Part shown: positions 1 through 64,000 of the stretch, in pieces
Numbering within the stretch: position 1 is the stretch's first letter
Layout: every line of letters begins with the position of its first letter
Source of the DNA: Candidatus Latescibacterota bacterium
GTDB taxonomy: Bacteria; Latescibacterota; UBA2968; GCA-2709665
NCBI GenBank assembly: GCA_965116875.1
Contig: OZ220733.1
Coordinates: 3,424,001-3,488,000 of the forward strand
Reading direction: 5' to 3'
Length of the DNA stretch: 64,000 nucleotides
Made by a program: the position numbers and the translations under genes
Notes under the pieces: model-generated
Databases searched by the model: none
What the model was told of the DNA's origin: nothing
Seen by the model: the letters and a program-made list of their open reading frames with translations, nothing else

Positions 1-14
1 GGACCTTTCGATAT

Positions 15-196
15 CCAGGAGCGAGGGCATCCTGCCCTCGGTAGCCGTCTCGCGACAGCGTTGCGCTGCCGACAGGTGGGCGACCACAAGGGTCGCCCCT
101 ACAAATGGAACATGGTCACATGGAACATAGGCGCAAGATCTGGTGATGGCAGCGCTGTTTTCTCGATTCTCCAGGAGCGAGGGCTTCCTGCCCTCG
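15..196 (+). repeat. GGAG-type REP-like palindromes (GGAGCGAGGGCATCCTGCCCTCG), two direct copies at ~15-40 and ~171-196
   Basis: Near-identical hairpin CGAGGGCA-tcc-TGCCCTCG preceded by GGAG; the same unit recurs at 20613-20636 and inverted at 20740-20763. Confidence 0.75.
78..102 (-). repeat. GTAG-type REP palindrome
   Basis: GGGCGACC-acaag-GGTCGCCC followed by CTAC (GTAG on minus strand); relatives at 41282-41306, 56883-56907 and 56931-56955. Confidence 0.75.
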
Positions 197-275
197 ATAG
201 GCGCCTCGCGACGACGTTCTGTCTTAAAACCGCAGAAAGACATGCGGAAATGAGCGCGCGACCCCGTTTGATGGT

Positions 276-416
276 CCAATCACTCCCCCCTTGAGGGGGA
301 GTCGCAGAAGCCGAGCCGTCCCCTGAGCTTGCGGTCCCTGAGCACTTGCCCTGAGCCTGTCGAAGGGTGTCGAAGGGTCGAAGGCGCTGCCCTGAGCCTG
401 TCGAAGGGGCCGGCGA
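276..416 (+). repeat. Composite intergenic repeat/MITE-like element with CCCTGAGCCTGTCGAAGGG units
   Basis: Tandem CCCTGAGC(C)TGTCGAAGGG units plus a CTCCCCCCTTGAGGGGGAG hairpin; a reverse-complement relative lies at ~32011-32104. Confidence 0.75.
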
Positions 417-559
417 CGGCTGATGCAGTGGGGGATTTCAACACCATTCGGTATGCAAGCAGCAAATTCAAACATGAACGCATCTTGCGTTGACGTCATA
501 GTTGTAGTGTCTAAGGTCATTTATCTCGATGAGTCCGGATTCCGCTCCACTCATGGTTT

Positions 560-900
560 ATTCGTCCTGCCATCGTCGAGAATCCCACCTCGTTAATCCA
601 TATCCACCGCTTGAACCTTCCCGGCACTCCTCTCGCGAAACATCCTGACAGCGACCGCTCGACTTAGTACACCCCTCCTCATCTGTACACCATCCCCCAC
701 ACGTTCATGTCGCGGAAACGGACGGCGAAGCACCACTCCGAAGACCATAACGACGGCTTCAACCGCTCGTTTGACCGTACTGTCAAAGCCGTCAGGCAGG
801 CGAAGGATCTCCTTCGGCATGGGATGAACCTGAGTGTTCGTCATCTACCCCGCCCGCCCTTCCTTTTGAAGCATACGAGGCAGGCGGAACAGCCGCTTCC
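560..900 (-). pseudogene. Possible highly degenerate transposase C-terminal remnant (IS1182/IS4-like)
   Basis: Minus frame reads GCSACLVCFKRKGGRGR*RTLRF...MVYR*GGVY*VERS..., loosely resembling the CxxC and YxxRxxVE motifs of DDE transposases; several stops. Confidence 0.25.
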
Positions 901-1090
901 TCCCGCCGTTCTGACACCCCGATGCTTCCCTTATCAGGCGAAAATCGGTATCTGATTAAAAAAAACACCGGATTTCATCAGAAAACCCGCAAATTCACCA
1001 CATTTATCAGTAACAACCCAACGAAATTTTATTATACTGTCACGCGCTCTGACGCAATTTGCGACACTGTTGTTGACTTCAATTCAATAA

Positions 1091-1291
1091 AGCCAAGCGG
1101 ACGTCCACGTAAAGATCGCCGTGTACTTCGCCGCCGGAACCCGACTGGTCTGGCTTGTGAAACCCGAGACCCGCATGGTACACGTCTACCGGTCACCACA
1201 GCAGGTCGAAGTTCTGGGACCGTAGGACGACCTCGAAGGCGGTGACGTGCTCCCCGGGTTCCGATGCCCCGTTCGGGGGCTCTTTCTTTAG
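1091..1291 (+). pseudogene. 3' remnant of a Uma2 (DUF820) family endonuclease gene
   Basis: Translates as KIAVYFAAGTRLVWLVKPETRMVHVYRSPQQVEVLGP*DDLEGGDVLPGFRCPVRGLFL*, the typical Uma2 C-terminus; no 5' half, in-frame TAG at 1223-1225; not in the ORF track. Confidence 0.8.
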
Positions 1292-1305
1292 GATCGTTCA
1301 TCACT

Positions 1306-3012
1306 ATGAGTCTCGAATTCGCGCTCACAGAGAATTTCGTCACGGTCTACTGTGTAGGTATTGTAGCGATCACTTCTATCTTGGCAATAAAGATGGCACG
1401 GAACGCGGTTCCCCTGTATGGTAGGCTTCGTAGCGCGAAGAAGGAATTGACAGACGTTAATGGATCAAAGGATTTCGTCGACGCGTTTGAAGAATACAAT
1501 ACCCATGTCGAGAAGGAACTGGGTCTTCCGTGGACGGAATTTGTAGAGACGCTGCTTCTTCCTGAACCTGAGTCTGGTGATCCCATCCGCAACACCGGTG
1601 ACGTGTCGCGGTACCTGAACGACGCCACCATTATATTTCCCAACATATCAACTGGTTTCTACCAAGCGGTCCCGAATCTGCTGACCGGCGTGGGCATCCT
1701 CGGTACGTTTCTCGGTCTGGCCGCCGGTGTCGGTGCAGCAAGCTCCGGTCTGGCCTCGAGCGATCCGGGAGAGATCACTACCGCCTTACATCGACTTCTG
1801 GGCGGGGCATCGCTGGCGTTCTGGACGTCTATTGTGGGAATAGTCTGTTCTATTCTTTTTGTGGTCGGCGAGCGGTCTGTCACTCGGAGACTACATATCG
1901 CGCTAGTCGATTGGGTTGGAGCCCTTGAGTCACGCTTGGAGCGGGTAACGCCAGAGGGCGTCGCGCTACAACAGCTTGAACAGGCAAGGCGTACGACGAC
2001 ACAACTCGAACGATTTAACACCGAATTGATTTTCTCTCTTGAGAAAGCGCTCGATGAGAAGATTGCGGGTCGGCTGTCGCCGCAGCTTGAGCAACTGTTA
2101 GAAGCGGTCGAGCAACTCCGCGCGGACCGGTCGACTGACAGCGGCCGGATGATCAACGATGCGCTCGACAGGTTCGCGGCCGCAATGCAAGATCGGGCGG
2201 GATCGCAGTTCGATGAGATGGCGTCGATAGTCGCCGACTTGAACCGCACACTGCAGGAGTCGGTTGCCGGACTGGCGCAGTCACAACAGGATGCCCGTAC
2301 GGCGGTCGATTCGGTCCTCACTGCGGTCACGACGTCTATGGATGAAGGTGCGAGCGCCATGAATAGGACGTTGAATGAGTCGCTGGTTGAAATCACAAGC
2401 GCCGTCGCGGCCGCATCTGAAGAAATGGTAGAACGAATGAAAACATCCAGCGCGACGGCTGCAGCTGAAATGTCGAAAACCGTTGGGTCCGTAACTGACA
2501 ACCTGCAGTCCGCGGCGGAGAGTCTCGATCAGTCCACGCGACAGAGTGAACAGGTCTTGAGTGGCATGACGTCGTTCGTCGAGAAGCTCAATGAGTTGCG
2601 CGGTACCATAGAATCGACACATCGCCATATTGGGTCTGCGACGGAACCTGTCGTAAGCGCCGCCCGCGAGATCCGCGAAGCGAGCGACAGAACCGCCGAA
2701 ACGCTGTCGACGACGAGCGACCTGGTGGGCCGCGTCGACGAAGTCGTGAATGCGCTTGAGCAGCACCAGCAGTCGATAGCAGACGCGTGGACGCGATACC
2801 AGGAGCGATTCGAAGACATCGACGGGTCACTTGTAGCGGTCTTCCGACAGATCGACGAAGGGCTGTCGGGGTATTGCCAGCAAGTAAGTGAGTTCGCCAA
2901 CGAACTTGATAAGACGACTTCGGGGACCATTAGAAACCTGGCTGGAGCAACCGCGGAACTCAACGAGTCCATTGAGGATTTGATCACGCGTCTACCTGGA
3001 TCGTCGCGATGA
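1306..3012 (+). CDS. zorA: Zorya anti-phage protein ZorA (MotA/ExbB-like TM region plus long amphipathic helical tail)
   Basis: N-terminal TM helix, PNLLTGVGILGTFLGL and AFWTSIVG motifs, long helical tail; start set at ATG 1306 because 1264 lies inside the Uma2 remnant. Confidence 0.9.
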   Translation: MSLEFALTENFVTVYCVGIVAITSILAIKMARNAVPLYGRLRSAKKELTDVNGSKDFVDAFEEYNTHVEKELGLPWTEFVETLLLPEPESGDPIRNTGDVSRYLNDATIIFPNISTGFYQAVPNLLTGVGILGTFLGLAAGVGAASSGLASSDPGEITTALHRLLGGASLAFWTSIVGIVCSILFVVGERSVTRRLHIALVDWVGALESRLERVTPEGVALQQLEQARRTTTQLERFNTELIFSLEKALDEKIAGRLSPQLEQLLEAVEQLRADRSTDSGRMINDALDRFAAAMQDRAGSQFDEMASIVADLNRTLQESVAGLAQSQQDARTAVDSVLTAVTTSMDEGASAMNRTLNESLVEITSAVAAASEEMVERMKTSSATAAAEMSKTVGSVTDNLQSAAESLDQSTRQSEQVLSGMTSFVEKLNELRGTIESTHRHIGSATEPVVSAAREIREASDRTAETLSTTSDLVGRVDEVVNALEQHQQSIADAWTRYQERFEDIDGSLVAVFRQIDEGLSGYCQQVSEFANELDKTTSGTIRNLAGATAELNESIEDLITRLPGSSR

Positions 3013-3890
3013 CGGGCGGCGACAAACAGATTCCGGACGCGGGTTCCGAAGGACAGAACTACCTCGCCACCGTAAGCGACCTCGTGTCGGCGCTCATATT
3101 TGTTTTCATCATCATGCTGGCTGTATTCGCGTACCAACTCGCAAACGTAATCGAGGATCAGGCCAAAGTCACGGATGAATTGACCGCTTCGGACGAAACG
3201 CGCGACCGCATGCTCCGAGACATCAAGAGTAGGCTCGAAAGATCCGGAATGCGGGTGGAAGTACTCGCTGATCAGGGTGTCTTGCGCTTGTCGGACAATG
3301 CAATCAATTTTCCGTCGGGCAGTGAGATTCCCGTTCCCAAACACCATATGAACGTCGGACGCCTCGCGCAAGCCATCGCCGAGGTGGTACCTTGCTATGT
3401 CTCTACCCCGAAGGCGGCCTCGGCAGCCCGCGACGATGACGACGTCGTGGTCGTGAAGTACGGCGATGACTCACCCACGTACTGCCAACCACGGGCCGAT
3501 CCCGCCAAATACCCATGTAGGGAGCAGGAATTTCGCTGGCTTCTGGAGACATTACTGATCGAGGGCCACACCGACGATGTACCGGTAGCTTCCGGCAATC
3601 GCTTCAAGGACAATCTTGAGTTGGCGTCGATGCGCGCAGCGACTGTCCATCGCATGATCGTCGCGTGCGAACCCGGATTGGAGGGTCTTCTGAACACCAA
3701 CGAATATCCCATTTTGAGCACAAGCGGGTATGGCTACACAAGGCCTGTGACCCGAGACCCGGAGCGGGCTGACGATAACCGGCGCATTGACCTGAGATTC
3801 CTGCTTGAGCCTCCCGCCGGGGCGCTGCACCAGAAGGCGCCGGAGGTCCAGACCGACGTCCACGAAAGGTATGATGAGGAATCACCGTGA
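3009..3890 (+). CDS. zorB: Zorya protein ZorB (MotB/OmpA-like)
   Basis: SDLVSALIFVFII TM helix with conserved Asp; IEGHTD, NLELASMRA and NRRIDLRF peptidoglycan-binding motifs; ATGA overlap with zorA. Confidence 0.92.
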   Translation: MTGGDKQIPDAGSEGQNYLATVSDLVSALIFVFIIMLAVFAYQLANVIEDQAKVTDELTASDETRDRMLRDIKSRLERSGMRVEVLADQGVLRLSDNAINFPSGSEIPVPKHHMNVGRLAQAIAEVVPCYVSTPKAASAARDDDDVVVVKYGDDSPTYCQPRADPAKYPCREQEFRWLLETLLIEGHTDDVPVASGNRFKDNLELASMRAATVHRMIVACEPGLEGLLNTNEYPILSTSGYGYTRPVTRDPERADDNRRIDLRFLLEPPAGALHQKAPEVQTDVHERYDEESP

Positions 3891-5650
3891 ATGCGCCCTC
3901 CCTGAAGGAATCGCTGGAGCGTTGGACCCGCCCGCAAAGGCTCCCACGCCACTTCGATCCGCACAGAACGCGTAAAGCAGCCGCAGAAGCAACGAAGACA
4001 CTTGGCGATGTCCAGCCGACAAAGCCAAAGGACTACGACCTTGAGATTCTGCATCGTAGGGTCGTGGAATTATGGCGTCGCAACCGCACTCTTTCTCGAA
4101 TCGTACCCCGTGATCTACGGCGTTTGCCGTGGGTTCTCTTTTACCCGCCAAAACAGACGCGTACCCGTTGGCTGGGTGCGGAACCACGCTTTCTGGAATT
4201 GTACGGCCGCTGGCTGATCGAAGGCCGCCGGTCCCGCGCCGTGATTGCGCTGCTGCACGAGTTTCTCCGTGTATATCCTGTCGGCTTGCGGACCTTTGGC
4301 GATCTGCGAAAAGTGCTGCATAAGGCCGTCAACAGCGGGTCATCGCTGCCTCCTTCTCTGCAGAAATGGCGAAAACGGTGCGGCGATTGGGAGCTCCTCA
4401 GTATGGGTGGCGATCGGTCGTTCGTGGAGAAGCTTCTCTCGGCGTCTGATGCCGTTGACGATATCCTTTTGCGTGCGGGGTTCGATCTCGGACTCGCACG
4501 CGCCGATTTCCTGAATTCGGGCATGCGGGCCTACCTCCCGCGCGCCGAATCGTTATTGAATCAAGGCCGCCTTGAGGCCGCACAAATTGACCGATTGCTC
4601 AAGCTCCTCGAATTCGACGGAAAACTGCGATTTGACAGTATAGCCATGCGCACCGACGTCGCGACGGCGCTGCTCCGTCCCTTTGTCGATCGATCTCCCG
4701 AACCGGCCACGAAGGAATGCCTGCAGCCATTCTTCCTGAGTCACTTCCGTGATCCTCGGCTGGGAATGGGGAAGCACAGGTGGTCAGGGGTTCCGGACGA
4801 AATCCGCCGTGTCGTAATCCGATGGCTCGTAGAACGAACACTCGAACAATTCTTCCTGCTTGTCAAGGAAACGGCACTCGACAGACACTGGCGCTACCGG
4901 GAAGCTTTCTGGCGGGCCTTTCACGAACACGGTCTGATCGATGACATCTGGTTTGTACTTGGTCCACGCGCAAAGGACATTCTGCGAAAGACGAACCAGA
5001 AGAACGACGAGTCGGAAACGAGCGCGGATCTCCACGGCGCCCAGGGCGACCAATCGGTGCTTGTTTTGCGAATGCCCGGTGTGACCATCGCAGAGTGGAG
5101 CCACAACGGCTCGTGTCGAATATGGCTCGATGGAAACAACGCAGCACCAGGGTTTTACGAGTCCAAATATTCTCGATATGATCTTATTGGCGGTGCGAAT
5201 TTCAAACAGGCGCACCAGGGAAGCGACCGCGGATTCTGGCAGGATAGAATTGCACAATGGTTGCGCGAAAATACTGGTGTCGAGATCGGTCGGAACGAGT
5301 ACTTTCCCGACCAGCTGCGTGAACGGCGAAACGACAGATACTCTCACATTGCATCCTCGACCCGGAGACAACGAATTCGGCCGGCTGCAGGCAGCAGGAG
5401 TCGCCCCGATCTACAATTCAAGCGAAAAAAGACGGCCGCGACCGTTATTCGGGAGTTGCGAAAGGTTCGGGACGCTGTAATCGGCTCTCCTAAGAGTCTA
5501 TTGGATCTACGTGATTTCATTAAATCGACCTCACCAGCATGGGCCGCATACGTAGAGGACCACGGAATTCCTGGTTATGAAACACAGTGGAAAACGTTAA
5601 CCGATCACTTGGACGCGACGATCAAACGTCTGCGAGTTGTAGGCAAGTGA
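3887..5650 (+). CDS. zorC: Zorya protein ZorC (EH-signature domain) with a basic C-terminal extension
   Basis: Follows zorB with a GTGA overlap; DPR...W, R..FW, IAEWSHNGSCRIW and H..S..W EH-signature motifs. Confidence 0.85.
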   Translation: MNAPSLKESLERWTRPQRLPRHFDPHRTRKAAAEATKTLGDVQPTKPKDYDLEILHRRVVELWRRNRTLSRIVPRDLRRLPWVLFYPPKQTRTRWLGAEPRFLELYGRWLIEGRRSRAVIALLHEFLRVYPVGLRTFGDLRKVLHKAVNSGSSLPPSLQKWRKRCGDWELLSMGGDRSFVEKLLSASDAVDDILLRAGFDLGLARADFLNSGMRAYLPRAESLLNQGRLEAAQIDRLLKLLEFDGKLRFDSIAMRTDVATALLRPFVDRSPEPATKECLQPFFLSHFRDPRLGMGKHRWSGVPDEIRRVVIRWLVERTLEQFFLLVKETALDRHWRYREAFWRAFHEHGLIDDIWFVLGPRAKDILRKTNQKNDESETSADLHGAQGDQSVLVLRMPGVTIAEWSHNGSCRIWLDGNNAAPGFYESKYSRYDLIGGANFKQAHQGSDRGFWQDRIAQWLRENTGVEIGRNEYFPDQLRERRNDRYSHIASSTRRQRIRPAAGSRSRPDLQFKRKKTAATVIRELRKVRDAVIGSPKSLLDLRDFIKSTSPAWAAYVEDHGIPGYETQWKTLTDHLDATIKRLRVVGK

Positions 5651-5814
5651 GATTCTCAGTTGAGATATTAAAGGCGATCAGTGGAAGGCGAAAGCACATG
5701 ATCATACCATCTTTCCGTTAGATTAGAAGGCTGGGAAACCGGCCGGTTTTAAACAACTGAACTTGAGCGCAGACTTGGGCCTTGTATATATCCCAGGCCT
5801 GTCGAACGTATTCC

Positions 5815-8784
5815 ATGCCAAAACACTTTGTTTGCAATCCGACGTCAGACGGCCTGATCGTCGAAATGAAAGGCGATCCTCCGGTCCCGGTCAGTGAATG
5901 GACCGCACATGCGACCTGCGCCGGCGCCTTGATTCGACTGCGTGACGACGGCGGTGCAGTTGAGAACGAGAGCGGTAACGCACTGTGCGTCTCCTGGACG
6001 AGCGTCGCGGGACTGACGGAAGACGAACTGCGATTCACCGGTCTTCCCGACGCCGCGCCATTTGGGCTCGAAGTCGTCGCCAACGGCGCGATTCACGACC
6101 CCGGGTTCGATATCCGCTGCGGCTACATCAGGTATGGTCGACGCGTCCTCGGTGTTGAGCGAATCGGCGCATGGTTGCACGCAGGTGACGAAAACTTCGT
6201 TCTGCTCGATCCGTTATACTCTGTTGCCGAAGCCATTGGTCAATTCAAAGGGGAAGAAGAAAGGGATCTTGAATCGCGGATGCTCGGATGGGGACGCATC
6301 GCGGAGAAGCTGCCTGCTGATGTTGTTGTCGATGACGACAACCTCCGTTCGCTGCAAATCTACGTGGCGTCGAGTTTCGAACTCAACCCGTTCGTCAACG
6401 ACAATGGAGAGCCCGACTTCGATCCGGTAGTCGGGAGGCGCAAGACCCTCGTCACCGACGCCGGCGAGGAGGAGCAGGTGTTCGCCCGCGCATTGCCCCA
6501 GGCTCGGCAGGAGGAGTTCGCTCGTCGTTTCCGCGGCGTATCCACCGTGAAACATCGGTATGCGGCAGGCGGCGCCAGTTACGTTGTTCTGACGCCGGAA
6601 GTCGAGCGGGCACTCGGGGTGGTGCGGCGTGCTCAGGATGGAAGCACCGATGAGCGCCGCGACTTTCTGAGGAATGTCAGCGGGTACCTGCGCGAAGCGT
6701 TTGATGACGACGACAGCGACGAGATCGAACTGGACAGCGTTTTTAACGACGAGGGATTGAGCGAACGGGTAAAGGGCGTCGGCATCTGGGTCGACAAGGT
6801 GCTCCCATGGATCACGCTGGCGAAGGAGCCATGGTTGCCGCCCGAGGAATTTGGGATTCTGGTCGATGGACGGCGCTTGGTAATGCGGCCCGAAGAATTG
6901 GAAGGAATCTACGGGCAAATCAAGAATGCAATCGAGTGCGGCGAACCAGCCGCAATTGCCCGAATCGGTAACGAGTCTGTCGAAATCCCTGCTGACGAGG
7001 CCACCCTTAGTGCACTTGAGGATTTGCTTTCCCGGTTAGACCAGAAGCCGACATTAAGACCCGAAGACCACGAGGAGCAGGTCGAACCCGAAGATTCGGG
7101 TCAGGTTCTGCAGGTCATCGATAACCTGGATGATCTTCAATATCGACGCGAACGCAAACGACGCGCCACAGGTATCGCGGCAACCGCCCCCGACCTGCTG
7201 ACTCGAACCTTGCCCCACCAACAGGATGGTCTCGCGTGGCTCAAGAGTCACTGGGATGCCGGCAACTGGGGCGCCCTGCTTGCCGACGACATGGGACTTG
7301 GTAAGACGCTTGAAGCACTGGCTTTTCTCTCCTGTCTGAAAAGCTACGCGGAAACGGAGAATTTGTCACATCGACCGATACTTGTCGTCGCGCCGACCGG
7401 CTTGCTCCAGAACTGGAAGGACGAACACGACAAACATCTGTCCGGTGTCGGACTCGGTGTCGCCGTCGAAGCACACGGAAGTGCTCTGCGGCGCCTCAGA
7501 AAAGGAACGGTAACCGGACGCGCTGGTGAGCTCGCCAGCGGTCAACAGCTACTTGACCTACAGCCTTTAAGGAACGCCGAATGGGTACTCACCACTTATG
7601 AAACTCTCCGCGACTATCAACACAGCTTTGGCCGTATACGTTGGCGCGCAGGTGTCTTCGACGAGGCCCAAAAGATCAAGAACCCCGGCGCCCGCGTGAC
7701 CGATGCCGCGCTCGCCATGAATATTGATTTCTCCCTGCTGATGACCGGCACGCCCGTTGAGAATCGCCCATCGGAAATCTGGTCGATGCTTGACCGGGTC
7801 GAGCCCGGTATGTTCGGAACGCTTAAGGAGTTCAGCCAGCGGTATGAAGTTGATAGTGAAGGCGGCGCCTCGATGCTTACGGAATTGCATGAAAGGTTGA
7901 CGTCGGCATCCGACGCGCCGGCGCTAATGCTGAGGCGGCTCAAGGAGGACCACGTTCCGGAATTGCCGAAAAAAGAGGTGTATCGGCGCACCGTACTGAT
8001 GCCGCCGTTTCAGGCTGAAGCGTACGAAAGAATCGTACAGAACAGTAGCGGCGGCAACATGCTTCAGACGCTTCATCAGCTTCGAAGCGTCTCGCTCCAC
8101 CCCGCGGCTCCAGGCGAGTTCGACCTCGACGAGTTTATCCAGGCGTCGGCACGGTTGTCAGAGGCGTTCCGGATTCTGGATGAGATTGAAAACCTCGGAC
8201 AGAAAGCGCTGCTCTTCGTCGAGACGCGCTGGATGCAGGATTTCCTTGTAGGAGCACTGAGACGCCGTTATTCATTGTCCGACGACGTACTCGTCATCAA
8301 CGGTGCAGTGGCAGGCAGGATCCGCAAGACTCGCGTTGATACGTTTCAGGAACGGACAGGATTCGACGTGATGATTCTGTCGCCACGCGCCGGCGGCGTC
8401 GGTTTGACGTTGACGGCAGCAAATCACGTAATTCACCTCTCACGCTGGTGGAACCCGGCGGTCGAGGACCAGTGTACTGACAGGGTATTTCGTATCGGCC
8501 AGCGGGAGACGGTGTACGTGTACCTTCCGATCGCGCGTCATCCTGAGTTCGGAGAGTACAGTTTCGATATTCGGCTTGACAGCCTGATGGAAGGAAAGCG
8601 AGACATGAACCGTCGCGTGCTCGCGCCAACCGCGACGACGAAAGAAGACGTGAATAGTCTCTATAGAAGTACCGTGACGGACGCGCGAGGCGACATTGAT
8701 GAGAATGATGAACGGGGTCGGCTTCCCGTCGCCAGCGAAGTGTCTGGCGACAGCAAACAGCATACGGCTGGGGGACCGTCTTAA
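5815..8784 (+). CDS. zorD: Zorya protein ZorD (SNF2-family helicase/ATPase)
   Basis: LADDMGLGKT, DEAQKIKN, TGTPVEN, GGVGLTLTAANHV and WWNPAVEDQCTDRVFRIGQ motifs, long N-terminal domain, position after zorABC; no C-terminal Mrr domain. Confidence 0.88.
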   Translation: MPKHFVCNPTSDGLIVEMKGDPPVPVSEWTAHATCAGALIRLRDDGGAVENESGNALCVSWTSVAGLTEDELRFTGLPDAAPFGLEVVANGAIHDPGFDIRCGYIRYGRRVLGVERIGAWLHAGDENFVLLDPLYSVAEAIGQFKGEEERDLESRMLGWGRIAEKLPADVVVDDDNLRSLQIYVASSFELNPFVNDNGEPDFDPVVGRRKTLVTDAGEEEQVFARALPQARQEEFARRFRGVSTVKHRYAAGGASYVVLTPEVERALGVVRRAQDGSTDERRDFLRNVSGYLREAFDDDDSDEIELDSVFNDEGLSERVKGVGIWVDKVLPWITLAKEPWLPPEEFGILVDGRRLVMRPEELEGIYGQIKNAIECGEPAAIARIGNESVEIPADEATLSALEDLLSRLDQKPTLRPEDHEEQVEPEDSGQVLQVIDNLDDLQYRRERKRRATGIAATAPDLLTRTLPHQQDGLAWLKSHWDAGNWGALLADDMGLGKTLEALAFLSCLKSYAETENLSHRPILVVAPTGLLQNWKDEHDKHLSGVGLGVAVEAHGSALRRLRKGTVTGRAGELASGQQLLDLQPLRNAEWVLTTYETLRDYQHSFGRIRWRAGVFDEAQKIKNPGARVTDAALAMNIDFSLLMTGTPVENRPSEIWSMLDRVEPGMFGTLKEFSQRYEVDSEGGASMLTELHERLTSASDAPALMLRRLKEDHVPELPKKEVYRRTVLMPPFQAEAYERIVQNSSGGNMLQTLHQLRSVSLHPAAPGEFDLDEFIQASARLSEAFRILDEIENLGQKALLFVETRWMQDFLVGALRRRYSLSDDVLVINGAVAGRIRKTRVDTFQERTGFDVMILSPRAGGVGLTLTAANHVIHLSRWWNPAVEDQCTDRVFRIGQRETVYVYLPIARHPEFGEYSFDIRLDSLMEGKRDMNRRVLAPTATTKEDVNSLYRSTVTDARGDIDENDERGRLPVASEVSGDSKQHTAGGPS

Positions 8785-8795
8785 TCTGCCGCGAA

Positions 8796-8815
8796 TTCGT
8801 TCCGAAGGGAACGAA
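8796..8815 (+). terminator. Hairpin just downstream of zorD
   Basis: TTCGTTCC-gaag-GGAACGAA perfect 8-bp stem; no clear U-tract. Confidence 0.35.
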
Positions 8816-9034
8816 GCAATTGACCAGCCATGGTACGCTCAGTTCGGGTGTTTTGGGTTGTGAAATTCTCAGGTATGTGGTTGTTGTATCGAAGGGTGTT
8901 TGAATTCATAACAGAACTGGTGGATAAGAATGAAAACAAAGGATTTAACGATTCAGGCATTATTCAAGGATGGGACTGTATACGTAGCCAGGCGTTATCA
9001 ACGATCCAGAGACCCGTCATGCGGTAGGTCTTTT

Positions 9035-10246
9035 TTGCGCAACATTGTCATTGCCCTGGTTGTCTTCTTCGCTTACGGAGTCGCTAGTGCAGTTCAGGAG
9101 CAATCTGTATTTCGTGATATGCGTCTCGTACTAAGCTTTTACGATGACGCTGATAATCCACTCTTGGAGATGAGCGCCCCGAACGTCGGGCAATCGTTCA
9201 CGATTTACATGTTTGTCCCTGAAGCCGCCGGGATGCGCTCGGTAGGGTTTCAGGTCAATTTCCAATTCCTAAACCTCCGGAACATGTATCGGTTTACGAC
9301 AATCCTTAACGGTAACGCTTACGATGGGTCGGCACTGTTTGTCAACGAAGAATATCCGCAGGTCTCCGCGCTCCTAGTGAGCAAGCCGACAATTCCGGCC
9401 TCCGGTTTCATCGGGTCGGTGACCTTCAAGGTGCTAGAAGCGCTCCCGGAGGGTAACCGCTGGATCTTTTCGGGTCACGCGTCGATGGGAGATCCAGACA
9501 CGAACCAAAACGACCGACTGAACACCGACGATGGCTTGTTGAAACTGATTGGCAAACCGCAATACGTCGTCGCGTCGATTCCTGGTGACCTGGACTTGGA
9601 CGGCGATGTTGATTTCAATGATTTCCTTATCTTCACCGGCAACTACGGACGGGTCGGAGATCCGCCACAGGTCCCGGAGCCCCAGACCGTTTATGTCACG
9701 GTTCGGGATACGGTCTATATCGACCGCCCTGGGGCGGACACGCCACAAATGGCCCGTGCCCACTTTATGCAAGGCTTTTGGCATTTCGGCACTGCTTTTT
9801 CAGCTGACCAACCGCATCTGATTGACACATTTGGGGGTTTTCTTTTGGGTGAAATCCTCCACCCTGATCCCGACGAATACCCGGAACTAAAGGGCGAAAA
9901 GGTCGTGATGGGCGCTGCCTTCGATGGTTCGTTGGCGGCAATGGGATATAATCCCGACAACGAAAACTACATTTTGAGTTACAAGTTTGTAGATGATGAC
10001 GACTTGGAAGATGAATCTCTAGAATTCAGAATGATACAGAATAGGCCGATAGGTTTTTGGGTCAGTCGAAACCCGCAGACAGGCCAGATTATCAGCAGTT
10101 CGCTCCATATCAGCAATGACAGCGGCAAGGGATACCATCCCAACTCCGGATTTGTGAATCGCATGGCATCTGCAAATAAGGTGGCCGAAAGCGTCCCGGG
10201 ACACATGAGGTTTGTCGAACGGCTTGCTCGAATTATCAACCAATGA
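9035..10246 (+). CDS. Secreted protein with a cohesin-like beta-sandwich and a dockerin/EF-hand-like motif
   Basis: Signal peptide LRNIVIALVVFFAYGVASA from TTG 9035 (ORF open from 8930); GDLDLDGDVDFNDFLIFTGNYG Ca-binding motif. Confidence 0.65.
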   Translation: MRNIVIALVVFFAYGVASAVQEQSVFRDMRLVLSFYDDADNPLLEMSAPNVGQSFTIYMFVPEAAGMRSVGFQVNFQFLNLRNMYRFTTILNGNAYDGSALFVNEEYPQVSALLVSKPTIPASGFIGSVTFKVLEALPEGNRWIFSGHASMGDPDTNQNDRLNTDDGLLKLIGKPQYVVASIPGDLDLDGDVDFNDFLIFTGNYGRVGDPPQVPEPQTVYVTVRDTVYIDRPGADTPQMARAHFMQGFWHFGTAFSADQPHLIDTFGGFLLGEILHPDPDEYPELKGEKVVMGAAFDGSLAAMGYNPDNENYILSYKFVDDDDLEDESLEFRMIQNRPIGFWVSRNPQTGQIISSSLHISNDSGKGYHPNSGFVNRMASANKVAESVPGHMRFVERLARIINQ

Positions 10247-10351
10247 TCCATAAAACACGGCAAGCGTGACAGATAGGCGAATTAACGATTGTTTTCTTTT
10301 GGCGAACTATAAATGAAAGTGTCGGGGTTTTAGAATATGTCGATAAAAGAG

Positions 10352-10382
10352 TTGACCTATCGAATAGGTCATTAGATATTAT
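10352..10382 (+). promoter_or_regulatory. sigma70-like promoter overlapped by a perfect palindrome (operator)
   Basis: TTGACC at 10352 and an AT-rich -10 region (GATATT/TATTAT at 10375-10382); TGACCTAT-cga-ATAGGTCA inverted repeat at 10353-10371. Confidence 0.55.
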
Positions 10383-10486
10383 GCTCTAAAGAGCAGCGGC
10401 TCGATACTCCTTTCGCCTTGTCCGGCGCTCAAAACCTGCCGTATATCGGCAAAAACGCCGGACAAATTTGAAAGGAGGTGGGGCAT

Positions 10487-10642
10487 ATGTCTCAGGCAAC
10501 CCACTATCGGCCTCGAAGATATGGGGGATATTTCACGATTTATCGCCCATACTTCACCTCGCCGAGGGGGCGTCGCATCTACGCTAGGGATTATGGGTAT
10601 AAAGCATGGCCTATTAAAATCCCGAATGACCGTCGTAGGTAG
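10487..10642 (+). CDS. 51-aa basic, Tyr/Arg-rich small protein (MSQATHYRPRRYGGYFTIYRPYFTSPRGRRIYARDYGYKAWPIKIPNDRRR)
   Basis: Strong SD GAAAGGAGGTG before the ATG, upstream promoter, downstream terminator; below the ORF-track cutoff. Confidence 0.7.
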   Translation: MSQATHYRPRRYGGYFTIYRPYFTSPRGRRIYARDYGYKAWPIKIPNDRRR

Positions 10643-10680
10643 AATTACCGCTCGCCGCGCCTGAAGTCGCCTGTTTCTTC

Positions 10681-10710
10681 AACCCCCGATCTTCCCGGAT
10701 CGGGGGTTTT
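10681..10710 (+). terminator. Rho-independent terminator
   Basis: AACCCCCGATC-ttcccg-GATCGGGGGTT followed by TT, between convergent ORFs. Confidence 0.75.
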
Positions 10711-10746
10711 CATCACCTTCAACCATTCACGCCAGGAAGTAGATGT

Positions 10747-11196
10747 CTAACAACCAAAGTCGCTTCGATTGTAATACAGGTAGATACCTCCGTTTAGCCA
10801 GGCTTCGGGTTTGGCGAATTGATATCGAATGAGAGTTTGTTTTGGATACATCCCGTTTTCAATAGCTTTTCCTATATACCAAATATGGGTGATATAACCG
10901 TGGCTCTCTCCTCTTTCTCCAGAACCATATGCCTGACGTAATTGCTCGAGAATAAACTTGAAAGTCTCACGAACTTTAGGGTCTGGCGATGGAAAAATGT
11001 ATTCCATTCCAACCAACATATCATTAAAAAACTGATATTTGATCGAATATGTCATCACAAGTGATTGTCCAGTGTATTTGTACCATTCATAGATATCTGG
11101 TCTGTTAATCAAAATTCTCCGATTGTTTATAATCAATGAGACGAATTTGAGAAGAGTGTTTTTAATGTTGTTAAAAAAGATCAGATGGTGTATCAT
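10747..11196 (-). CDS. AT-rich hypothetical protein, possibly 5'-truncated
   Basis: 149-aa ORF in an AT-rich segment, ends at the terminator; start uncertain. Confidence 0.4.
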   Translation of the reverse strand: MIHHLIFFNNIKNTLLKFVSLIINNRRILINRPDIYEWYKYTGQSLVMTYSIKYQFFNDMLVGMEYIFPSPDPKVRETFKFILEQLRQAYGSGERGESHGYITHIWYIGKAIENGMYPKQTLIRYQFAKPEAWLNGGIYLYYNRSDFGC

Positions 11197-11203
11197 ATGG
11201 GTA

Positions 11204-11566
11204 ATGGATTATTTAATGAGTGTATTTCAAAAGCAGATGGCTCATGGATCACGAAGTACTTCCTTAAACCCCTTATTATGGATATTTGGGGTGTTGCTTT
11301 TTTCCTTATTCGTCATTAATTGTAAAACAGAGTTCAGCGGCATATGCTATTTGATAAGTGGTTTTCTTGTACTGAACATCCTTGCCATTTTTGCCGCTTA
11401 TGCGTATTTCGCGCATAAAGATCCAGATGCATTAAGATCGGAGCGTTTCTCCATTCAGAAATTGGCCATTGAAAAAGGATACTATGGTGATACTCTCACC
11501 GGCCCTATTGAAAAGGAAGAGGTTTCGCAGTCAAGTAGTAAGGGTCAGGGGGTTATAGGTGAGTAA
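11204..11566 (+). CDS. Small two-TM membrane protein, hypothetical
   Basis: Two hydrophobic helices followed by KDPDALRSERF; AT-rich; overlaps the next gene. Confidence 0.65.
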   Translation: MDYLMSVFQKQMAHGSRSTSLNPLLWIFGVLLFSLFVINCKTEFSGICYLISGFLVLNILAIFAAYAYFAHKDPDALRSERFSIQKLAIEKGYYGDTLTGPIEKEEVSQSSSKGQGVIGE

Positions 11567-11870
11567 TCATTTTATGATTGCAGTTGAAAACCTTGATCAA
11601 GATGAACAGAAAAAACTTGCAGATTACTTATCTTCCAGAAATTGTGGCTGGTGGCATTGGATTAACGGCATGTGGCTAGTGGTCGATGGCGATGAGTCCT
11701 TGTCTGCTGAACAAATACTCGAAAACGTTAGAGAAATTGACACAGCCGACAACATTGCTTTGGTTATTTGTGTGCGGGTTCAGGATTGGGCAGGATACGG
11801 ACCAATGTCTAAAGAAAATGAAGGAAAAAATATGTTTCATTGGTTACAGAAATTATGGACGCCAGGATAA
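11559..11870 (+). CDS. Small hypothetical protein with a WWHW motif (possibly ferredoxin-like fold)
   Basis: 103 aa, GTG start overlapping the upstream stop, GWWHWINGMWLVVD motif. Confidence 0.65.
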   Translation: MSNHFMIAVENLDQDEQKKLADYLSSRNCGWWHWINGMWLVVDGDESLSAEQILENVREIDTADNIALVICVRVQDWAGYGPMSKENEGKNMFHWLQKLWTPG

Positions 11871-11990
11871 AATGGTCGGGGGTTTCACTCTACCAACTTT
11901 GGACGTCCATTGTTGAATAATAGAGAAATCCAGGGGGTTGATTGCGGCTGATTTGCTCTTTCTTTGACAAGTCAAATGAAGCTATATTTG

Positions 11991-12023
11991 AAACGGCCCA
12001 AGGGAACGCCCTTGGGCCGTTTT
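11991..12023. terminator. Bidirectional intrinsic terminator
   Basis: AAACGGCCCAAGGG-aacg-CCCTTGGGCCGTTT with A/T flanks. Confidence 0.75.
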
Positions 12024-12138
12024 GTTAATTGTTGTGAAGGGTGTAAATTACGCTTTATCTTATCGGCAGTCACCTGAAAGAATTTTAAGGATTTCAAGAA
12101 CAGCTTTGGGATCTACGTCGCCAACAGGAATCCCTACC

Positions 12139-12763
12139 TGCCAATATAGAGTGAGACAACTCCCCCTTTGAGATTAATGTCGTAAAATGGGCGGAGAGGC
12201 GAACACGACATGACGTCAAGAATCGATGTTGGAGACAACGGCAGCACGAGGCCGGATCCGGAGGCGCCGACGCGTGCGAAGCGTCGCCGGTTCACCGCAC
12301 GGTACAAGCTTCGCATTCTGGAAGAGGCGGATGCTTTCCGGGTTCCTGGCGAAGTTGGCGCGCTGCTGCGTCGCGAAGGGTTGTATTCCTCGCAGTAGAC
12401 CCAGTGGCGTCGCGCGCGTCGTGAGGGTACGCTTAAGGCGCTATCCAGGCCGCGGGGACCCAAGGGGCGTCGTCGCGACGAGGTCGCCGTCGAGAACGAG
12501 CAGTTGCGCAAGGAAAACGCGCGGCTGCGGCGACGGCTGGAACAGGCGCAGACCATCCTCGAGATCCAAAAAAAAGCCTCCGAGATCCTGGGCATCCCCC
12601 TGAACCCTCCGTCGACCGACGACGACGTTTGATACGTGCGGCCGAACATCTCGCCCCGAGTGTGGGGTTGGCTTCAGCCTGCCGGGCATTGGGTGTGGCG
12701 CGGGCGTCCGTATACCGTCATCGCAAGCCACATCCAACTCTCCGGGTCGGTCGCTCCGTTTTC
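12139..12763 (+). mobile_element. Truncated IS3-family element (orfA with nonsense codon, start of orfB)
   Basis: TG-start end at 12139; orfA 12210-12632 RRRFTARYKLRILEEAD...LLRREGLYSSQ*...LEIQKKASEILG with TAG at 12396; A8G slippery run near 12568; orfB ACRALGVARASVYR breaks off at ~12760. Confidence 0.85.
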
Positions 12764-12841
12764 TGTCAATGATCGCCCAAATGCGGCCACTGCAAGATCG
12801 GCCTAATCAGGCCATTGCAGGATCGCCTTAATCAGGCCACC
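12764..12841 (+). mobile_element. IS21-family-like terminal sequence
   Basis: TGTCAA start followed by three imperfect repeats with 25-bp period (12771, 12796, 12821; GATCGnCnnAATnnGGCCA), like multi-repeat IS21 ends; no istA/istB. Confidence 0.55.
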
Positions 12842-12960
12842 GGGCCTTATTGGCAAAACTCCAAGCCCACGGCTCTAAAAAATCACCTGAATAACCGGTC
12901 TGAAGACCTGATGTTGTAAAAGCCCAGGGGGGCGAAATCCTCCTGGGCGTTTACACATAA

Positions 12961-13038
12961 GGCTTGTCGGAACAGACGAAGCCGTTTACCTTTGAAGACA
13001 TTGATGAAGGGCGAAGCGAAAGGCGGCGAGGGTTTGAT
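12961..13038 (+). pseudogene. Diverged copy of the 3' part of the Phd antitoxin gene
   Basis: GLSEQTKPFTFEDIDEGRSERRRGFD aligns without gaps to GLWEHGKPITSEDIAEVRSEMWRKFD (13570-13647). Confidence 0.7.
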
Positions 13039-13129
13039 GCGGCAAAATCCAGGGAAGCAACACATATTCCGGCACTGCTGTCCAGAAACCGAGGGATTCT
13101 CAGAGATGAGGTTGTGAAAGTGGCTTCAA

Positions 13130-13318
13130 CTGGCGATTACGACGGTGGCTCCTCCCCCGACGCATCCGAGAGTTCTGCTGGGCGCCGAGGGAGTGGACGG
13201 GTTCAGCGAGAGGGCGAATGCGACAGCGGGATTTGTCGATAGGCTCGCGAGGGTGGCGTGACGAGCGTCCGCCAGCGAAGACCGTTTTGGCGCCGAGCAG
13301 GAACTCCTGTATTTCTGC
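13130..13318 (+). pseudogene. Diverged copy of the 5' part of the heparinase-like gene
   Basis: 189 bp colinear with 13955-14143 (LAITTVAPPPTHPRVLLGAEGVDG vs LANTTVAPPETRPRVLLGAEEVDG); internal TGA. Confidence 0.85.
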
Positions 13319-13392
13319 AAGAAGACGATTTTGACGTGAACGAAACGATCGAACGGAACCGCTCGCCGTGTTCCTTATCGAAGGGGTAAAAC

Positions 13393-13665
13393 ATGCGCAA
13401 GATTAATCTCAACGAAGCGAAGACCTGTCTTGCGTCACTGGTAAAAGAGGTTGCCAAAGGCGAGGAAGTAATAATCACCGAGGAAAGCGGTCTGGCATTC
13501 AGACTCGTTCCATTGGAAAAGGTAACAGGTTCGTCTGGCTTGGATCAAGGCAGGCTTTTCAATCCCGAAGGCTTGTGGGAACACGGGAAGCCGATTACCT
13601 CTGAAGACATTGCTGAAGTGCGAAGCGAAATGTGGCGAAAGTTCGATCAGAAGGATGAAACATAA
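13393..13665 (+). CDS. Phd/YefM family antitoxin (no adjacent toxin)
   Basis: MRKINLNEAKTCLASLVKEVAKGEEVIIT is the Phd signature; GAAGGGG SD. Confidence 0.8.
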   Translation: MRKINLNEAKTCLASLVKEVAKGEEVIITEESGLAFRLVPLEKVTGSSGLDQGRLFNPEGLWEHGKPITSEDIAEVRSEMWRKFDQKDET

Positions 13666-13921
13666 GGTATCTGGTCGCTGGCACGGATACGGTATCCCCG
13701 CGGCGTCAGCTCCACCTTACAGATAATGCGTTGCTGAAAGGACCAGGTGCCGGACAGGTGGTCCCACGAACCATAAAAGCGCGCGGCTTTACCCGGAAAG
13801 CTATCGTTGTTAGGCGCATAACCGGTTTAGATCCGGGTGAATTTCCCATCAATACGTACGACGTTACGAAAGCCAACCTACCTGTAAACGTATATTGACA
13901 GACCCGAAAGGGAGTCCACAA

Positions 13922-15790
13922 ATGAAACCCTTCTCTGAAGATCTGCTCGCGAAGCTGGCCAATACGACGGTGGCCCCTCCGGAGACGCGTCCGAGGGTGC
14001 TGCTGGGTGCCGAGGAAGTGGACGGAGTCCGGGAGCGGGCGAGGGCGACGCCGGGGTTTGTCGACAGCCTTGCGGAGGCGGCGCAAGAGGCGTCCGCGAA
14101 CGAGGATCTATTCGGCTCCGAGCCGGAACTTCCCTATTTCTGCCAGACGCCGCTCCGATCCCTGGCGAACGCCGCCTTCATCCTGGAGGACGAGGCATTC
14201 GCGGCCAGGGCGCTGGAGGGCGTGGAGGTGATGTTCTCGTTTCCGCCGGAGGAGTGGGTGGCGCGCCCGCACCGTCCCATGCGATGCGACCACGCCATGC
14301 TGAACGTGGCGTCCGCGATCGGTGTTTCAATGGATCTCTGCTCGCCGCTCTGGACGGCCGATGCGGTGGTGTCGATTTCAGAACGGATCAACACGTACAC
14401 GGTCGCGCGATTTCTCGAGACCTGGGAAAAGCAGGATGCGCACTGGTCCAGTCCCAACTACCACTGGAACTGGAAGATCATGTGCTGCGGCGAGATGGGG
14501 ACGGCGGCGATCGCGTGCGCGGAGGCCATTTCTGATTTTGACGCGGTCATGCAGGCGGCGCTTGCGGGGTGTCTGGATATTCTGGATTTCGTGCCGCCGG
14601 AAGGAGACTGGGCGGAGGGCCCCGGGTATTGGCTTGGCACCCTGGGGCACGGTGTGAGATTCGGCGTTGGGCTGCGGCGGGCAACGGGCGGAACGGTGGA
14701 TCTGTTCGAACATCCCGCGTTAAGGGAAACCGGGGACTACATCGTTCACGTGACCGAACCCGACGGGCAGGTCTACAATTTCAATGACAACGGCATTTCC
14801 CTCGGTTCCAGTCTCGACTATCTGCTGCTGCTGGCAAAGCTGAACAGACGGGGAGACTGGGCCCGGACCGCACGGGCAAGCGACCACGCAACCGTGGAGC
14901 GGCTGATTTGGGACGATCCCTCGGTGCCCGACGCCATTCCCGACGAGACGTCTCGAAGTTATCCGACAACGGGCGTTGTAACGATGCGCAGCGGGTGGGA
15001 GAACCAGGCCACGTTCGTCGGATTGAAGTCCGGTTCGAGCGCCGTCGGCCATTCGCAGCTGGACGCGAACTCATTCGTCGTCTCCTCGCGCGGAGAACGG
15101 CTGTTGATCGACGAGGGGATCTGGCCCTACGGCCACGACCTGGGATTCTTCGACAGCGACGGTGGAATGCGGTGGAATTTCGACGGCAACGGCACGATCG
15201 GCCACAACACGCTGATGGTGGACGGCGAGGGACAGCGATACGGGGCCGACTATCCTGGCAGAATCGTCTCTTTCGACGCCGGCCGGGAGATGGACGTGGC
15301 GGTTGCCGACGGCACGGCGGCATACGGAGGCAGGCTGAAACGATATCTGCGGACGCTGGTCTTTGTGAAACCCGACGTGGTCCTGGTCTGGGACCGGGTT
15401 TCGTCGGAGGAGCCCCGGGTGTTGGAATGGCTGTTTCACCACCGGGCGGATGTGTCCGGCGACGAGCGGCTGACCCGGTTCACGCGGAACGGCGTGACGC
15501 TGTCTCTGTCCAGGGTGATTCCGGAGCAAATGGAATGCTGGCGGCTGAGCGACGTGAAACGCACCAGTACGTATACCGAATCAAACCAGTTTCATCCGAA
15601 GCGAGTCAGCATTGAATACCGGGGTTTCGGGCCGTTTCATCCCTGCCGGGAAATCCAGGTATTATGGGGTATTCACGTGGGAGACGCTTCCGAACTACCG
15701 GAGTTCGACGCATGGGTCGAGGAGGGGGCAGCCACGGTCAGCGTGCAGTTCCGCGACGGCGATGAGCGAGTCGTGAGTTTACCGGAATAA
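13922..15790 (+). CDS. Heparinase II/III-like polysaccharide lyase family protein
   Basis: NW..., EGPGYW, MRSGW, GHSQLDANSF and HNTLMVDG motifs; GGAG SD; no signal peptide. Confidence 0.8.
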   Translation: MKPFSEDLLAKLANTTVAPPETRPRVLLGAEEVDGVRERARATPGFVDSLAEAAQEASANEDLFGSEPELPYFCQTPLRSLANAAFILEDEAFAARALEGVEVMFSFPPEEWVARPHRPMRCDHAMLNVASAIGVSMDLCSPLWTADAVVSISERINTYTVARFLETWEKQDAHWSSPNYHWNWKIMCCGEMGTAAIACAEAISDFDAVMQAALAGCLDILDFVPPEGDWAEGPGYWLGTLGHGVRFGVGLRRATGGTVDLFEHPALRETGDYIVHVTEPDGQVYNFNDNGISLGSSLDYLLLLAKLNRRGDWARTARASDHATVERLIWDDPSVPDAIPDETSRSYPTTGVVTMRSGWENQATFVGLKSGSSAVGHSQLDANSFVVSSRGERLLIDEGIWPYGHDLGFFDSDGGMRWNFDGNGTIGHNTLMVDGEGQRYGADYPGRIVSFDAGREMDVAVADGTAAYGGRLKRYLRTLVFVKPDVVLVWDRVSSEEPRVLEWLFHHRADVSGDERLTRFTRNGVTLSLSRVIPEQMECWRLSDVKRTSTYTESNQFHPKRVSIEYRGFGPFHPCREIQVLWGIHVGDASELPEFDAWVEEGAATVSVQFRDGDERVVSLPE

Positions 15791-15805
15791 TCCGCGCCGC
15801 CGCGT

Positions 15806-18010
15806 TCAGTCCGATGGCTGCTTCGAGCCCTGTTCGTGTTCTTCTGTTTTGTCGCGTCCGGCCCTCTGTTCCACGTTGATCTTGTGGATCAGCCAACCGT
15901 ATTGCTGCAGGAAGGGATCGTTCACTTTGTTGGCTTTGGCAAGTTCGATATATTTGTTCAGATACCTCGCGCCTCTTGCCACAAATCCAACCCGGATCAT
16001 GCCCACGTACGCGCCGGCGGTCAGCCCGGAATCTGCGATCCTGCGAAGTTCCCGCTTCGCGTCCGTGTGCCTGCCCTCTGCAAGATAGACCTCACGCAGC
16101 AGAAGCCGTCCCAAAGCGAAATCCGGCTTGACCTCCAGGCTGCGCTTGAACGCATTCTCGGCCTGCCTCCAGGCCTTGCGACGGTAGGCCTGCACGCCCT
16201 CAATGGCGTATCTGTCCGGGAGCGCGGGATCTGCCCGGATTTCCGCCTTCCACCGCACCAGCAGGTCCTCCACGTTCGCGCCGGACCGCCGGTACACCGC
16301 AACGAGTGGATGATCGAAACCCGTGATCGTGGGTTCGGCGTCGGCTTCCGAATACGTCAGTCCCAGGATTTCCGGGGGCACTTTGAACTCCGCGACCCGC
16401 TCGTAGCCCAGGCTCTCCTCGGCCAGGCGGCGGTAGTAGGTGTGAGCAATCGGGAACCGCTGCCGAACGTTCAGGAACGGCAGCATGCGATTCTCCTCGA
16501 TAATGACGATCCAGTCCACGCCTGCCAGACGGTTCTGTATGAATTCGACATGCGCTTCGTAGGGCAGGTTGCCGTCGGCTGAAAGAAACCAGGCCGCCTC
16601 GTCCAGCTTTCGCTTGTACCGGTCGGCCGGCGCCATCCACGACGTCGGATATCCGCCCCGCTCCGTCAACACGCCGGCCCCTTCGGGGATATTTCGCACA
16701 ATCCATTCCGCGGCCTCGAAGCGGCTGCTGGACCGGTAGACCCGGGACGTGGCGATGCCGTAGGCTGCCGTCGGAACCACCACAAGCGCCACGGGCAGCG
16801 CGTAGACCCAGGCCCTGTTCAGGCGCGCGCGGATCCAGCCCGCGGCTTCCATGCAGGCCCACGCGCCCATCACCGCCATCAGGGGTTGCATGGGCGTGGT
16901 GTACCTCAGGGGCTTGGTGTGAAGCCCGCCGACCATAAAGAAGTACGGGACCATCCATGCCAGCAGGACCCACCATCCTCTTTCACGCCTCCAAACGGCA
17001 AGCGCGACGCCGCACAGGGCCGCGATCTCCAGGGGCGTTCCCAGCGCGTAGCGGAAGAGGTGCGTGACGAAAAACAGGTAGGGTGTGGTGGAGAAGTCGT
17101 AAAGCCCCCAGATGCGGATCGTCTCCCCTTGTGCAACCTTCATGCTGGGCAGGAAATTCCGCATGTCTTTCGAACTCAGGAACTCGCCGGGCTTGAGGAG
17201 CAGGGGTTCGCAGATGACCGCAACCACGACCACGACCGCCGCGCAAAGCAGCGCTCTCGGCGTAAACGCCCGTTTCAGATGCGTCCATACCGATAGGGCC
17301 CCGGCCGCGATCCGGTTGAAACCGCTCTTCCGCTTCTCGTGAAGGTTTTCGCCGGTCCGCTCCCGCGCCTGCCACACGTGCGCCAGAAGGAAAGGCAGAC
17401 ACAGCATTCCGGCCATCAGCCGTGTGCCCGCCGCCATACCGCAGACCAGCCCGCAAACCAGGTAGGGCGCGGTGCGATCGGAGGGCAATTTCAGGATGAG
17501 GTAGATGCCCAGCGTCGTCCAGAATGCCAGGGTGATATCCACGGTATAGAAGTGGCACTGCTGGATGTGCCCGGCGCAAAAGGCCAGAAAGCCCGCGCTC
17601 AGGACCCCTGTCCAGAGTCCGGCAAGATGCCTGCCGATGGCAAAGACGACCCATACGGTAAGAATGCCCAGCGTCGCAGAGATCCCGCGTCCCATGAGAT
17701 GGGTGAATCTCACCGATCGATTGTCTTCTTTGTCGAACGGCTCGATGCCCGCGACGAAACCGGCGCCTTCGGAAAGTGCCCAAAGTACGTACGCCGGGCC
17801 CTTGGCGTAGGCCGTGACCGCCCGTGTCACCTCCACACCCACCAGGCCGGCGCTCTCGACAACCGTGCGTTCGTCCGGATGGAAGGTGTGAAATCTGCCG
17901 GTTTCGGGGTCGGTTCCCCATCCGATCCCGTAGAACCTCAGAGCCGCCGATGCCGCCAGGATCAATATGAGAAGCGCATATGCGCCTCGGTTTTTGTCGA
18001 TAGTGGCCAT
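15806..18010 (-). CDS. GT39/ArnT-PMT_2-like membrane glycosyltransferase with C-terminal TPR
   Basis: HPDE motif after the first TM helix, many TM helices, TPR-like tail (AENAFKRSLEVKPDF). Confidence 0.8.
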   Translation of the reverse strand: MATIDKNRGAYALLILILAASAALRFYGIGWGTDPETGRFHTFHPDERTVVESAGLVGVEVTRAVTAYAKGPAYVLWALSEGAGFVAGIEPFDKEDNRSVRFTHLMGRGISATLGILTVWVVFAIGRHLAGLWTGVLSAGFLAFCAGHIQQCHFYTVDITLAFWTTLGIYLILKLPSDRTAPYLVCGLVCGMAAGTRLMAGMLCLPFLLAHVWQARERTGENLHEKRKSGFNRIAAGALSVWTHLKRAFTPRALLCAAVVVVVAVICEPLLLKPGEFLSSKDMRNFLPSMKVAQGETIRIWGLYDFSTTPYLFFVTHLFRYALGTPLEIAALCGVALAVWRRERGWWVLLAWMVPYFFMVGGLHTKPLRYTTPMQPLMAVMGAWACMEAAGWIRARLNRAWVYALPVALVVVPTAAYGIATSRVYRSSSRFEAAEWIVRNIPEGAGVLTERGGYPTSWMAPADRYKRKLDEAAWFLSADGNLPYEAHVEFIQNRLAGVDWIVIIEENRMLPFLNVRQRFPIAHTYYRRLAEESLGYERVAEFKVPPEILGLTYSEADAEPTITGFDHPLVAVYRRSGANVEDLLVRWKAEIRADPALPDRYAIEGVQAYRRKAWRQAENAFKRSLEVKPDFALGRLLLREVYLAEGRHTDAKRELRRIADSGLTAGAYVGMIRVGFVARGARYLNKYIELAKANKVNDPFLQQYGWLIHKINVEQRAGRDKTEEHEQGSKQPSD

Positions 18011-18032
18011 GATTCCAGTATAAATTTATGAT

Positions 18033-18776
18033 TTATCTATATTTACGGCATATTTCGATCATGCCGAATATGGCGATGACGAAGTCGCGAGCTTTGATTT
18101 TGGACCCCGCCGCGTCCCTCCATTCCGATAGCGGGACTTCGTACACGATGTCACGCACCTGCGGTCGCTCCTTTCCCGTTCTGGCGCGCATCAGCCTGGC
18201 GATGATTTCGACGTCGAAAATCCATCGGGTCGCGAACGGCTCCTGAAAGAGGGCTCGCAGGTCCGGCGTCACCCTGAAGAGCTTCGCGCCGCATTGCGTG
18301 TCGTAGATATCCACGCGAAGAAACAGGGAAGCTGTTACTGCGAACAGCCTCCCCAGCAGGTGCCGCAGCCTGTTGCGCCGGATCGCCCTGCCCAGGAGGC
18401 GGACCCTGGCGCCAAAGGCCATTTCGATGTCCGGCCTGCCGTCCAGGACGCCACGGAACTCAGGGATGGCATCCAGCGGCGTGGCCAGGTCCGCATCCCA
18501 GAATCCGACGTAGTCCGGATCGGATCCGAGTGCTGCCAGGATGCCGTGCCTTATCGCTTCGCCCTTGCCCGCGTTGGCGGCAAGCGCATGGACGTCGAAG
18601 CTACCGGGCGCCGACGCTTTCAGGGCTCGAAGGACGCCGGACGTAGCGTCCGTGCTTCCGTCGTCGACGAACAGAAACCGGATGCCGTGCGTCCGCCTGA
18701 CGAATTCCTGGAACGCCTCGACAGGAAGCCGTTCTGCTTCGTTGTAGCACGGAACGACGATGACGGTATCCGACAT
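18033..18776 (-). CDS. GT2 polyprenol-phosphate glycosyltransferase (Dol-P-glucosyltransferase-like)
   Basis: VVPCYNE, VDDGSTD, GKGEA, DADLATP, DTQCGAKLF and FDVE motifs. Confidence 0.9.
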   Translation of the reverse strand: MSDTVIVVPCYNEAERLPVEAFQEFVRRTHGIRFLFVDDGSTDATSGVLRALKASAPGSFDVHALAANAGKGEAIRHGILAALGSDPDYVGFWDADLATPLDAIPEFRGVLDGRPDIEMAFGARVRLLGRAIRRNRLRHLLGRLFAVTASLFLRVDIYDTQCGAKLFRVTPDLRALFQEPFATRWIFDVEIIARLMRARTGKERPQVRDIVYEVPLSEWRDAAGSKIKARDFVIAIFGMIEICRKYR

Positions 18777-18821
18777 GCGATATCACGCGAGATAAGGAAA
18801 AACAAGCGATCAGCAAAAAGC

Positions 18822-19000
18822 GGGTAGACGTGAGACGTGAGACGGAAGAGGACCACACCCCGCCACACCACCTGGTGAGAGGTGAGACGGGAGAGGGTAG
18901 AGATCGCATGCCGTGTAAGGTTTTTTTTATCATGCCGCAGGCAAGTAGGAGGAATATATCGGCAATGGCTTCTTCTACCGTCTTCCCTCTACCGTCTCCC
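18822..19000. repeat. Inverted heptamer-repeat tract
   Basis: GGTAGAC/GTGAGAC/GGGAGAG units followed by complementary TCTACCG/TCTTCCC/TCTCCC units; similar tracts at ~41220-41245 and 51378-51503. Confidence 0.55.
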
Positions 19001-19186
19001 CGCATTTTGGCAACGCGCCACCTGGTACGGCCAATATAGCGTACCCCGATTCAAGTGTCAATGCAATCGCCGGGAATGAGGACCAGGCGCCGAAGACGCC
19101 GATAATCCTTCCGGAACCCATTCGTCGGACTGTCAGGCGGTATGGGGCGGGCGTCTCCGGTATCGGTTCGGGACCACCTGCCGGGC

Positions 19187-19215
19187 TTGACAAAGGGTTG
19201 TGGAGGCCGTAGATT
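19187..19215 (+). promoter_or_regulatory. sigma70 promoter for the larA-like gene
   Basis: TTGACA-17 bp-TAGATT about 60 bp upstream of the ATG. Confidence 0.65.
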
Positions 19216-19273
19216 TCGCCGTGAATCGAGGCGCCGGATGGACGGCCCGAAGCCCTCTGAACAGGAGGTCGTA

Positions 19274-20557
19274 ATGGCCGCGGAAGAACACGAGATCGAA
19301 GTGGCATACGGCCAGGGCAGCGTTGCGATCGCCGCCGACCCGGAATTGGCGGAATGGGAGGTGATCCGGCCTGCCTTCGAGGCGGCCCTGACTGACCCGG
19401 AACGCCGGTTCCGGCAGGCGATTGATGAGCCCGTGGAATGCAGGCCGCTGCATGAGATCGTTTCGCCCGGGGACAGGGTGGTCATCGTGACCTCGGACGG
19501 TACGCGCGCGGTGCCCAACCGGCAATTGATTCCGTGGATTCTGGAAGCCCTGCCCGTGCCGGAGTCGCACGTTACGATACTGCTGGGAAACGGCACGCAT
19601 CGGGCGAATACGGAAGATGAAATCGGGGAAATGTTCGGCAGCGACGTCGCCGGGCGGCTGGCGATACGGAATCACGACGCGTACGATGAGCGCAGCAACG
19701 TGTTTCTGGGCGCGTCCGCCTGCGGTACGGACGTGTGGCTGGACAGGGCATACGTGGAAGCGGACAAGCGGATCGTGCTGGGATTCATTGAGCCCCATTT
19801 CTTCGCGGGTTTTTCGGGCGGCCCGAAGGGCGTCGCGCCGGGAGTGGCGGGAATCGAGACGATCTATCGGCTGCACCGGTGCGACCTGATCGCGGACCCC
19901 CGGTGTACTTGGGGCGTGCTCGACGGGAACCCCCTGCAGCGGGAGGTCCGGGAAGCCGTGGCGCTCTGCCCGCCGGATTTCCTGGTGAACGTGACGCTGA
20001 ACGGGGAAAAGGCAATTTCCGGGATGTACGTCGGGAACTATCTGGAAGCCCATCGTCGGGGGTGCGCCGGGGCGAAGGCGGCCTCGATGGCGCCGGTGGA
20101 AGAGCCGTTCCAGGTCGCGTTGACGTCGAACAGCGGATTTCCGCTGGACCAGAACCTCTACCAGGCCGTCAAGGGCATGTCGGCCGCCGCCCGCATCGTG
20201 GACGACGGCGGCGCCGTACTTGTCGCCAGCGAGTGTAGCGACGGCGTGCCGGATCACGGGAACTTCGCGGAGTTGATGCGGACGGGGGAGGGGCCGCGGG
20301 ACGTCATGCAGGCGGTGTACAACCGTGAACCCGTTCTGGACCAGTGGCAGGCGCAGACCCTGGCTGCCATCCTGGAGCGGGTTGAGGTTGGCGTGTATTC
20401 CAGTATGGACCGGGCCGATATCGAGGCGTGCAAGCTGGCCGCCGTGGACGATCTGGACGCGGCCCTGCGGGAGAAGATAAACGCGGTCGGCCCAGGCGCG
20501 CGGGTGGCCGTACTGCCGGATGGCCCGCTGACCATTCCGTATCTTATTGATCCATAA
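19274..20557 (+). CDS. larA: LarA-family nickel-pincer-dependent 2-hydroxyacid racemase/epimerase
   Basis: SDGTRAVPN, GNGTHR, NHDA, IEPHFFAGFSGGPKG and PLDQNLYQAVKGM motifs; AGGAGG SD. Confidence 0.85.
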   Translation: MAAEEHEIEVAYGQGSVAIAADPELAEWEVIRPAFEAALTDPERRFRQAIDEPVECRPLHEIVSPGDRVVIVTSDGTRAVPNRQLIPWILEALPVPESHVTILLGNGTHRANTEDEIGEMFGSDVAGRLAIRNHDAYDERSNVFLGASACGTDVWLDRAYVEADKRIVLGFIEPHFFAGFSGGPKGVAPGVAGIETIYRLHRCDLIADPRCTWGVLDGNPLQREVREAVALCPPDFLVNVTLNGEKAISGMYVGNYLEAHRRGCAGAKAASMAPVEEPFQVALTSNSGFPLDQNLYQAVKGMSAAARIVDDGGAVLVASECSDGVPDHGNFAELMRTGEGPRDVMQAVYNREPVLDQWQAQTLAAILERVEVGVYSSMDRADIEACKLAAVDDLDAALREKINAVGPGARVAVLPDGPLTIPYLIDP

Positions 20558-20612
20558 ACAGGATTGACGCGAAACAGATGGCCATGGCGAAGGGGTCACG
20601 AATGCCTTTCAC

Positions 20613-20763
20613 GGGAGCGAGGGCATCCTGCCCTCGATGGCGAATTGGAGGGGTCTTGGCGCCGTCATTTAGGATGAGTTTTCGGAAGGAAGGGAGGCAG
20701 TTGGCCCTTTATGTGGGTATTGACTGGATACCTGCAATTCGAGGGCAGGGATGCCCTCGCTCC
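20613..20763. repeat. Inverted pair of GGAG-type REPs (REPIN-like)
   Basis: GGGAGCGAGGGCATCCTGCCCTCG at 20613-20636 and its near reverse complement at 20740-20763. Confidence 0.75.
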
Positions 20764-20829
20764 GGCACTGCTTTTCAGTGTAATTTGAGAGAGTCAATTT
20801 TGGTCACGTGTATGGAAAGGCGTTAATTC

Positions 20830-23367
20830 ATGCAGAAATCCATTTCAATAAGACTTCAGGTTGTCGAATCCGCGGGCATCGCGCGGCGCGGATGGCCCGT
20901 GACGCGGGGGGTCCCTATGCCCCCGGGCGCCGTCTCCGATCCGACCCTGTTGGGCGTGAACGATGCGGACGGCCGCCCGGTATCCGCACAATTTCGCGTG
21001 TTGAGCCGATGGCCGGACGGGAGTCTGAAGTGGGTTCTGACGGATTTTCAGGCGGATGTACCGGCTGGCGGCGAGTCGACTTATACGGTCTGTCAAAGCG
21101 GCGCCGGCGACGGGCAGGGCGACCGGGTCCGCGTTCATGAGGACGACGAGAGTTTGGTCGTTACGACGGGGCCCCTCCGGTTCGCCGTGAGTCGCCGGAG
21201 GTTCTCTCTTGTGGAGACCGCGGCGCTGGGGCGGACGGGACCGGACGGGACGTTCGCGCCGGAAGTGGAAGTCGCCGGCCCGGGTGGAGACGCGTGGGTG
21301 CGTATCCGAGAGTCGCATCTGGACGACGACGGAAAGCGGTACATCTACGGGATGGGCGGCGATTGCCTGGCATCCCTCGCGGAAGCCGTGTACGACGTGA
21401 GCGTGGAGGAGTCCGGACCACTCCGGGCCGTGATCCGGTGTGAAGGCGCATTCGAGGCCGATCTGCCGATGCACCATTACGCGGGTTATCGGCCGTTTCG
21501 TTTTGTGACCCGAATCTACGCGTACGCGGGCCGCACCGAGTTACGTGTGCTGCACACCGTAATCGCGGCCTGCAATCCGAGAGAGACCGAAGTGGAGGAA
21601 ATCGGTCTGCGGGTGCCGTTCTCGCTGTCCGGTTCCGTGAATTACCGGGTTGCCGCAAGCCGGGAGATCGCAGGTACGGCAACCGCGGGTGAATCCCTGT
21701 TGCTTTCCCAGCGGCTTCACAATCACTTTCGTCTCGACCGTCGTCAGGGCCAGCGAACGGGAACGCTTGCCGAGGGAGACCGGACGGAAGGCTGGATTGC
21801 CTGCGACGACGGCAGTGCGGGCGTTGGCGTCGGCCTTCGCTATATGCCCGAGGAATATCCAAAGGCGCTTGGGCTTTCCGGCACGGGCGGCGGGATCGAC
21901 GTGTATTGCTGGAAGGATCCCGATGGAAAATGCCTTTCTCTGAAGCGGTATTCGGAAGCTGTGGCGTGGGACGAGGGTGAGGGTGTCTATGCGGACGGCA
22001 CCGGTACGTCCAAGACCACCGAGTTCTTCGTCTGTTTCCACCGGGCGTCCGACGGCGCCGGCGTCCCGGGTCTCCTGACGGGCTGGTTGGCGCCGCCGCA
22101 CGTGTCCGTGGATCCGGCATGGATGGCGGCATGCGAGGCGACGGGGGGGTTTCAACCCCTCGACGAGGGACGGTTTCCAAAGTCCGAGCGGATGATGGCG
22201 GGGTTTGTCGACTGGCTGCGGCGGAATATCGAACTGGGCGCATGGTACGGGTATCATGACTGGGGCGATGCGCTGGTGGCGTGGGACCAGGGTACGGACG
22301 ACTGGCGTTTCTACGGCCGATGGGGGTGGTGCAACAGCGAGTGGGACCCCAGGCACGGCGTATGGGTGCAGTATATGCGGACCGGCCGCGCCGGAGATTT
22401 CCTGCTCGGGGAAGCGATGACCCGTCACTCGACGGACGTGGATACCTGCCACTATCACCCGTTCAGGCCATATATGGTGGGTGGCTGTTTCCGGCACAGC
22501 GTGGACCATTTCGGCGATGAGAGTTGCGCGTCACACACGTTCCTTGACGGATGGATGGATTATTACTACCTGACCGGCGACCTGCGGACGCTGGAAGTGA
22601 TCCGTGAGGCCGGCGAGTTTCTGCTGCGGTACCGGTGGACGGAGGACCCGGCGTTCAGTTTCAGCCTGCGCAGCATTTCGAACACGCTGCGCGGCCTGCT
22701 TTACGTGTATGAAGCCACGGGCGAGGAACGGTTCAAGGCACGCGCGCTGGACGTGTACGAGGCGATCGCGCGCGGTCAGAATGAAGACGGAAGCTGGCAC
22801 AAGCGGTTCCAGATCTCCACAGCGGAACGCCTGTCGGACCAGAGGCCGTACGGCATGGCCACCGAGGGCACGACGCTGGCCGTGGAAATGGGCACCGCGG
22901 CGCCGTTCACCGACGCCGAATTCCGCACCTTGAGAGGCGATGCCAGGACGACTCACCGGGTCCTGCCGGTCTCGGAACAGAAGGGGTACCAGACCCACTA
23001 TCTGATGGTGGGGCTGGAACTGCTGCACCGCCTCACGGAACGGGACGACGTGGGGAAGGTCTACCTCAAGGCCGTGGACTGGTTCTGCGGCGATCCGGAA
23101 GGGTCTGACCCGGAACATGCCATCCAGCAGCGATACGGCGGCGTCATCTGCCGGCACCTGGGCTATGCGTACCGGATGACGGGGAACCGGAACTACCTGG
23201 AGATCGGCCGGGCGGTCTTGAGGGTACTGATCGAAAGCCAGGATTGGAGCGACGATCCGAGACGCCGCGGGGCGGTGGAAATGAGTCCCATGCACATCAG
23301 TCTCCTGTTCTTCGGCGTACCCTGTTTTCTCGGCGCACTGTCCCACGCCGGGATGGGCGAGGAGTGA
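20830..23367 (+). CDS. PcRGLX/YetA-like lyase/glycosidase family protein
   Basis: PVTRGVP, WPDGSLKW, ESGPLRAVI, WYGYHDWGD and RHSTDVD motifs; alpha/alpha-barrel-like C-terminal half. Confidence 0.75.
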   Translation: MQKSISIRLQVVESAGIARRGWPVTRGVPMPPGAVSDPTLLGVNDADGRPVSAQFRVLSRWPDGSLKWVLTDFQADVPAGGESTYTVCQSGAGDGQGDRVRVHEDDESLVVTTGPLRFAVSRRRFSLVETAALGRTGPDGTFAPEVEVAGPGGDAWVRIRESHLDDDGKRYIYGMGGDCLASLAEAVYDVSVEESGPLRAVIRCEGAFEADLPMHHYAGYRPFRFVTRIYAYAGRTELRVLHTVIAACNPRETEVEEIGLRVPFSLSGSVNYRVAASREIAGTATAGESLLLSQRLHNHFRLDRRQGQRTGTLAEGDRTEGWIACDDGSAGVGVGLRYMPEEYPKALGLSGTGGGIDVYCWKDPDGKCLSLKRYSEAVAWDEGEGVYADGTGTSKTTEFFVCFHRASDGAGVPGLLTGWLAPPHVSVDPAWMAACEATGGFQPLDEGRFPKSERMMAGFVDWLRRNIELGAWYGYHDWGDALVAWDQGTDDWRFYGRWGWCNSEWDPRHGVWVQYMRTGRAGDFLLGEAMTRHSTDVDTCHYHPFRPYMVGGCFRHSVDHFGDESCASHTFLDGWMDYYYLTGDLRTLEVIREAGEFLLRYRWTEDPAFSFSLRSISNTLRGLLYVYEATGEERFKARALDVYEAIARGQNEDGSWHKRFQISTAERLSDQRPYGMATEGTTLAVEMGTAAPFTDAEFRTLRGDARTTHRVLPVSEQKGYQTHYLMVGLELLHRLTERDDVGKVYLKAVDWFCGDPEGSDPEHAIQQRYGGVICRHLGYAYRMTGNRNYLEIGRAVLRVLIESQDWSDDPRRRGAVEMSPMHISLLFFGVPCFLGALSHAGMGEE

Positions 23368-23439
23368 CGAAGAGCACGGCGTCGCCCCCGCGGGCAGGCA
23401 TCGCGGAGGACACTTATACGGGCAGACGTTAATCAGCCG

Positions 23440-24543
23440 ATGGAGGTCGTAAAGATGGCAGGTTCGGGGTGTGTTCGGGTTGGAATTCTGGGTCAGGGGC
23501 GAAGCGGACGCGACATTCACGCGGAATGGTTGTGCCGTTCGCCCGAGAAATATACCATCGTAGCCGTCTCTGATCTGCTGAGGGACCGCCGCGACCGCGC
23601 GGTACGCGAGTTCGGGTGCGACGCGTTCGCCGACTACAAGGACGTGCTGGCGCGGGAGGACGTAGACCTGGTCGTCAACGCATTGCCCAGCCATCTGCAT
23701 ACGCAAAGCACCGTGGAAGCGTTCCGTGCCGGCCGTCACGTCGTCTGTGAAAAGCCCGTGGCGGCAAGCACGGGTGACTTTCGCCGCATGGTGGCCGCGT
23801 CCCGGCGCTCGGGCAGAATCCTGGCGCCGTTTCAGCAGTCCAGGTACGCGCCGCACTTTCAACAGATACGCCGGGTGATCGACTCGGGCGTCCTGGGGAG
23901 AATCGTGCAGATCCGCATTGCGTTCAACGGATTCGCGCGCCGGTGGGACTGGCAGACCCTCCAGGAATTCAAGGGCGGCAACCTCCTGAATACGGGGCCG
24001 CACCCGATGGATCAGGCGCTCTGTCTGCTGGATTGGAAAAAGCCCGCCGTGCAATGCATCATGGACCGGACGAATACCTACGGCGACGCGGAGGACCACG
24101 TAAAGGTGCTGCTGCAGCGGAAGGGGTCGCCCACGATCGATCTGGAGATCTCCTCGTGCGACGCCTTTTCCGGGGACATGTACCGCGTCTACGGGACCCG
24201 TGGCGGGCTGGCGGGCGGTTCCGGCGGCGTCAGGTGGCGGTTTTACGATCCCGGTGCATCGCCGATACAGCGGCTGACGCGTACGCCGCTGCCCGGTCCG
24301 AGCTATTGCAGGGAGGAGTTGGCGTGGACCGAGGCGTCGTGGGCGCCCGATGAAGCGGAGAAGGATGCGTTTACGTTTATGTCCCGAGCGTTTTACGATC
24401 ATCTGCATCAGGTCCTGAAGGGAGGTGCGCCATTGTATATTACGCCCGAACAGGTCGCCGTGCAGGTGGCGGTGATGGAGGAATGCCACAGGCAGAATCC
24501 GCTGTCCAGGCGGAAGACAAGAGGCTGGAAAAACGGGAGTTAA
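23440..24543 (+). CDS. Gfo/Idh/MocA family oxidoreductase
   Basis: GQGRSG Rossmann motif, VCEKP, GGNLLNTGPHPMD. Confidence 0.9.
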   Translation: MEVVKMAGSGCVRVGILGQGRSGRDIHAEWLCRSPEKYTIVAVSDLLRDRRDRAVREFGCDAFADYKDVLAREDVDLVVNALPSHLHTQSTVEAFRAGRHVVCEKPVAASTGDFRRMVAASRRSGRILAPFQQSRYAPHFQQIRRVIDSGVLGRIVQIRIAFNGFARRWDWQTLQEFKGGNLLNTGPHPMDQALCLLDWKKPAVQCIMDRTNTYGDAEDHVKVLLQRKGSPTIDLEISSCDAFSGDMYRVYGTRGGLAGGSGGVRWRFYDPGASPIQRLTRTPLPGPSYCREELAWTEASWAPDEAEKDAFTFMSRAFYDHLHQVLKGGAPLYITPEQVAVQVAVMEECHRQNPLSRRKTRGWKNGS

Positions 24544-24560
24544 TAAAAGAGGGATACGGC

Positions 24561-25661
24561 ATGGCGAGTTCCTGTCGGACGGTGCTGGTCGGTTGCGGGG
24601 GGATGGGCCGACAGCATCTGAAGATCATCCGGGGAATGCCCGATTTCGAAATTGCCGGCATCTGCGACGTGTTCGACGAAGCGATCGCGGACGCCGGTGA
24701 CGCGTTCGGGGTGTCCGGACGGTACTCCGACTTCGAACGGATGTACGACGAGACGCGTCCCGATCTCGTCGTGGTGGCCACCCAGACGCGGGGGCATCGC
24801 GCCCCCGCCGTGGCGGCGCTGCGGCGCGGGATATCCGTTCTCTGCGAAAAGCCGATCGCCATCGATCCCGCCGAGGCGGATGAGATGGTTGCGGCGGCTG
24901 ACGCATCGGGCGCGAAGCTGGCCGTCAACCAGCAGAGCCACGTGAGTTCGGCTGTATTGACGGCGCGCGAAATGGTTCGCAAAGGGGATATCGGGCAGGT
25001 TGTACTCGTGCGGGGGCGGAACAAGTCCGGGCGCCGGAGTGGAAACGAGTTTACGGAGATGGGAACCCACGTCGCCGACATGATGATGCGCTTCGGCGGC
25101 GTGCCCGCGTGGTGCTCCGGCAACGTCTGGTGTCAGGGGCGCCTGGCGAACGTCAGCGACGTGATGGAAGCAAAGGAAATGTCGCCGCGTGACAGGGATT
25201 CCGGCCTTGTGGCGGGCGACCGGGCAACGGCGCAGTACGGCTTCGAGGGCGGTGTCCTGGGAGAAGTCCACTTCCTGAGATTCCGGGCGGCGATGAGCGA
25301 AAATTACGGTGTGGACGTAATCGGAACCGAAGGTCAGCTTGCGGTCCGCGCTTCAGGCAGCGTTGCGCACGCGCTCTGGCGCCTTCCCAGGCCCATGGAA
25401 GGATTGCCGGGGGGTCGCGGGGACTGGGCGCCGGTGCCGTTGGGCGACTCCGAGGACGGCGACTCCATTGCCAGGATGTATCGCCGGATGGTCGCGGCGA
25501 TTGAGTCGGGGACGGACCCGCCCTCGAGCGGGGCCGATGCACGGACGGCGTTCGAGATGATCCTCGGTATCTACCAGTCACACAGGGAGGGCGGGCGCCG
25601 CGTGGCGTTGCCGCTTTCGGACCGCCGGCATCCCCTGGTTGCGTGGCGGAGTGAAACTTGA
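24561..25661 (+). CDS. Gfo/Idh/MocA family oxidoreductase
   Basis: VGCGGMG, LCEKP, EMGTH motifs. Confidence 0.9.
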   Translation: MASSCRTVLVGCGGMGRQHLKIIRGMPDFEIAGICDVFDEAIADAGDAFGVSGRYSDFERMYDETRPDLVVVATQTRGHRAPAVAALRRGISVLCEKPIAIDPAEADEMVAAADASGAKLAVNQQSHVSSAVLTAREMVRKGDIGQVVLVRGRNKSGRRSGNEFTEMGTHVADMMMRFGGVPAWCSGNVWCQGRLANVSDVMEAKEMSPRDRDSGLVAGDRATAQYGFEGGVLGEVHFLRFRAAMSENYGVDVIGTEGQLAVRASGSVAHALWRLPRPMEGLPGGRGDWAPVPLGDSEDGDSIARMYRRMVAAIESGTDPPSSGADARTAFEMILGIYQSHREGGRRVALPLSDRRHPLVAWRSET

Positions 25662-25681
25662 GACAGGAATCGGACGCAGAC

Positions 25682-26755
25682 ATGCCAATTGCCGAAAGCG
25701 TCAGGGCGGCGCGGGTCGAACTGGATGCTCACGTGCGGGACACCGTGGCATGGCATTTCGACCCGGAAACGGGCTGCCCGTTCTGGCTGGAATTCGCAGC
25801 CGGTCTTGACTTCGATCCGCGCCGGGAGATCGGGGGCTATGAAGATCTGAAGATCCTCGGTCATTTTCAGGACGAATGGCTGCGCGGCGGCCCCGTGCGC
25901 CGTTGGATTCCCCGCGGAAGCGCGGAAAAGCGGACGTACGTGTTCGAAACCGGCGGATCCACCGGGGTGCCCAAGTACCGGATCAGCCAGGACGACTTCC
26001 AGACCGACTACGAGATCTTCAGCAGGCGCCTTTCAGACGAGACGTTTCCCATAGGGGCCGACTGGCTGATGCTGGGTCCCACGGGTCCGAGGCGGCTGCG
26101 GCTGGCGGTGGAATACCTCTGCCAGATCCGCGGCGGCATCTGTTTCCTGGTGGACCTGGACCCCAGATGGGTCAACAAGCTGATCGCGCGCGGCGCCCTC
26201 CAGGAGCTGGAGCTCTACAAGGCCCACGTGATCGATCAGGCGCTGACCATTCTTCGTGCAAACGACAACGTCAGGTGCATGTTCACAACGCCGAAGCTTC
26301 TGGAAGCAATCTGCGAAAAGATTTCATTGAAAAAGGCCGGCATTTCGGGGATATTTTGCGGTGGGACCGAGATGGACGCACAGTTCAACCGGTTCGCGAG
26401 AGAAGAGCTGGTTCCCGGAATCGACTTCGTGCCCACGTACGGAAATACGTTGATGGGCCTGGCGTATTCCAAGCCGCTCAAACCCTCGGACAATTACGCC
26501 ATTACCTATTATCCTCCGGTCCCGCGGGCCGTGATCGAACTGGTGGACCCCGATCATCCTGACGAACCGGTGGAATATAACGCGGTTGGCAGGGTCATGT
26601 TGACAACCCTGACCCGTGAGTTCTTCATGCCGCGGTTTCTGGAACGGGACGAGGGCGAACGGGCCGAACCCATCGAGGCGTTTCCCTGGGACGGGGTGAG
26701 GAATCTGGGTCTGTTCTCCGAGATGCAGGAGTCTGTTGTCGTCGGCGTATATTAA
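25682..26755 (+). CDS. EhpF/LuxE-like adenylate-forming enzyme
   Basis: WHFDPETGCPFW, FETGGSTGVPK P-loop, GGTE, YGNTLMG and ERD motifs as in EhpF-type AMP-binding proteins; alternative start at 25658. Confidence 0.75.
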   Translation: MPIAESVRAARVELDAHVRDTVAWHFDPETGCPFWLEFAAGLDFDPRREIGGYEDLKILGHFQDEWLRGGPVRRWIPRGSAEKRTYVFETGGSTGVPKYRISQDDFQTDYEIFSRRLSDETFPIGADWLMLGPTGPRRLRLAVEYLCQIRGGICFLVDLDPRWVNKLIARGALQELELYKAHVIDQALTILRANDNVRCMFTTPKLLEAICEKISLKKAGISGIFCGGTEMDAQFNRFAREELVPGIDFVPTYGNTLMGLAYSKPLKPSDNYAITYYPPVPRAVIELVDPDHPDEPVEYNAVGRVMLTTLTREFFMPRFLERDEGERAEPIEAFPWDGVRNLGLFSEMQESVVVGVY

Positions 26756-26788
26756 CGGGAAGGCTCGACAGCGATCCACGAGGATGGT

Positions 26789-28213
26789 ATGAACCATATC
26801 CCGGTTTTGCGTGCGGGAAATCCCTATACGAGTCTGGACATCCAGGAAATCCCCCACGTTGGGACCGGAGAACCGCTGGTGAAGGTCAGCCAGGCGAATC
26901 CGGGTCTGATCGCGAGGGACCTCAACGCCGCGCACGCGAATAGACGGACCCTGGATGCGATCAGCGTTTCCGACCTTGCAGCCATTACGCGCCGCGCCGG
27001 CGGATTGTTCGCGGAGGCGGACCTGCCGCTGGATGGCCAGACGCAATCGCCCGGGGACTACGTCCGACAGGTCTCCGGGACAACGGGAATTCCCGAAACC
27101 CTTTGCCGGGAGAATATGGAAAAGATCCGGTTGGCCTGCAGCCGGATCGACGCCGTGCTTACCGGTCTGACTCGCGGGCTGGATCTGGCAGTACTGGATG
27201 AGGGGTGGGTTCCGGAGAACGGCCGGCCATTGAGCTATGTCCGGCAGGCCGACGCGCTTGGCGCCGTTTTGCCAAGCAATTCGCCGGGCGTGCATTCGCT
27301 CTGGATTCCGGCGGTTTCGCTGAAGGCGCCCCTCGTGCTGAAACCCGGTCGTGAGGACCCATGGACGCCGTACCGGATTGCACAGGCGTTTTTCGCCGCG
27401 GGATGCCCGGGCGAAGCGTTCGCCATCTATCCCACCGGTCACGCAGGGGCCAACGAAATCCTCCTGCGGTGCGGGCGATCCCTTTTGTTTGGGGGCGGCG
27501 CTACTGTCGCGCCGTGGCTGCACGATCCGCGGGTATCCGTCCATGGTCCGGGCCGCAGCAAGGTGATTCTGGGAGAAGACGTGGTGGAACGCTGGGAGGA
27601 TTTCCTGGACGTGATCCTGGTTTCCATCGCGGCCAACGGAGGACGTTCCTGCATCAATGCGTCCGGCGTGTGGACACCCGCGTGCGGACGCGAGATTGCG
27701 GAGGCGATTGCGCACCGGCTCGCGCGAATCGAGGCGCGGCCGCTGAACGACCCACAAGCCCGGATTGCCGCATTTTCCAATCCGGCCGCGGCCGCCGGGA
27801 TTTCCAATAGGATCGACGTCCAGTTGAATAGCGGTGGAGCGGAGGATCTGACCGCTGGCCTGCGCGGCGGCCGGCTTGTCGAACTGGACGGCCTGACGTT
27901 CCTGAATCCGACGCTGGTATGGTGTGAATCTCCGGATCACCCTCTTGCAAATACGGAATACCTGTTTCCCTATTCAAGCGTGGTCGAAGTACCGCAGGCG
28001 GAGGTGGCCCATCGGATCGGGCCCAGCCTGGTGGTCACGGTATTGACAGAGGATGAAGACCTGATCGGCGATCTGCTGAATTCGCCTCAAGTGGATCGAC
28101 TGAACGCGGGGCCGATTCCCACGAACCGGATCTCATGGGACCAGCCGCACGAAGGGAATCTGTTCGATCACCTCTACCGCCAGCGGGCCTTTCAGTTCGC
28201 CCGGGGAGCGTAG
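26789..28213 (+). CDS. Aldehyde dehydrogenase-fold protein (EhpG/LuxC-like acyl reductase candidate)
   Basis: PSNSPGVH, LKPG, GRSCINAS catalytic Cys, EYLFP and PHEG; the usual ELGG is replaced by HGPGRSK. Confidence 0.8.
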   Translation: MNHIPVLRAGNPYTSLDIQEIPHVGTGEPLVKVSQANPGLIARDLNAAHANRRTLDAISVSDLAAITRRAGGLFAEADLPLDGQTQSPGDYVRQVSGTTGIPETLCRENMEKIRLACSRIDAVLTGLTRGLDLAVLDEGWVPENGRPLSYVRQADALGAVLPSNSPGVHSLWIPAVSLKAPLVLKPGREDPWTPYRIAQAFFAAGCPGEAFAIYPTGHAGANEILLRCGRSLLFGGGATVAPWLHDPRVSVHGPGRSKVILGEDVVERWEDFLDVILVSIAANGGRSCINASGVWTPACGREIAEAIAHRLARIEARPLNDPQARIAAFSNPAAAAGISNRIDVQLNSGGAEDLTAGLRGGRLVELDGLTFLNPTLVWCESPDHPLANTEYLFPYSSVVEVPQAEVAHRIGPSLVVTVLTEDEDLIGDLLNSPQVDRLNAGPIPTNRISWDQPHEGNLFDHLYRQRAFQFARGA

Positions 28214-28223
28214 GGGGGCCCGG

Positions 28224-29339
28224 ATGGAACCCTTCGACCTTCATCCTGCGCCGCGAGTGATCTTTGGAGAAGGTGCGCTGGCGCGGCTTCCGGAGCTGGC
28301 GGAAGGACTGGGTGGAGGACGGATTCTGCTCGTGACGGATCCGGGGATCGTCAACGCGGGCATCGCGGACAGGGCGTTGTGCCTGCTGCGGGGAGCGGGG
28401 CGCGACGTCTTCGTGTTCGACAACGTGGACGAGAACCCGACGACGGTCCACGTGGACGCGGGCGTGGAGGCGGCCTCGGCGCACGGCGGGACCGGGCTTA
28501 TAGTGGGCCTGGGCGGCGGCAGCGCGATGGATTGCGCCAAGGGGATCAATTTCATTCTCACGAACGGCGGGCGCATGGAGGACTACCGCGGGATGGGCGG
28601 GGCGCGGCGCCCGATGCTGCCGTCGATCGGCATTCCGACCACCGCGGGTACAGGGAGCGAGGCCCAGTCCTTTGCGTTGATTTCCAGGCCGGATACCCAC
28701 GAAAAGATGGCCTGCGGCGACCTCAAGGCTCGATTTCGAGGCGTCATCCTGGATCCTGAGCTTGCCGCGAGCACACCCGGAAACGTGGCTGCCGCGACGG
28801 GTATCGACGCCATCGCCCATGCCGTGGAGAGTTGCGTGTGTACGCGGCGGAACCCGGTATCGAGAATGTACGCGCTGGAGGCGTGGCGTCTGCTCGCATC
28901 CGGATTCGAAGCGGCGCTGGCGCCGGCGGCCGGCCCGGAGGCCAGGGCCGCCATGCTTCTGGGCGCGCATTTCGCGGGGGCGGCGATTGAAAATGCCATG
29001 CTGGGCGCCGCCCACGCATGCGCCAACCCGCTGACCGCCCGGTACGGGATCACGCACGGCGTCGCGGTGGGCGTGATGCTGCCGTCGGTGATCCGGTTCA
29101 ATGGAGAAACGGATGGCGCGCGCTACGAATGGTTCGGGTTGACTCCCGTTGCGCTTGCGGAACGGATCGAACGATTCATGCGCGCGGCGAATCTGCCGCT
29201 GCGCCTTCGAGAGTTGCGCGTGGAAGCGGAACGCCTCCCGGAACTGGCGTCGGATGCGGCGCGGGAGTGGACGGGTACGTTCAATCCGCGGCCGGTCCGG
29301 GAAACGGACTTTCGGGCGTTATATGAAGAGACGTATTGA
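28224..29339 (+). CDS. Iron-containing alcohol dehydrogenase
   Basis: GLGGGSAMDCAK, PTTAGTGSE, DAIAHAVE, HACAN and HG metal ligands. Confidence 0.92.
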   Translation: MEPFDLHPAPRVIFGEGALARLPELAEGLGGGRILLVTDPGIVNAGIADRALCLLRGAGRDVFVFDNVDENPTTVHVDAGVEAASAHGGTGLIVGLGGGSAMDCAKGINFILTNGGRMEDYRGMGGARRPMLPSIGIPTTAGTGSEAQSFALISRPDTHEKMACGDLKARFRGVILDPELAASTPGNVAAATGIDAIAHAVESCVCTRRNPVSRMYALEAWRLLASGFEAALAPAAGPEARAAMLLGAHFAGAAIENAMLGAAHACANPLTARYGITHGVAVGVMLPSVIRFNGETDGARYEWFGLTPVALAERIERFMRAANLPLRLRELRVEAERLPELASDAAREWTGTFNPRPVRETDFRALYEETY

Positions 29340-30480
29340 GTTTTATGCCCGGCGAAAGTCGACGTGCCGGTGGAACGTTTTTCTCGCTTTCTGCGTCTTG
29401 TACATACCGGTTTCCGTCTGCGTGGCCGGCGAGACGTCCTGGCCGCGGTTTCGGGGCGATGCGCAATCCACGGGCCTCGCGCATGAATCGCTGTCCGACA
29501 GCCTGATTGTCCTGTGGGTCGCCCGCGTGCCGGAAGGCATCGAGTCCACCGCGGCGATCCGGGAGGGAACCGTTTTCGTTGGCGGGCTGGACGGGAATCT
29601 CTATGCGTTTGATTTCGTCACCGGCGCGTTGAAGTGGAAGTACTCCGCCGGCGGGGAGATAAAGGCTTCGCCGCTGGTGGCGGATCACACGGTTTTCATC
29701 GGAGATGGGGACGGTGGTTTTCACGCGGTGGACGCGTCATCCGGAAAGGGGTTGTGGACGTACCGGACGGGAGGAGAAATCATCTCTTCCGCCGCGGCGT
29801 ACGAAGCGCGGGTGATCTTCGGGTCCTACGATCAATTCCTCTACTGCCTCGCAATGGCGGACGGGACCCTGGTGTGGAAGGTGGAGACGGAGGGCTACGT
29901 TCACGGGTCGCCGGCCCTGTGGGGCGGCCGCGCACTCCTCGCCGGTTGCGACGGTCTGCTGCGCATGGTGAATGCGGCCGGCGGACGTGAAGTCTCAAGG
30001 GTGGAGTTATTCGATTACGTCGCGGCGAGTGTTGCCGTGCGCGGCGGAAGGGCGTACGCGGGTACTTTCGGAAACCAGGTCCTGGGTGTGGACCTGTCGA
30101 AAGCCAAAGTCCGGTGGCGGTACGAGCACCCCACTCGCAAGTTTCCGTTCTACGCGTCTCCCGCGGTCAACGAGAAACACGTCATTGTGGCCGGCCGCGA
30201 CAAAATGGTGCGCGCGCTGCGTCCGGACGATGGCGAGGTGATCTGGATTCGGTCGTTTCGGTCCCGGCTGGATTCATCGCCCGTGATTGCGGGCGACCGG
30301 GTGTACGTGGGCACGACCGGCGGGAGGATTGTGGCGCTGGATCTGAAGTCGGGCGAACCGGAATGGGAGTTCTCCACCGGCTCGGGAGTGCTGGCTTCGC
30401 CAAGCGTGGCCGGCGGCAGGCTCGTGATCGGAACGACGGACGGGATTTTGTATTGTTTTGGAAGTGAGGAAAGGGAATGA
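29323..30480 (+). CDS. PQQ-binding-like (BamB-type) beta-propeller protein, secreted
   Basis: Signal peptide, WPRFRGD, repeated A.D..TG...W blades. Confidence 0.85.
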   Translation: MKRRIEFYARRKSTCRWNVFLAFCVLYIPVSVCVAGETSWPRFRGDAQSTGLAHESLSDSLIVLWVARVPEGIESTAAIREGTVFVGGLDGNLYAFDFVTGALKWKYSAGGEIKASPLVADHTVFIGDGDGGFHAVDASSGKGLWTYRTGGEIISSAAAYEARVIFGSYDQFLYCLAMADGTLVWKVETEGYVHGSPALWGGRALLAGCDGLLRMVNAAGGREVSRVELFDYVAASVAVRGGRAYAGTFGNQVLGVDLSKAKVRWRYEHPTRKFPFYASPAVNEKHVIVAGRDKMVRALRPDDGEVIWIRSFRSRLDSSPVIAGDRVYVGTTGGRIVALDLKSGEPEWEFSTGSGVLASPSVAGGRLVIGTTDGILYCFGSEERE

Positions 30481-31823
30481 GTACCCAGGTTCACGTCCCG
30501 GAGCCCGCGACCTCCAGGAAGGAATGGAGCGAAACCGCGGTCGGTAGCGTTTTCGTGTCCAACTATCCTCCGTATTCATTCTGGCGGGACGAGCACAATT
30601 CGCGGGTTGAGGCGATGTTGCAGGTTCCGGACCGGTCGGAGACGGAGGCGCCGCTCGGCCTGTATCTGCATATCCCGTTTTGCCGGAAACGGTGCAAATT
30701 CTGCTATTTTCGCGTGTATACGGACCGCAACAGCTCCGAGATCCAGGTCTATCTGGATGCGCTGGCCAGAGAGGTGGAAAACTACGCCGCTCTGCCCGGA
30801 ATTGCCGGACGCAGCCTGCAATTCGTCTACTTCGGAGGGGGTACGCCGTCGTATATCAGCGTGAAGCACCTGAAGGCGCTGGTGGACAGGCTGAAGGCCG
30901 TGTTGCCGTGGGACGACGCCGAAGAGGTCGCATTCGAGTGCGAGCCGGGCACGCTCACACAGCCGAAGGTGGCGGCCATTCGCGAGATCGGGGTGACGCG
31001 ACTGAGCCTGGGTCTGGAGAACCTGAATGACGAAATTCTGAGGGAGAACGGCCGGGCGCACGTGGGCAAAGAGATCTACCGGGCCATGGGCTGGGTGAAA
31101 ACGCAGGGGTTCGAACAGGTGAACGTGGACCTGATCTCGGGGATGGTGGGCGAAACGTGGGCGACGTGGAAGGAGACGGTGCAGGGCACGATTGACCTGG
31201 ATCCCGACAGCGTGACGATCTATCAGATGGAACTGCCGTTCAATACGACGTATTCGAAGTCGCTCCTGGATGGCAACGGTGTGACGGTTGCCGACTGGGA
31301 GACGAAACGGGCGTGGCACGCCCACGCGATCGACGCGTTCGGCGACGCGGGATACGAGATCTCAAGCGCATATACGATGGTCAAGAAGGGCCGCCCGAAG
31401 CGCTTTGTCTACCGGGACGCGCTCTGGCGGAGCGCCGATCTGATCGGCGCGGGCGTCGCTTCGTTTTCACACGTGGGCGGGATACACTTTCAGAATCACA
31501 CCCAATGGGACCCCTACGTCGACGCCTGCATGCAGGGTCGGCTGCCGCTGAACCGGTCCTTCGTTCCTACCGATGAGGAACGCCTGGTGCGCGAGATGAT
31601 CCTCCAGCTCAAGTTGGGCAGGATTGAAACAGCGTATTTTCAGGACAAATTCGGTCTCGATATTCTTCGGCAATTCGGTGATGCCTATCGAAAACTCCGG
31701 GAATACGGCATGCTGGATTTCGACGCAAACGAGGTCAGGCTGACTCGCAACGGATTGTTGCGGGTCGACCAGTTGTTGCCGGAGTTTTACGACGAAAAAT
31801 ACCGCGATTCGCGCTATACTTAG
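30477..31823 (+). CDS. HemN-like radical SAM enzyme (class C methyltransferase/decarboxylase clade)
   Basis: YLHIPFCRKRCKFCYF CX3CX2C, FGGGTPS, RLSLG and HemN C-terminal domain; ATGA overlap. Confidence 0.88.
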   Translation: MSTQVHVPEPATSRKEWSETAVGSVFVSNYPPYSFWRDEHNSRVEAMLQVPDRSETEAPLGLYLHIPFCRKRCKFCYFRVYTDRNSSEIQVYLDALAREVENYAALPGIAGRSLQFVYFGGGTPSYISVKHLKALVDRLKAVLPWDDAEEVAFECEPGTLTQPKVAAIREIGVTRLSLGLENLNDEILRENGRAHVGKEIYRAMGWVKTQGFEQVNVDLISGMVGETWATWKETVQGTIDLDPDSVTIYQMELPFNTTYSKSLLDGNGVTVADWETKRAWHAHAIDAFGDAGYEISSAYTMVKKGRPKRFVYRDALWRSADLIGAGVASFSHVGGIHFQNHTQWDPYVDACMQGRLPLNRSFVPTDEERLVREMILQLKLGRIETAYFQDKFGLDILRQFGDAYRKLREYGMLDFDANEVRLTRNGLLRVDQLLPEFYDEKYRDSRYT

Positions 31824-32010
31824 GGAATATCGAATATCACACCTGTCCAAGACATAAACCAACCTTGTACCGGTGTGGTCGGCGTTCTCGAGAACGAGGG
31901 CATGCAGGTTATTGGTCTCCTAACAGCGGTTTAATGACGTCCAATGAACCATATAACGCGTGGTCATTGAGCTTGTCGAAATGCCCGCTATTCAAAAGCC
32001 ATTCGATCCT

Positions 32011-32104
32011 TCGCCGGCCCTTCGCCCCTTCGACAGGCTCAGGGACCACAAGCTCAGGGGACGGCTCGGCTTCTGCGATGCCCCCTCAAGGGGGGAGTGA
32101 TTGG
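32011..32104 (-). repeat. Relative of the 276-416 intergenic repeat
   Basis: CCCTTCGACAGGCTCAGGG...CCCCCTCAAGGGGGGAGTGATTGG is the reverse complement of part of 276-416. Confidence 0.75.
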
Positions 32105-32216
32105 TCCATCAAGCCGGCGCATGCGTTTCGTGCCATCCATCTGATCGCGGCTGAGCATAGCGAAGCGGCGCCAGGTACGCCTGAGCTGTAGCTTCACTTT
32201 CTCGCGGAGTCTGTCT

Positions 32217-33431
32217 ATGAAATACAGGTTTTATTTGACGTTCGCGTCTGTACTGTGCTTTTCTTCCGCACACGCGGATTGGCCCCAGTGGCTGGGTCCC
32301 GACCGAACGGGGATTTCTACCGAAACGGAATTCCGGAAGACCTGGCCGAAAAACGGCCCTGAGGTCCTGTGGAAGAAGAACCTGGGCGCAGGATTTTCAG
32401 GGATCTCGGTGGCGGATGGCCGGGTATTCACCATGTTTGCGGAGGGTGACGATGAGTTCGTCGTCTGTCTGAATGAGGAATCGGGCGATGAAATCTGGCG
32501 GTTCAGGACGGGGGGCATGTTCGAGGAGTGGCAGGGTGGCGACGGTCCCCGGTCGCAGCCGACGGTGGACGGAGAACGGGTCTACGTCCTCGGCGCAGAG
32601 GGGACGCTGTACGCGCTGACGGCGGCAAACGGCGCAAAGATCTGGACCGTGGACCTGGTCGACGGACTCGGCGGCCGGTTTCCCAGGTTCGGATTTTCGA
32701 CTTCGCCGCTGGTGGAAGGCGACTTCCTGTACCTGGAGGCGGCGACGCGCGACGGTACGTTTCTGGCGCTTCAAAGGAAAGACGGCAACGTCGCCTGGGC
32801 TTCGCAGAACGACGTGGCTTCGTATTCCTCGCCCATCGCGGTGGATCTGGCCGGCGTGCGTCAGGTGGTCTATTTTTCCGGGGACGCCCTGGTGGGGCTT
32901 TCGCCGGCGGACGGGTCCCTTTACTGGAGGTATCCCTGGAAGACGTCGTACGATCTGAACATCGCAACGCCGATCCTCGTGCCGCCGGATCGGGTCTTCA
33001 TTTCCTCGGGCTACGACCATGGCGCCGCGTTGTTGCGAATCGAGGCAGGCAGCGACGGGTTCTCGGCGACTCGGGTCTGGGAGAGCCGGCGGATGAAGAA
33101 CCATTTCGGCACGTCCGTGCTGGTGGGGGACTATCTGTACGGTTTCGATAACGCCATCCTGAAGTGCATCGAAGCACGGACCGGGAAAGAGCAGTGGAAA
33201 CACCGCGGGTATGGCAAGGGGGCGTTGATCTACGCCGACGGCCATCTCCTGCTGATGAGTGACAACGGAAGGCTGGCCCTGGCAACGGCAACGCCGGACG
33301 GATTCGAGGAAAAGGCCGGCGCGCAGGTGCTCGACGGCCGCAGCTGGACGATGCCGACCCTGGCCAACGGCCGCGTGTTCGTCAGGGATATGCGGAAAAT
33401 CGTTTGCCTGGACCTTCGTTCCGGCGGATAG
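32217..33431 (+). CDS. PQQ-binding-like beta-propeller protein, secreted
   Basis: Signal peptide ending AHA, DWPQWLGPDRTG, GPRSQP, YSSP and W-repeat blades. Confidence 0.88.
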   Translation: MKYRFYLTFASVLCFSSAHADWPQWLGPDRTGISTETEFRKTWPKNGPEVLWKKNLGAGFSGISVADGRVFTMFAEGDDEFVVCLNEESGDEIWRFRTGGMFEEWQGGDGPRSQPTVDGERVYVLGAEGTLYALTAANGAKIWTVDLVDGLGGRFPRFGFSTSPLVEGDFLYLEAATRDGTFLALQRKDGNVAWASQNDVASYSSPIAVDLAGVRQVVYFSGDALVGLSPADGSLYWRYPWKTSYDLNIATPILVPPDRVFISSGYDHGAALLRIEAGSDGFSATRVWESRRMKNHFGTSVLVGDYLYGFDNAILKCIEARTGKEQWKHRGYGKGALIYADGHLLLMSDNGRLALATATPDGFEEKAGAQVLDGRSWTMPTLANGRVFVRDMRKIVCLDLRSGG

Positions 33432-33449
33432 CGTCTACCATTGAGACTT

Positions 33450-33637
33450 CGAGGAGAGAGGAAAGAGGAGTGAGGAGTGAGTAACGATAAAAAGCAGATC
33501 GGGAAACGCGAAAGGAAAGAGGGGTGAGAGGCCTTTGACTCGCCTTCTCTCTTTTCTCACTACTCTTCACTCTCTCCTCGACTTTTCCCTTCTCTCTTTT
33601 CTCACGTCTCTCCGCTCTCTCCTCTGCTCGTTTCCCT
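33450..33637. repeat. Purine-tract/pyrimidine-tract inverted heptamer repeat
   Basis: GAGGAGA/GAGGAGT/GAGGAAA units followed by TCTCTTT/TCTCACT/TCTCCTC complements with no gene between them. Confidence 0.6.
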
Positions 33638-33683
33638 TGTTCCTGCGACGCAAGGTCGGGACGTCCTGGTGAAAGGAATTCGA

Positions 33684-35801
33684 ATGATGTTGCATTTTCG
33701 AACGGTTCTACTGGCCGCCATTTTTTCGGGTCTGGCCCTGAACACGGTGTTTGCCGCGGACGACGAGGCGGACGGGGAAGCCGGTGATGATCTTCCCGTT
33801 TACGCCGGCGAAGAGATCGTCGTGACCGAGAGCAAGGAAAAGGTCGCCACGATCGGTTCGGTCGCCAGCAAGATCCCGGTGCCTCTGGGGGAAACGCCCG
33901 CCAGCGTCAGCGTGGTCAACCGCGGGCTGATCGAGCATCAGAGCGGCGTGGTTCTCGGCGACGCCCTTCGCAACGTGAGCGGCGTGAACGTGCAGACGGT
34001 GTTCGGCGTGACGGACTTTTTCGTGATTCGAGGGTTCGATTCGCTGTCGAGCGGGCTGGTGCTGACGGACGGCGCTTCCGAGCCCGAGGCCACGTTCTAC
34101 AATCTCTACAACCTCGACCGTGTGGAGGTGCTGAAGGGCCCCGGCGCGTTTCTCTACGGCGGCAATCCGCTGTCCGGATCCGTGAATCTGAACCGGAAGC
34201 AACCCGTCTTCAAGCGCATCTTTCAGGCCAGGGGCGCTTACGGCCCCTATGGAAGCGTAAGAAGCAGCGTCGACGCCGGCTGGGGGGACCCGGCGCGGGG
34301 CGCGGCCGTGCGTTTCAACGGCCTCCGGCAGGTTTCCGACAACTACCGTGACGACAAGAGCAGTGGCATCTGGGCCCTGAACCCCGCCGTCACCCTGCGA
34401 AACGACAGGACGACGGCCACGGCGAATCTCGAATACGTGACCAGCGAGTACAAGTCCGATTCCGGATTGCCAGTGGCTGGAGGCCAACTGGCCGACGTGC
34501 CGCGAACCCGCTCCTACCAGTCCCCTTTCGATGTTTCGGACCAGGAGATTTATCGGGTGCGGATGGATGTACAGACCCGACTGTCTCCGCGCGTCACGTT
34601 GCGAAACAAGCTGTATTTTACGGATTTTTCCTGGATTTCCAACGGTACGCTGTTCAACGGCGTGTATCCCAACGCCGCGGGAAGCCAGGACCTGGTCAGG
34701 ACGTTGCTGCTTCTCGACGACCGGCAGAAGGTGTTTGGCAATCAGTCTGAGTTTGTGTTCTCGTTCTCCACGGGACGTGCGAATCACACGCTGCTGGCGG
34801 GTCTGGAACTGATGCGGTGGCAGGACAGGTTTACGCTCGACGTTGCGGTCCTGCCGAATATCGATCTGTATTCGCCGGTCGAAACGGCCGCGCTGCCGTA
34901 TTTCGTCGTACCGAATCAATCCCGCGCGGCAGATGCGACGAGCGGCGTGGTTGCGCCGTTTGTCGTCGACCGGATTGTCTTTTCCGATTTTTTCCAGGCG
35001 TTTGTGGGCGCCCGCTTCGACCGGATCCGGTACGACGACCCTGTCACGTCAACGTCGAGGGCGTTTAACGAACTCAGTCCGATGGCGGGCGTGGCGCTGA
35101 ATCCCGCGGAGGACCTGACCCTCTATGCCAGCGCCGGCAAGGCCTTTGCGCCGCCGTCGAGCCTGGTCGCTGGGCCGCGTGACGTTGAATCGGCCACGCA
35201 GTTCGAAGCCGGCGCGAAGAAATTCCTCGTGGACAACCGCCTTCACGCGTCACTGGCTGTCTTCGATCTGCGGAAATACGACATCGGCATCCCGGATGAG
35301 ACCGGCGTGACCAGACAGGACGGGGACCAGCGTTCGCGGGGCATGGAGCTGGAAGTGATGGCGCGTCCCGGCGGCGGTTGCCACGTCTTTCTGACGTACG
35401 CGTATTCCAACGCGGAACTGACACGGTTTACGGAGATGTTGGCCGTACCCACGCCCACCGGGATGCAGTTCCGGCACCTGGACCGGTCCGGCAACAGGCC
35501 GGCCTTCTCGCCGAAACACATACTGAATATCTGGAGCGCACTGGGCTTCGAAAGCGGAATCGAACTGGGACTGGGTGCCAGGTACGTCGGCAGCCAGTTC
35601 ATCGCCGAGGACAATCAGTACCGTATCGGCGGCGTGCTGACGCTTGACGCTTCCGCATCGTACACGTACGGGCACGCGACAATCAGGGTCAATGCCAGGA
35701 ACCTGACCGATCACGAGTACGAGACCCGCGGGTTCGGCGCGATGTCGGTGATTCCGGCGCCGCCTTTCGGCCTGTACGGCGCCATTCAGGTTGACCTGTG
35801 A
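33684..35801 (+). CDS. TonB-dependent receptor
   Basis: Signal peptide, EEIVVT TonB box, ETPASVSVV, IRGF and RVEVLKGP...YG plug motifs, NLTD..Y near the C-terminus. Confidence 0.92.
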   Translation: MMLHFRTVLLAAIFSGLALNTVFAADDEADGEAGDDLPVYAGEEIVVTESKEKVATIGSVASKIPVPLGETPASVSVVNRGLIEHQSGVVLGDALRNVSGVNVQTVFGVTDFFVIRGFDSLSSGLVLTDGASEPEATFYNLYNLDRVEVLKGPGAFLYGGNPLSGSVNLNRKQPVFKRIFQARGAYGPYGSVRSSVDAGWGDPARGAAVRFNGLRQVSDNYRDDKSSGIWALNPAVTLRNDRTTATANLEYVTSEYKSDSGLPVAGGQLADVPRTRSYQSPFDVSDQEIYRVRMDVQTRLSPRVTLRNKLYFTDFSWISNGTLFNGVYPNAAGSQDLVRTLLLLDDRQKVFGNQSEFVFSFSTGRANHTLLAGLELMRWQDRFTLDVAVLPNIDLYSPVETAALPYFVVPNQSRAADATSGVVAPFVVDRIVFSDFFQAFVGARFDRIRYDDPVTSTSRAFNELSPMAGVALNPAEDLTLYASAGKAFAPPSSLVAGPRDVESATQFEAGAKKFLVDNRLHASLAVFDLRKYDIGIPDETGVTRQDGDQRSRGMELEVMARPGGGCHVFLTYAYSNAELTRFTEMLAVPTPTGMQFRHLDRSGNRPAFSPKHILNIWSALGFESGIELGLGARYVGSQFIAEDNQYRIGGVLTLDASASYTYGHATIRVNARNLTDHEYETRGFGAMSVIPAPPFGLYGAIQVDL

Positions 35802-37075
35802 GCTCCGTCGGCCTGGAGCGGGACCGACACGTACGGGTCCGGACGCAGTTGCGGCGCCTGAAGGACATGCTCGTCCCCGTCATGCGGGACAACCCGTTTT
35901 ACAGAGATAAGCTGTCCGGGGCCGGATTGTCCTCGCCCGGGGACGTACGGACCCTCGATGATTACAGGCGACTCCCCTTTACAACCAAGGCTGAACTGTC
36001 GGCCGACCAGGACGCGCACCCGCCCTACGGAACCAATCTGACGTATCCTCCGCGGGATTACATCCGGGTCCATCAGACGTCGGGCACGACGGGCAGTCCC
36101 CTGCGCTGGCTGGATACGCGGAAAAGCTGGGACTGGTTCGCAGGCTGCTGGCGCCGGGTTTTCGATGGCGCTGGCGTTACGTCCGAGGACCGGCTGTTTT
36201 TCGCCTTCTCGTTCGGACCGTTCATCGGGTTCTGGACCGCGCACGAAGCCGCCCGGCTGATCGGGGCGATGGCCATTACGGGCGGGTCGATGTCGTCGAC
36301 CCAGCGGCTGCATGCCATCGAGGAACACCGGGCGACGGTTCTGGTCTGCACGCCGACGTACGCGCTGCATCTGGCGGAAGTGGCCGAAACGGAGGGGATC
36401 GACGTCGCGGGTTCCAGCATTCGCGCCACGATTCACGCCGGGGAACCCGGGGCCGGTCTCCCCGCAACGAGACGGCGGATCGAAGAAGCCTGGGGCGCCA
36501 GGTGTTACGACCACGCGGGCGCAACCGAGGCGGGAGCGTGGGGGTTCGAGTGCCGCGCCCGGAACGGCATGCACGTGAACGAAGGCGAGTTCATCTGTGA
36601 AGTGATCGATCCGGATTCCGGGGAGCCGGCCGACGAGGGCGAACTGGTCCTGACGAATCTTGGGCGGGTGGGGATGCCGGTGATCCGTTACCGGACCGGC
36701 GACCGCGTCAGGCGCGCGAAGGGGGCATGCCCATGCGGGTCCGGGTTTCTCCGGCTGGAAAACGGCGTGATCGGCCGCATCGACGGCGGGATCATCATTC
36801 GCGGGATCGTCATCTACCCGAGCGCGGTTGAGAACGTCGTCAGGTCCTTTCCGGAAATAACGGAGTTTGCGGTCGACGTGTACCGGCGTCGTTCCCTGGA
36901 CGAAATGGAGATCCGCGTCGAAGTCAGGGGAAAATCACCGGACGCCGTTGCAGATGACGTGGCGCGGGCAGCGAGGCGGAAGCTGGGGTTCCGTGTCGGG
37001 GTTCGTGCGGTCGGCCCGAACACGCTGCCCAGGTTCGAGCTGAAGGCACAACGGCTTACGGACCATCGGAACTGA
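35798..37075 (+). CDS. Phenylacetate-CoA ligase (PaaK)-family protein
   Basis: LPFTTK, QTSGTTG, AGEPG, GATE, RYRTGD and GRID motifs. Confidence 0.88.
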   Translation: MSSVGLERDRHVRVRTQLRRLKDMLVPVMRDNPFYRDKLSGAGLSSPGDVRTLDDYRRLPFTTKAELSADQDAHPPYGTNLTYPPRDYIRVHQTSGTTGSPLRWLDTRKSWDWFAGCWRRVFDGAGVTSEDRLFFAFSFGPFIGFWTAHEAARLIGAMAITGGSMSSTQRLHAIEEHRATVLVCTPTYALHLAEVAETEGIDVAGSSIRATIHAGEPGAGLPATRRRIEEAWGARCYDHAGATEAGAWGFECRARNGMHVNEGEFICEVIDPDSGEPADEGELVLTNLGRVGMPVIRYRTGDRVRRAKGACPCGSGFLRLENGVIGRIDGGIIIRGIVIYPSAVENVVRSFPEITEFAVDVYRRRSLDEMEIRVEVRGKSPDAVADDVARAARRKLGFRVGVRAVGPNTLPRFELKAQRLTDHRN

Positions 37076-37094
37076 GTTTCCGCGGGAAGTGCCA

Positions 37095-38363
37095 ATGGGT
37101 TCAGACTCCTACGATGTCATTGTGATCGGCGGCGGCCCCGCGGGGAGTACCACCGCGGCGCTGGTGGCCGAGTACGGCCATCGCGTGTTGTTGCTCGAGC
37201 GGGAGCGGTTTCCCCGGTTTCAGATCGGCGAGTCGCTGATGCCCGGTACCTACTGGTCGTTCAAACGGCTGGGCGTTCTGGAAAAACTGAAGAAAAGCGC
37301 GTTCGTCAGGAAATACAGCGTGCAGTTCTTCGGTGCGTCGGGAAAAGGATCGGCGCCATTCTATTTTCACCGGCACGACCCGCACGAGAGTTCGGTCACC
37401 TGGCAGGTGTTGCGAAGCGAGTTCGACCGGATGATGCTGGACAACGCCCGCGAGAAAGGGGCGTGCGTGACGCAGGGGACCGCCGTTCAGGAAGTCCTCT
37501 TCGACGGTAGGCGGGCCGTCGGCGTCAGGGCGAAATATAGCGACGGCAGCCTGAACGACCTCCCGGCCCGCGTGGTCGTGGATGCAACGGGCCGCAGCGC
37601 CTTGATTTCCCGCAAGCTGAAAATCAAGGCGGAGGAGCCCACCCTCAAGAAGGCGTCCCTCTTCACGCATTTCGAGAGCGGGTCCAGGGACGAGGGGATC
37701 GACGAGGGGGCGACCCTGATATTGCACACCCGCACGAAGGACGCGTGGTTCTGGTATATCCCGCTGGCCGGCGACGTGGTCAGCGTGGGTGTGGTTGGGG
37801 ATATCGGGTACCTGTTGCAGAAGCGGGAGGGAACGCCCCAGGACATATTCGAAGAGGAATTGGAGAAATGCCGGCCGATGCAGGACCGGCTGGAGCCCGC
37901 CCGGCAGCTGTTTCCCATGAAGGTGACCAGCGATTTCTCCTACCGGGCCCATTCGGTTTCCGGAGATGGCTGGGTGCTGGTTGGCGACGCCTACGGATTT
38001 CTGGATCCCGTCTATTCATCCGGCGTGTTCCTGGCGCTCAAATCCGGCGAAATGGCGGCCGATGCAATTCACGAGGCCTTTCAGAAAGACGATTTTTCCG
38101 CGAAGCGACTCGGTACATGGGGTGAGGAATTCATCCCCGGCATGGAAGCCGTTCGAAAGCTGGTCTACGCGTTCTACACGAAGGAATTCAGTTTCAGCAG
38201 GTTTCTCGACGCCCATCCGGAGTGTCTCGACGGCATCGTGGACATCTTGAGCGGGAAGGTCTATATCAACGACGTCACGCCCATCTTCGGACCGATGGGT
38301 CAGATGTGCGATCTGCCCGAAGACATGGACCACTATGAAAAAGCAATAGAAATTAAGAATTAA
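37095..38363 (+). CDS. Flavin-dependent halogenase-like oxidoreductase
   Basis: GGGPAG, FPRFQIGESL, FVRK (candidate catalytic Lys), WFWYIP (WxWxIP) and GDAYGFLDPVYSSGV. Confidence 0.85.
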   Translation: MGSDSYDVIVIGGGPAGSTTAALVAEYGHRVLLLERERFPRFQIGESLMPGTYWSFKRLGVLEKLKKSAFVRKYSVQFFGASGKGSAPFYFHRHDPHESSVTWQVLRSEFDRMMLDNAREKGACVTQGTAVQEVLFDGRRAVGVRAKYSDGSLNDLPARVVVDATGRSALISRKLKIKAEEPTLKKASLFTHFESGSRDEGIDEGATLILHTRTKDAWFWYIPLAGDVVSVGVVGDIGYLLQKREGTPQDIFEEELEKCRPMQDRLEPARQLFPMKVTSDFSYRAHSVSGDGWVLVGDAYGFLDPVYSSGVFLALKSGEMAADAIHEAFQKDDFSAKRLGTWGEEFIPGMEAVRKLVYAFYTKEFSFSRFLDAHPECLDGIVDILSGKVYINDVTPIFGPMGQMCDLPEDMDHYEKAIEIKN

Positions 38364-39311
38364 GAATTGAGAATTAAGAATTGCGTTTGCTGAAAGATAC
38401 CGGCTATCTATCCGAAGACGAATTCGCCAGCATTCATGCCGATGCTGAAGAATTTTGTCGGCTTCTGGCAGCGATTCAGAAGACCGCGAAGGACAAACGC
38501 AGCGCCTGACTCTGATTCTCAATTCTCAATTTTTAATTCTTAATTCTTAATTGATTGTTCCCCATGCAAATTGCCTAATTCGCCGCCGGTTCATTCGCAT
38601 CCATTCCGATGCGGAAGAACTTTGTCGGCTTCTCGCAGCGATTCAGAAGACCGCGAAGGACAAACGCAGCTCCTGACTCTAATTCTTAATTCTCAATTCT
38701 TAATTCTTAATTCGTATGGTGTTGTAGCGAGATTGTGGAGACGAAATGAAGGATGATAACATCGTCCAGGAAAAAGGCTATGGATTTGCAGTTCGAGTGG
38801 TACGGCTCTATCAACACTTGTCAACGGAAAAGAAGGAATTCGTGCTATCAAAGCAATTGTTACGCTCTGGAACCGGTATTGGAGCTAACATCGAAGAGGC
38901 GATTGGTGGTCAGTCCCGTGCAGACTTTGTCAGCAAGATGGCCATCGCCTATAAAGAAGCTCGTGAAAGCAGCTATTGGCTGCGTTTACTGAAAGATACA
39001 GACTATTTGTCCGAAGACGAATTCGCCAGCATTCATTCCGATGCTACAGAACTTTGTCGGCTACTCGCAGCGATTCAGAAGACCGCGAAGGACAAACGTA
39101 CCGCCAAATCCTAATTCGTAACTCTTAATTTGTAATTTTAATCTGTTAATTCCCATGCAAATTGCCTAATTCGCCGCCGGTTCATTCGCATCCACTCCGA
39201 TGCGGAAGATCTTTGTCGGCTTCTCGCAGCGATTCAAAAGACCGCGAAGGACAAACGCAGCGCCTGACTCCGACTCTAATTCTTAATTCGTAATTCTTAA
39301 TTCTCAATTGA
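38351..39311 (+). repeat. Heptamer arrays (AATTAAG / AATTCTT) interleaved with three partial copies of the four-helix-bundle gene 3' end and two copies of the GT4 start
   Basis: Gene-end copies at ~38381-38509, ~38597-38676 and ~39188-39267; CCCATGCAAATTGCCTAATTCGCCGCCGG at 38561 and 39152 mimics 39318-39346. Confidence 0.85.
38746..39114 (+). CDS. Four-helix-bundle protein (23S rRNA IVS-protein/Avd-like family)
   Basis: KQLLRSGTGIGANIEEA...SRADFVSKMAIAYKEARESSYWLRLL signature; GGAG SD. Confidence 0.9.
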   Translation: MKDDNIVQEKGYGFAVRVVRLYQHLSTEKKEFVLSKQLLRSGTGIGANIEEAIGGQSRADFVSKMAIAYKEARESSYWLRLLKDTDYLSEDEFASIHSDATELCRLLAAIQKTAKDKRTAKS

Positions 39312-39320
39312 TTAATCCCC

Positions 39321-40613
39321 ATGCGAATTGCTTATATCGCCGCCGGCGCCGCGGGGATGTATTGCGGAAGCTGCATTAACGACAATACGCTGGCCTCGGC
39401 GCTCAGGCGCAAGGGAGTCGACGTGGCGCTGATTCCAACGTACACGCCGCTGCGGACCGATGGTCCGGACGAGAGCATCGACCGTGTGTTCTACGGCGGA
39501 ATCAACGTCTATCTCCAGCAAAAACTGGCGTTCTTTCGTCGCGCGCCGGAATTCGTGGACCGCCTGATGAACGCGCGGACACTCTTGAATTCGCTTTCGT
39601 GGTTCACCGGATCGACGCGTGCGGAGGAGCTGGGGGCGCTCACGGTCTCTATGCTGAAGGGGGAACAGGGTTGCCAGAGGAAGGAGCTGAAAAAGCTGGT
39701 CCGGTGGCTGAAAGACGACCTGCGCCCGGACCTTGTTCATCTGACGAATTCCATGTTTCTCGGCATGGTACGCGAGTTGAAGCGTGAACTGGGCGTTCCC
39801 GTTCTGTGTTCCGTGCAGGGAGAGGAGGTTTTTCTCGACGGGTTGGTCAGACCGTACCGGGACGAGGCGTTGCATGCGATGCGCGACCGGGCGGGCGACG
39901 TGGACGCATTTGTGGCAACGTGCGACTGGTACGCGGCGTCCATGGCCGCGTACCTGAGTGCGCCGCGCGAACGCTTCCGCGTGGTTCCCCTGGGCATCCG
40001 TCTGGATGGCCACGGCGAGGCCGATCGGGTCTTGCCGGAGACGCCGTTTACGATTGGCTACATGGCCCGCATCGCGCCGGAGAAGGGACTGCATCTTCTG
40101 GCGGATGCCGTGGGGCGGCTGGCGGAGCAGGTGGGAAAAGAAAATGTCAGGTTGCTGGCGGCGGGTTATCTGGGCGGGCGTGAGAAGCGCTACTTTCGCG
40201 AGGTCGTCTCGTTGATTGCATCCCGCGGGATTTCCAACGCCTTCGAGTACCGAGGCGAGGTGGACCGGCAGCAGAAAATCGATTTTCTGAACAGCGTCCA
40301 TGTCTTGTCTGTACCCACGCCGTATCGGGAACCGAAGGGGCTCTTCGTATTGGAGGCGCTGGCCAGCGGTACGCCGGTGGTCCAGCCGCGTCACGGCGCG
40401 TTCCCGGAGCTTCTCGAACGCACCGGAGGCGGCATCCTGGTCGATCCGGACTCTCCGGCTGCGCTCGCGGAGGGGCTGTCCCGGATGATGAGCGACAGGG
40501 AGGCCCGGGAAGGCATGGGGAGACGGGGCCGTGCGGCCGTGCTCCGGACGGCCGGCGACGGGTGCATGGCCGACGCCATGCTGGACGTCTATCGACAATT
40601 CGTCCCGGCGTGA
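39321..40613 (+). CDS. GT4 (GT-B) glycosyltransferase with an N-terminal CxxC motif
   Basis: GAAGMYCGSC N-terminus; RIAPEKG and EPKGLFVLEALASGTPVV (EX7E) motifs. Confidence 0.9.
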   Translation: MRIAYIAAGAAGMYCGSCINDNTLASALRRKGVDVALIPTYTPLRTDGPDESIDRVFYGGINVYLQQKLAFFRRAPEFVDRLMNARTLLNSLSWFTGSTRAEELGALTVSMLKGEQGCQRKELKKLVRWLKDDLRPDLVHLTNSMFLGMVRELKRELGVPVLCSVQGEEVFLDGLVRPYRDEALHAMRDRAGDVDAFVATCDWYAASMAAYLSAPRERFRVVPLGIRLDGHGEADRVLPETPFTIGYMARIAPEKGLHLLADAVGRLAEQVGKENVRLLAAGYLGGREKRYFREVVSLIASRGISNAFEYRGEVDRQQKIDFLNSVHVLSVPTPYREPKGLFVLEALASGTPVVQPRHGAFPELLERTGGGILVDPDSPAALAEGLSRMMSDREAREGMGRRGRAAVLRTAGDGCMADAMLDVYRQFVPA

Positions 40614-40694
40614 TCCGTCCTCGGACCGAGGTTCCGGCGGCTTGCTCCGGCCCGAAGAGCGACTTTATCAACGGACTGCAAAGGGGGAGAAAAT

Positions 40695-41195
40695 ATGCCG
40701 GCCGAACAGGCAACCACGCCAGGGCTGACCTGGTTGATATTCGCCGCCATGACGGTAGGGGCATGGGGACTGTACGGAATCTTTCTGCATACCGGGCAAA
40801 TTGCAATGGCCGATCCCGTGAACGGACGGTACAAAGCGTTCCTGCTGGTGGGCGTGGCGTATCTGCTGACCGCGGTCATCGGTTCCATGATCGTCCTCTG
40901 GGTGAACGGCTCGGACTGGTCGTTTCCCGTGCGCGGGTTCACGTGGTCTCTGCTTGCAGGCACCGTGGGCGCCATCGGCGCATTCGGCGTCCTGCTCGCG
41001 TTCGGGGCCCGGGGCACGCCTGCCGTTGTGATGTCGATCGTGTTCGCGGGGGCGCCCATTGTCAACGCCGTCGTGTCGATGGCCGTGCACCCGCCCGCCG
41101 GTGGATGGGGCGCGCTGAACTGGCAGTTCGTGCTGGGCATCGTACTCGCGGCGATGGGGGGGTGCCTCGTGACGCTCTTCAAGCCGGCGTCGTGA
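40695..41195 (+). CDS. Small DMT/EamA-like membrane protein
   Basis: About five hydrophobic helices; WGLYG and VMSIVFAGAPIVN motifs. Confidence 0.75.
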   Translation: MPAEQATTPGLTWLIFAAMTVGAWGLYGIFLHTGQIAMADPVNGRYKAFLLVGVAYLLTAVIGSMIVLWVNGSDWSFPVRGFTWSLLAGTVGAIGAFGVLLAFGARGTPAVVMSIVFAGAPIVNAVVSMAVHPPAGGWGALNWQFVLGIVLAAMGGCLVTLFKPAS

Positions 41196-41281
41196 CCTCT
41201 CCGCCCGGCCGCTGGCGATACCGTCTGGCGTCTCCCGTCTCCCCCCATTCGGAATCGTTCAATTCGTGGTTGTGTGGTTTT

Positions 41282-41306
41282 GTAGGGGCGTCCCTTGTGG
41301 GCGCCC
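41282..41306 (+). repeat. GTAG-type REP
   Basis: GTAG-GGGCGTCC-cttgt-GGGCGCCC. Confidence 0.7.
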
Positions 41307-41331
41307 GGTGGAATCCCTGAGAGGAAGTCCT

Positions 41332-41772
41332 GTGCCAAGCGAATTCCGGACCACGCGAAGAGTTGAGTTTTCGGATACGGACATGGCCGGGATTGTGCAT
41401 TTTTCCCGGTTTTTCGATTTCATGGAGGCGGCCGAACACGCGTTTCTGCGTTCGATCGGCACGAGCGTGGCGGGCACATGGGAAGGGCGCAGGGTCGGAT
41501 GGCCCCGGGTGGGCGCGTCGTGTGACTATCTGAATCCTGTCCGGTTCGAGGACCGGCTGGATGTGCGGTTGAAAGTGATCCGAAAAGGGACGAGTTCCAT
41601 AACCTACGGTTTTGAGTTCCGGCGTGACAATGTCCTTATCGCCCGCGGCCGGTTGAGCGCGGTGTTCTGCGAGTGCGCCCCGGGAGAGCCGCTCCGTTCC
41701 ATGCCGATACCCGACTTCATCGCCGATCAGATCCAGGAGGCGAAGGATGGAGGGGACGATGCTGAGGGCTGA
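41332..41772 (+). CDS. 4HBT/YbgC-family acyl-CoA thioesterase
   Basis: RRVEFSDTDMAGIVHFSRFF hotdog motif; GTG start after GAGGA. Confidence 0.88.
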   Translation: MPSEFRTTRRVEFSDTDMAGIVHFSRFFDFMEAAEHAFLRSIGTSVAGTWEGRRVGWPRVGASCDYLNPVRFEDRLDVRLKVIRKGTSSITYGFEFRRDNVLIARGRLSAVFCECAPGEPLRSMPIPDFIADQIQEAKDGGDDAEG

Positions 41773-42415
41773 GCGGGTATCGAAGCAGTATGGCGACGTA
41801 TCCGTCTTGCGGAACGTCTCGTTCGAGATGGCGCCCGGTCAGTCGATGGCAGTTGTCGGGCCTTCGGGGTCGGGCAAGAGTACGCTGCTGCACGTGATCG
41901 GCACGCTGGACAGACCGTCCTCCGGCCGGGTGGCGTTCGACGGCCGGGACCCATACGCCCTCTCCGGGAAGGAGCTCGCGCGCTTTCGGAACCAGGGGAT
42001 CGGATTCGTCTTCCAGGACCACCATCTGCTGCCTCAGTTTTCCGTTCTGGAGAACGTGCTTCTGCCGACGCTGGCGTTCCGGGACGAGAAACGGGACGCC
42101 GCTGCAAGGGCGCGGGACCTGATCGAACGGGTCAGTCTCGGGCATCGGACCCACCACCGCCCCGCCGCCCTGTCGGGGGGAGAACGCCAGCGGGTGGCGG
42201 TGGCGCGAGCGCTGGTCAACAGGCCGGCGCTGCTTCTTTGCGATGAGCCGACGGGCAGTCTGGATCGGGCCCGGGCGAATGAGGTCTTCGATCTGCTCTT
42301 CGAGTTGCACGCTCAGGAACAGACCATTCTGATCGGCGTTACGCACAGCCCGGAAATGGCCGCGAGATTCGAGCGCCGGATGTCGCTGCGGGAGGGAACT
42401 TGCGTAGAAGCCTGA
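41747..42415 (+). CDS. ABC transporter ATP-binding protein (LolD/MacB type)
   Basis: GPSGSGKST, LSGGERQRVA, DEPTG and H-loop. Confidence 0.93.
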   Translation: MEGTMLRAERVSKQYGDVSVLRNVSFEMAPGQSMAVVGPSGSGKSTLLHVIGTLDRPSSGRVAFDGRDPYALSGKELARFRNQGIGFVFQDHHLLPQFSVLENVLLPTLAFRDEKRDAAARARDLIERVSLGHRTHHRPAALSGGERQRVAVARALVNRPALLLCDEPTGSLDRARANEVFDLLFELHAQEQTILIGVTHSPEMAARFERRMSLREGTCVEA

Positions 42416-45400
42416 CGTTCTTCTGGCGAATTCATCTGTCCGTCCTGCTGGGTGTGGCCGTGGCCACGGCTGTGCTCACCGGCGCCCTGCTGGTGGGCGA
42501 TTCGGTGCGCGACAGCCTGACAGACCTGACCCTCGACCGTCTGGGCGAAATCGACCACGCGCTCGTTTCGGAGCGCTTTTTTCGTGCGGGTCTTGCGCGG
42601 GACGTCGAGAGGGCGAGCGATGGACTGACCGTTGTACCGGCGGTGACCCTCGGGGGATCGGCGGTGCATGCAAGCGCCGGGACACGGGCCTCCCGCGTTA
42701 CCATTCTGGGTGTCGATTCCCGGTTCGGGGAGCTGTTCGACGAGGAAATACCCGTCCCGGACCGCCTCGGCGCCGCGACGCCATTCGTCGCCAATGAGTC
42801 GCTGAGGAGCGAACTGAACGCCCGTGTGGGCGACGCGGTCCTGCTTTCGTTCGAGCTTCCTGCCGACGTCCACAGGGAATCGTTGTTTGGGAGGGAAGAG
42901 GTTTCAGAGTCAATACAGACCGTACGTGTGCGGCTCGCGGGCGTCGTGCCGGACCGGGGGATGGGTCGTTTCGGATTGCGCGCGCGGCAGGATGCGCCCC
43001 TCAATGCTTTCGTGTCCCTGCCCGTATTGCAGGAAACGCTGGGGTTGCCCGGCCGGGTGAACATGCTCCTGGTCTCCGCGGATTCGCACGGCCCCGGCGA
43101 TCCGGCGCATGCGCTTTCCCGGGCTGCAACGCTGGATGATCTGGGGCTCACGATGCGGGTGGATGCCGGCTATTTCTCGGTTGAGAGCGCGGGATATCTG
43201 TTGAAGCCCCACGTCGCCCAGGCGGTTCTGGGTGTGGCGGATGGGATTGGGATGCCCCGAATGGCGGTACTGACCTACCTGGCCAATACCCTCCGGGTGG
43301 GGAACCGCGAATTGCCCTATTCGACGATTGCCTCGATGGACGCGGGGGGCGTCGGATCGCTGCGACTGGCGGACGGGCGACCGGCGCCGGTCCCCGGAGA
43401 GGATGAAGTGCTGCTGAATGCCTGGGCGGCGGCGGATCTTCACGCCAGGACCGGAGACACCGTGGACGTGGCCTATTTCGAAGCCGGGCCGAAGGGCGCG
43501 TTGAACACGCGGCGGGTCGCGTTTCGCGTGGCCGGCGTCGTCTCCATGGAGGGATTGGGCGCGGATTCGCTGCTGACGCCGGCGTTTCCGGGACTTCACG
43601 GCGTGGATGACATGCACGCGTGGGACCCGCCCTTCCCGGTGGACCTGAAGCGTATACGGCCCGAGGACGAGGCCTACTGGGACGCTTATCGCGCCGCCCC
43701 CAAGGCCTTCGTGTCGTCCGCCACGGGACAACGACTCTGGCGAAGTCGATTCGGCAGTCTGACCTCCATCCGGTTGGCGCGCGCGCCGGGAATGGACGTC
43801 AGACAATCCGCCGGGCGATTTCGGTCGGGAATCCGGGATGCCCTCACGCCCGAATCCGCCGGATTGGTCTTCCAACCCGTGAGAAAACAGGGTCTGGCCG
43901 CTTCTTCGGGGTCTACGGACTTCGGCGGTCTGTTCGTTGGATTCAGTCTGTTCCTGATTGTCTCGGCGGCGTTGCTCGTTGGCCTCCTCTTCCGGCTCGG
44001 AGTGGAGCAACGCGCAAACGAGGTGGGCGTGCTGATGGCGTCGGGTTTTGCGACAGGCACGATCCGAGGCCGGTTTCTGCGTGAGGCCGTCTGGCTGTCC
44101 GGGTTGGGGGGCGCGATCGGGCTTGCGGGAGGACTGGCGTACGGATGGGTCATGATCACGGGGTTGCGCACCTGGTGGGCCCCGGCCGTCGGAACCGGCG
44201 AACTCTCGCTGCACGTGAACGCGTCCAGTCTGACGGCCGGATTTCTGATTTCGCAGGCTGTGGTCCTGTTCACGATTTTAATGACGGTCCGGCGATTGGG
44301 CGCACTGCCCGTACGCTCTCTGCTGTCCGGTACCGTTCAACAGCCGGACGCCGCCGGCGGGCGCCGGATCAAAGCGTATGCGATCGGAAGCTTCGGACTG
44401 GCGGCGGCCTGCCTCGCAGGCGCGTCAGGCGCTACGCGCGAAGCTGCGATTGCGCTGTTTTTCGGTTGCGGTGCGTTTCTGCTGATATCGGGCATATGTG
44501 TCCTCGCCATCCGGTTGCACGGACGCCGCCGCGCAGCGGAGCCGGGGATCTGGAGTATGGGTGTGCGGAACAGCGCGCGCAATCCGGGGCGAAGCCTCCT
44601 GTGCGCTTCGTTGCTCGCAAGCGCCTGTTTCGTGGTTGTTGCGGTTGGCGCCCATCGCCGTATCGATGCCGGCGCGGATGCGTTGAACAGCCGGACGTCG
44701 GGTGGAGGCGGGTTTCAACTCGTCGCCGAATCGGATGTGCCGCTCTACCACGATATCAATTCGGAGGACGGCCGGTTCGAACTGGGGTTTTCCGTTGAGG
44801 ATGCAGGGATCCTGGACAGCGCGCGGGTCATGGCGTTCCGCGTCCTGCCGGGAGAGGACGTGAGCTGTCTGAATCTCTACAGGCCCCGCCATCCCAGAGT
44901 TCTGGGCGTGCCCGATGCGTTCATACGACGGGGCGGCTTCACCTTCGACCGGCTCCTGGCGGAAACGGAAGAGCCGTGGACTTTATTGACGCGACGACCG
45001 GAACCGGATGTGATACCCGCTTTCGGAGACGCGAACTCGGTGACCTGGATTCTGCACATGAAACTGGGCGACGAGATCCCGATCCGAACGGACACGGGCG
45101 AGGTCGTCAGGCTGCGTCTCGTGGGACTTTTGAAGAACAGTATCTTCCAGAGTGAACTGCTTGTGTCCGAGTCGAATTTCACCGCGCATTTCCCCGAACG
45201 GAGCGGTTATGGGCATTTTCTGATCGAGACCGACCGACCCCGTGAACTGGGGGCGCTGCTGGAGCTGAGGTTACAGGACGCCGGTCTGGATGCCATGACG
45301 GTCTCGGCCAGGCTGGCCCGTTTCCGGACAGTGGAAAATACGTACCTGTCGACGTTTCAGACGCTGGGCGGTCTGGGGGTGCTTCTGGGTACGTTGGGTC

Positions 45401-45720
45401 TTGGGATCGTGATGGTGCGCAACGTCATCGAGCGGCGCACCGAACTGGCGGCGCTGAGGGCGCTCGGGTTTCGCAGGTCGACGATCTCGGTACTTCTGTT
45501 CGTGGAGAACGGATTCCTGATGGCAACGGGCATGGCAATCGGCGTCGTGGCCGCGATCGTGACGGCGATACCCCATGCCTCCGGCGGCGGCCTGCCCTGG
45601 ATGTCCTTAATGGCCACGCTGGGTCTTATACTCGGCGCCGGCCTGGCCGCGGGCGCCGCCGGAATCTTCGCCGCGCTGAAAACCCCGCTGTTGCCGGCGT
45701 TGAAACGGGAAGGAGCATGA
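42400..45720 (+). CDS. Large FtsX/MacB-type ABC permease with two periplasmic domains
   Basis: Two FtsX repeats (EQRANEVGVLMASG; ERRTELAALRALG), 1106 aa. Confidence 0.88.
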   Translation: MRRSLTFFWRIHLSVLLGVAVATAVLTGALLVGDSVRDSLTDLTLDRLGEIDHALVSERFFRAGLARDVERASDGLTVVPAVTLGGSAVHASAGTRASRVTILGVDSRFGELFDEEIPVPDRLGAATPFVANESLRSELNARVGDAVLLSFELPADVHRESLFGREEVSESIQTVRVRLAGVVPDRGMGRFGLRARQDAPLNAFVSLPVLQETLGLPGRVNMLLVSADSHGPGDPAHALSRAATLDDLGLTMRVDAGYFSVESAGYLLKPHVAQAVLGVADGIGMPRMAVLTYLANTLRVGNRELPYSTIASMDAGGVGSLRLADGRPAPVPGEDEVLLNAWAAADLHARTGDTVDVAYFEAGPKGALNTRRVAFRVAGVVSMEGLGADSLLTPAFPGLHGVDDMHAWDPPFPVDLKRIRPEDEAYWDAYRAAPKAFVSSATGQRLWRSRFGSLTSIRLARAPGMDVRQSAGRFRSGIRDALTPESAGLVFQPVRKQGLAASSGSTDFGGLFVGFSLFLIVSAALLVGLLFRLGVEQRANEVGVLMASGFATGTIRGRFLREAVWLSGLGGAIGLAGGLAYGWVMITGLRTWWAPAVGTGELSLHVNASSLTAGFLISQAVVLFTILMTVRRLGALPVRSLLSGTVQQPDAAGGRRIKAYAIGSFGLAAACLAGASGATREAAIALFFGCGAFLLISGICVLAIRLHGRRRAAEPGIWSMGVRNSARNPGRSLLCASLLASACFVVVAVGAHRRIDAGADALNSRTSGGGGFQLVAESDVPLYHDINSEDGRFELGFSVEDAGILDSARVMAFRVLPGEDVSCLNLYRPRHPRVLGVPDAFIRRGGFTFDRLLAETEEPWTLLTRRPEPDVIPAFGDANSVTWILHMKLGDEIPIRTDTGEVVRLRLVGLLKNSIFQSELLVSESNFTAHFPERSGYGHFLIETDRPRELGALLELRLQDAGLDAMTVSARLARFRTVENTYLSTFQTLGGLGVLLGTLGLGIVMVRNVIERRTELAALRALGFRRSTISVLLFVENGFLMATGMAIGVVAAIVTAIPHASGGGLPWMSLMATLGLILGAGLAAGAAGIFAALKTPLLPALKREGA

Positions 45721-45876
45721 ATGCGCTTTCGGCTGTCGAATGGCGGATTTTTCCGGGGCCGGACAACAAGGTTCAGCGGCCAAATTAAGAATACTGTTTT
45801 GGGATCGCAGAGTGTATCTTCAATGAAAGGCACGTAGCAGCACTTCACCGATCATACGTCGTGAAGGGAGCATGAA

Positions 45877-47172
45877 ATGAATCGAATGACTGTGATCCTG
45901 ACCGCTTTCTGTCTGGTGGTTGTCGCCGGACCGGCGGCGTCGAACTGGCCGCATTGGCGCGGTCCGAACCGCAACGGGCTGGTCGACGGGAGTCCGCCCG
46001 TACAGTGGAGCGAACAGAAGAATATCCGATGGAAGGCGCCCATTCCAGGCCTGGGGCACGCAACGCCGATTGTCTGGGGCGACCGTATTTTCGTGCAAAC
46101 CGCGGTGAGGACTGACAAACTTGCTGCGGACACCGGCAAGGGAAGGCGACGCCCGCCACCCAATCTGTTTCAGTACAGGGTCCTGGCGCTGGACCGGCAT
46201 ACCGGGGAAACCGTCTGGGAAAAGACGGTTCGGGAGGCCCGGCCTCACGAGGGAATGCACCGCACGGCATCGTTTGCGTCTCCGTCGGGCATCACGGACG
46301 GAGAGAACCTCTATGCGTATTTCGGATCACAGGGGCTTTATTGCCTCGATATGGACGGCAATCTGAGGTGGGAGAAAGACCTGGGCAAATACTGGAGCAG
46401 AAGCGCCTTCGGCGAGGGGGCTTCGCCGACGATCCACGGCAACGCGCTGTTGATCAACTGGGACCACGAAGGGGACTCGTTCATCGTCGCGCTGGACAAG
46501 AAAACGGGAAGGGAACTCTGGCGCAAGGCTCGAGATGAGGTGACGTCCTGGTCCACGCCGCTGACCGTGGACCGCGGCAAGCAGACCCAGGTGATCGTGA
46601 GTGCGTCGGCCCGCACCCGGAGCTACGACCTGAAAGATGGGGCGCAGATCTGGGAATGCGGCGGCCTGGGGACGAACGTGATACCGACGCCGCTGTATGC
46701 AAACGGGGTGGTGTACGTGGCCAGCGGTCACAGCAGTCCCGCCATGCAGGCCATCTCGCTGGATACGGCAAGGGGCGATATCTCGGATTCGGATTCGGTA
46801 CTCTGGTCGATAACGCGGGATACCCCGTACGTGTCGTCACCGCTGCTCGATGGCGACAGGCTGTTTTTCGTGAAAGGCAGGGGGGCGTTCCTGTCTTGCT
46901 ACAATCCCGCAACGGGCGAACCGCGCTTCGGGCCCATACGTCTGAACGGGATCGGCTTCGTCTACGCGTCTCTGGTTGGCGCGGACGGCCGCGTGTACAT
47001 TTCCGATCTGGACGGGAAGACGCTCGTCATCAGGAACGGCCCTGAATTCGAAATCCTGGCGACGAACACCCTGGATGAAGGGAGCGGGGCGTCCCCTGTG
47101 GTTGTGGGGGACGCGCTCTATCTGAGGGGGCGCAGCCACCTATATTGTATCGCGGAAGACCGGAAGAATTGA
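45877..47172 (+). CDS. PQQ-binding-like beta-propeller protein, secreted
   Basis: Signal peptide, NWPHWRGPNRNG, GEGASP, WSTP, YVSSP blades. Confidence 0.88.
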   Translation: MNRMTVILTAFCLVVVAGPAASNWPHWRGPNRNGLVDGSPPVQWSEQKNIRWKAPIPGLGHATPIVWGDRIFVQTAVRTDKLAADTGKGRRRPPPNLFQYRVLALDRHTGETVWEKTVREARPHEGMHRTASFASPSGITDGENLYAYFGSQGLYCLDMDGNLRWEKDLGKYWSRSAFGEGASPTIHGNALLINWDHEGDSFIVALDKKTGRELWRKARDEVTSWSTPLTVDRGKQTQVIVSASARTRSYDLKDGAQIWECGGLGTNVIPTPLYANGVVYVASGHSSPAMQAISLDTARGDISDSDSVLWSITRDTPYVSSPLLDGDRLFFVKGRGAFLSCYNPATGEPRFGPIRLNGIGFVYASLVGADGRVYISDLDGKTLVIRNGPEFEILATNTLDEGSGASPVVVGDALYLRGRSHLYCIAEDRKN

Positions 47173-47212
47173 CAGACTTGAAACCCGTATCCGAAACGAG
47201 AGAGGAGTTTCG

Positions 47213-48211
47213 ATGAACCGCTTCCTGGCATTGAAACCAGCGTGCGTTGCATCCTTCATCCTCCTGCTGGGTGCGTCCGGGTGCGAAGGGCCGGACGATT
47301 CGCGGGAAACGTCCGCGCCGGAGCGCCGGTTCCTGAGCGTGGGCACCGCGCCCCCCGGCGGCGCGTTCTTCGTGGTTGGCGGGGCGATCGCTCAGGTCGT
47401 GGACGACCACGGAGGAGAGCTGTCCTGGGACGTGACCGCGGAGGCAACCAAGGGGACGCAGGAAAACATCCGGCGCCTCGTGCGCGGCGAACTGGATTTC
47501 GCGCTGGCCAATGCCGCGATTTCGTATTTCGCCGTGAGAGGCGAGGGCGCCTGGGGTGAAAAGCACGAAATCAACGCCGTCATGACGCTGGCGCCGAATA
47601 TCGCCCTGTTCGTTACGCCGGAGGGGTCCGGGGTCCGCGCCATCGACGATCTCAAGGGCAAACGGGTGGTCGTTGGTCCTGCCGGGGCCGGTTTCGAGTA
47701 TTTTCTTGCGCCGATTCTGGAGGCGCACGGCGTCACCTATGATGACTTCAGCCCGTTACACAATACGCAGGCCGGGGCTGTGGATATGCTTGCGGACGGC
47801 TCCGCCGCGGCCGCGTTTCTGGGCGGCGCGGTTCCCACGGCGTCCATCACCCAGGCAAGCGCCTCTCAGGACATTCACTTTATCCCCTTCGGGGTCCCCG
47901 AAAAGGAACGCCTGTTCCGGAACTATCCGTTCTTCAACGCGGCGAGTATTCCCGCGGAAACCTATCGCGGCCAGACCGAAGCCTTCGAAGGGTTGAACGT
48001 GGGCGCGATGCATCTGGTGACACCGGCCGCCCTGGACGAGGAGACCGTGTATCGTTTTACCAGAATCCTGTACGAAAATCGCGCGGACGTGGTCAGGAAG
48101 CACCCCGCGGGCAAAGCGATTCATCCGGCGAACGTGATTCGGGACACGGGGACGCCCTTCCATCCCGGCGCGATCAGGTATTACCGGGAAATCGGGATCT
48201 GGCCCAACTGA
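47213..48211 (+). CDS. TAXI-family TRAP solute-binding protein
   Basis: GTAPPGGAFFVVG, ATKGTQENI, DLKGKRV and PFHPGAIRYYRE motifs; lipoprotein-like signal. Confidence 0.9.
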   Translation: MNRFLALKPACVASFILLLGASGCEGPDDSRETSAPERRFLSVGTAPPGGAFFVVGGAIAQVVDDHGGELSWDVTAEATKGTQENIRRLVRGELDFALANAAISYFAVRGEGAWGEKHEINAVMTLAPNIALFVTPEGSGVRAIDDLKGKRVVVGPAGAGFEYFLAPILEAHGVTYDDFSPLHNTQAGAVDMLADGSAAAAFLGGAVPTASITQASASQDIHFIPFGVPEKERLFRNYPFFNAASIPAETYRGQTEAFEGLNVGAMHLVTPAALDEETVYRFTRILYENRADVVRKHPAGKAIHPANVIRDTGTPFHPGAIRYYREIGIWPN

Positions 48212-48212
48212 C

Positions 48213-50144
48213 ATGCTCGAATCGTGGTTCTTTCGCATCCTGGCGGCCCTGCTGGGGTTCTTTGTCCTGGCGGAGGTCAACTATCCGGGACTGACGCCTC
48301 AAGCCCAACTGGCATTCTTCGCCATGTTGGGCTTGAGTCTTGTATTCCTGAAGCACCCGTTATGTGCCGGGACCGCCCGGACGCCGCTTCCCCGGATTCT
48401 GGACTATCTGCTCGTCGCGGGTGTTTTCCTCTGTTTCGGTTACGTGCTGGTCCAGACTGAACCGGCGTTCAGAAACTGGTGGCCGGACGGCCGGAGCCTT
48501 GGCAATCGTGCCGGGCTCGAACAACCGCTGGACTGGACAGTGGGTCTTGCCGGCCTGATCCTGGTCCTGGAAGCGACCCGCCGGGCGATCGGCCCGATCC
48601 TTCCCGTGCTCGCCCTCGTCTTCCTGGCATACGCCGCCTTCGGTCACGTCATGCCGGACTGGCTCTTCCCGCACCGGGGCTACGGCTGGGAACGGATCGT
48701 CTCCCAGACTTTTCTGCATTCGCAGGGCGTATTCGGCATTGCGCTGAAGGTGATGTTCACCTACGTGTTTCTCTTTGTGCTGTTCGGCACGGCGCTGGAG
48801 GGGACGGGAGCGACGGGCTACGTGCTGGATGCCGCGCGCCGGTTTTTCGGAAAGCGCACCGGCGGCTCCGCGAAGGTTGCCGTCGTCGCTTCGGGGATCA
48901 TGGGATCGCTTTCCGGAAGTGCGGTCGCCAACACGGCCACAACGGGTACGTTCACGATCCCGATGATGCGTTCGGCAGGATTCCGGCCCGTGACGGCCGG
49001 GGGAGTCGAGGCGGCGGCCAGCTCGGGTGGGGCGCTTGTGCCGCCGATCATGGGAGCCGGCGCCTATATGATGCTGGAGATGGTGGAGCCGGCGGTCACC
49101 TATCTCGAGATCGTAAAAGCGGCCCTCATCCCCGCGGCATTCTACTATACCGCGCTTCTCCTGATCGTCCACTTCCACGCCCGGCGCATCCGGGTTGTCT
49201 CGGGGGATGAAGCGCCCTCGAGTCGTCCGCCGGGCGCCCAGGGCCTTGTCTTTCTGGTGGCCCTCGCGAGCCTCGTCCTGTTGATTGTTGCGGGTTATAC
49301 GCCGTTCCGGGCGGTCAGCATCGCGCTGGCGTGCATGCTCCTGGCGGCCGCGTGGACGCCGTCGACGCGAATGGGGCCGCGCGCGATGCTGCGCGCGGTG
49401 GAGAGCGCGGCTCACGGCGGCGTGTCTCTCATCGCGGCTGCCGCCTGCGTCGGAATCATCATCGGGGTTGTCACGCTGACGGGGATCGGCGCCAAACTGC
49501 CCGGCGCCATTCTGCCGCTGGCGCAGAACAACCTGGTCCTCGCCCTGATTCTGCTGATGGTCTCCACCATCATACTTGGAATGGGCCTGCCTTCGGCCGT
49601 ATGCTATCTCCTCATGGCCACGCTTGTCGGACCCGTCCTGGGCGGGTTGGGCGTTGCGCCCCTGGCGGCGCACATGTTCATCTTCTACTTCGGGATGATG
49701 TCCATGGTGACGCCTCCCGTGGCGCTGGCGGCATACACCGCCGCGGCGATCGCCAGGGCGGACATCATGCGCACCGGCGTCGCCGCGTTTCGATTCGCGC
49801 TGGTCGGCTTCGCCCTTCCCTATGCCTTCGTGCTGCATCCCGAACTGCTTCTCGTCTCCTCCGACGCTGCGTCGACCCTCGTCAACGTGCTTGTTGCCTT
49901 CGCCGGGATTCTACCACTCGCGGTGGCCATATCGGGATTCGGTTTCGGGCCCGTCAATGCGTGGCAACGCGTCATTCTGCTTGTGGCGGCGCTTGTGCTG
50001 TTTCTGACGCCTTCCGGCGCGTATCGGGTCTGGCTGCAGGCATCCGCCCTGCTGGTTTCAGGAATCATCGCATTCGCAAACCGTCAGGCGGCCCGCGGCC
50101 TGTCCTCGTCATCGGACGATCGCGCTGATTCGCCGCACCGGTGA
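48213..50144 (+). CDS. TRAP transporter fused 4TM/12TM permease
   Basis: SGSAVANTATTG, EAAASSGG..PPIMGA, LGMGLP and TPPVALAAY motifs. Confidence 0.92.
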   Translation: MLESWFFRILAALLGFFVLAEVNYPGLTPQAQLAFFAMLGLSLVFLKHPLCAGTARTPLPRILDYLLVAGVFLCFGYVLVQTEPAFRNWWPDGRSLGNRAGLEQPLDWTVGLAGLILVLEATRRAIGPILPVLALVFLAYAAFGHVMPDWLFPHRGYGWERIVSQTFLHSQGVFGIALKVMFTYVFLFVLFGTALEGTGATGYVLDAARRFFGKRTGGSAKVAVVASGIMGSLSGSAVANTATTGTFTIPMMRSAGFRPVTAGGVEAAASSGGALVPPIMGAGAYMMLEMVEPAVTYLEIVKAALIPAAFYYTALLLIVHFHARRIRVVSGDEAPSSRPPGAQGLVFLVALASLVLLIVAGYTPFRAVSIALACMLLAAAWTPSTRMGPRAMLRAVESAAHGGVSLIAAAACVGIIIGVVTLTGIGAKLPGAILPLAQNNLVLALILLMVSTIILGMGLPSAVCYLLMATLVGPVLGGLGVAPLAAHMFIFYFGMMSMVTPPVALAAYTAAAIARADIMRTGVAAFRFALVGFALPYAFVLHPELLLVSSDAASTLVNVLVAFAGILPLAVAISGFGFGPVNAWQRVILLVAALVLFLTPSGAYRVWLQASALLVSGIIAFANRQAARGLSSSSDDRADSPHR

Positions 50145-50630
50145 GTGGTATCCCGCACCCGTCATCGCACGAAGGACGTCATCGGCTTCCTGAACCGAAA
50201 GCACGCCATCCAGCACGCAGGCCTTGAGGATTCCGATCGTCCCGGTAACCGCAACCCCGCTGTCGAAGCAACAGTTCCGCGCCGTCCGATCGTCCGTTGC
50301 GACCACGCCAACGCGGGTCTGCGCCAGGGTAACGCAGGACGCCTCTCCCGGCGAGAGGATCCGCAGCCATTCACGATAAATATCGCGTTCTTCGGCAGAA
50401 AAGCTTCCGGCGCCGGTAAATTCCCCTCCGGCGACAGCGTTTTCGACCTCGTGCAACTCTGAATATCCCGCCACGATTCCGTCCGCAATCTCGTCCAGAA
50501 CCTGCGGCGTGATCACTGCGCGCGGGCCGTAACGGTCGATGAGCAGGTCAAGCCGGCCCGAAAGGGCGAAATTGCTCAGGGTTACGGTGTCCATATAGTA
50601 GTCGCAGCCTGTCTCAGGCACGGGCTGCAT
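50109..50630 (-). CDS. PIN-domain (DUF3368-like) putative toxin
   Basis: MDTVTLSNF, GEASC, TDDRTAR and GTIGIL motifs; overlaps the upstream antitoxin. Confidence 0.8.
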   Translation of the reverse strand: MQPVPETGCDYYMDTVTLSNFALSGRLDLLIDRYGPRAVITPQVLDEIADGIVAGYSELHEVENAVAGGEFTGAGSFSAEERDIYREWLRILSPGEASCVTLAQTRVGVVATDDRTARNCCFDSGVAVTGTIGILKACVLDGVLSVQEADDVLRAMTGAGYHSPVRRISAIVR

Positions 50631-50928
50631 CCTCGTCCCCGTAGACGTTGCGCTGGGGGATACCGTGTTCCTCGAGCCACGATCTCAACTGCAATACGTG
50701 CATTCCCATTTCTCTGGCGAGCTTTCCAAGGCTGATGAACCCGCCCTGGTACGCGGCCAGCGCCCGGCTCTGCCGGAGCGGCAACTCGGCGAACGCGGTC
50801 TGGTAGCAGGCCGAAATCGCGTCTCGAACAAGCTGACCCCTGCTTTTTCGACGGATTTCGGAGAGTCTTTTCAACCTCAGGTCCGTTTCGTTGTCGATCT
50901 TGACGTGCAGCGTCTTGTCATTGGCCAT
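50614..50928 (-). CDS. RHH/UPF0175-type putative antitoxin
   Basis: TLHVKID...LVRDAI ribbon-helix-helix plus YQGGFISLGKLAREMG; GGAGG SD. Confidence 0.8.
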   Translation of the reverse strand: MANDKTLHVKIDNETDLRLKRLSEIRRKSRGQLVRDAISACYQTAFAELPLRQSRALAAYQGGFISLGKLAREMGMHVLQLRSWLEEHGIPQRNVYGDEDAARA

Positions 50929-50955
50929 TCGCGCCTCCACGGGCATATGAAAATT

Positions 50956-51002
50956 TGTATGAATATACAACATATTATACATAAATACCAGATTAAGTAC
51001 AA
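50956..51002 (-). promoter_or_regulatory. sigma70 promoter of the TA operon with an overlapping inverted repeat
   Basis: Minus strand TTGTAC (51002-50997)-17 bp-TATAAT (50979-50974); TGTAT.AATAT/ATATT.ATACA palindrome at 50956-50981. Confidence 0.75.
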
Positions 51003-51018
51003 TATGGCGCGAGACCTA

Positions 51019-51503
51019 CCCCCTGGCTCCCTTCCTGAAGGAAGGGAGAAAAGGAAGAAGGAAGAAGGAAAAAGGAAGAAGTAGCGGTAACTTTGACGTC
51101 TGTCACTTCTGCAATCGGACTCTCGCAAGAATCGAATGGAAGCGGATTGCTGAGGAGAGCGGAAAACCGGCGGCGTTTCCTTGTAAATCAGAGTGTCTAT
51201 CAATAACCGGCACGCGAAACCTGTTTTCCTCCCTCTTTCCTTTAGGAGAGAGGGCCGGGGAGAGAGGTCTGCGGGGCTGGGTGGAGGGGTCGCTTTTGAC
51301 TTTGCCTTTCGCTTTTGGCTGACGGCTGAGAGCTGATTGCTTTGTGAGGGGCCGGGGAGAGAGGTCGCCAAAATGCGGTGAGACGGTAGAGGGTAGACGG
51401 GAGAAGAAATCCTTGCCCTGAATTTTACCCTTTCTCGCCTCCGGCACGAGGAGGAACCTCACAAGGCAGGTAATCTCTCCCGTCTTCCGTCTCCCCTCTC
51501 ACC
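51019..51503. repeat. Patchwork of REP-like hairpins and heptamer tracts
   Basis: TCCCTTCC-tgaa-GGAAGGGA; (GAAGAAG)n; CCCTCT..GAGAGGG-CCGGGGAGAGAGGTC twice; GGCTGAC/GGCTGAG; GGTAGAG/GGGAGA units. Confidence 0.6.
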
Positions 51504-51538
51504 CTGTGTTCGCGGGGCCGGATGGATGTGCGGCCTGT

Positions 51539-53104
51539 CTACGGAGATACGCCTCTCTTGTCAGTTGGCCCGAGCAGGGCCTGGAGGCGGTTGCGCGTGA
51601 GGGAAATGAAGTTGCAGAGAAAGGGGCGGGTCTCGCGCGGATCGATGATTTCCTCGACCGCAAAGGCTTCCGCGGAGCGAAACGGGGACGCGAACTGTCG
51701 AAGTTCCTCTTCGAGTTCCTTCTCGCGGGCGGCCGGGTCCTCGGAGTTGGCGATATCCCGCCGGTAGGCGGCGGCAACCCCGCCCTCTATGGGCAGCGAG
51801 CCCCACTCACCGGAAGGCCAGGCGATCTTGAAGTCCAGTTCGTCCATGTCGCCGGCGGCCATTCCGGCCATGCCGTAGCATTTCCGGATCACCAGGGTGA
51901 GGATGGGTACCTGGACGCGGTGAATCGCGAACACCGCCTTCATCCCTTCCCGAAGGGTGGCCTCCTGCTCGGCGGCGGTGCCGATCATGAATCCGGGGAT
52001 GTCCACGAAGAAGACCAGCGGAATGTGGAAGCAGTCGCACAGTTCGATGAAGTGGGTCTGCTTTTTCGCTTCGGCGGCGCCCATCGCCCCGCCCGATACC
52101 ATCGGGTTGTTGGCGACGATCCCCACCGGATGGCCGTTGAGCCGCGCGAGGCAGGTGACGAGCGCGCGTCCGAACGACGGCTGAATTTCAAAGATGGAGC
52201 CCTTGTCCACCACCAGTTCGATCAGCCGGTGCATCGAATAGGGGGACGTGCGCTCACGAGGGACGATGGACAGCAGTTCCTCCTCACGCCGGTCCGCCGG
52301 GTCGTCGCTGGACTCGGCAGGGGGCAGCTCCCAGACGTTCTGGGGCATGTAGGAGAGAAAACGTCGTATCATGTAAAAGCACTCGCGTTCGGTTTCCACC
52401 GCGTTGTCGACGGTACCGGCCATGTCGACTGCGATCCCCGACCCGCCAAGGTCGTCCTTTGAGACCTCCACGCCGAGCGCCCGCTTCACGAGAGGCGGCC
52501 CGCCCGAGAAGATCTGGCTTGTGCGCCGTACCATCACGGACCAGTGCGAGAGGATGGCCCGTCCGGCTGGTCCGCCGGCCGCGCTGCCGAGTACGGCGGA
52601 CACGACGGGGACTTCGCCCAGGAGTTGGACGGAGCGGCCGAAACTGCTGACGCCGGGGAAGACGGTATACCCCCGTTTTACGGCGCCGCGGACCGAACCG
52701 CCGGCTCCGTCTGCGAGGTTGATGAGCGGGATGAGATACTTGGACGCGAGGTCTTCGATGAAACCGCCCTGTCCGCCCTTTCGCCGGTGCGTTCCGGGGC
52801 TGCTGCCGCCCCGGACCGTGAAATCTTCTCCGCCGATGGCCACGGGTCTTCCGTTTATGCGGGCAACCCCCATGACGTAGGGGGCCGGCTGTACGTTGAC
52901 GACGTTACCGGCCTCGTCGTATTCGCCCGTACCGCTGAGGCTCCCAACCTCCGTGAACGAGCCGCCGTCCACCAGGGCATCGATGCGTTCGCGAACGGTG
53001 AGCTTTCCCTGTCCGTGGTGGCGTTCGACGTTCTCGGCCCCGCCCATCTTTCTGGACCATGACCTGCGTGCGTCGAGTTCCTCGCTCTCTTTCTGCCAGC
53101 TCAT
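51539..53104 (-). CDS. Acyl-CoA carboxylase beta-subunit (carboxyltransferase) family
   Basis: GKLTVRERI, DFTVRGGS, ARLNG..VGIVAN, DIPGFMIG..AE and IIDPRETR motifs; GGAGG SD. Confidence 0.92.
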   Translation of the reverse strand: MSWQKESEELDARRSWSRKMGGAENVERHHGQGKLTVRERIDALVDGGSFTEVGSLSGTGEYDEAGNVVNVQPAPYVMGVARINGRPVAIGGEDFTVRGGSSPGTHRRKGGQGGFIEDLASKYLIPLINLADGAGGSVRGAVKRGYTVFPGVSSFGRSVQLLGEVPVVSAVLGSAAGGPAGRAILSHWSVMVRRTSQIFSGGPPLVKRALGVEVSKDDLGGSGIAVDMAGTVDNAVETERECFYMIRRFLSYMPQNVWELPPAESSDDPADRREEELLSIVPRERTSPYSMHRLIELVVDKGSIFEIQPSFGRALVTCLARLNGHPVGIVANNPMVSGGAMGAAEAKKQTHFIELCDCFHIPLVFFVDIPGFMIGTAAEQEATLREGMKAVFAIHRVQVPILTLVIRKCYGMAGMAAGDMDELDFKIAWPSGEWGSLPIEGGVAAAYRRDIANSEDPAAREKELEEELRQFASPFRSAEAFAVEEIIDPRETRPFLCNFISLTRNRLQALLGPTDKRGVSP

Positions 53105-53220
53105 CCGCACCTCCTGTACGACGGTTCGTGCGCCAACCGTTGCCTCCGTTTCCGGGTGATCCGGCGCTCCTGCAGCCGCGCAATTGCCGCCGGTGAATCC
53201 GGAACGGCATTCTCAGATTG

Positions 53221-54432
53221 TCAGCCCTGGTAGACGGTCTCCTGGCCGACCAGTGCGTCAATTTCGTGTGCGTCAAGTCCTGCCACCCGTTCGAGTACGT
53301 CCCGGGTGTCCACACCCACGTCCCGCCCGGCCCAGCGCACGGCGCCCGGCGTTTCCGAGAGTACGGGAACGACGCCCGGCAGCGTGACCGATCCCAGGAC
53401 GTCATCCGGCGTTTTCAACAGCATATCACGCGCTTCGTAGTGTTTATCGGCGAAGATATCCCGCAGCGTAAATATCCGGGCGGCGGGAACGGCGCTCGCG
53501 TCCAGCTTGTTCTCCAGTTCCAATAGCGGATGCCCGGACGTCCAGTCGGCGACGATTTCGTCGATGTCATCCTCGTGACGTGAACGCGCCGTGGGCGTCC
53601 GGAAGCGTTCGTCTTCGGCCAGGTGCGGGGCGCCCATACAGGCCGCAAGACGTTCGAATGTCGCGTTGTTGCCGGCCGTGATGTGGATGAAGTCGCCGTC
53701 CGCCGTGGGATAGAGATTGTTGGGCGTGCTGTTCGGCAGCCGGGACCCGGTGCGCGTGGGCACCGAACCGAGTTCGGCGAATGCCGGAACATGGGGTTCC
53801 ATGAAGCTGAACGCCCCCTCGTACAGCGCCGCGTCGACAACCTGGCCCCTGCCGGTCCGGGTCCGGGAGAAGAGCGCCATGACGGCGCCGAAAGCGGCGT
53901 ACAGCCCGGTGATGCAGTCCGTGAGGGAGATGCTCACACGGCTTGGCGGGCGGTCCGGTTCACCGGTAATCTCCCTCAGGCCGCCCACGGCCTCGCTGGT
54001 AACGCCGTATCCGGGTCGATGCCGGTAGGGTCCCGTCTGTCCGTATCCGCTGATGCGCACGAGGATGATGCCCGGGTTGGCGTCGGAAAGGGCGTCGAAA
54101 CCCAGGTTCCATTCTTCCAGCTTTCCCGGACGGAAGTTCTCGACAACCACGTCGGAGGCGTTCGCCAGCCGCCGGATGACATCCTGCCCGTCGGGTGTTC
54201 TCAGGTCCACCGAGATGAGTTGCTTGTTGCGCAGAATGCTGGCCGCGTAGAGCGAGCGTCCCCGGCTGCGTTTGCCCATCTGGCGTACGGGGTCACCCGT
54301 CGGCGGCTCCACTTTGATGACTTCCGCGCCGAAATCCGCGAGGAGGCGACCGCAGAACGGGCCGGAAACGGTGCTTCCCATTTCCAGTACGCGACATCCG
54401 GAGAGAGGTCCGGCGCTGTGGGACGGTGTCAT
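53221..54432 (-). CDS. CaiB/BaiF family III CoA-transferase
   Basis: GPLSGCRVLE, LADFGAEVIKVEPP, RNK, ENFRPG and SGYGQTGPY motifs. Confidence 0.92.
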   Translation of the reverse strand: MTPSHSAGPLSGCRVLEMGSTVSGPFCGRLLADFGAEVIKVEPPTGDPVRQMGKRSRGRSLYAASILRNKQLISVDLRTPDGQDVIRRLANASDVVVENFRPGKLEEWNLGFDALSDANPGIILVRISGYGQTGPYRHRPGYGVTSEAVGGLREITGEPDRPPSRVSISLTDCITGLYAAFGAVMALFSRTRTGRGQVVDAALYEGAFSFMEPHVPAFAELGSVPTRTGSRLPNSTPNNLYPTADGDFIHITAGNNATFERLAACMGAPHLAEDERFRTPTARSRHEDDIDEIVADWTSGHPLLELENKLDASAVPAARIFTLRDIFADKHYEARDMLLKTPDDVLGSVTLPGVVPVLSETPGAVRWAGRDVGVDTRDVLERVAGLDAHEIDALVGQETVYQG

Positions 54433-54433
54433 T

Positions 54434-55534
54434 TCAGGAGACGGACGGGGATGGGATGACAACACAGACGGCGCCGGGTACTTCCACGGGACTGCCAACG
54501 GGCTCGAGGGCGCCGGTGTCCGGATCGATCCGAAAACAGGAGACCAGGTTGCCGCGCTGGTTGGCGGCGAGGAGAAATTCTCCCGCGGGGTCGAATTCCA
54601 GGTTCCAGGGCCACGCTCCGCGCGACGGCTCGTGGGAAAGCAGCGTGAGTTCACCCGTTTCTTCGCCGATTGACATGATGACGATGCTGTCGTGTCCCCG
54701 GTTGGAACCGTACAGAAAACGGCCGGATGGATGGACCCGGATGTCGGCGCAGAAATTTTCCCCGCTGTAGCCGCCCGGCAGGGCGGAGAGCGTCTGGCGT
54801 TCAGAGAGGGATCCGGATTCGGCATCGTAGTCGAATACGGCGATGGTGCTGTCGAGTTCGTTGATCACGTAGGCGCGGGTGCCGTCGGGATGGAAGGAGA
54901 CGTGTCTGGGTCCGGCGCCGGCGCGGGTGGAAACGAACCCCTGCCCGGTCGGCTCGATGGTCGCCGAGGATGCATCCAGTTCATAGCACATGACTTTGTC
55001 GATACCCAGGTCCGCGGAAAACGCGAAACGATGGTCCGGCGAGAGGACGATGGAGTGAACGTGCGGCGCCTCCTGACGACCTGAGTCGACGCTGGACCCT
55101 TCGTGCCGGACGACCTGGGCAACCGGTTCGACCCGACCTTCGTCATCGATCGGCAATGTGCTGACGCTACCCGATCCGTAGTTTCCCGAGAGCAGGCAAC
55201 GGCCGGTCCGGTCCACGCTGAGATAGCAGGGAAGGTCTCCGCCTGCGTGCTGTTCATCGAGCAACGCAAGGCTGCCGGACTCCGGATCGATGGAGAACGA
55301 CTTGATACAGCCACCCGGCCTGCCGTCGAATTCGTCCACGGCGCATGCCGCGTACAGGAAACGTGCGCGGGCGTCGGCGGCCAAAAAGAAGGGGTTGTGC
55401 ACGTCCGGCACCTTCGACGTGGCTTCGAGATCGCCGGACGACGTATCCAGTTTGAGTATGTGCAGACCCTCGGTCCGATCGTCTGTATACGTGCCGACGT
55501 AGACCGTAACGTGACCGCCGGACTGATCTGACAT
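54434..55534 (-). CDS. pgl: 6-phosphogluconolactonase (Pgl/YbhE) family lactonase
   Basis: YVGTYT, NYGSG, RQEAPHVH, DLGID, GAGPRH and YGSNRGHDSI motifs. Confidence 0.85.
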   Translation of the reverse strand: MSDQSGGHVTVYVGTYTDDRTEGLHILKLDTSSGDLEATSKVPDVHNPFFLAADARARFLYAACAVDEFDGRPGGCIKSFSIDPESGSLALLDEQHAGGDLPCYLSVDRTGRCLLSGNYGSGSVSTLPIDDEGRVEPVAQVVRHEGSSVDSGRQEAPHVHSIVLSPDHRFAFSADLGIDKVMCYELDASSATIEPTGQGFVSTRAGAGPRHVSFHPDGTRAYVINELDSTIAVFDYDAESGSLSERQTLSALPGGYSGENFCADIRVHPSGRFLYGSNRGHDSIVIMSIGEETGELTLLSHEPSRGAWPWNLEFDPAGEFLLAANQRGNLVSCFRIDPDTGALEPVGSPVEVPGAVCVVIPSPSVS

Positions 55535-56017
55535 GTGCCTGGCTCCTGTCCTGAGAAGCTGTTTTAAAATTACCGGTGCGTTCCCGAGCGCGAGCGAAAA
55601 AGTGGCGGTCAAGGCGGGAGAATCCGCCCATATTTGTCTATACGGGCGGGTTTGACCAACGCCGACCGGCGCTTTTGCAGCCGTGCGAAGACCGCTGGGA
55701 ATTTTAAGACAGCTTCTTAATACGGATGTTGGGGAGAATTCAGACCTGGATCGTCTTCGATACGGATGTTTTGAATCACGGTTTGCTCGCGTTTCTGAAA
55801 TATAGTCGGAAATGGGACGGAATCAAAATTTTTTCACCGTCTCCCGTGCTGCAGATTGAATTCTACCTTCGAACGGCAATCCGTGTTACGCGTGACACGC
55901 GCCGACACCGCACGTCTTGTTTTTCCGCCGCCGGGGAAGTATCATTAGACGACGGCCGTTCCAACCGTAACGCGAAATGGCATTTCGCGCACCTGTACCA
56001 AACCTGCGAGGTTAACC

Positions 56018-56863
56018 ATGGATACCAAACTGGTTCCCACAACCAACGCGGACGGTCTGCCGGTTGTTCCAATGACCGACGCGCAGAAGTACATCTTCGA
56101 TCTGAAAGGCTGGATCTGCCTCCCGGATCTGTTCGACGAGGAGCAACTCGACCGCATCCGGCGGCATCAGATGGATTTTCTCTACCGGCGTGAATCGCTT
56201 CCGCCTGAGGAACGCGACAACCACGGGGGTCCTTCGCAGGTGCTGCTGGATCATCCGGCCGTCGTCGGCGTGCTCAATGAGATCCTCTCGCATCGCCCGC
56301 TGGCGACGGAAGACTGTTACGGTTTCCGATACGACCACACGTACACCAGTCATCGAAAGGCCGGCCACGACAACTTCCGGCCCCACGGCGGCGGCGCCTA
56401 TTTTTCCTTCTGCGGCAATTCGCACATCTATCAGATGCTCCCCGGGAAGGTCCATTCGGGGCTGACCCGCGTGGTATGGGAGCTCAACGAGGTGGGTCCC
56501 GGCGACGGCGGAACGATGTTTCTGACCGGCAGTCACAAGGCGGCCTTTCCGCGGCCCGAGGAAATCAGCAACAGGGAGAGTCCGCTGTGGGAGACCTATA
56601 CCTGTCCCGCGGGGTCGGCGGTGATTTTCACGGAAGCCCTGTGCCACACGGGCACGCGCTGGAACAACGAGACGCGCGACCGGCTCAGCCTCTTTACCTG
56701 TTACAACACGGTCAACGCCAAGTGGGGCAAGGGCTGCCCGGCGCCCGAGGTGATCGGCGCACTGCCGCCAAAACGACAGACGCTCTTCCGCGGGGTCTGG
56801 CACGGGATGAGAGAAGTGCCCGGCATCAACCAGTACGTTGACGAGGCCAACCGGGCGGTGTGA
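56018..56863 (+). CDS. PhyH-family Fe(II)/2-oxoglutarate enzyme with HxG in place of HxD
   Basis: QKYIFDLKGW, DGGTMFLTGSHK, AGSAVIFTEALCHTG..W...R; first ligand motif reads PHGG. Confidence 0.85.
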   Translation: MDTKLVPTTNADGLPVVPMTDAQKYIFDLKGWICLPDLFDEEQLDRIRRHQMDFLYRRESLPPEERDNHGGPSQVLLDHPAVVGVLNEILSHRPLATEDCYGFRYDHTYTSHRKAGHDNFRPHGGGAYFSFCGNSHIYQMLPGKVHSGLTRVVWELNEVGPGDGGTMFLTGSHKAAFPRPEEISNRESPLWETYTCPAGSAVIFTEALCHTGTRWNNETRDRLSLFTCYNTVNAKWGKGCPAPEVIGALPPKRQTLFRGVWHGMREVPGINQYVDEANRAV

Positions 56864-56882
56864 ATAGGAAAGACCAGTTTTC

Positions 56883-56955
56883 GTAGGGGCGACCGGCCGG
56901 TCGCCCTATGTATGCCATTCGCCAACGCACGGGCGACCACAAGGGGCGCCCCTAC
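56883..56955. repeat. Inverted pair of GTAG-type REPs (REPIN-like)
   Basis: GTAGGGGCGACCGGCCGGTCGCCC ... GGGCGACCACAAGGGGCGCCCCTAC. Confidence 0.75.
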
Positions 56956-56971
56956 GATCGGAGGTACCGCA

Positions 56972-57772
56972 ATGAAAGTCGGCATTTACGCCTCGTATTT
57001 CGGCAAGGACGATCCCAAAACGTTCCCGGACGTCGAGTCTTTTATCGATCTCGCGCGTGAACTGCAGCTGGACGTGATCGACTTCCGGGTGGACGTGGGT
57101 TTCGGCTCCCTGGACCGCGACTATCTTCGGGGTCTGAAGATAAGGTGCCTGAAAGCCGGCCTGCCCATCGGCTATCTCGCCTCCGGCGGCCATTTCGTAG
57201 GCACGGACGAGGAGTTGCGACAGAAGGTGGAGCAGGCGAAGGCAGACGTGGAAGTGGCCGCGTACCTCGGAGCGCCGATGATCCGGCTCTTCTGCGGGGC
57301 GCCGGGGGTGGGGGATGCTGAACGCGAGATCCGTTGCTTTCAGGACGTGTGCGATTTTGCGGCCGATGCCGGGATTATCGTGGGCCTTCAGAATCACCCG
57401 AGCACGGGCGATAACGTGCTGCGCATTCTGCGGGAAACCGACCGCGAGAACTTCACCTTCATCCTGGATACCGGCCAGTGGGTGGGGTCGCCGGGGCTGA
57501 ATCGCGGCGTGGGTGATCCGGACGTGGACATCTACCGCTTCATGGAACAGACCGCGCCACATGCGTCCCACGTCCGTGCCAAGATCTACAAGATCGACAG
57601 CGGGCGGGAGGAGTGGCTGGATTACCCGCGCATCGTCGGCATTCTCAAAACGGTCGGCTTCAACGGTGTGGTTTCGATCACGTTCGAGGGGCAGGACGTC
57701 AACGAATGCGACGACCGGGAAACCTTCCGGCTGGCGGCCCGGCACCTGCGTGATACCATCGCCGCGGCATAG
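56972..57772 (+). CDS. Sugar-phosphate isomerase/epimerase (xylose isomerase-like TIM barrel)
   Basis: LGAPMIRLF, LQNH, LDTGQW, HVRAK and GFNGVVSITFEG motifs; GGAGG SD. Confidence 0.8.
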   Translation: MKVGIYASYFGKDDPKTFPDVESFIDLARELQLDVIDFRVDVGFGSLDRDYLRGLKIRCLKAGLPIGYLASGGHFVGTDEELRQKVEQAKADVEVAAYLGAPMIRLFCGAPGVGDAEREIRCFQDVCDFAADAGIIVGLQNHPSTGDNVLRILRETDRENFTFILDTGQWVGSPGLNRGVGDPDVDIYRFMEQTAPHASHVRAKIYKIDSGREEWLDYPRIVGILKTVGFNGVVSITFEGQDVNECDDRETFRLAARHLRDTIAAA

Positions 57773-57812
57773 ACCGGACGCGAAAAGGATCGAAGGAGAT
57801 AGCGACAAGCGA

Positions 57813-58541
57813 ATGCGGCGACTGACCGACTTCCGTGTCCTCACGTTCGACTGCTACGGCACCCTGATCGACTGGGAGTGCGGCATCTGGGACGCATTGC
57901 AGCCGCTGATCATGCGCAACCCGGGCTCGCGCTTCACGAGAGACGACGCGCTGCGCGCCTTCGCCCAATGCGAGAGCCGTCAGGAGCAGGCCACGCCCGG
58001 CCTTCGCTATCCGGAACTGCTCACCCGGGTGCATGGGCGCATCGCAGAAATGTCAGGCCTCAAAACCGACGAGGAACTCAACGCTGCGTTCGGCGCGTCG
58101 TTACCGCATTGGCCCGCGTTCCCCGACACCGCCGACGCGCTGCGAATCCTCAAGCAACACTTCAAGCTGGTGATCCTATCCAACGTCCACCGAGACGGCA
58201 TCGCCGCCTCGAACCGCAAGCTGGGCGTCGAGTTCGACGCCATCTACACTGCGGAAGACATCGGTTCCTACAAGCCCGCCGACGCCAACTTCGAGTACCT
58301 GATCTCCCACCTGAAGTCCGACCTGAGCGTGGAACCCCCGGACGTACTGCACACCGCGCAGAGCCTCTACCACGACCATGTCCCGGCACGGAATTTCGGC
58401 CTGGCTACCGCCTGGATCGACCGGCAGCGCCTGACGGAGGGCGGGAGTTGGGGCGCAACCGAGCGGGTGGAATCGATGCCCGAAACGGACTACGTCTTCT
58501 TCTCCTTCGCCGAAATGGCGGACGCGGTGGCGGGCGCCTGA
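57813..58541 (+). CDS. Haloacid dehalogenase type II (HAD superfamily)
   Basis: FDCYGTLIDWE, LSN, YKP and HTAQSLYHDHVPA motifs; AAGGAG SD. Confidence 0.9.
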   Translation: MRRLTDFRVLTFDCYGTLIDWECGIWDALQPLIMRNPGSRFTRDDALRAFAQCESRQEQATPGLRYPELLTRVHGRIAEMSGLKTDEELNAAFGASLPHWPAFPDTADALRILKQHFKLVILSNVHRDGIAASNRKLGVEFDAIYTAEDIGSYKPADANFEYLISHLKSDLSVEPPDVLHTAQSLYHDHVPARNFGLATAWIDRQRLTEGGSWGATERVESMPETDYVFFSFAEMADAVAGA

Positions 58542-59014
58542 AGCCGGACGGCTATGTTGTCCTGGAGAGCAGGATCGCGGCTTCCACCCTGGAAGGCCGT
58601 GCCCTTAGCGCTCTTTTTCTACCCTTTTGTTCCCATCCCGAATTCAACTATCAGGCGAACGTACGGTTCAGGCCAGGGATAGAGCCTCAGATTGCGGCTA
58701 TATCTTTCGGTAATCGGAAAACTCACGAAAAATTAATAAAAATCATCAGAAAGGCATAGGAATTTCCAAAATATATGATTATTATCACGATACACAGTTC
58801 ATTCGGCGGCAGACTTTTGGCACCGGCGTATTCTCCGATTCCACCTGATGGGTTCCGCGTGGGAGCAATCGACCCACACGGAGCAGGCGTTGCAAGATCA
58901 GCCACCTAGCCGCACCTCGGCCGACAAATCGGATTGGATTCTGTGCGAATTCATAAGAAAGACGAGGATTCGGAAATGCAAGCCACCGGATATCGCCTCA
59001 GCGGAAGGAAAGGC

Positions 59015-62000
59015 ATGAATGTCTGCATTCTTGCAGTCGTCTCCATTATCCTCACACTGGTGTTTGCTGGCGACGCCTGCCCGCAGGAAACAGGCCACGT
59101 ACCGTTCTGCAAGCCTATCGATCTCTCGCAGGTGCATCCTGAGGGCTCTGAAGCTGCGGGCAAGCGGGCACTCGGTCTGAACACGGGCGATCCACGGACG
59201 GTGCGGGTGATTTACTTCGTACCCAGTGACCGTTCGTTTTCAATCACCGTAGAAGACTCGATACAAAGGGCGGTACGGCAGGTGCGGGCTTTTTTTGCCG
59301 AACATATGAAGGCGCACGGCTTTGACGTCAACGCCATCAACATTGAAACAGCGGACGACGGTGAGCCGCTGATCCATCGTTTCACGGGACAACACCCCAA
59401 CAACCACTACGCCGACGATATGCACTCCGCTGTCTTCAGGGAGGTCCGCCAGGATTACGATACCAATTCGAATACCTATGTCGCCTTCATCGACAATAGC
59501 CGAATCTTTGCAGCGCGCGGAGGCAGAAACGGGAAAACCGGTGGAGAGGCGTCCATGCGCGTGGACGTTGACTGGCAAACGGTGGCGCATGAACTGGGAC
59601 ACGGGTTCGGCTTACACCACGATTTTCGAAACGATGCGTACGTCATGTCATATGGCAATGAACCGGACAGTCTTTCGGCTCTGGCTGCTGAATTCCTTTC
59701 CGTGCATCCATACTTCAATCCCGGGATAACAACCCAATCGACGGCTAGTCCCACCGTCGAACTCATTTCGTCCCGTAAGTTTCCACCGAACGAGGAAGAG
59801 ATCGATGTTCAATTCAAGGTGGCGGATGCAGACGGGCTTCAACAGTTGATTCTGTTTGCGATGACGCCGCCAATTAATTGGGGTGGGGGATTCCCGGAAA
59901 TAAAGGCGTGGCGCGGCATGGCGAAGGAGGTAGATGCCGTCATTGACTTCCAGTACGCACGCGACGCCGTTGGGATAATACAGAACCCCGATGTGGAGAG
60001 AATTCATGTTAATGCGGTAGACACGGATGGAAATGTCGGGCAGGCATGGTTCAATCTCGTGAGTATTTCGCCATATCACTTCGCCTCGCTCAGTGGGCAT
60101 ACGCACGCGGTCTTCAGCGTGTTGTTCTCGCCGGACGGAAAGGTCGTAGCTTCCGGTTCAGACGACGGTACGATTGGGTTATGGGACGTTGCGTCGAGTA
60201 CGAGACTTGCGACCCTTCCGCAACCAGGCGCTATCAATTCGGTGACGTTTTCGCCCGATGGCTCCACCATCGCTTCCGGATCATACGACGGGAATGTCCA
60301 CCTCTGGGCGGTTGCGACCGGACAACTCATTACCACGCTTGAAGCACAGGGCGGTGAAGTGTTGTCCGTGTCGTATTCACCTGATGGTTCGACCCTCGCA
60401 TCCTTGTCATCCGATGGCAAGATCCGTCTTTGGGAAGTCGTAACGAGAAAGACTGACGCAACACTCGTGGGTCCGCCCATCGGTGTCGGGTCGGTTTTCT
60501 TCTCGCCGGACGTGCTGTTCAGCCCTGATGGAACGATTCTTGCGTCCTGGTCGGGAGACAATGCGTTGAGGCTATGGGACGTGGCGACGGGCGCCAGACT
60601 TGCAATCCTGCCGCATTCACAGCTTGTCTCTACGGTGTCGTTTTCGGCCGACGGTTCAACCCTCGCTTCCGGTTCATCCGACGGCAACGTCTGGCTGTGG
60701 ACGGTTGCAGCGGGGGAACAAATCCACACACTGGATGGACATTCTGGGGCGGTCGCGTCGGTGTTGTTTTCACCTGACGGTATGACCCTCGCTTCCGGTT
60801 CATACGACAATACGGTCCGGATTTAGCGAGTCGAAACGGGAGAGGCCGTCACCTCGCTTACAGGACACACGCAGGGTGTCTCATCGGTGTTGTTTTCACC
60901 CGACGGAACCATACTTGCTTCCACTTCACGGGACAATACCGTGAAGTTATGGGACATTGCGACGGGCGCGAGTCTTGCCACCTTTCGGCATGCACACTTT
61001 GCCCCTTCGATGTCATTTTCGCCGGATGGTCGACTCCTCGCTACTTCGGATAACAAAACGGTCGAGTTATGGGACCTGTCCGCGTGGACCCTGCCGCGCG
61101 CGCAGACCGTGACGATCATTTCAGGTGACAACCAGGAAGGCGCACCCGGCGCCGCATTGGCTGATCCGCTGATCGTTGAAATACGAGATCAGTTCGGTGA
61201 ACCCATAGCCGGCGCGCAGGTCACGTTTACGGTCGTTGCAGGCGATGGAAGCCTCACCGGCGGATTCACGACCGAGAATGTCACATCCGGTCCCGACGGC
61301 AGGGCGGAGGTACTCTTCACCCTCGGTCCAAATCCTGGTCCTAGTAACGTCAAGGTATCCATCACCGAACTGGCAATAGAAACCTTCAAAGCCGTGGGCA
61401 TTGGAACCCCGGTTGTAACGGGTGACGCCCGTGATTATCCAACGTGGCATCTGCCACGTGATGCCGCACTGCGCCTGGCCAGGGGTGCCATTGGCGAAAG
61501 CCAAAGGGCGGTTGTCTTCTCGCCTGACGGGAGGTTTGTTGCTGTTGCAAGTGGTATTGGAGTGTGGCTCTACCACGTGGAGAACCCGAAAAGATCCGCT
61601 CTGCTGCCCTCGGGTGTCGTCCATTCGGTGTCTTTTTCGCCGGACGGCAACACGCTTTTCTCATCGGGAGGTTCGGGGAGCGAGGGAGAGGTCATGCTGT
61701 GGGACGTGGCAACGCAAACCCACACCCGCATACCCATTCAAGAGGGTGACTTCGCCAATCTACTGTTATCACCGGATGGAGCCACCCTTGCCTACCATGG
61801 AGGCTATTCGACCCTTAAAATGCGGGATGTGACGTCGGGTGCTGCTGCGTGGACTCTGGGGACGTTTGAAGCGTTTAAGACAGATCCTACATGTCTAACG
61901 TTTTCGCCGGATGGTGCCACCTTCGCTTCCGGGCATTGGGACGGGACCATCCGGCTATGGGACGTGGCATCACGCACGATTGCTACGACCCTGGAGGGGC

Positions 62001-63715
62001 ATCGTCGCTATATCGACTCCGTGTCCTTTTCTCCGGATGGAAGTACCCTGGCGTCGGCTTCCGCTGACGGTACAGTCCAGATATGGGACATCGCGACGGG
62101 CACGTCGACCGTCACCATCCGCGATTGGTCGCAGCCCATTTGTGTGGCGTTTTCGCCAGATGGTGACCGCCTGGCTTCGGGCTGGTGGGATGGGAGCGTT
62201 ACACTGTGGGACATTGCGACACGGCGAAGTCTCGCCAAATATAACGACCATGGTGACAGGGTTCAGGCGGTTTCGTTCTCTCCGCTGGGAAAGACTCTGG
62301 CCACGGCATCTGAAGATGGAACCGTCAAACTCTTCGACCTGGCCAGCGGCAATGCCAATACCCTTTTCGGCCATTCGGGCCCGATTTGGGGTATGGCATT
62401 TTCGCCGGACGGTAGATCACTTGCTTCCCGTTCCGGTACATCCCAGGGAAAGGTCGAAATATGGAACGCTGTTACTGGAAGGATGGTCGCCTCTCTCGGC
62501 GAGCAGAGGTGCTCGCCCGTTAGATCGCTATCCATCTCACCTGACGGGACAACGCTTGCGATCGGATCACAAGATAGTACGGTACGCTTATGGGACCTTG
62601 TCACTCTGACGAATTCCGCCAGACTTGCACACGGAAGTCAGGTTGGGGCGGTTTCGTTTTCACCCGACGGCACTTTACTCGCCTCCTCGGACAAGACGGC
62701 AACGGTAAGCCTGTGGAGCGTCAGGAACGAGAAGATGATCAGGGAGTTTTCGGGCGTACACGATTGGGTCACAATGCTGGTTTTCTCGCCAGATGGATCA
62801 ACTTTGGCGTCAGGATTGCGCAACGGCGAGATCAGGGTGTGGGACGTGACGACGGGCGCTGTCATCCGTGACTTCAAAGGCCATTCTTCGCCGTTAATCT
62901 CCATGGCCTTTGTGCAGGACGGGACAGCGCTTGCTTCCGGCTATTTCGGCGGCGAGATCAGGGTGTGGGACCTGGCGACGGGCTCGCAAGGCGCCACTCC
63001 GAAAGGAACGTGGGGACAATGCCTGGCGTTCTCACCCGACGGCACGATGTTCACCACACGGCAGCATAAAACGGTGATGCTGCGCGACATCTCCACGGGC
63101 GACGATATCGCGACCTATTCGGGGCACAATCACCAGGTCCTTAGCGCAAAATTCACACCGGATGGCAGGACACTCGCGACGGGATCTTATGATGGGACGA
63201 TCCTGCTATGGGATTTGCAACGCCTTCATTCTGTGCCCTTTGATATGAAGAGTGTCTCCGGCATCGAGCAGAAAGCGCCGGCAGGGACAGCGTTAGCCCA
63301 GCCGTTTGTGGTCTCGGTGCGGGACAAAAATGGGGATCCTAACGCCGGCGTCGTCGTCACCTTCGAGGTTACCGCTGGCGGCGGCACGCTTTCGGTAACC
63401 ACCGACACGACCGGCGCCGATGGAAACGCCGCCACGACCCTGACATTGGGTACACAGCCGGGGACAAACACCGTTGTCGCAACGGTCGGTGATCTAAAGC
63501 AAGTGGCTTTTACTGCCATTGGCGAACCGAACCCCGACTTCGATGGCGACGGTAAGGTTGGCTTCGGCGATTTTCTACTATTTGTGGAGAGGTTCGGTCT
63601 CAGTCAGGACGACGACGGATATGAAGTTCGGTACGATCTGGACGGCAACGGCGCGGCGGGATTCTCGGACTTCCTGATATTCGCGGGTAATTTTGGGAAG
63701 AACGCAGCGAATTAG
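59015..63715 (+). pseudogene. Secreted metallopeptidase-WD40-Ig-dockerin-like multidomain gene interrupted by one in-frame TAG (60824-60826)
   Basis: Signal peptide; HELGHGFGLHH zinc motif; about 20 WD40 repeats; two Big_1-like domains; C-terminal DFDGDGKVGFGDF/DLDGNGAAGFSDF pair. ORFs 58934-60826 and 60887-63715 are in frame, and the TAG sits at a WD Trp position. Confidence 0.85.
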
Positions 63716-63729
63716 GCTGTTGTCAGGCG

Positions 63730-63961
63730 GGGAACTACGAAACTGGTTGAGGGGTGGTTCGGATACCGCCCTTGCTGCACGCGCCCTACACACGCCGACT
63801 CGCTGCGATTCCTCAAGCAGCACTACAAACTCGCAATCCTCACAATCATCCGCGAGGGTATCGCCGCCTCGAACCGCAAGCTGGGCGTAACGTTCGACGC
63901 CATCTATACAGCGGAAGACATCGGCGCCTGCAAGCCGGCCGACGCCAACTTCGAATACCTG
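63730..63961 (+). pseudogene. Diverged internal copy of the haloacid dehalogenase gene
   Basis: Matches ~58070-58301 (ATCGCCGCCTCGAACCGCAAGCTGGGCGT and GACGCCAACTTCGA identical), with small indels. Confidence 0.85.
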
Positions 63962-64000
63962 TCTCAAACGAACAGGTACATAACTTGCCTCCTTGATGAA

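Follow-up and report, generated by a model that had tools for sequence, protein, structure and literature searches.

The interval at 10352-10712 of the window, by which is meant the whole 64,000-nucleotide stretch of Candidatus Latescibacterota contig OZ220733.1 that was analysed, raises a simple question: is the 51-codon open reading frame at its centre a gene and, if so, what might so small a protein do for the DNA that carries it? An earlier note had read the interval as an undescribed riboregulated toxin or defence micro-protein within a defence island. Taken as a whole, that interpretation has survived in part: the gene, the leader predicted to occlude its Shine-Dalgarno (SD) sequence, the genomic context and the cationic, beta-structured peptide all stand, but regulation by an antisense RNA and SD occlusion throughout the family do not, and the proposed toxin or defence function drew no support from PADLOC models or from a conserved partner gene. 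The interval is a self-contained, moron-type unit comprising a promoter-like site, a structured leader, the 51-codon gene and a terminator. Our best explanation, which we hold at about even chances, is that it is a moron on mobile DNA whose product is a basic micro-protein that probably binds nucleic acid, and that in this copy the leader locks its translation.

The gene (10487-10642, plus strand) begins with an ATG at 10487 and ends with a stop codon at 10640-10642; the SD sequence AAGGAGG ends 9 nt 5' of the ATG. Its 51-residue product contains 11 arginines and 8 tyrosines and has a pI of 10.98, a GRAVY of -1.34 and a charge of +10.6, with a conserved core at approximately residues 17-43 flanked by basic N- and C-terminal tails. 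We regard the frame as a real gene because it has a family of homologues with coding-type conservation under purifying selection and is covered by an assembled contig from an RNA library that extends across the unit; fold prediction points the same way. This excludes a chance open reading frame and bears out the proposal of an undescribed micro-protein gene. An exact look-up of the 51-residue protein among approximately 15 billion predicted proteins returned nothing, which is consistent with the gene never having been called, although annotation from another start codon would have the same outcome, and a word-index protein search with the peptide was equally without a match. The gene has apparently never been annotated before; genes this short are routinely overlooked by annotation.

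Searching 1.84 billion cluster representatives with phmmer returned 17 proteins at E<=1e-3, all of 38-70 aa, and a profile constructed from these matches raised 839 candidates, of which 480 proteins pass E<=0.01; these 480 are all unnamed or 'hypothetical'. Homologues, for which the earlier note had proposed a search, are therefore present, as is coding-type conservation. Across 107 aligned members, the core motif reads xxIFRPYITLKNGKRLYAxxYGxKAWPIxV, with G28, A33 and G37 the same in every sequence and conservation reaching at least 90% at R20, T24 and Y32. Median values for the family are a length of 46 aa, a charge of +7.6, a pI of 10.4 and a GRAVY of -0.76, and the window gene belongs to a large, unnamed family of basic, hydrophilic proteins of about 46 residues. 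The family is under purifying selection: dN/dS is approximately 0.1 among the copies carried by Veillonella phages, and one pair of members (L077 and L078) differs by 15 synonymous and no nonsynonymous changes. Longer or fused forms account for 29 matches, most of them mis-called starts; in a single record (P0149) the family domain is fused to a HicB domain, an observation to which no weight was given.

Existing classifications have little to say about these proteins. The window protein matched no Pfam family, no NCBIfam model and no PADLOC model; the 107 aligned members had only sub-threshold matches to Pfam, and PHROGs, which offered nothing significant for the peptide, contained a match for one of the 107. 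Matches among 100 relatives were confined to E>=0.003, and the best of them, in genus g20, represent one conserved frame of 47 aa that does not resemble the family core and was judged to be a chance hit. Strings of the family motif occurred in no paper of the searched literature, with the proviso that supplements to small-protein catalogues may still list the family without a function. The string 'YARDYG' gave one lone literature match, to work on RNA polymerase III promoters of bovine leukemia virus that is unrelated judging by its title. Homologues are likewise unannotated in several deposited phage and plasmid records.

The elements around the gene differ in strength. At the 3' end, an intrinsic terminator (10681-10712, plus strand) consists of an 11-bp, G+C-rich stem (10681-10691 with 10698-10708, 100% complementary), a 6-nt loop and TTTT, matching the strong terminator that had been described downstream of the frame. 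Terminators appear to be a feature of the family more widely, with a terminator-like hairpin within 110 nt of the stop codon at 11 of 32 family loci vs 24 of 229 control open reading frames (Fisher p 9e-4), a comparison based on heuristic gene calls and on loci that are not independent. At the 5' end, the promoter is the weakest element of the unit. A sigma-70-like candidate, TTGACC-17-GATATT (10352-10380, plus strand), matches the consensus at 9 of 12 positions, but promoter-like sites occur in the region at chance frequency (3 seen vs 2.6 +/- 1.9 in shuffled sequence), and the TATTAT that the earlier note had favoured would need a 19-nt spacer; its claim of a promoter is accordingly upheld only as far as the consensus match goes. 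Its perfect palindrome is confirmed: TGACCTAT-cga-ATAGGTCA (10353-10371), an 8-3-8 repeat with 8-nt arms that are 100% complementary, overlaps the -35 element and spacer and is a candidate operator. Read on the minus strand (10371 to 10353), the same palindrome also resembles a weak terminator, with a hairpin ahead of a run of T. A 9-nt direct repeat, TTTGGCGAA, lies outside the unit at 10298 and 10810, at a frequency close to chance expectation.

A hint that the unit is transcribed, in a relative if not in this strain, comes from an RNA-seq metatranscriptome run (X1), in which one 287-nt contig of depth 14 and approximately 95% identity falls entirely on 10397-10683. Its ends lie 17 nt past the -10 box (10397) and at the foot or first bases of the terminator stem (10683); it does not continue into unlike flanking sequence, and its limits agree almost exactly with those of the predicted transcript. 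It is worth noting that this evidence consists of one contig from one study and concerns a 95% relative, with strand, ends and RNA origin unproven by contigs, and that cover in run X1 amounts to 10397-10683, so that absent cover beyond those positions carries no information on the flanks. The position of the candidate promoter agrees with the start of this contig at 10397. In a second run (X2), the whole stretch is present and identical, and this is probably the source DNA.

Thirteen differences between the contig and the window are listed and two are unlisted. Within the frame, changes in the core are all synonymous, with codons 17, 24, 33 and 42 carrying synonymous changes, and the five amino-acid changes (H6R, Y12H, F16S, K44R and N47I) all lie in the tails. 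The sole listed non-coding change, 10465 A>G, is in the leader and retains its base pair as G-U. Listed changes therefore number 1 in 131 non-coding vs 12 in 156 coding positions (Fisher p 0.004, or 0.06 if both unlisted differences are counted as non-coding).

The leader itself (10387-10486, plus strand) is a nested hairpin, recognised both by folding and by its inverted repeats, all of which a repeat search placed where the earlier note had put them. An outer helix pairs the anti-SD CTCCTTTC (10407-10414) with GAAAGGAG (10470-10477), 8 nt at 100% complementarity; a middle helix pairs TTGTCCGGCG (10418-10427) with CGCCGGACAA (10456-10465), 10 nt at 100%; and an apical hairpin is formed by TGCCG (10437-10441) and CGGCA (10447-10451). 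The SD sequence (10471-10477) lies within the 3' arm of the outer helix, with a pairing probability of 0.925. Folded computationally, the 116-nt leader is one nested hairpin that pairs the whole SD, with a minimum free energy (MFE) of -48.8 kcal/mol against a shuffle mean of -30.2, a z of -5.12 and none of 200 shuffles reaching equal stability; the SD-pairing structure proposed earlier is thus borne out in silico, and the primary transcript is predicted to be translationally inert through sequestration of its SD. The full mRNA is also strongly structured (z -5.1), and pairing is predicted between its 5' end and the part of the 3' UTR that immediately precedes the terminator. The leader is single-copy in its own genome. 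Searching Rfam 15 over 9900-11300 gave eight matches at E<=10, all falling far short of gathering, with the best scoring 18.9 against a gathering score of 33 bits, and none of the eight spans the leader hairpin in sense.

How much weight can such a structure bear? Set against 400 long-ORF start regions sampled from the same genome, the window leader falls within the top 9% for SD pairing and the lowest 7% for MFE, and 1.5% of the sampled regions combine the two; it is therefore unusual without being unique, and the 9% of sampled starts with an equally paired SD count against a lock. Nor did the expectation that leader pairing would be conserved across the family hold. SD occlusion is not enriched, with a mean SD pairing of 0.66 in 20 family loci vs 0.60 in 40 control genes (p 0.15), and values above 0.8 in 30% of family loci vs 22.5% of controls. 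Clear anti-SD stems are found in several members (L028, L029, L041, L045, L025 and L024). As occlusion is not enriched in the family, the leader lock may be a local peculiarity of the window copy. Metagenome contigs contained no relative close enough for an analysis of leader covariation (the best at 57% identity), and the leader pattern had no match in viral contigs. One locus, L089, was set aside as a leader relative, since it shares only an 11-residue N-terminal stretch within a large, unrelated open reading frame.

These same figures lend something to the view that the hairpin is non-regulatory, either an RNA-stabilising 5' stem-loop or a product of chance, and that the protein is made constitutively at a low level. 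Equally strong pairing elsewhere in the genome and the lack of enrichment in the family would both be expected under that view; it is harder to reconcile with the small share of sampled genes that combine such pairing with such stability, with the departure from shuffled sequence, and with a leader that is near-invariant in a relative carrying 12 changes in the open reading frame, its one change keeping the pair. We consider it distinctly improbable.

The RNA logic of the unit resembles, by analogy, that of type I toxin mRNAs or the rpoS leader. The primary transcripts of hok-, tisB- and zorO-type toxin genes and the rpoS leader are translationally inert, and the hok/tisB/zorO-type toxins are hydrophobic membrane peptides. 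As in those mRNAs, the SD of the window gene is buried in a stable leader helix, pairing between the 5' and 3' parts of the mRNA is predicted, and activation would require processing or a trans-acting RNA; unlike them, the window leader matches no Rfam family and the window peptide is hydrophilic. An alternative explanation is therefore that the unit is a type I toxin-antitoxin locus, in which a growth-arresting peptide is held in check by a cis-antisense RNA, running from about 10583 on the minus strand to the palindrome at 10371-10353, that blocks or destabilises the mRNA. Much of the architecture would suit it: a small stand-alone frame of fitting size (51 aa) with no protein partner, the SD predicted to be sequestered in the primary transcript, the predicted fold-back of the 5' end on the 3' UTR, minus-strand promoter-like and terminator-like sites in suitable places, and non-coding parts that are more conserved than the frame in the 95% relative.

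It is on the antisense RNA that this alternative falters. The lone antisense promoter-like site, TTAATA-16-CATAAT (10590-10617, minus strand), was considered and found no support, as such sites occur at a chance-level count and its -35 element is hit twice in the relative (10612 T>C and 10617 A>G). The toxin-antitoxin reading is weakened because this sole candidate does not exceed chance and has not been kept in the relative; the earlier note's term riboregulated, taken to mean control by an antisense RNA, is likewise not supported. Further points against it are the strong hydrophilicity of the peptide (most type I toxins are not hydrophilic), an SD occlusion that is not family-wide, and the placement of some members within operons, whether 6 nt before cse1 (L026) or after XRE-ImmA genes at three loci. 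The E. coli protein SymE, at about twice the length of the micro-protein, adopts an AbrB-like fold. Among soluble toxins the nearest precedent, as far as the available extract of the source describes it, is the type I toxin-antitoxin system SymE/SymR of E. coli, whose toxin is a soluble DNA-binding protein (PMC11997105), and it speaks for the alternative to that extent. Within the limits of that extract, the likeness is that the window product is soluble and basic rather than a membrane peptide, and that the 5' end of the mRNA, with its SD, would be the site of regulation. The differences are that none of the 107 family members matches the AbrB/SymE Pfam models at E<=10 and that an antisense RNA is unsupported for the window gene. 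On balance, a type I toxin-antitoxin locus appears unlikely.

If not a membrane peptide, what kind of protein is encoded? AlphaFold2, run with the 107-sequence alignment, produced a model with a mean pLDDT of 81.5 and 28 residues at 90 or above, in which strands at residues 14-24, 30-32 and 41-47 and a one-turn helix at 33-36 are flanked by disordered basic tails. The core is thus confidently predicted as a compact beta unit of three strands, in which a long hairpin is followed by a short turn of helix and then by the last strand. The fold of the model is beta and contains no transmembrane helix, which together with the charge and GRAVY values supports the earlier description of a cationic, beta-structured rather than hydrophobic peptide. 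Nucleic-acid binding by the product is inferred because of its extreme charge, the conserved Arg, Lys and Tyr on a small beta surface of the model, and the absence of any hydrophobic segment, signal peptide or partner; counting against it, no characterised protein matched significantly in either sequence or fold. Foldseek against the PDB returned nothing at E<=1e-3, VIA-align found none of 48,161 PDB chains at Z>=2, and a profile search of PDB sequences gave nothing below E 0.2. Structural matches in BFVD were limited to two, both uncharacterised members of the family itself, and those in the ESM Atlas to unnamed clusters. A resemblance to bL34 (E 0.28 in the PDB profile search) was judged to be compositional. 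An AbrB/MazE/SymE-type relationship was set aside, as the 107 members between them drew matches from 16 Pfam families at E<=10, none of them in that clan, and no PDB match of that type emerged by sequence or fold.

Sub-threshold matches also pointed to PF14657, the arm-type (AP2-like) DNA-binding domain of tyrosine integrases, which is similarly a small, basic-surfaced module built of beta-sheet. Of the 107 members, 11 match profile positions 2-26 weakly and locally, without any of them reaching the cut-off (the best at 18.1 bits vs 22.3), and the family model is without that domain's C-terminal helix, just as no PDB chain was found at Z>=2. Profile-profile comparison with 60 integrase N-termini gave an hhalign probability of 0.24%, from an alignment of limited diversity, and the domain was absent from 61 relatives. 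On these scores, neither membership nor profile-profile homology is supported. By membership tests on sequence, the micro-protein appears to lie outside the SymE/AbrB, PF14657 and Zorya families.

The genomic setting is that of a defence island, as the earlier note had supposed. A complete type I Zorya system (ZorA1, ZorB1, ZorC1 and ZorD1, at 1264-8784) lies upstream, the micro-gene is 1.7 kb downstream of it with a 438-aa open reading frame of no matching family in between, and the surrounding DNA is strain-specific and IS-flanked. On its downstream side, the micro-gene is followed by genes of low G+C content (38-41%), by IS fragments and by a Phd-type antitoxin. A search of 14 other genomes of the genus did not recover the stretch at 8800-10745; the IS part is multicopy. 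Membership of the Zorya system itself found no support, the small protein having no PADLOC match and no Zorya gene being seen beside other members of the family. No recognisable prophage surrounds the window copy, no integrase lies near it, and no tRNA was found in 1-30000.

Beyond the window, the family is scattered across many phyla and 17 viral contigs, with carriers as different as Acidobacteriota, Veillonella and E. coli phage LLS. Of 168 genomes in the window's own phylum, 3 carry the gene, one copy being broken, and it occurs in 1 of 70 genomes of another bacterial family. In a scan of the neighbours of 19 genome loci (excluding L033, which lies at a contig edge, and L037, which duplicates L035), an integrase, recombinase, transposase or terminase was found within 2.6 kb at 9 loci and prophage-type genes at two more. 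In three temperate phages (Bordetella phage vB_BaM-IFTN8, Microcystis phage MACPNOA1 and E. coli phage LLS), the gene occupies an accessory slot between lysis or tail genes and repressor or integrase genes. The LLS homologue, located between gp27 and gp26, is unannotated in its record, and E. coli genomes searched with the LLS locus matched its downstream part only, with the open reading frame absent. Family genes are also carried on Agrobacterium and Bacillus plasmids, and a SWIM-DDE transposase lies downstream of the gene in two genomes. No constant partner gene was found across the family loci scanned. Taken together, the carriers are prophages, plasmids, IS elements and defence islands, with a patchy distribution that crosses many phyla.

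It is with phage morons, described in the available extract of one source as independent transcription units inserted between phage modules (PMC3594210), that this pattern agrees best. The window unit has its own terminator and, at consensus level only, a promoter-like site; the contig from the RNA library spans just that unit; distribution is patchy and horizontal, with the accessory slot of the three temperate phages lying near lysis, tail-fibre and integrase genes; and a terminator after the gene is commoner than after control open reading frames. Unlike known morons, the window copy lies outside a recognisable prophage, its product falls in no described moron family and some members of the family sit in operons. 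An autonomous unit and a patchy distribution on mobile elements are nonetheless both found here, and by analogy the window unit functions most like a moron.

Two further alternatives arise from the company the gene keeps. Firstly, it may encode a cofactor of a lysogeny module or of element maintenance, that is, a small DNA-binding accessory to a repressor or anti-repressor or to a recombinase, serving as a directionality or architectural factor and harmless to the cell. At three unrelated loci (L028, L038 and phage LLS), the gene lies on the same strand as, and directly 3' of, a pair encoding HTH_3 and Peptidase_M78 (ImmA/IrrE-like) domains, integrases are often nearby (L025, L038, L039, L058 and the Bordetella phage), and the weak matches to the integrase arm-binding domain would fit such a role. 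Every one of those matches, however, falls under the curated cut-off, and the profile-profile comparison speaks against them too; many loci, including the window, are without an adjacent repressor or recombinase; and in L038 an AlpA-type excisionase-like gene already adjoins the family gene. As it rests on three loci and sub-threshold domain matches, this is a weaker explanation, and one we judge improbable.

Secondly, the protein may be a counter-defence or host-targeting factor that inhibits a defence system or a host enzyme through protein-protein contact, with no binding of nucleic acid. In favour are the small size and accessory character of the gene in phage moron slots and defence islands, and one member (L026) is found inside a type I-E cas operon, where it separates cas3 from cse1 and lies 6 nt upstream of the latter. 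That cas setting is a single case, however, from the bacterial family in which one of 70 genomes carries the gene; association with any one defence system is not recurrent; and the carriers are chromosomal islands and lysogeny operons rather than early lytic regions. Of the alternatives considered here, this seems to us the most remote.

Returning to a moron with a leader-locked, basic product, the proposed sequence of events would be as follows. In the window copy, the mRNA would be made yet remain translationally silent, as the anti-SD CUCCUUUC would be transcribed ahead of the SD and lock it in a very stable hairpin. Protein would be produced only once the leader had been opened or cut, whether through processing by an RNase or through an RNA or protein acting in trans. 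It would then act in the cytoplasm, binding either DNA or RNA/ribosome through its beta surface and Arg/Lys tails, and would serve the mobile element, for example through exclusion of rivals or modulation of the host. A bolder extension, which we put forward as speculative and rather doubtful, is that the family as a whole comprises a new class of soluble, highly cationic mini-beta effectors of mobile elements, each a one-gene module gated by RNA and able to coat or condense nucleic acid, which would act as type-I-like toxins or as minimal exclusion or abortive-infection devices in more than 10 phyla, with a phage of E. coli K-12 among the carriers. The targets of such effectors, after release of the lock, would be the nucleoid, the ribosome or incoming phage DNA.

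Were the family to prove to be RNA-locked, nucleic-acid-binding effectors, the repertoire of type I toxins and morons would extend beyond membrane peptides, and a 46-residue model protein would be accessible by chemical synthesis. Phage LLS of E. coli K-12, kept in a public phage collection according to the available extract of PMC12315714, offers a tractable system in which to test the family. Even if the protein turns out to be a harmless accessory, the family is a candidate for a new entry in both Pfam and PHROGs.

Upstream of the micro-gene encoding the 51-aa basic micro-protein, positions 1264-8784 of the + strand encode a type I Zorya defence system in full; it was recognised by PADLOC with E-values down to 6e-287. 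Its four genes, all assigned by PADLOC and all on that strand, are ZorA1 (1264-3012), ZorB1 (3009-3890), ZorC1 with its EH signature (3887-5650) and the SNF2 helicase ZorD1 (5782-8784). Between this system and the micro-gene sits a 438-aa ORF (8930-10246) with no match in Pfam, NCBIfam, PHROG or PADLOC, and a search of 14 other genomes of the genus did not find it. A dockerin-like stretch, DLDLDGDVDFNDF, was noted within it. The unit itself, comprising the micro-gene with its promoter-like site, leader and terminator, is flanked by a 9-nt direct repeat, TTTGGCGAA, with copies at 10298-10306 and 10810-10818, for which the chance expectation of such pairs is approximately one per 700 nt.

Downstream, G+C content falls to 38-41% across 10747-12000, compared with 57-64% in the surroundings. 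Three small ORFs lie within this patch, one of which (11123-11566) matches the membrane-protein family phrog_27377 (1.8e-15). Another genome, G012, carries 10745-11105 at 96% identity, adjoining the same insertion sequence (IS). In the window, broken-up IS DNA spans 12131-13000; it is multicopy across the genus, where dozens of matches share 75-92% identity with it, and two ORFs within it (12210-12398 and 12504-12632) are without a Pfam match. Further downstream, a Phd/YefM-type antitoxin gene was identified at 13393-13665 (PF02604, 8.5e-8), and no obvious full-length toxin gene was called adjoining it.

In P0149, a 223-aa metagenome protein, the core shared by the window protein and its family of small basic proteins forms the C-terminus, joined in frame to a HicB-family antitoxin (PF05534) that includes an RHH-like segment. 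This is a single record, and the fusion could be artefactual, arising from read-through or from assembly. In the lambdoid E. coli K-12 phage LLS (PQ299149.1), a member of 46 codons, unannotated in the record, lies on the minus strand at ~24031-24171 (3975-4115 of locus L062), between gp27 (ImmA-like) and gp26, with terminator-like hairpins on either side. In Alloalcanivorax venustensis ISO4 (contig3), cas3 and cse1 of a type I-E cas operon flank another member (3980-4126 of locus L026), which lies on the operon's strand and ends 6 nt before cse1; this is a single case in 70 genomes of the host's taxonomic family. Finally, two contigs from one Planctomycetota MAG (L035 and L037) each carry a copy of the micro-gene, in a duplication that takes in at least 3 kb of neighbouring genes as well. 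Here the duplicated micro-gene adjoins a SWIM-zinc-finger DDE transposase, and in an Acidobacteriota MAG (L034) a transposase of the same family is encoded a short way downstream of the member.

What the first reader, a model, noticed from the sequence alone, without database searches (positions are those of the whole stretch)
25682..47172. Core-less biosynthetic cluster: candidate pathway for a new small molecule or cofactor serving PQQ-like propellers
Seen: about 15 co-directional, often overlapping genes: EhpF/LuxE-like adenylase, ALDH-fold reductase, Fe-ADH, HemN-like radical SAM, PaaK-like CoA ligase, WxWxIP flavin halogenase-like enzyme, CxxC-GT4, DMT protein, 4HBT thioesterase, LolD plus giant FtsX ABC, TonB receptor and three secreted PQQ-like propellers. 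No NRPS, PKS, phz, pqq or precursor-peptide gene is present. Known: EhpF/EhpG adenylate and reduce a phenazine carboxylate, and HemN-like enzymes often act as class C methyltransferases. Inference: an aromatic acid is activated, reduced to the alcohol, methylated/halogenated and glycosylated, then exported or salvaged, possibly as ligand for the orphan propellers. Rule-based BGC tools would probably miss it.
Basis: partly seen in the sequence, partly recalled or inferred. Interest (0 to 1): 0.82.

Follow-up and report, generated by a model that had tools for sequence, protein, structure and literature searches.

The report
Conserved aryl-acid, glycosyltransferase and propeller gene system
A block of about 17 genes that imports, tailors, reduces and probably glycosylates a carboxylic acid, always alongside secreted propeller proteins and a giant ABC machine, is kept together in two bacterial phyla, and its product is still unknown.

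Summary

Corrections:
- The "DMT" gene is 40695-41195, not the long ORF 40562-41320.
- ORF 31865-32191 is probably not a gene.
- LuxE-likeness is not supported.
- The unit runs on through the TAXI-TRAP genes to 50144.

The set is one functional unit.
- Gene order is kept over three Latescibacterota families. It recurs, rearranged, in Planctomycetota.
- In 151 Latescibacterota genomes, EhpF is in 83, the halogenase in 81 of those, and neither in the rest.
- In 151 Planctomycetota, EhpF is in 28, HemN-like in the same 28, and the halogenase in 27.
- Carboxylate importers (TAXI-TRAP or DUF3311/SSF) travel with the set.

There are two layers. Propellers, CxxC-GT4 and LolD/giant FtsX also occur alone, and their presence predicts how many propellers a genome has. 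The aryl-acid module is an add-on.

Best reading (0.38): an imported aromatic acid is CoA-activated, halogenated, methylated, reduced to the alcohol, glycosylated and passed to the envelope.

A 2026 preprint lists similar orphan "Halo_AMP" clusters. No product is known.

The parts
25658..26755 (+). EhpF/GriC-like stand-alone adenylase, with no ANL C-terminal domain. The likely start is the ATG at 25682.
   Evidence: PDB EhpF E 3.8e-43. 75-95% identity across the order and 51-62% in Planctomycetota. Streptomyces plasmid homologues are named arylcarboxylate reductase.
26789..28213 (+). ALDH-fold partner of the adenylase, the likely thioester-forming reductase.
   Evidence: Pfam Aldedh 41.2 bits. 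Cys288 and Asn164 are invariant. His252 is invariant where hydrolytic ALDHs have the general-base Glu. It was next to EhpF in 19 of the 21 loci aligned.
28224..29339 (+). Iron-containing alcohol dehydrogenase.
   Evidence: Pfam Fe-ADH 147.4 bits. It follows the ALDH gene in both phyla.
29323..30480 (+). Secreted beta-propeller 1 (PQQ_3/ACSF4 type). It overlaps the Fe-ADH stop and the HemN start.
   Evidence: PF13570 194 bits, cut-off 133. N-terminal hydrophobic leader. It sits next to HemN-like in three phyla.
30477..31823 (+). HemN-like radical SAM enzyme, not a HemN equivalog.
   Evidence: Below all NCBIfam cut-offs. C69, C73 and C76 are followed by Y77 F78; GGGTP is invariant. PDB HemN 5.2e-33 and NocN 1.7e-24. 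In Planctomycetota it occurs in the same 28 genomes as EhpF.
32217..33431 (+). Secreted BamB/PQQ_2-type propeller 2.
   Evidence: PF13360 156.6 bits. The best solved relatives are BamB. Its presence within the cluster varies.
33669..35801 (+). TonB-dependent receptor of the siderophore-receptor subfamily.
   Evidence: TIGR01783 263.7 bits, cut-off 223.5. It is in the cluster in G022, G017, G026, G007, G100, G086 and G042, and absent from the cluster in G038, G015, G156 and G099 and in the Planctomycetota loci.
35798..37075 (+). PaaK-like acyl/aryl-CoA ligase.
   Evidence: PDB phenylacetate-CoA ligase 1.1e-63. Below the PaaK cut-off: 207 against 646.3. It is in the cluster in both phyla.
37089..38363 (+). 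Flavin-dependent halogenase of the PltA/CmlS type.
   Evidence: PDB halogenases 6.2e-67 and PltA 1.6e-56. K75, W220xW222xI224 P225 and G299 D300 A301 are invariant in 25 orthologues down to 40% identity.
38746..39114 (+). 23S-rRNA-IVP four-helix-bundle gene. An insert, not part of the system.
   Evidence: PF05635 97.6 bits. Present in only 4 of 16 close loci. The 38-40 kb bin has G+C 0.519.
39321..40613 (+). GT4 glycosyltransferase with an N-terminal CxxC. Member of the base layer.
   Evidence: Pfam Glycos_transf_1 and others. C15 and C18 are invariant and kept in 5 of 5 loci that lack EhpF. Found in 42 of 151 Planctomycetota and 87 of 151 Latescibacterota.
40695..41195 (+). Small membrane protein of 166 aa with five predicted helices, possibly a half-size DMT.
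   Evidence: 64-90% identity in relatives. No Pfam hit. Atlas clusters carry automatic DMT-permease names. The model has pLDDT 59.7 and five helices.
41266..41772 (+). Hotdog (4HBT/YbgC-like) thioesterase.
   Evidence: PF13279 and PF03061. D39 is invariant. It lies between GT4 and LolD also in the EhpF-free locus of G258.
41747..42415 (+). LolD/MacB-type ABC ATPase.
   Evidence: TIGR02211 260 bits, below the cut-off of 307.75. It always precedes the giant FtsX gene.
42400..45720 (+). Fused double-FtsX permease of 1106 aa with a MacB-like periplasmic domain.
   Evidence: PF02687 in two stretches and PF12704. 43-78% identity in the class and 31-40% in Planctomycetota.
45877..47172 (+). Secreted BamB/PQQ_2-type propeller 3.
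   Evidence: PF13360 118.3 bits. Signal-like N-terminus. Its position varies between genomes.
47213..48211 (+). TAXI-family TRAP solute-binding protein.
   Evidence: TIGR02122 255.4 bits, cut-off 84.35. The orthologue is in 37 of 41 relatives, the same genomes as EhpF. It lies within about 10-12 kb of the halogenase gene in 10 of 16 g6 genomes.
48213..50144 (+). Fused TRAP permease.
   Evidence: TIGR02123 544.6 bits, cut-off 320.65. It lies next to the TAXI gene, also in G007.

Best explanation
Window 25658-50144 is one conserved system built in two layers.

Base layer. It consists of secreted BamB/PQQ_2-type beta-propellers, a GT4 glycosyltransferase with an N-terminal CxxC, a hotdog thioesterase, and a MacB/Lol-type ABC machine (LolD-like ATPase plus a 1106-aa fused double-FtsX permease). 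This layer also occurs on its own in other genomes.

Add-on layer. It handles a carboxylic acid, most likely aromatic.
1. Import uses the TAXI-TRAP transporter and a siderophore-type TonB receptor here. Other lineages use a DUF3311/SSF symporter of the MctP type.
2. The PaaK-like ligase makes the CoA thioester.
3. While the acid is held as a thioester, the PltA/CmlS-type halogenase and the HemN-like radical SAM enzyme (probably a C-methylase) modify it.
4. The thioesterase frees the acid.
5. The EhpF/GriC-like adenylase and its ALDH-fold partner reduce it to the aldehyde.
6. Fe-ADH reduces the aldehyde to the alcohol.
7. GT4 glycosylates the alcohol.
8. The small five-helix membrane protein and the ABC machine move the conjugate to the periplasm or outer membrane, where the propellers deal with it.

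Shown: the gene content, the family memberships, conserved order, co-occurrence, the two-layer structure and the link to propeller number.
Inferred: the substrate class, the direction of every step, their order, and the role of the propellers.
For: One unit:
- The same order, EhpF to FtsX, was found in 5 of 6 genomes of two families. The sixth (G022) is split, and its halogenase and GT4 lie elsewhere in the genome.
- The full set was found in 4 of 8 further genomes of the class (G156, G100, G086, G099). G149 is cut off by the contig end. Three hold only EhpF-ALDH(-FeADH) at that place, with the halogenase elsewhere in the same genome.
- The full set with a different order is in Planctomycetota G294 and G224.

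Co-occurrence:
- Latescibacterota sample of 151: EhpF 83, halogenase 81 (all EhpF+), GT4 in 81 of the 83, SSF in 58 (all EhpF+).
- Planctomycetota sample of 151: EhpF 28, HemN-like in the same 28, halogenase in 27 of them, GT4 in all 28.
- The TAXI orthologue is in 37 of 41 relatives, the same genomes as EhpF.
- Of five other genomes, the three with EhpF had all four other genes tested. The two without EhpF had none.

Chemistry:
- EhpF homology. Streptomyces homologues are named arylcarboxylate reductase, and one is followed by an ALDH gene beside DAHP synthase and PabB.
- GriC/GriD act as adenylase plus reductase on 3,4-AHBA (passage in PMC10179220).
- The ALDH-fold protein keeps Cys and Asn but has His at the general-base position.
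- The halogenase Lys and WxWxIP are invariant.
- The DUF3311+SSF pair is annotated as a monocarboxylate permease (MctP) locus (passages in PMC9100948).

Two layers: EhpF-free loci hold propeller(s)-GT4-(4HBT)-LolD-FtsX.

Weak hint of transcription: a sponge metatranscriptome run gave short contigs, 95-99% alike, in 28 of 30 bins.
Against: - No experiment exists and no product is known.
- No enzyme that builds a scaffold and no carrier protein is in the cluster. Yet the closest solved halogenases (PltA, Mpy16, Bmp2, CndH, ChlB4) are, from recall, enzymes that act on carrier-bound substrates. CoA as a stand-in carrier is my inference.
- No flavin reductase gene lies in the cluster.
- The base layer exists without the aryl-acid module, so the acceptor of GT4 need not be the aromatic alcohol.
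- The importers could serve re-uptake of a secreted product rather than supply of a precursor.
- ALDH and Fe-ADH could run in the oxidative direction.
- The TonB receptor is missing from the cluster in several genomes.
- SSF was not found in 25 of 83 EhpF+ genomes. TAXI was not found in 5 of 5 genomes outside the order.
- The HemN-like enzyme meets no family cut-off, so methylation is a guess.
- 31 of 47 loci found with the PaaK-like protein held none of the other genes.
- Related genomes are not independent, so the co-occurrence counts overstate the number of independent events.
Confidence: 0.38

Rival explanations
1. Metallophore-type cycle. The enzymes make a small aromatic (phenolate or carboxylate) chelator. 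The MacB-type ABC exports it. The siderophore-type TonB receptor and the TRAP/SSF carriers take the loaded or spent ligand back.
For: The receptor reaches the TIGR01783 siderophore-receptor cut-off and sits inside the cluster in many FCB genomes. Export and import genes lie together. From recall, MacB-type pumps export pyoverdine.
Against: There is no NRPS or NIS synthetase. No Fur-box-like site was found at up to 3 mismatches, though the consensus used is from other phyla. The receptor is absent from the Planctomycetota clusters and from some Latescibacterota clusters. Reducing a carboxylate removes a metal ligand. TRAP or SSF carriers are not known routes for siderophores (recall).
Confidence: 0.14
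2. Uptake and breakdown or detoxification of an exogenous, perhaps halogenated, aromatic acid or alcohol. Fe-ADH and ALDH oxidise, the ligase makes the CoA ester, and the ABC pump removes toxic intermediates.
For: A TonB receptor, periplasmic proteins, an inner-membrane importer and cytoplasmic enzymes follow the logic of a utilisation locus. From recall, a PaaK-like ligase with a hotdog thioesterase and an SSF permease recall phenylacetate catabolism. Three kinds of importer are tied to the set.
Against: No ring-cleavage, ring-reduction or beta-oxidation genes are in any version of the cluster. The ALDH-fold protein lacks the general-base Glu needed for hydrolytic aldehyde oxidation, and it is always paired with an EhpF-type adenylase. 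The halogenase motifs argue for halogen installation. GT4 and a radical SAM enzyme are unusual in catabolism.
Confidence: 0.13
3. Ligand or cofactor supply for the propellers. The tailored aromatic compound is delivered to the periplasm to be bound by the secreted propellers, or used by them as a prosthetic group or substrate.
For: Propellers lie inside or beside the cluster in every version.

Matches to PF13360 per genome:
- Latescibacterota class: EhpF+ median 12 (n=83), EhpF- median 4 (n=32). The direction is the same in 4 of 4 mixed genera.
- Planctomycetota: EhpF+ median 17 (n=28), EhpF- median 5 (n=123).

No PqqC was found in this genome, though no control genome rang either.
Against: Propeller richness follows GT4, not the aryl-acid module. 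14 Planctomycetota and 6 Latescibacterota genomes have GT4 and many propellers but no EhpF. 6 of 109 GT4-free Planctomycetota still have 13 or more matches. The propellers are of BamB type, with no evidence of a cofactor pocket. The match numbers are not copy numbers: at most 17 candidates per genome were scored. Genome size and kinship confound the comparison.
Confidence: 0.13
4. Envelope glycolipid route. A fatty acid is reduced to a fatty alcohol, glycosylated, and carried to the outer membrane by the Lol/MacB-like ABC machine and the propellers.
For: GT4, a YbgC-like thioesterase and a LolD-like ABC form the base layer. There are hits to the DevA-type exporter ATPase. The preprint notes hits to a glycolipid-exporter cassette gene of the bartoloside cluster.
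Against: There are no LuxE or LuxC family hits. Every informative relative of the adenylase, the ligase and the halogenase acts on aromatic or pyrrole acids.
Confidence: 0.08
5. A patchwork of unrelated operons that merely lie side by side.
For: The inner parts vary (TonB receptor, propeller 2 and 3, IVP insert). The cluster is split in some genomes. The set is scattered in G044 and G045.
Against: The genes co-occur even when unlinked, in two phyla. They re-cluster in a different order in Planctomycetota. The flanking genes are not conserved.
Confidence: 0.03

Closest known systems
EhpF/EhpG (phenazine) and GriC/GriD (grixazone) two-protein aryl carboxylate reductases
   Same: A stand-alone adenylase without the ANL C-terminal domain, homologous to EhpF over its full length. 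It is followed by an ALDH-fold protein, the same pairing as in a Streptomyces plasmid locus. The described chemistry is acyl-AMP formation and then reduction to the aldehyde.
   Different: Only 30-36% identical to the Pantoea and Streptomyces proteins. The context has no phenazine or 3,4-AHBA genes (PF01959 was not found in this genome). It is far more conserved (73-75% identity to proteins titled KSB1 and Calditrichaeota). It is joined to Fe-ADH, importers, GT4, an ABC machine and propellers. Its activity is untested.
'Halo_AMP' pseudoclass of orphan gene clusters in sponge microbiomes (bioRxiv 10.64898/2026.08.03.742642; one section and passages read)
   Same: These are clusters defined by a flavin halogenase plus an AMP-binding gene. 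They are reported with PQQ-like domains, TonB transporters, GT, TE, rSAM and ABC genes, and with best hits to BagE-type ligases and Bmp2-type halogenases. 9% of the gene cluster families were assigned to Latescibacterota, and no product is known.
   Different: I could not check whether this exact cluster is among theirs, because the figure and the supplements are not held. The text I read treats them as sponge natural-product clusters and does not mention Planctomycetes (0 occurrences). It does not mention the ALDH/ADH genes either (0 occurrences). The carboxylate importers, the two-layer build and the link to propeller number were not in the passages I read.
MacB/Lol/DevBCA-type ABC extractors with FtsX permeases
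   Same: A LolD-like ATPase (260 bits to TIGR02211; also hits to MacB, YbbA and DevA) with an FtsX permease carrying a MacB periplasmic core domain.
   Different: Below the LolD cut-off (307.75). The permease is a single 1106-aa fusion of two FtsX units. No membrane-fusion or outer-membrane partner gene lies in the cluster. It always sits beside a CxxC-GT4 and secreted propellers.
Phenylacetate uptake and activation (PaaK ligase, PaaI hotdog thioesterase, SSF permease); recalled, not tested here
   Same: A PaaK-like ligase (PDB 4r1l, 1.1e-63), a hotdog thioesterase, and in other lineages a monocarboxylate-type SSF carrier.
   Different: The PaaK equivalog cut-off is not met (207 against 646.3). 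There are no paaABCDE ring-oxygenase genes or later paa genes.

Membership tests
EhpF/GriC-type stand-alone adenylase | Full-length sequence homology to EhpF | tested here: met
   phmmer E 3.8e-43, query 10-352 against chain 10-355 of 369
EhpF/GriC-type stand-alone adenylase | No ANL C-terminal domain | tested here: met
   365 aa, the same length as EhpF. Only part of the AMP-binding N-domain matched in Pfam
EhpF/GriC-type stand-alone adenylase | Adjacent ALDH-fold reductase partner | tested here: met
   The ALDH gene lies directly downstream here and in both phyla, and also in a Streptomyces plasmid locus
EhpF/GriC-type stand-alone adenylase | ATP- and NAD(P)H-dependent reduction of an aryl acid | not testable with these tools
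   Needs an enzyme assay
LuxE/LuxC fatty acid reductase | Match to the LuxE and LuxC Pfam families | tested here: not met
   No such hit at E up to 5 for either protein
Flavin-dependent halogenase | GxGxxG, WxWxIP and the conserved Lys (motif meanings are recalled) | tested here: met
   GGGPAG at 14 and WFWYIP at 220. K75, W220, W222, I224 and P225 are invariant in 25 orthologues. K75 aligns with a Lys of PltA
Flavin-dependent halogenase | Curated equivalog cut-off (CmlS, NF033113) | tested here: not met
   214.5 bits against 900. It is a family member, not a CmlS equivalog
Flavin-dependent halogenase | Halogenating activity and a flavin reductase partner | not testable with these tools
   No reductase gene is in the cluster, and the rest of the genome was not searched for one
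HemN (oxygen-independent coproporphyrinogen III oxidase) | TIGR00538 cut-off | tested here: not met
   181.3 bits against 324.95
HemN (oxygen-independent coproporphyrinogen III oxidase) | Fourth Cys of CxxxCxxCxC (recalled as needed in HemN) | tested here: not met
   C69, C73, C76, then Y77 F78, invariant in 25 orthologues
ChuW/HutW anaerobic heme-degrading methyltransferase | TIGR04107 cut-off | tested here: not met
   179.3 bits against 400
PaaK phenylacetate-CoA ligase | TIGR02155 cut-off | tested here: not met
   207 bits against 646.3. The fold family is clear from PDB hits
TonB-dependent siderophore receptor | TIGR01783 cut-off, plug plus barrel | tested here: met
   263.7 bits against 223.5. 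Plug and barrel Pfam domains are present
PQQ-dependent dehydrogenase | TIGR03075 or TIGR03074 cut-off | tested here: not met
   Best score 76.9 bits against 480.05. The proteins are 385-431 aa against a PF01011 profile of 595 positions
BamB | TIGR03300 cut-off | tested here: not met
   150.6, 72.7 and 44 bits against 285.2. The fold family PF13360 is met
TAXI-TRAP transporter | TIGR02122 and TIGR02123 cut-offs | tested here: met
   255.4 against 84.35, and 544.6 against 320.65
DMT superfamily (EamA) | Match to an EamA or DMT profile, or to the fold | tested here: inconclusive
   No Pfam hit. The only support is automatic Atlas cluster names. The model has five helices but pLDDT 59.7, too low for a fold search
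Halo_AMP pseudoclass (preprint) | A halogenase and an AMP-binding gene in one cluster | tested here: met
   Genes at 37089-38363, 35798-37075 and 25658-26755. The definition was read in the legend of the preprint's Figure 1

The most novel reading that the evidence does not exclude
Secreted BamB/PQQ-like propellers, the CxxC-GT4 and the giant fused FtsX ABC machine form a so far unrecognised envelope system of FCB and PVC bacteria. In about two thirds of its carriers in Planctomycetota (28 of 42), and in most carriers in Latescibacterota (81 of 87), a plug-in module turns a scavenged aromatic acid into a halogenated, methylated aryl-alcohol glycoside. This compound would be the system's ligand, cofactor or cargo. 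It would give a function to a very large family of orphan propellers in phyla where PQQ synthesis was not found.
Probability: 0.15. Interest if true: 0.9.

Novelty: new variant of a known kind. Interest (0 to 1): 0.68.

Why it matters
The set is not a rare curiosity. The adenylase alone has more than 8000 relatives in the word-limited search. The whole add-on occurs in 83 of 151 sampled Latescibacterota species genomes and 28 of 151 sampled Planctomycetota species genomes.

If the reading is right, several things follow.
- This would be a widespread halogenase-bearing pathway without a known product. Its relatives' records and the runs that hold it are labelled as sponge or reef metagenomes.
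- It ties a small-molecule pathway to the large orphan family of BamB/PQQ-like propellers.
- It offers simple entry points: a soluble TAXI binding protein to screen for the substrate, and a cultured planctomycete that carries the set.
- It shows that clusters made only of tailoring enzymes can be found and delimited by co-occurrence rather than by core-enzyme rules.

Tried and rejected
- Earlier findings of the scan were not open.
Binding of the two proteins is therefore untested.
- Literature. A search for 'EhpF' gave 34 papers; none of the 20 listed dealt with this family outside phenazines. 'Planctomycetes + halogenase + PQQ + radical SAM' gave 0 papers. 'flavin-dependent halogenase / TonB-dependent / PQQ-like' gave only the 2026 preprint as relevant, out of 6.
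- The planctomycete dibromo-anisic acid genes (BaaA chorismate lyase, BaaB Bmp5-like brominase; passages in 10.1101/723874) are a different, two-gene system.
- No Rfam family matched in the window. No Fur-box-like site was found. Promoter- and terminator-like sites were at chance level.
- 3,4-AHBA supply: PF01959 was not found in this genome. PqqC (TIGR02111) was not found, but no control genome rang, so this shows little.
- The genes after the SSF gene in G166 (UbiA, DUF420, DeoC aldolase) were not seen in other versions, so I set them aside.
- The PaaK-like protein as anchor brought 31 of 47 loci without any other cluster gene. It is a poor marker on its own.
- I first took TAXI-TRAP to be limited to the genus. 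One search overturned that.
- The model of the 166-aa protein was too uncertain for a fold search.
- Sequencing runs with small shares of the words were not used for any claim about habitat.

Full report
**What is there**

- The first gene (25658-26755; likely start at the ATG at 25682) matches the solved EhpF structure over its whole length. E is 3.8e-43, with residues 10-352 against 10-355 of 369.
- The next gene is an ALDH-fold protein, followed by an Fe-ADH.
- After these come a secreted propeller, a HemN-like radical SAM enzyme, a second propeller and a TonB receptor. The receptor reaches the siderophore-receptor cut-off (263.7 against 223.5 bits).
- Then follow a PaaK-like ligase, a flavin halogenase-like enzyme, a GT4, a small membrane protein and a hotdog thioesterase.
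- The block ends with a LolD-like ATPase, a 1106-aa double-FtsX permease, a third propeller, and a TAXI-TRAP transporter.

Four corrections are needed.

- The long ORF 40562-41320 reads like a wrong frame. The conserved gene is 40695-41195 (166 aa), at 64-90% identity in 9 of 9 relatives, against 36-55% for the long ORF.
- ORF 31865-32191 has no family hit and is probably not a gene.
- The true start of propeller 1 is about 29323.
- No LuxE or LuxC hit exists at E up to 5.

The other 20 long ORFs of the window show no NRPS, PKS, phenazine or PQQ-synthesis domain.

**Whose genome**

Close relatives' record titles read Candidatus Latescibacterota, and a few read Gemmatimonadota.

**Is it one unit?**

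The adenylase was found in 37 of 41 relatives at 75-95% identity.

In six genomes of two families, the order EhpF, ALDH, Fe-ADH, propeller 1, HemN-like, (propeller 2, TonB receptor), PaaK-like, halogenase, GT4, small membrane gene, thioesterase, LolD, FtsX is kept in five. The upstream GFO and glycosidase genes are not kept. The sixth genome (G022) is split after the ligase. Its halogenase and GT4 lie elsewhere in the genome.

In eight more genomes of the class:
- Four hold the full set (G156, G100, G086, G099).
- One is cut off by a contig end.
- Three hold only EhpF-ALDH(-FeADH) at that place. Their halogenase lies elsewhere in the same genome.

Sixteen of 47 loci fetched with the PaaK-like protein are close relatives with the whole cluster. 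The other 31 hold only a PaaK-like gene, so that gene alone is a poor marker.

**Co-occurrence in an even sample of 151 genomes of the phylum**

| Gene | Genomes | Relation to EhpF |
|---|---|---|
| EhpF | 83 | reference |
| Halogenase orthologue | 81 | all EhpF+; the two misses are genomes 84% and 86% complete; 0 of 68 EhpF- |
| GT4 | 87 | 81 of the 83 EhpF+ |

Whole genera lack all of them (for example g3 0 of 2, g17 0 of 8, g22 0 of 5). The set is therefore accessory, and it is gained and lost as a block.

**A second phylum**

Five genomes from other groups were tested.
- The three with EhpF also had orthologues of the halogenase, the HemN-like enzyme, the giant FtsX protein and GT4. These were G042 (phylum not told) and two Planctomycetota. 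The genes were scattered over contigs.
- A Binatia genome and a Rhodothermales genome had none of them.

In 151 Planctomycetota genomes:
- EhpF is in 28.
- The HemN-like enzyme is in exactly the same 28.
- The halogenase is in 27 of them and in none of the other 123.

In G294 and G224 the whole set forms one compact cluster with a different order: propeller, propeller, DUF3311, SSF, EhpF, ALDH, Fe-ADH, propeller 1, HemN-like, halogenase, GT4, thioesterase, small membrane gene, PaaK-like, LolD, FtsX. Re-clustering in another order argues for selection for linkage, not mere inheritance.

The adenylase is also unusually conserved. The best 120 database relatives are 73-90% identical, and some bear KSB1 or Calditrichaeota names. 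All 8000 candidates scored passed E 1e-5.

**Importers belong to the set**

Many versions carry a DUF3311 gene and an SSF symporter beside the halogenase or the adenylase. A paper on Sinorhizobium annotates such a pair as a monocarboxylate permease (MctP) locus (passages only, PMC9100948).

The SSF orthologue is in 58 of the 151 Latescibacterota genomes. All 58 are EhpF+, and none is in family f1. This genome has only a 25% identical relative.

Instead, the TAXI binding protein next to propeller 3 has orthologues in 37 of 41 relatives. The same four genomes lack both it and EhpF. It lies about 9-12 kb from the halogenase gene in 10 of 16 genomes of genus g6. It was not found in five genomes outside the order that do carry the set.

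So the lineages checked for both importers have a carboxylate importer tied to the pathway, either TRAP or SSF. SSF was not found in 25 of the 83 EhpF+ genomes, and some of those were not checked for TAXI. I read this as import of a carboxylic acid being part of the function. That reading is an inference.

**Two layers**

GT4 is more widespread than the aryl-acid enzymes.
- It is in 42 of 151 Planctomycetota: all 28 EhpF+ genomes plus 14 others.
- In Latescibacterota it is also in 6 EhpF- genomes of other classes.

Five such EhpF-free loci were read. Four hold propeller(s), GT4, (thioesterase), LolD and the giant FtsX gene. The fifth (G165) showed only a propeller beside GT4. None holds any gene of the aryl-acid module. 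The CxxC of GT4 is kept in 5 of 5.

**The propellers**

I counted matches to PF13360 per genome.

| Sample | Group | n | Median | Range |
|---|---|---|---|---|
| Latescibacterota, own class | EhpF+ | 83 | 12 | 7-22 |
| Latescibacterota, own class | EhpF- | 32 | 4 | 0-13 |
| Planctomycetota | EhpF+ | 28 | 17 | 8-20 |
| Planctomycetota | EhpF- | 123 | 5 | 0-23 |
| Planctomycetota | GT4+ | 42 | 17 | 8-21 |
| Planctomycetota | GT4- | 109 | 4 | 0-23 |
| Planctomycetota | GT4+ without EhpF | 14 | 16.5 | 9-21 |
| Latescibacterota, other classes | GT4+ | 6 | 13 | 11-18 |
| Latescibacterota, other classes | GT4- | 30 | 2.5 | 0-11 |

- In the Latescibacterota class, the direction is the same in 4 of 4 genera that hold both kinds of genome.
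- The better predictor of propeller number is GT4, not EhpF.
- Six GT4-free Planctomycetota still have 13 or more matches.

Caveats apply. Matches are not copy numbers, because at most 17 candidates per genome were scored. Genome size and kinship also confound the comparison.

The propellers themselves are of BamB/PQQ_2 type. They fall below the BamB and PQQ-dehydrogenase cut-offs. Their nearest solved relatives are BamB, designed repeat propellers and a cofactor-free tetrathionate hydrolase.

**Chemistry that the sequences allow**

- *ALDH-fold protein.* It keeps the catalytic Cys288 and Asn164. It has an invariant His252 where KauB has the Glu of ELGGK. From recall, this is typical of ALDH-fold enzymes that do not hydrolyse the thioester.
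- *Streptomyces parallels.* Streptomyces plasmid homologues of the adenylase are annotated 'arylcarboxylate reductase'. One is followed by an ALDH gene, next to DAHP synthase and PabB. A paper describes GriC as forming the acyl-AMP of 3,4-AHBA and GriD as reducing it to the aldehyde (passage, PMC10179220).
- *Halogenase.* It has GGGPAG, K75 and WFWYIP. These, with GDA, are invariant in 25 orthologues down to 40% identity. Its best solved relatives are halogenases (PltA, CndH, Mpy16, CmlS, ChlB4, Bmp2).
- *HemN-like enzyme.* It is below every curated cut-off: HemN 181 of 325, ChuW 179 of 400, HemW 164 of 205. It lacks the fourth Cys (C69, C73, C76, then Y77 F78). It also hits the methyltransferase NocN.
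- *What is missing.* No carrier protein, no scaffold-forming enzyme and no regulator is present in any version.

**Model**

An acid taken up from outside is made into a CoA ester. It is halogenated and probably C-methylated, then released by the thioesterase. The two-protein reductase and Fe-ADH reduce it to the alcohol, and GT4 glycosylates it. The conjugate is handed to the small membrane protein and the ABC machine, and so to the periplasm where the propellers are.

I give this model 0.38. The rivals are a metallophore cycle (0.14), catabolism or detoxification (0.13), a ligand or cofactor for the propellers (0.13), an envelope glycolipid (0.08) and a patchwork (0.03). They are set out in their own sections.

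**What is known**

A 2026 preprint (10.64898/2026.08.03.742642; one section and passages read) defines a 'Halo_AMP' pseudoclass of clusters in sponge microbiomes.
- The clusters hold a halogenase and an AMP-binding gene.
- The authors note PQQ-like domains, TonB transporters, GT, TE, rSAM and ABC genes.
- 9% of the gene cluster families are assigned to Latescibacterota, and no product is known.
- Its figure and supplements were not available to me, so I cannot say whether this very cluster is among them.
- The text has no occurrence of 'Planctomycet', 'aldehyde dehydrogenase' or 'alcohol dehydrogenase'.

My other searches found nothing on this set.

**Other evidence**

- Runs labelled as sponge and reef metagenomes hold the stretch.
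- One metatranscriptome run gave short contigs, 95-99% alike, in 28 of 30 bins. This is a weak hint of expression, since DNA carry-over cannot be excluded.
- There was no Rfam match and no Fur-box-like site.
- The complex prediction for the adenylase with its partner could not be run.

**Verdict**

The product and the role of the propellers are open.

Noticed in passing
window 1264-8784 (+): A complete type I Zorya anti-phage system: ZorA (1264-3012), ZorB (3009-3890), ZorC with an EH signature (3887-5650) and ZorD, an SNF2 helicase (5782-8784). The PADLOC hits run from 9.7e-48 to 6.2e-287.
   Followed up: yes
window 8930-12649: Downstream of Zorya lie ORFs without family hits (8930-10246 and 12134-12649) in a low-G+C stretch (0.425 for 10001-12000, against about 0.6 elsewhere). 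This may be a mobile or defence-island remnant.
   Followed up: no
window 38746-39114 (+): A 23S-rRNA-IVP four-helix-bundle gene sits between the halogenase and GT4 genes in a lower-G+C bin (0.519). It is present in only 4 of 16 close relatives' clusters, so it is a small variable insert inside the cluster.
   Followed up: partly
G232:C1:334322-336805; G286:C10:20329-23118: Some Planctomycetota carry a second, diverged HemN-like gene (39-42% identity) directly beside a second halogenase-like gene (43% identity). The two enzymes may form a recurring pair.
   Followed up: no
G087, G125 and G143 (genus g16), at the EhpF place: The open frame around the EhpF match is 833-835 aa, against about 365-400 elsewhere. 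This may be a fusion with the upstream propeller gene or just an open upstream frame.
   Followed up: no
L082 (G136), about 7 kb between the EhpF and ALDH genes: The otherwise adjacent adenylase and ALDH genes are separated by about 7.3 kb in this genome. The content of the insert was not looked at.
   Followed up: no
window 19142-25661 (+): Just upstream of the cluster lie a LarA-like lactate racemase family gene, a PcRGLX/GH127-like glycosidase and two Gfo/Idh/MocA oxidoreductases. They are conserved only within the genus and look like a separate sugar-related unit.
   Followed up: partly
window 58934-63715 (+): Two large WD40-repeat proteins (630 and 942 aa) lie side by side.
   Followed up: no
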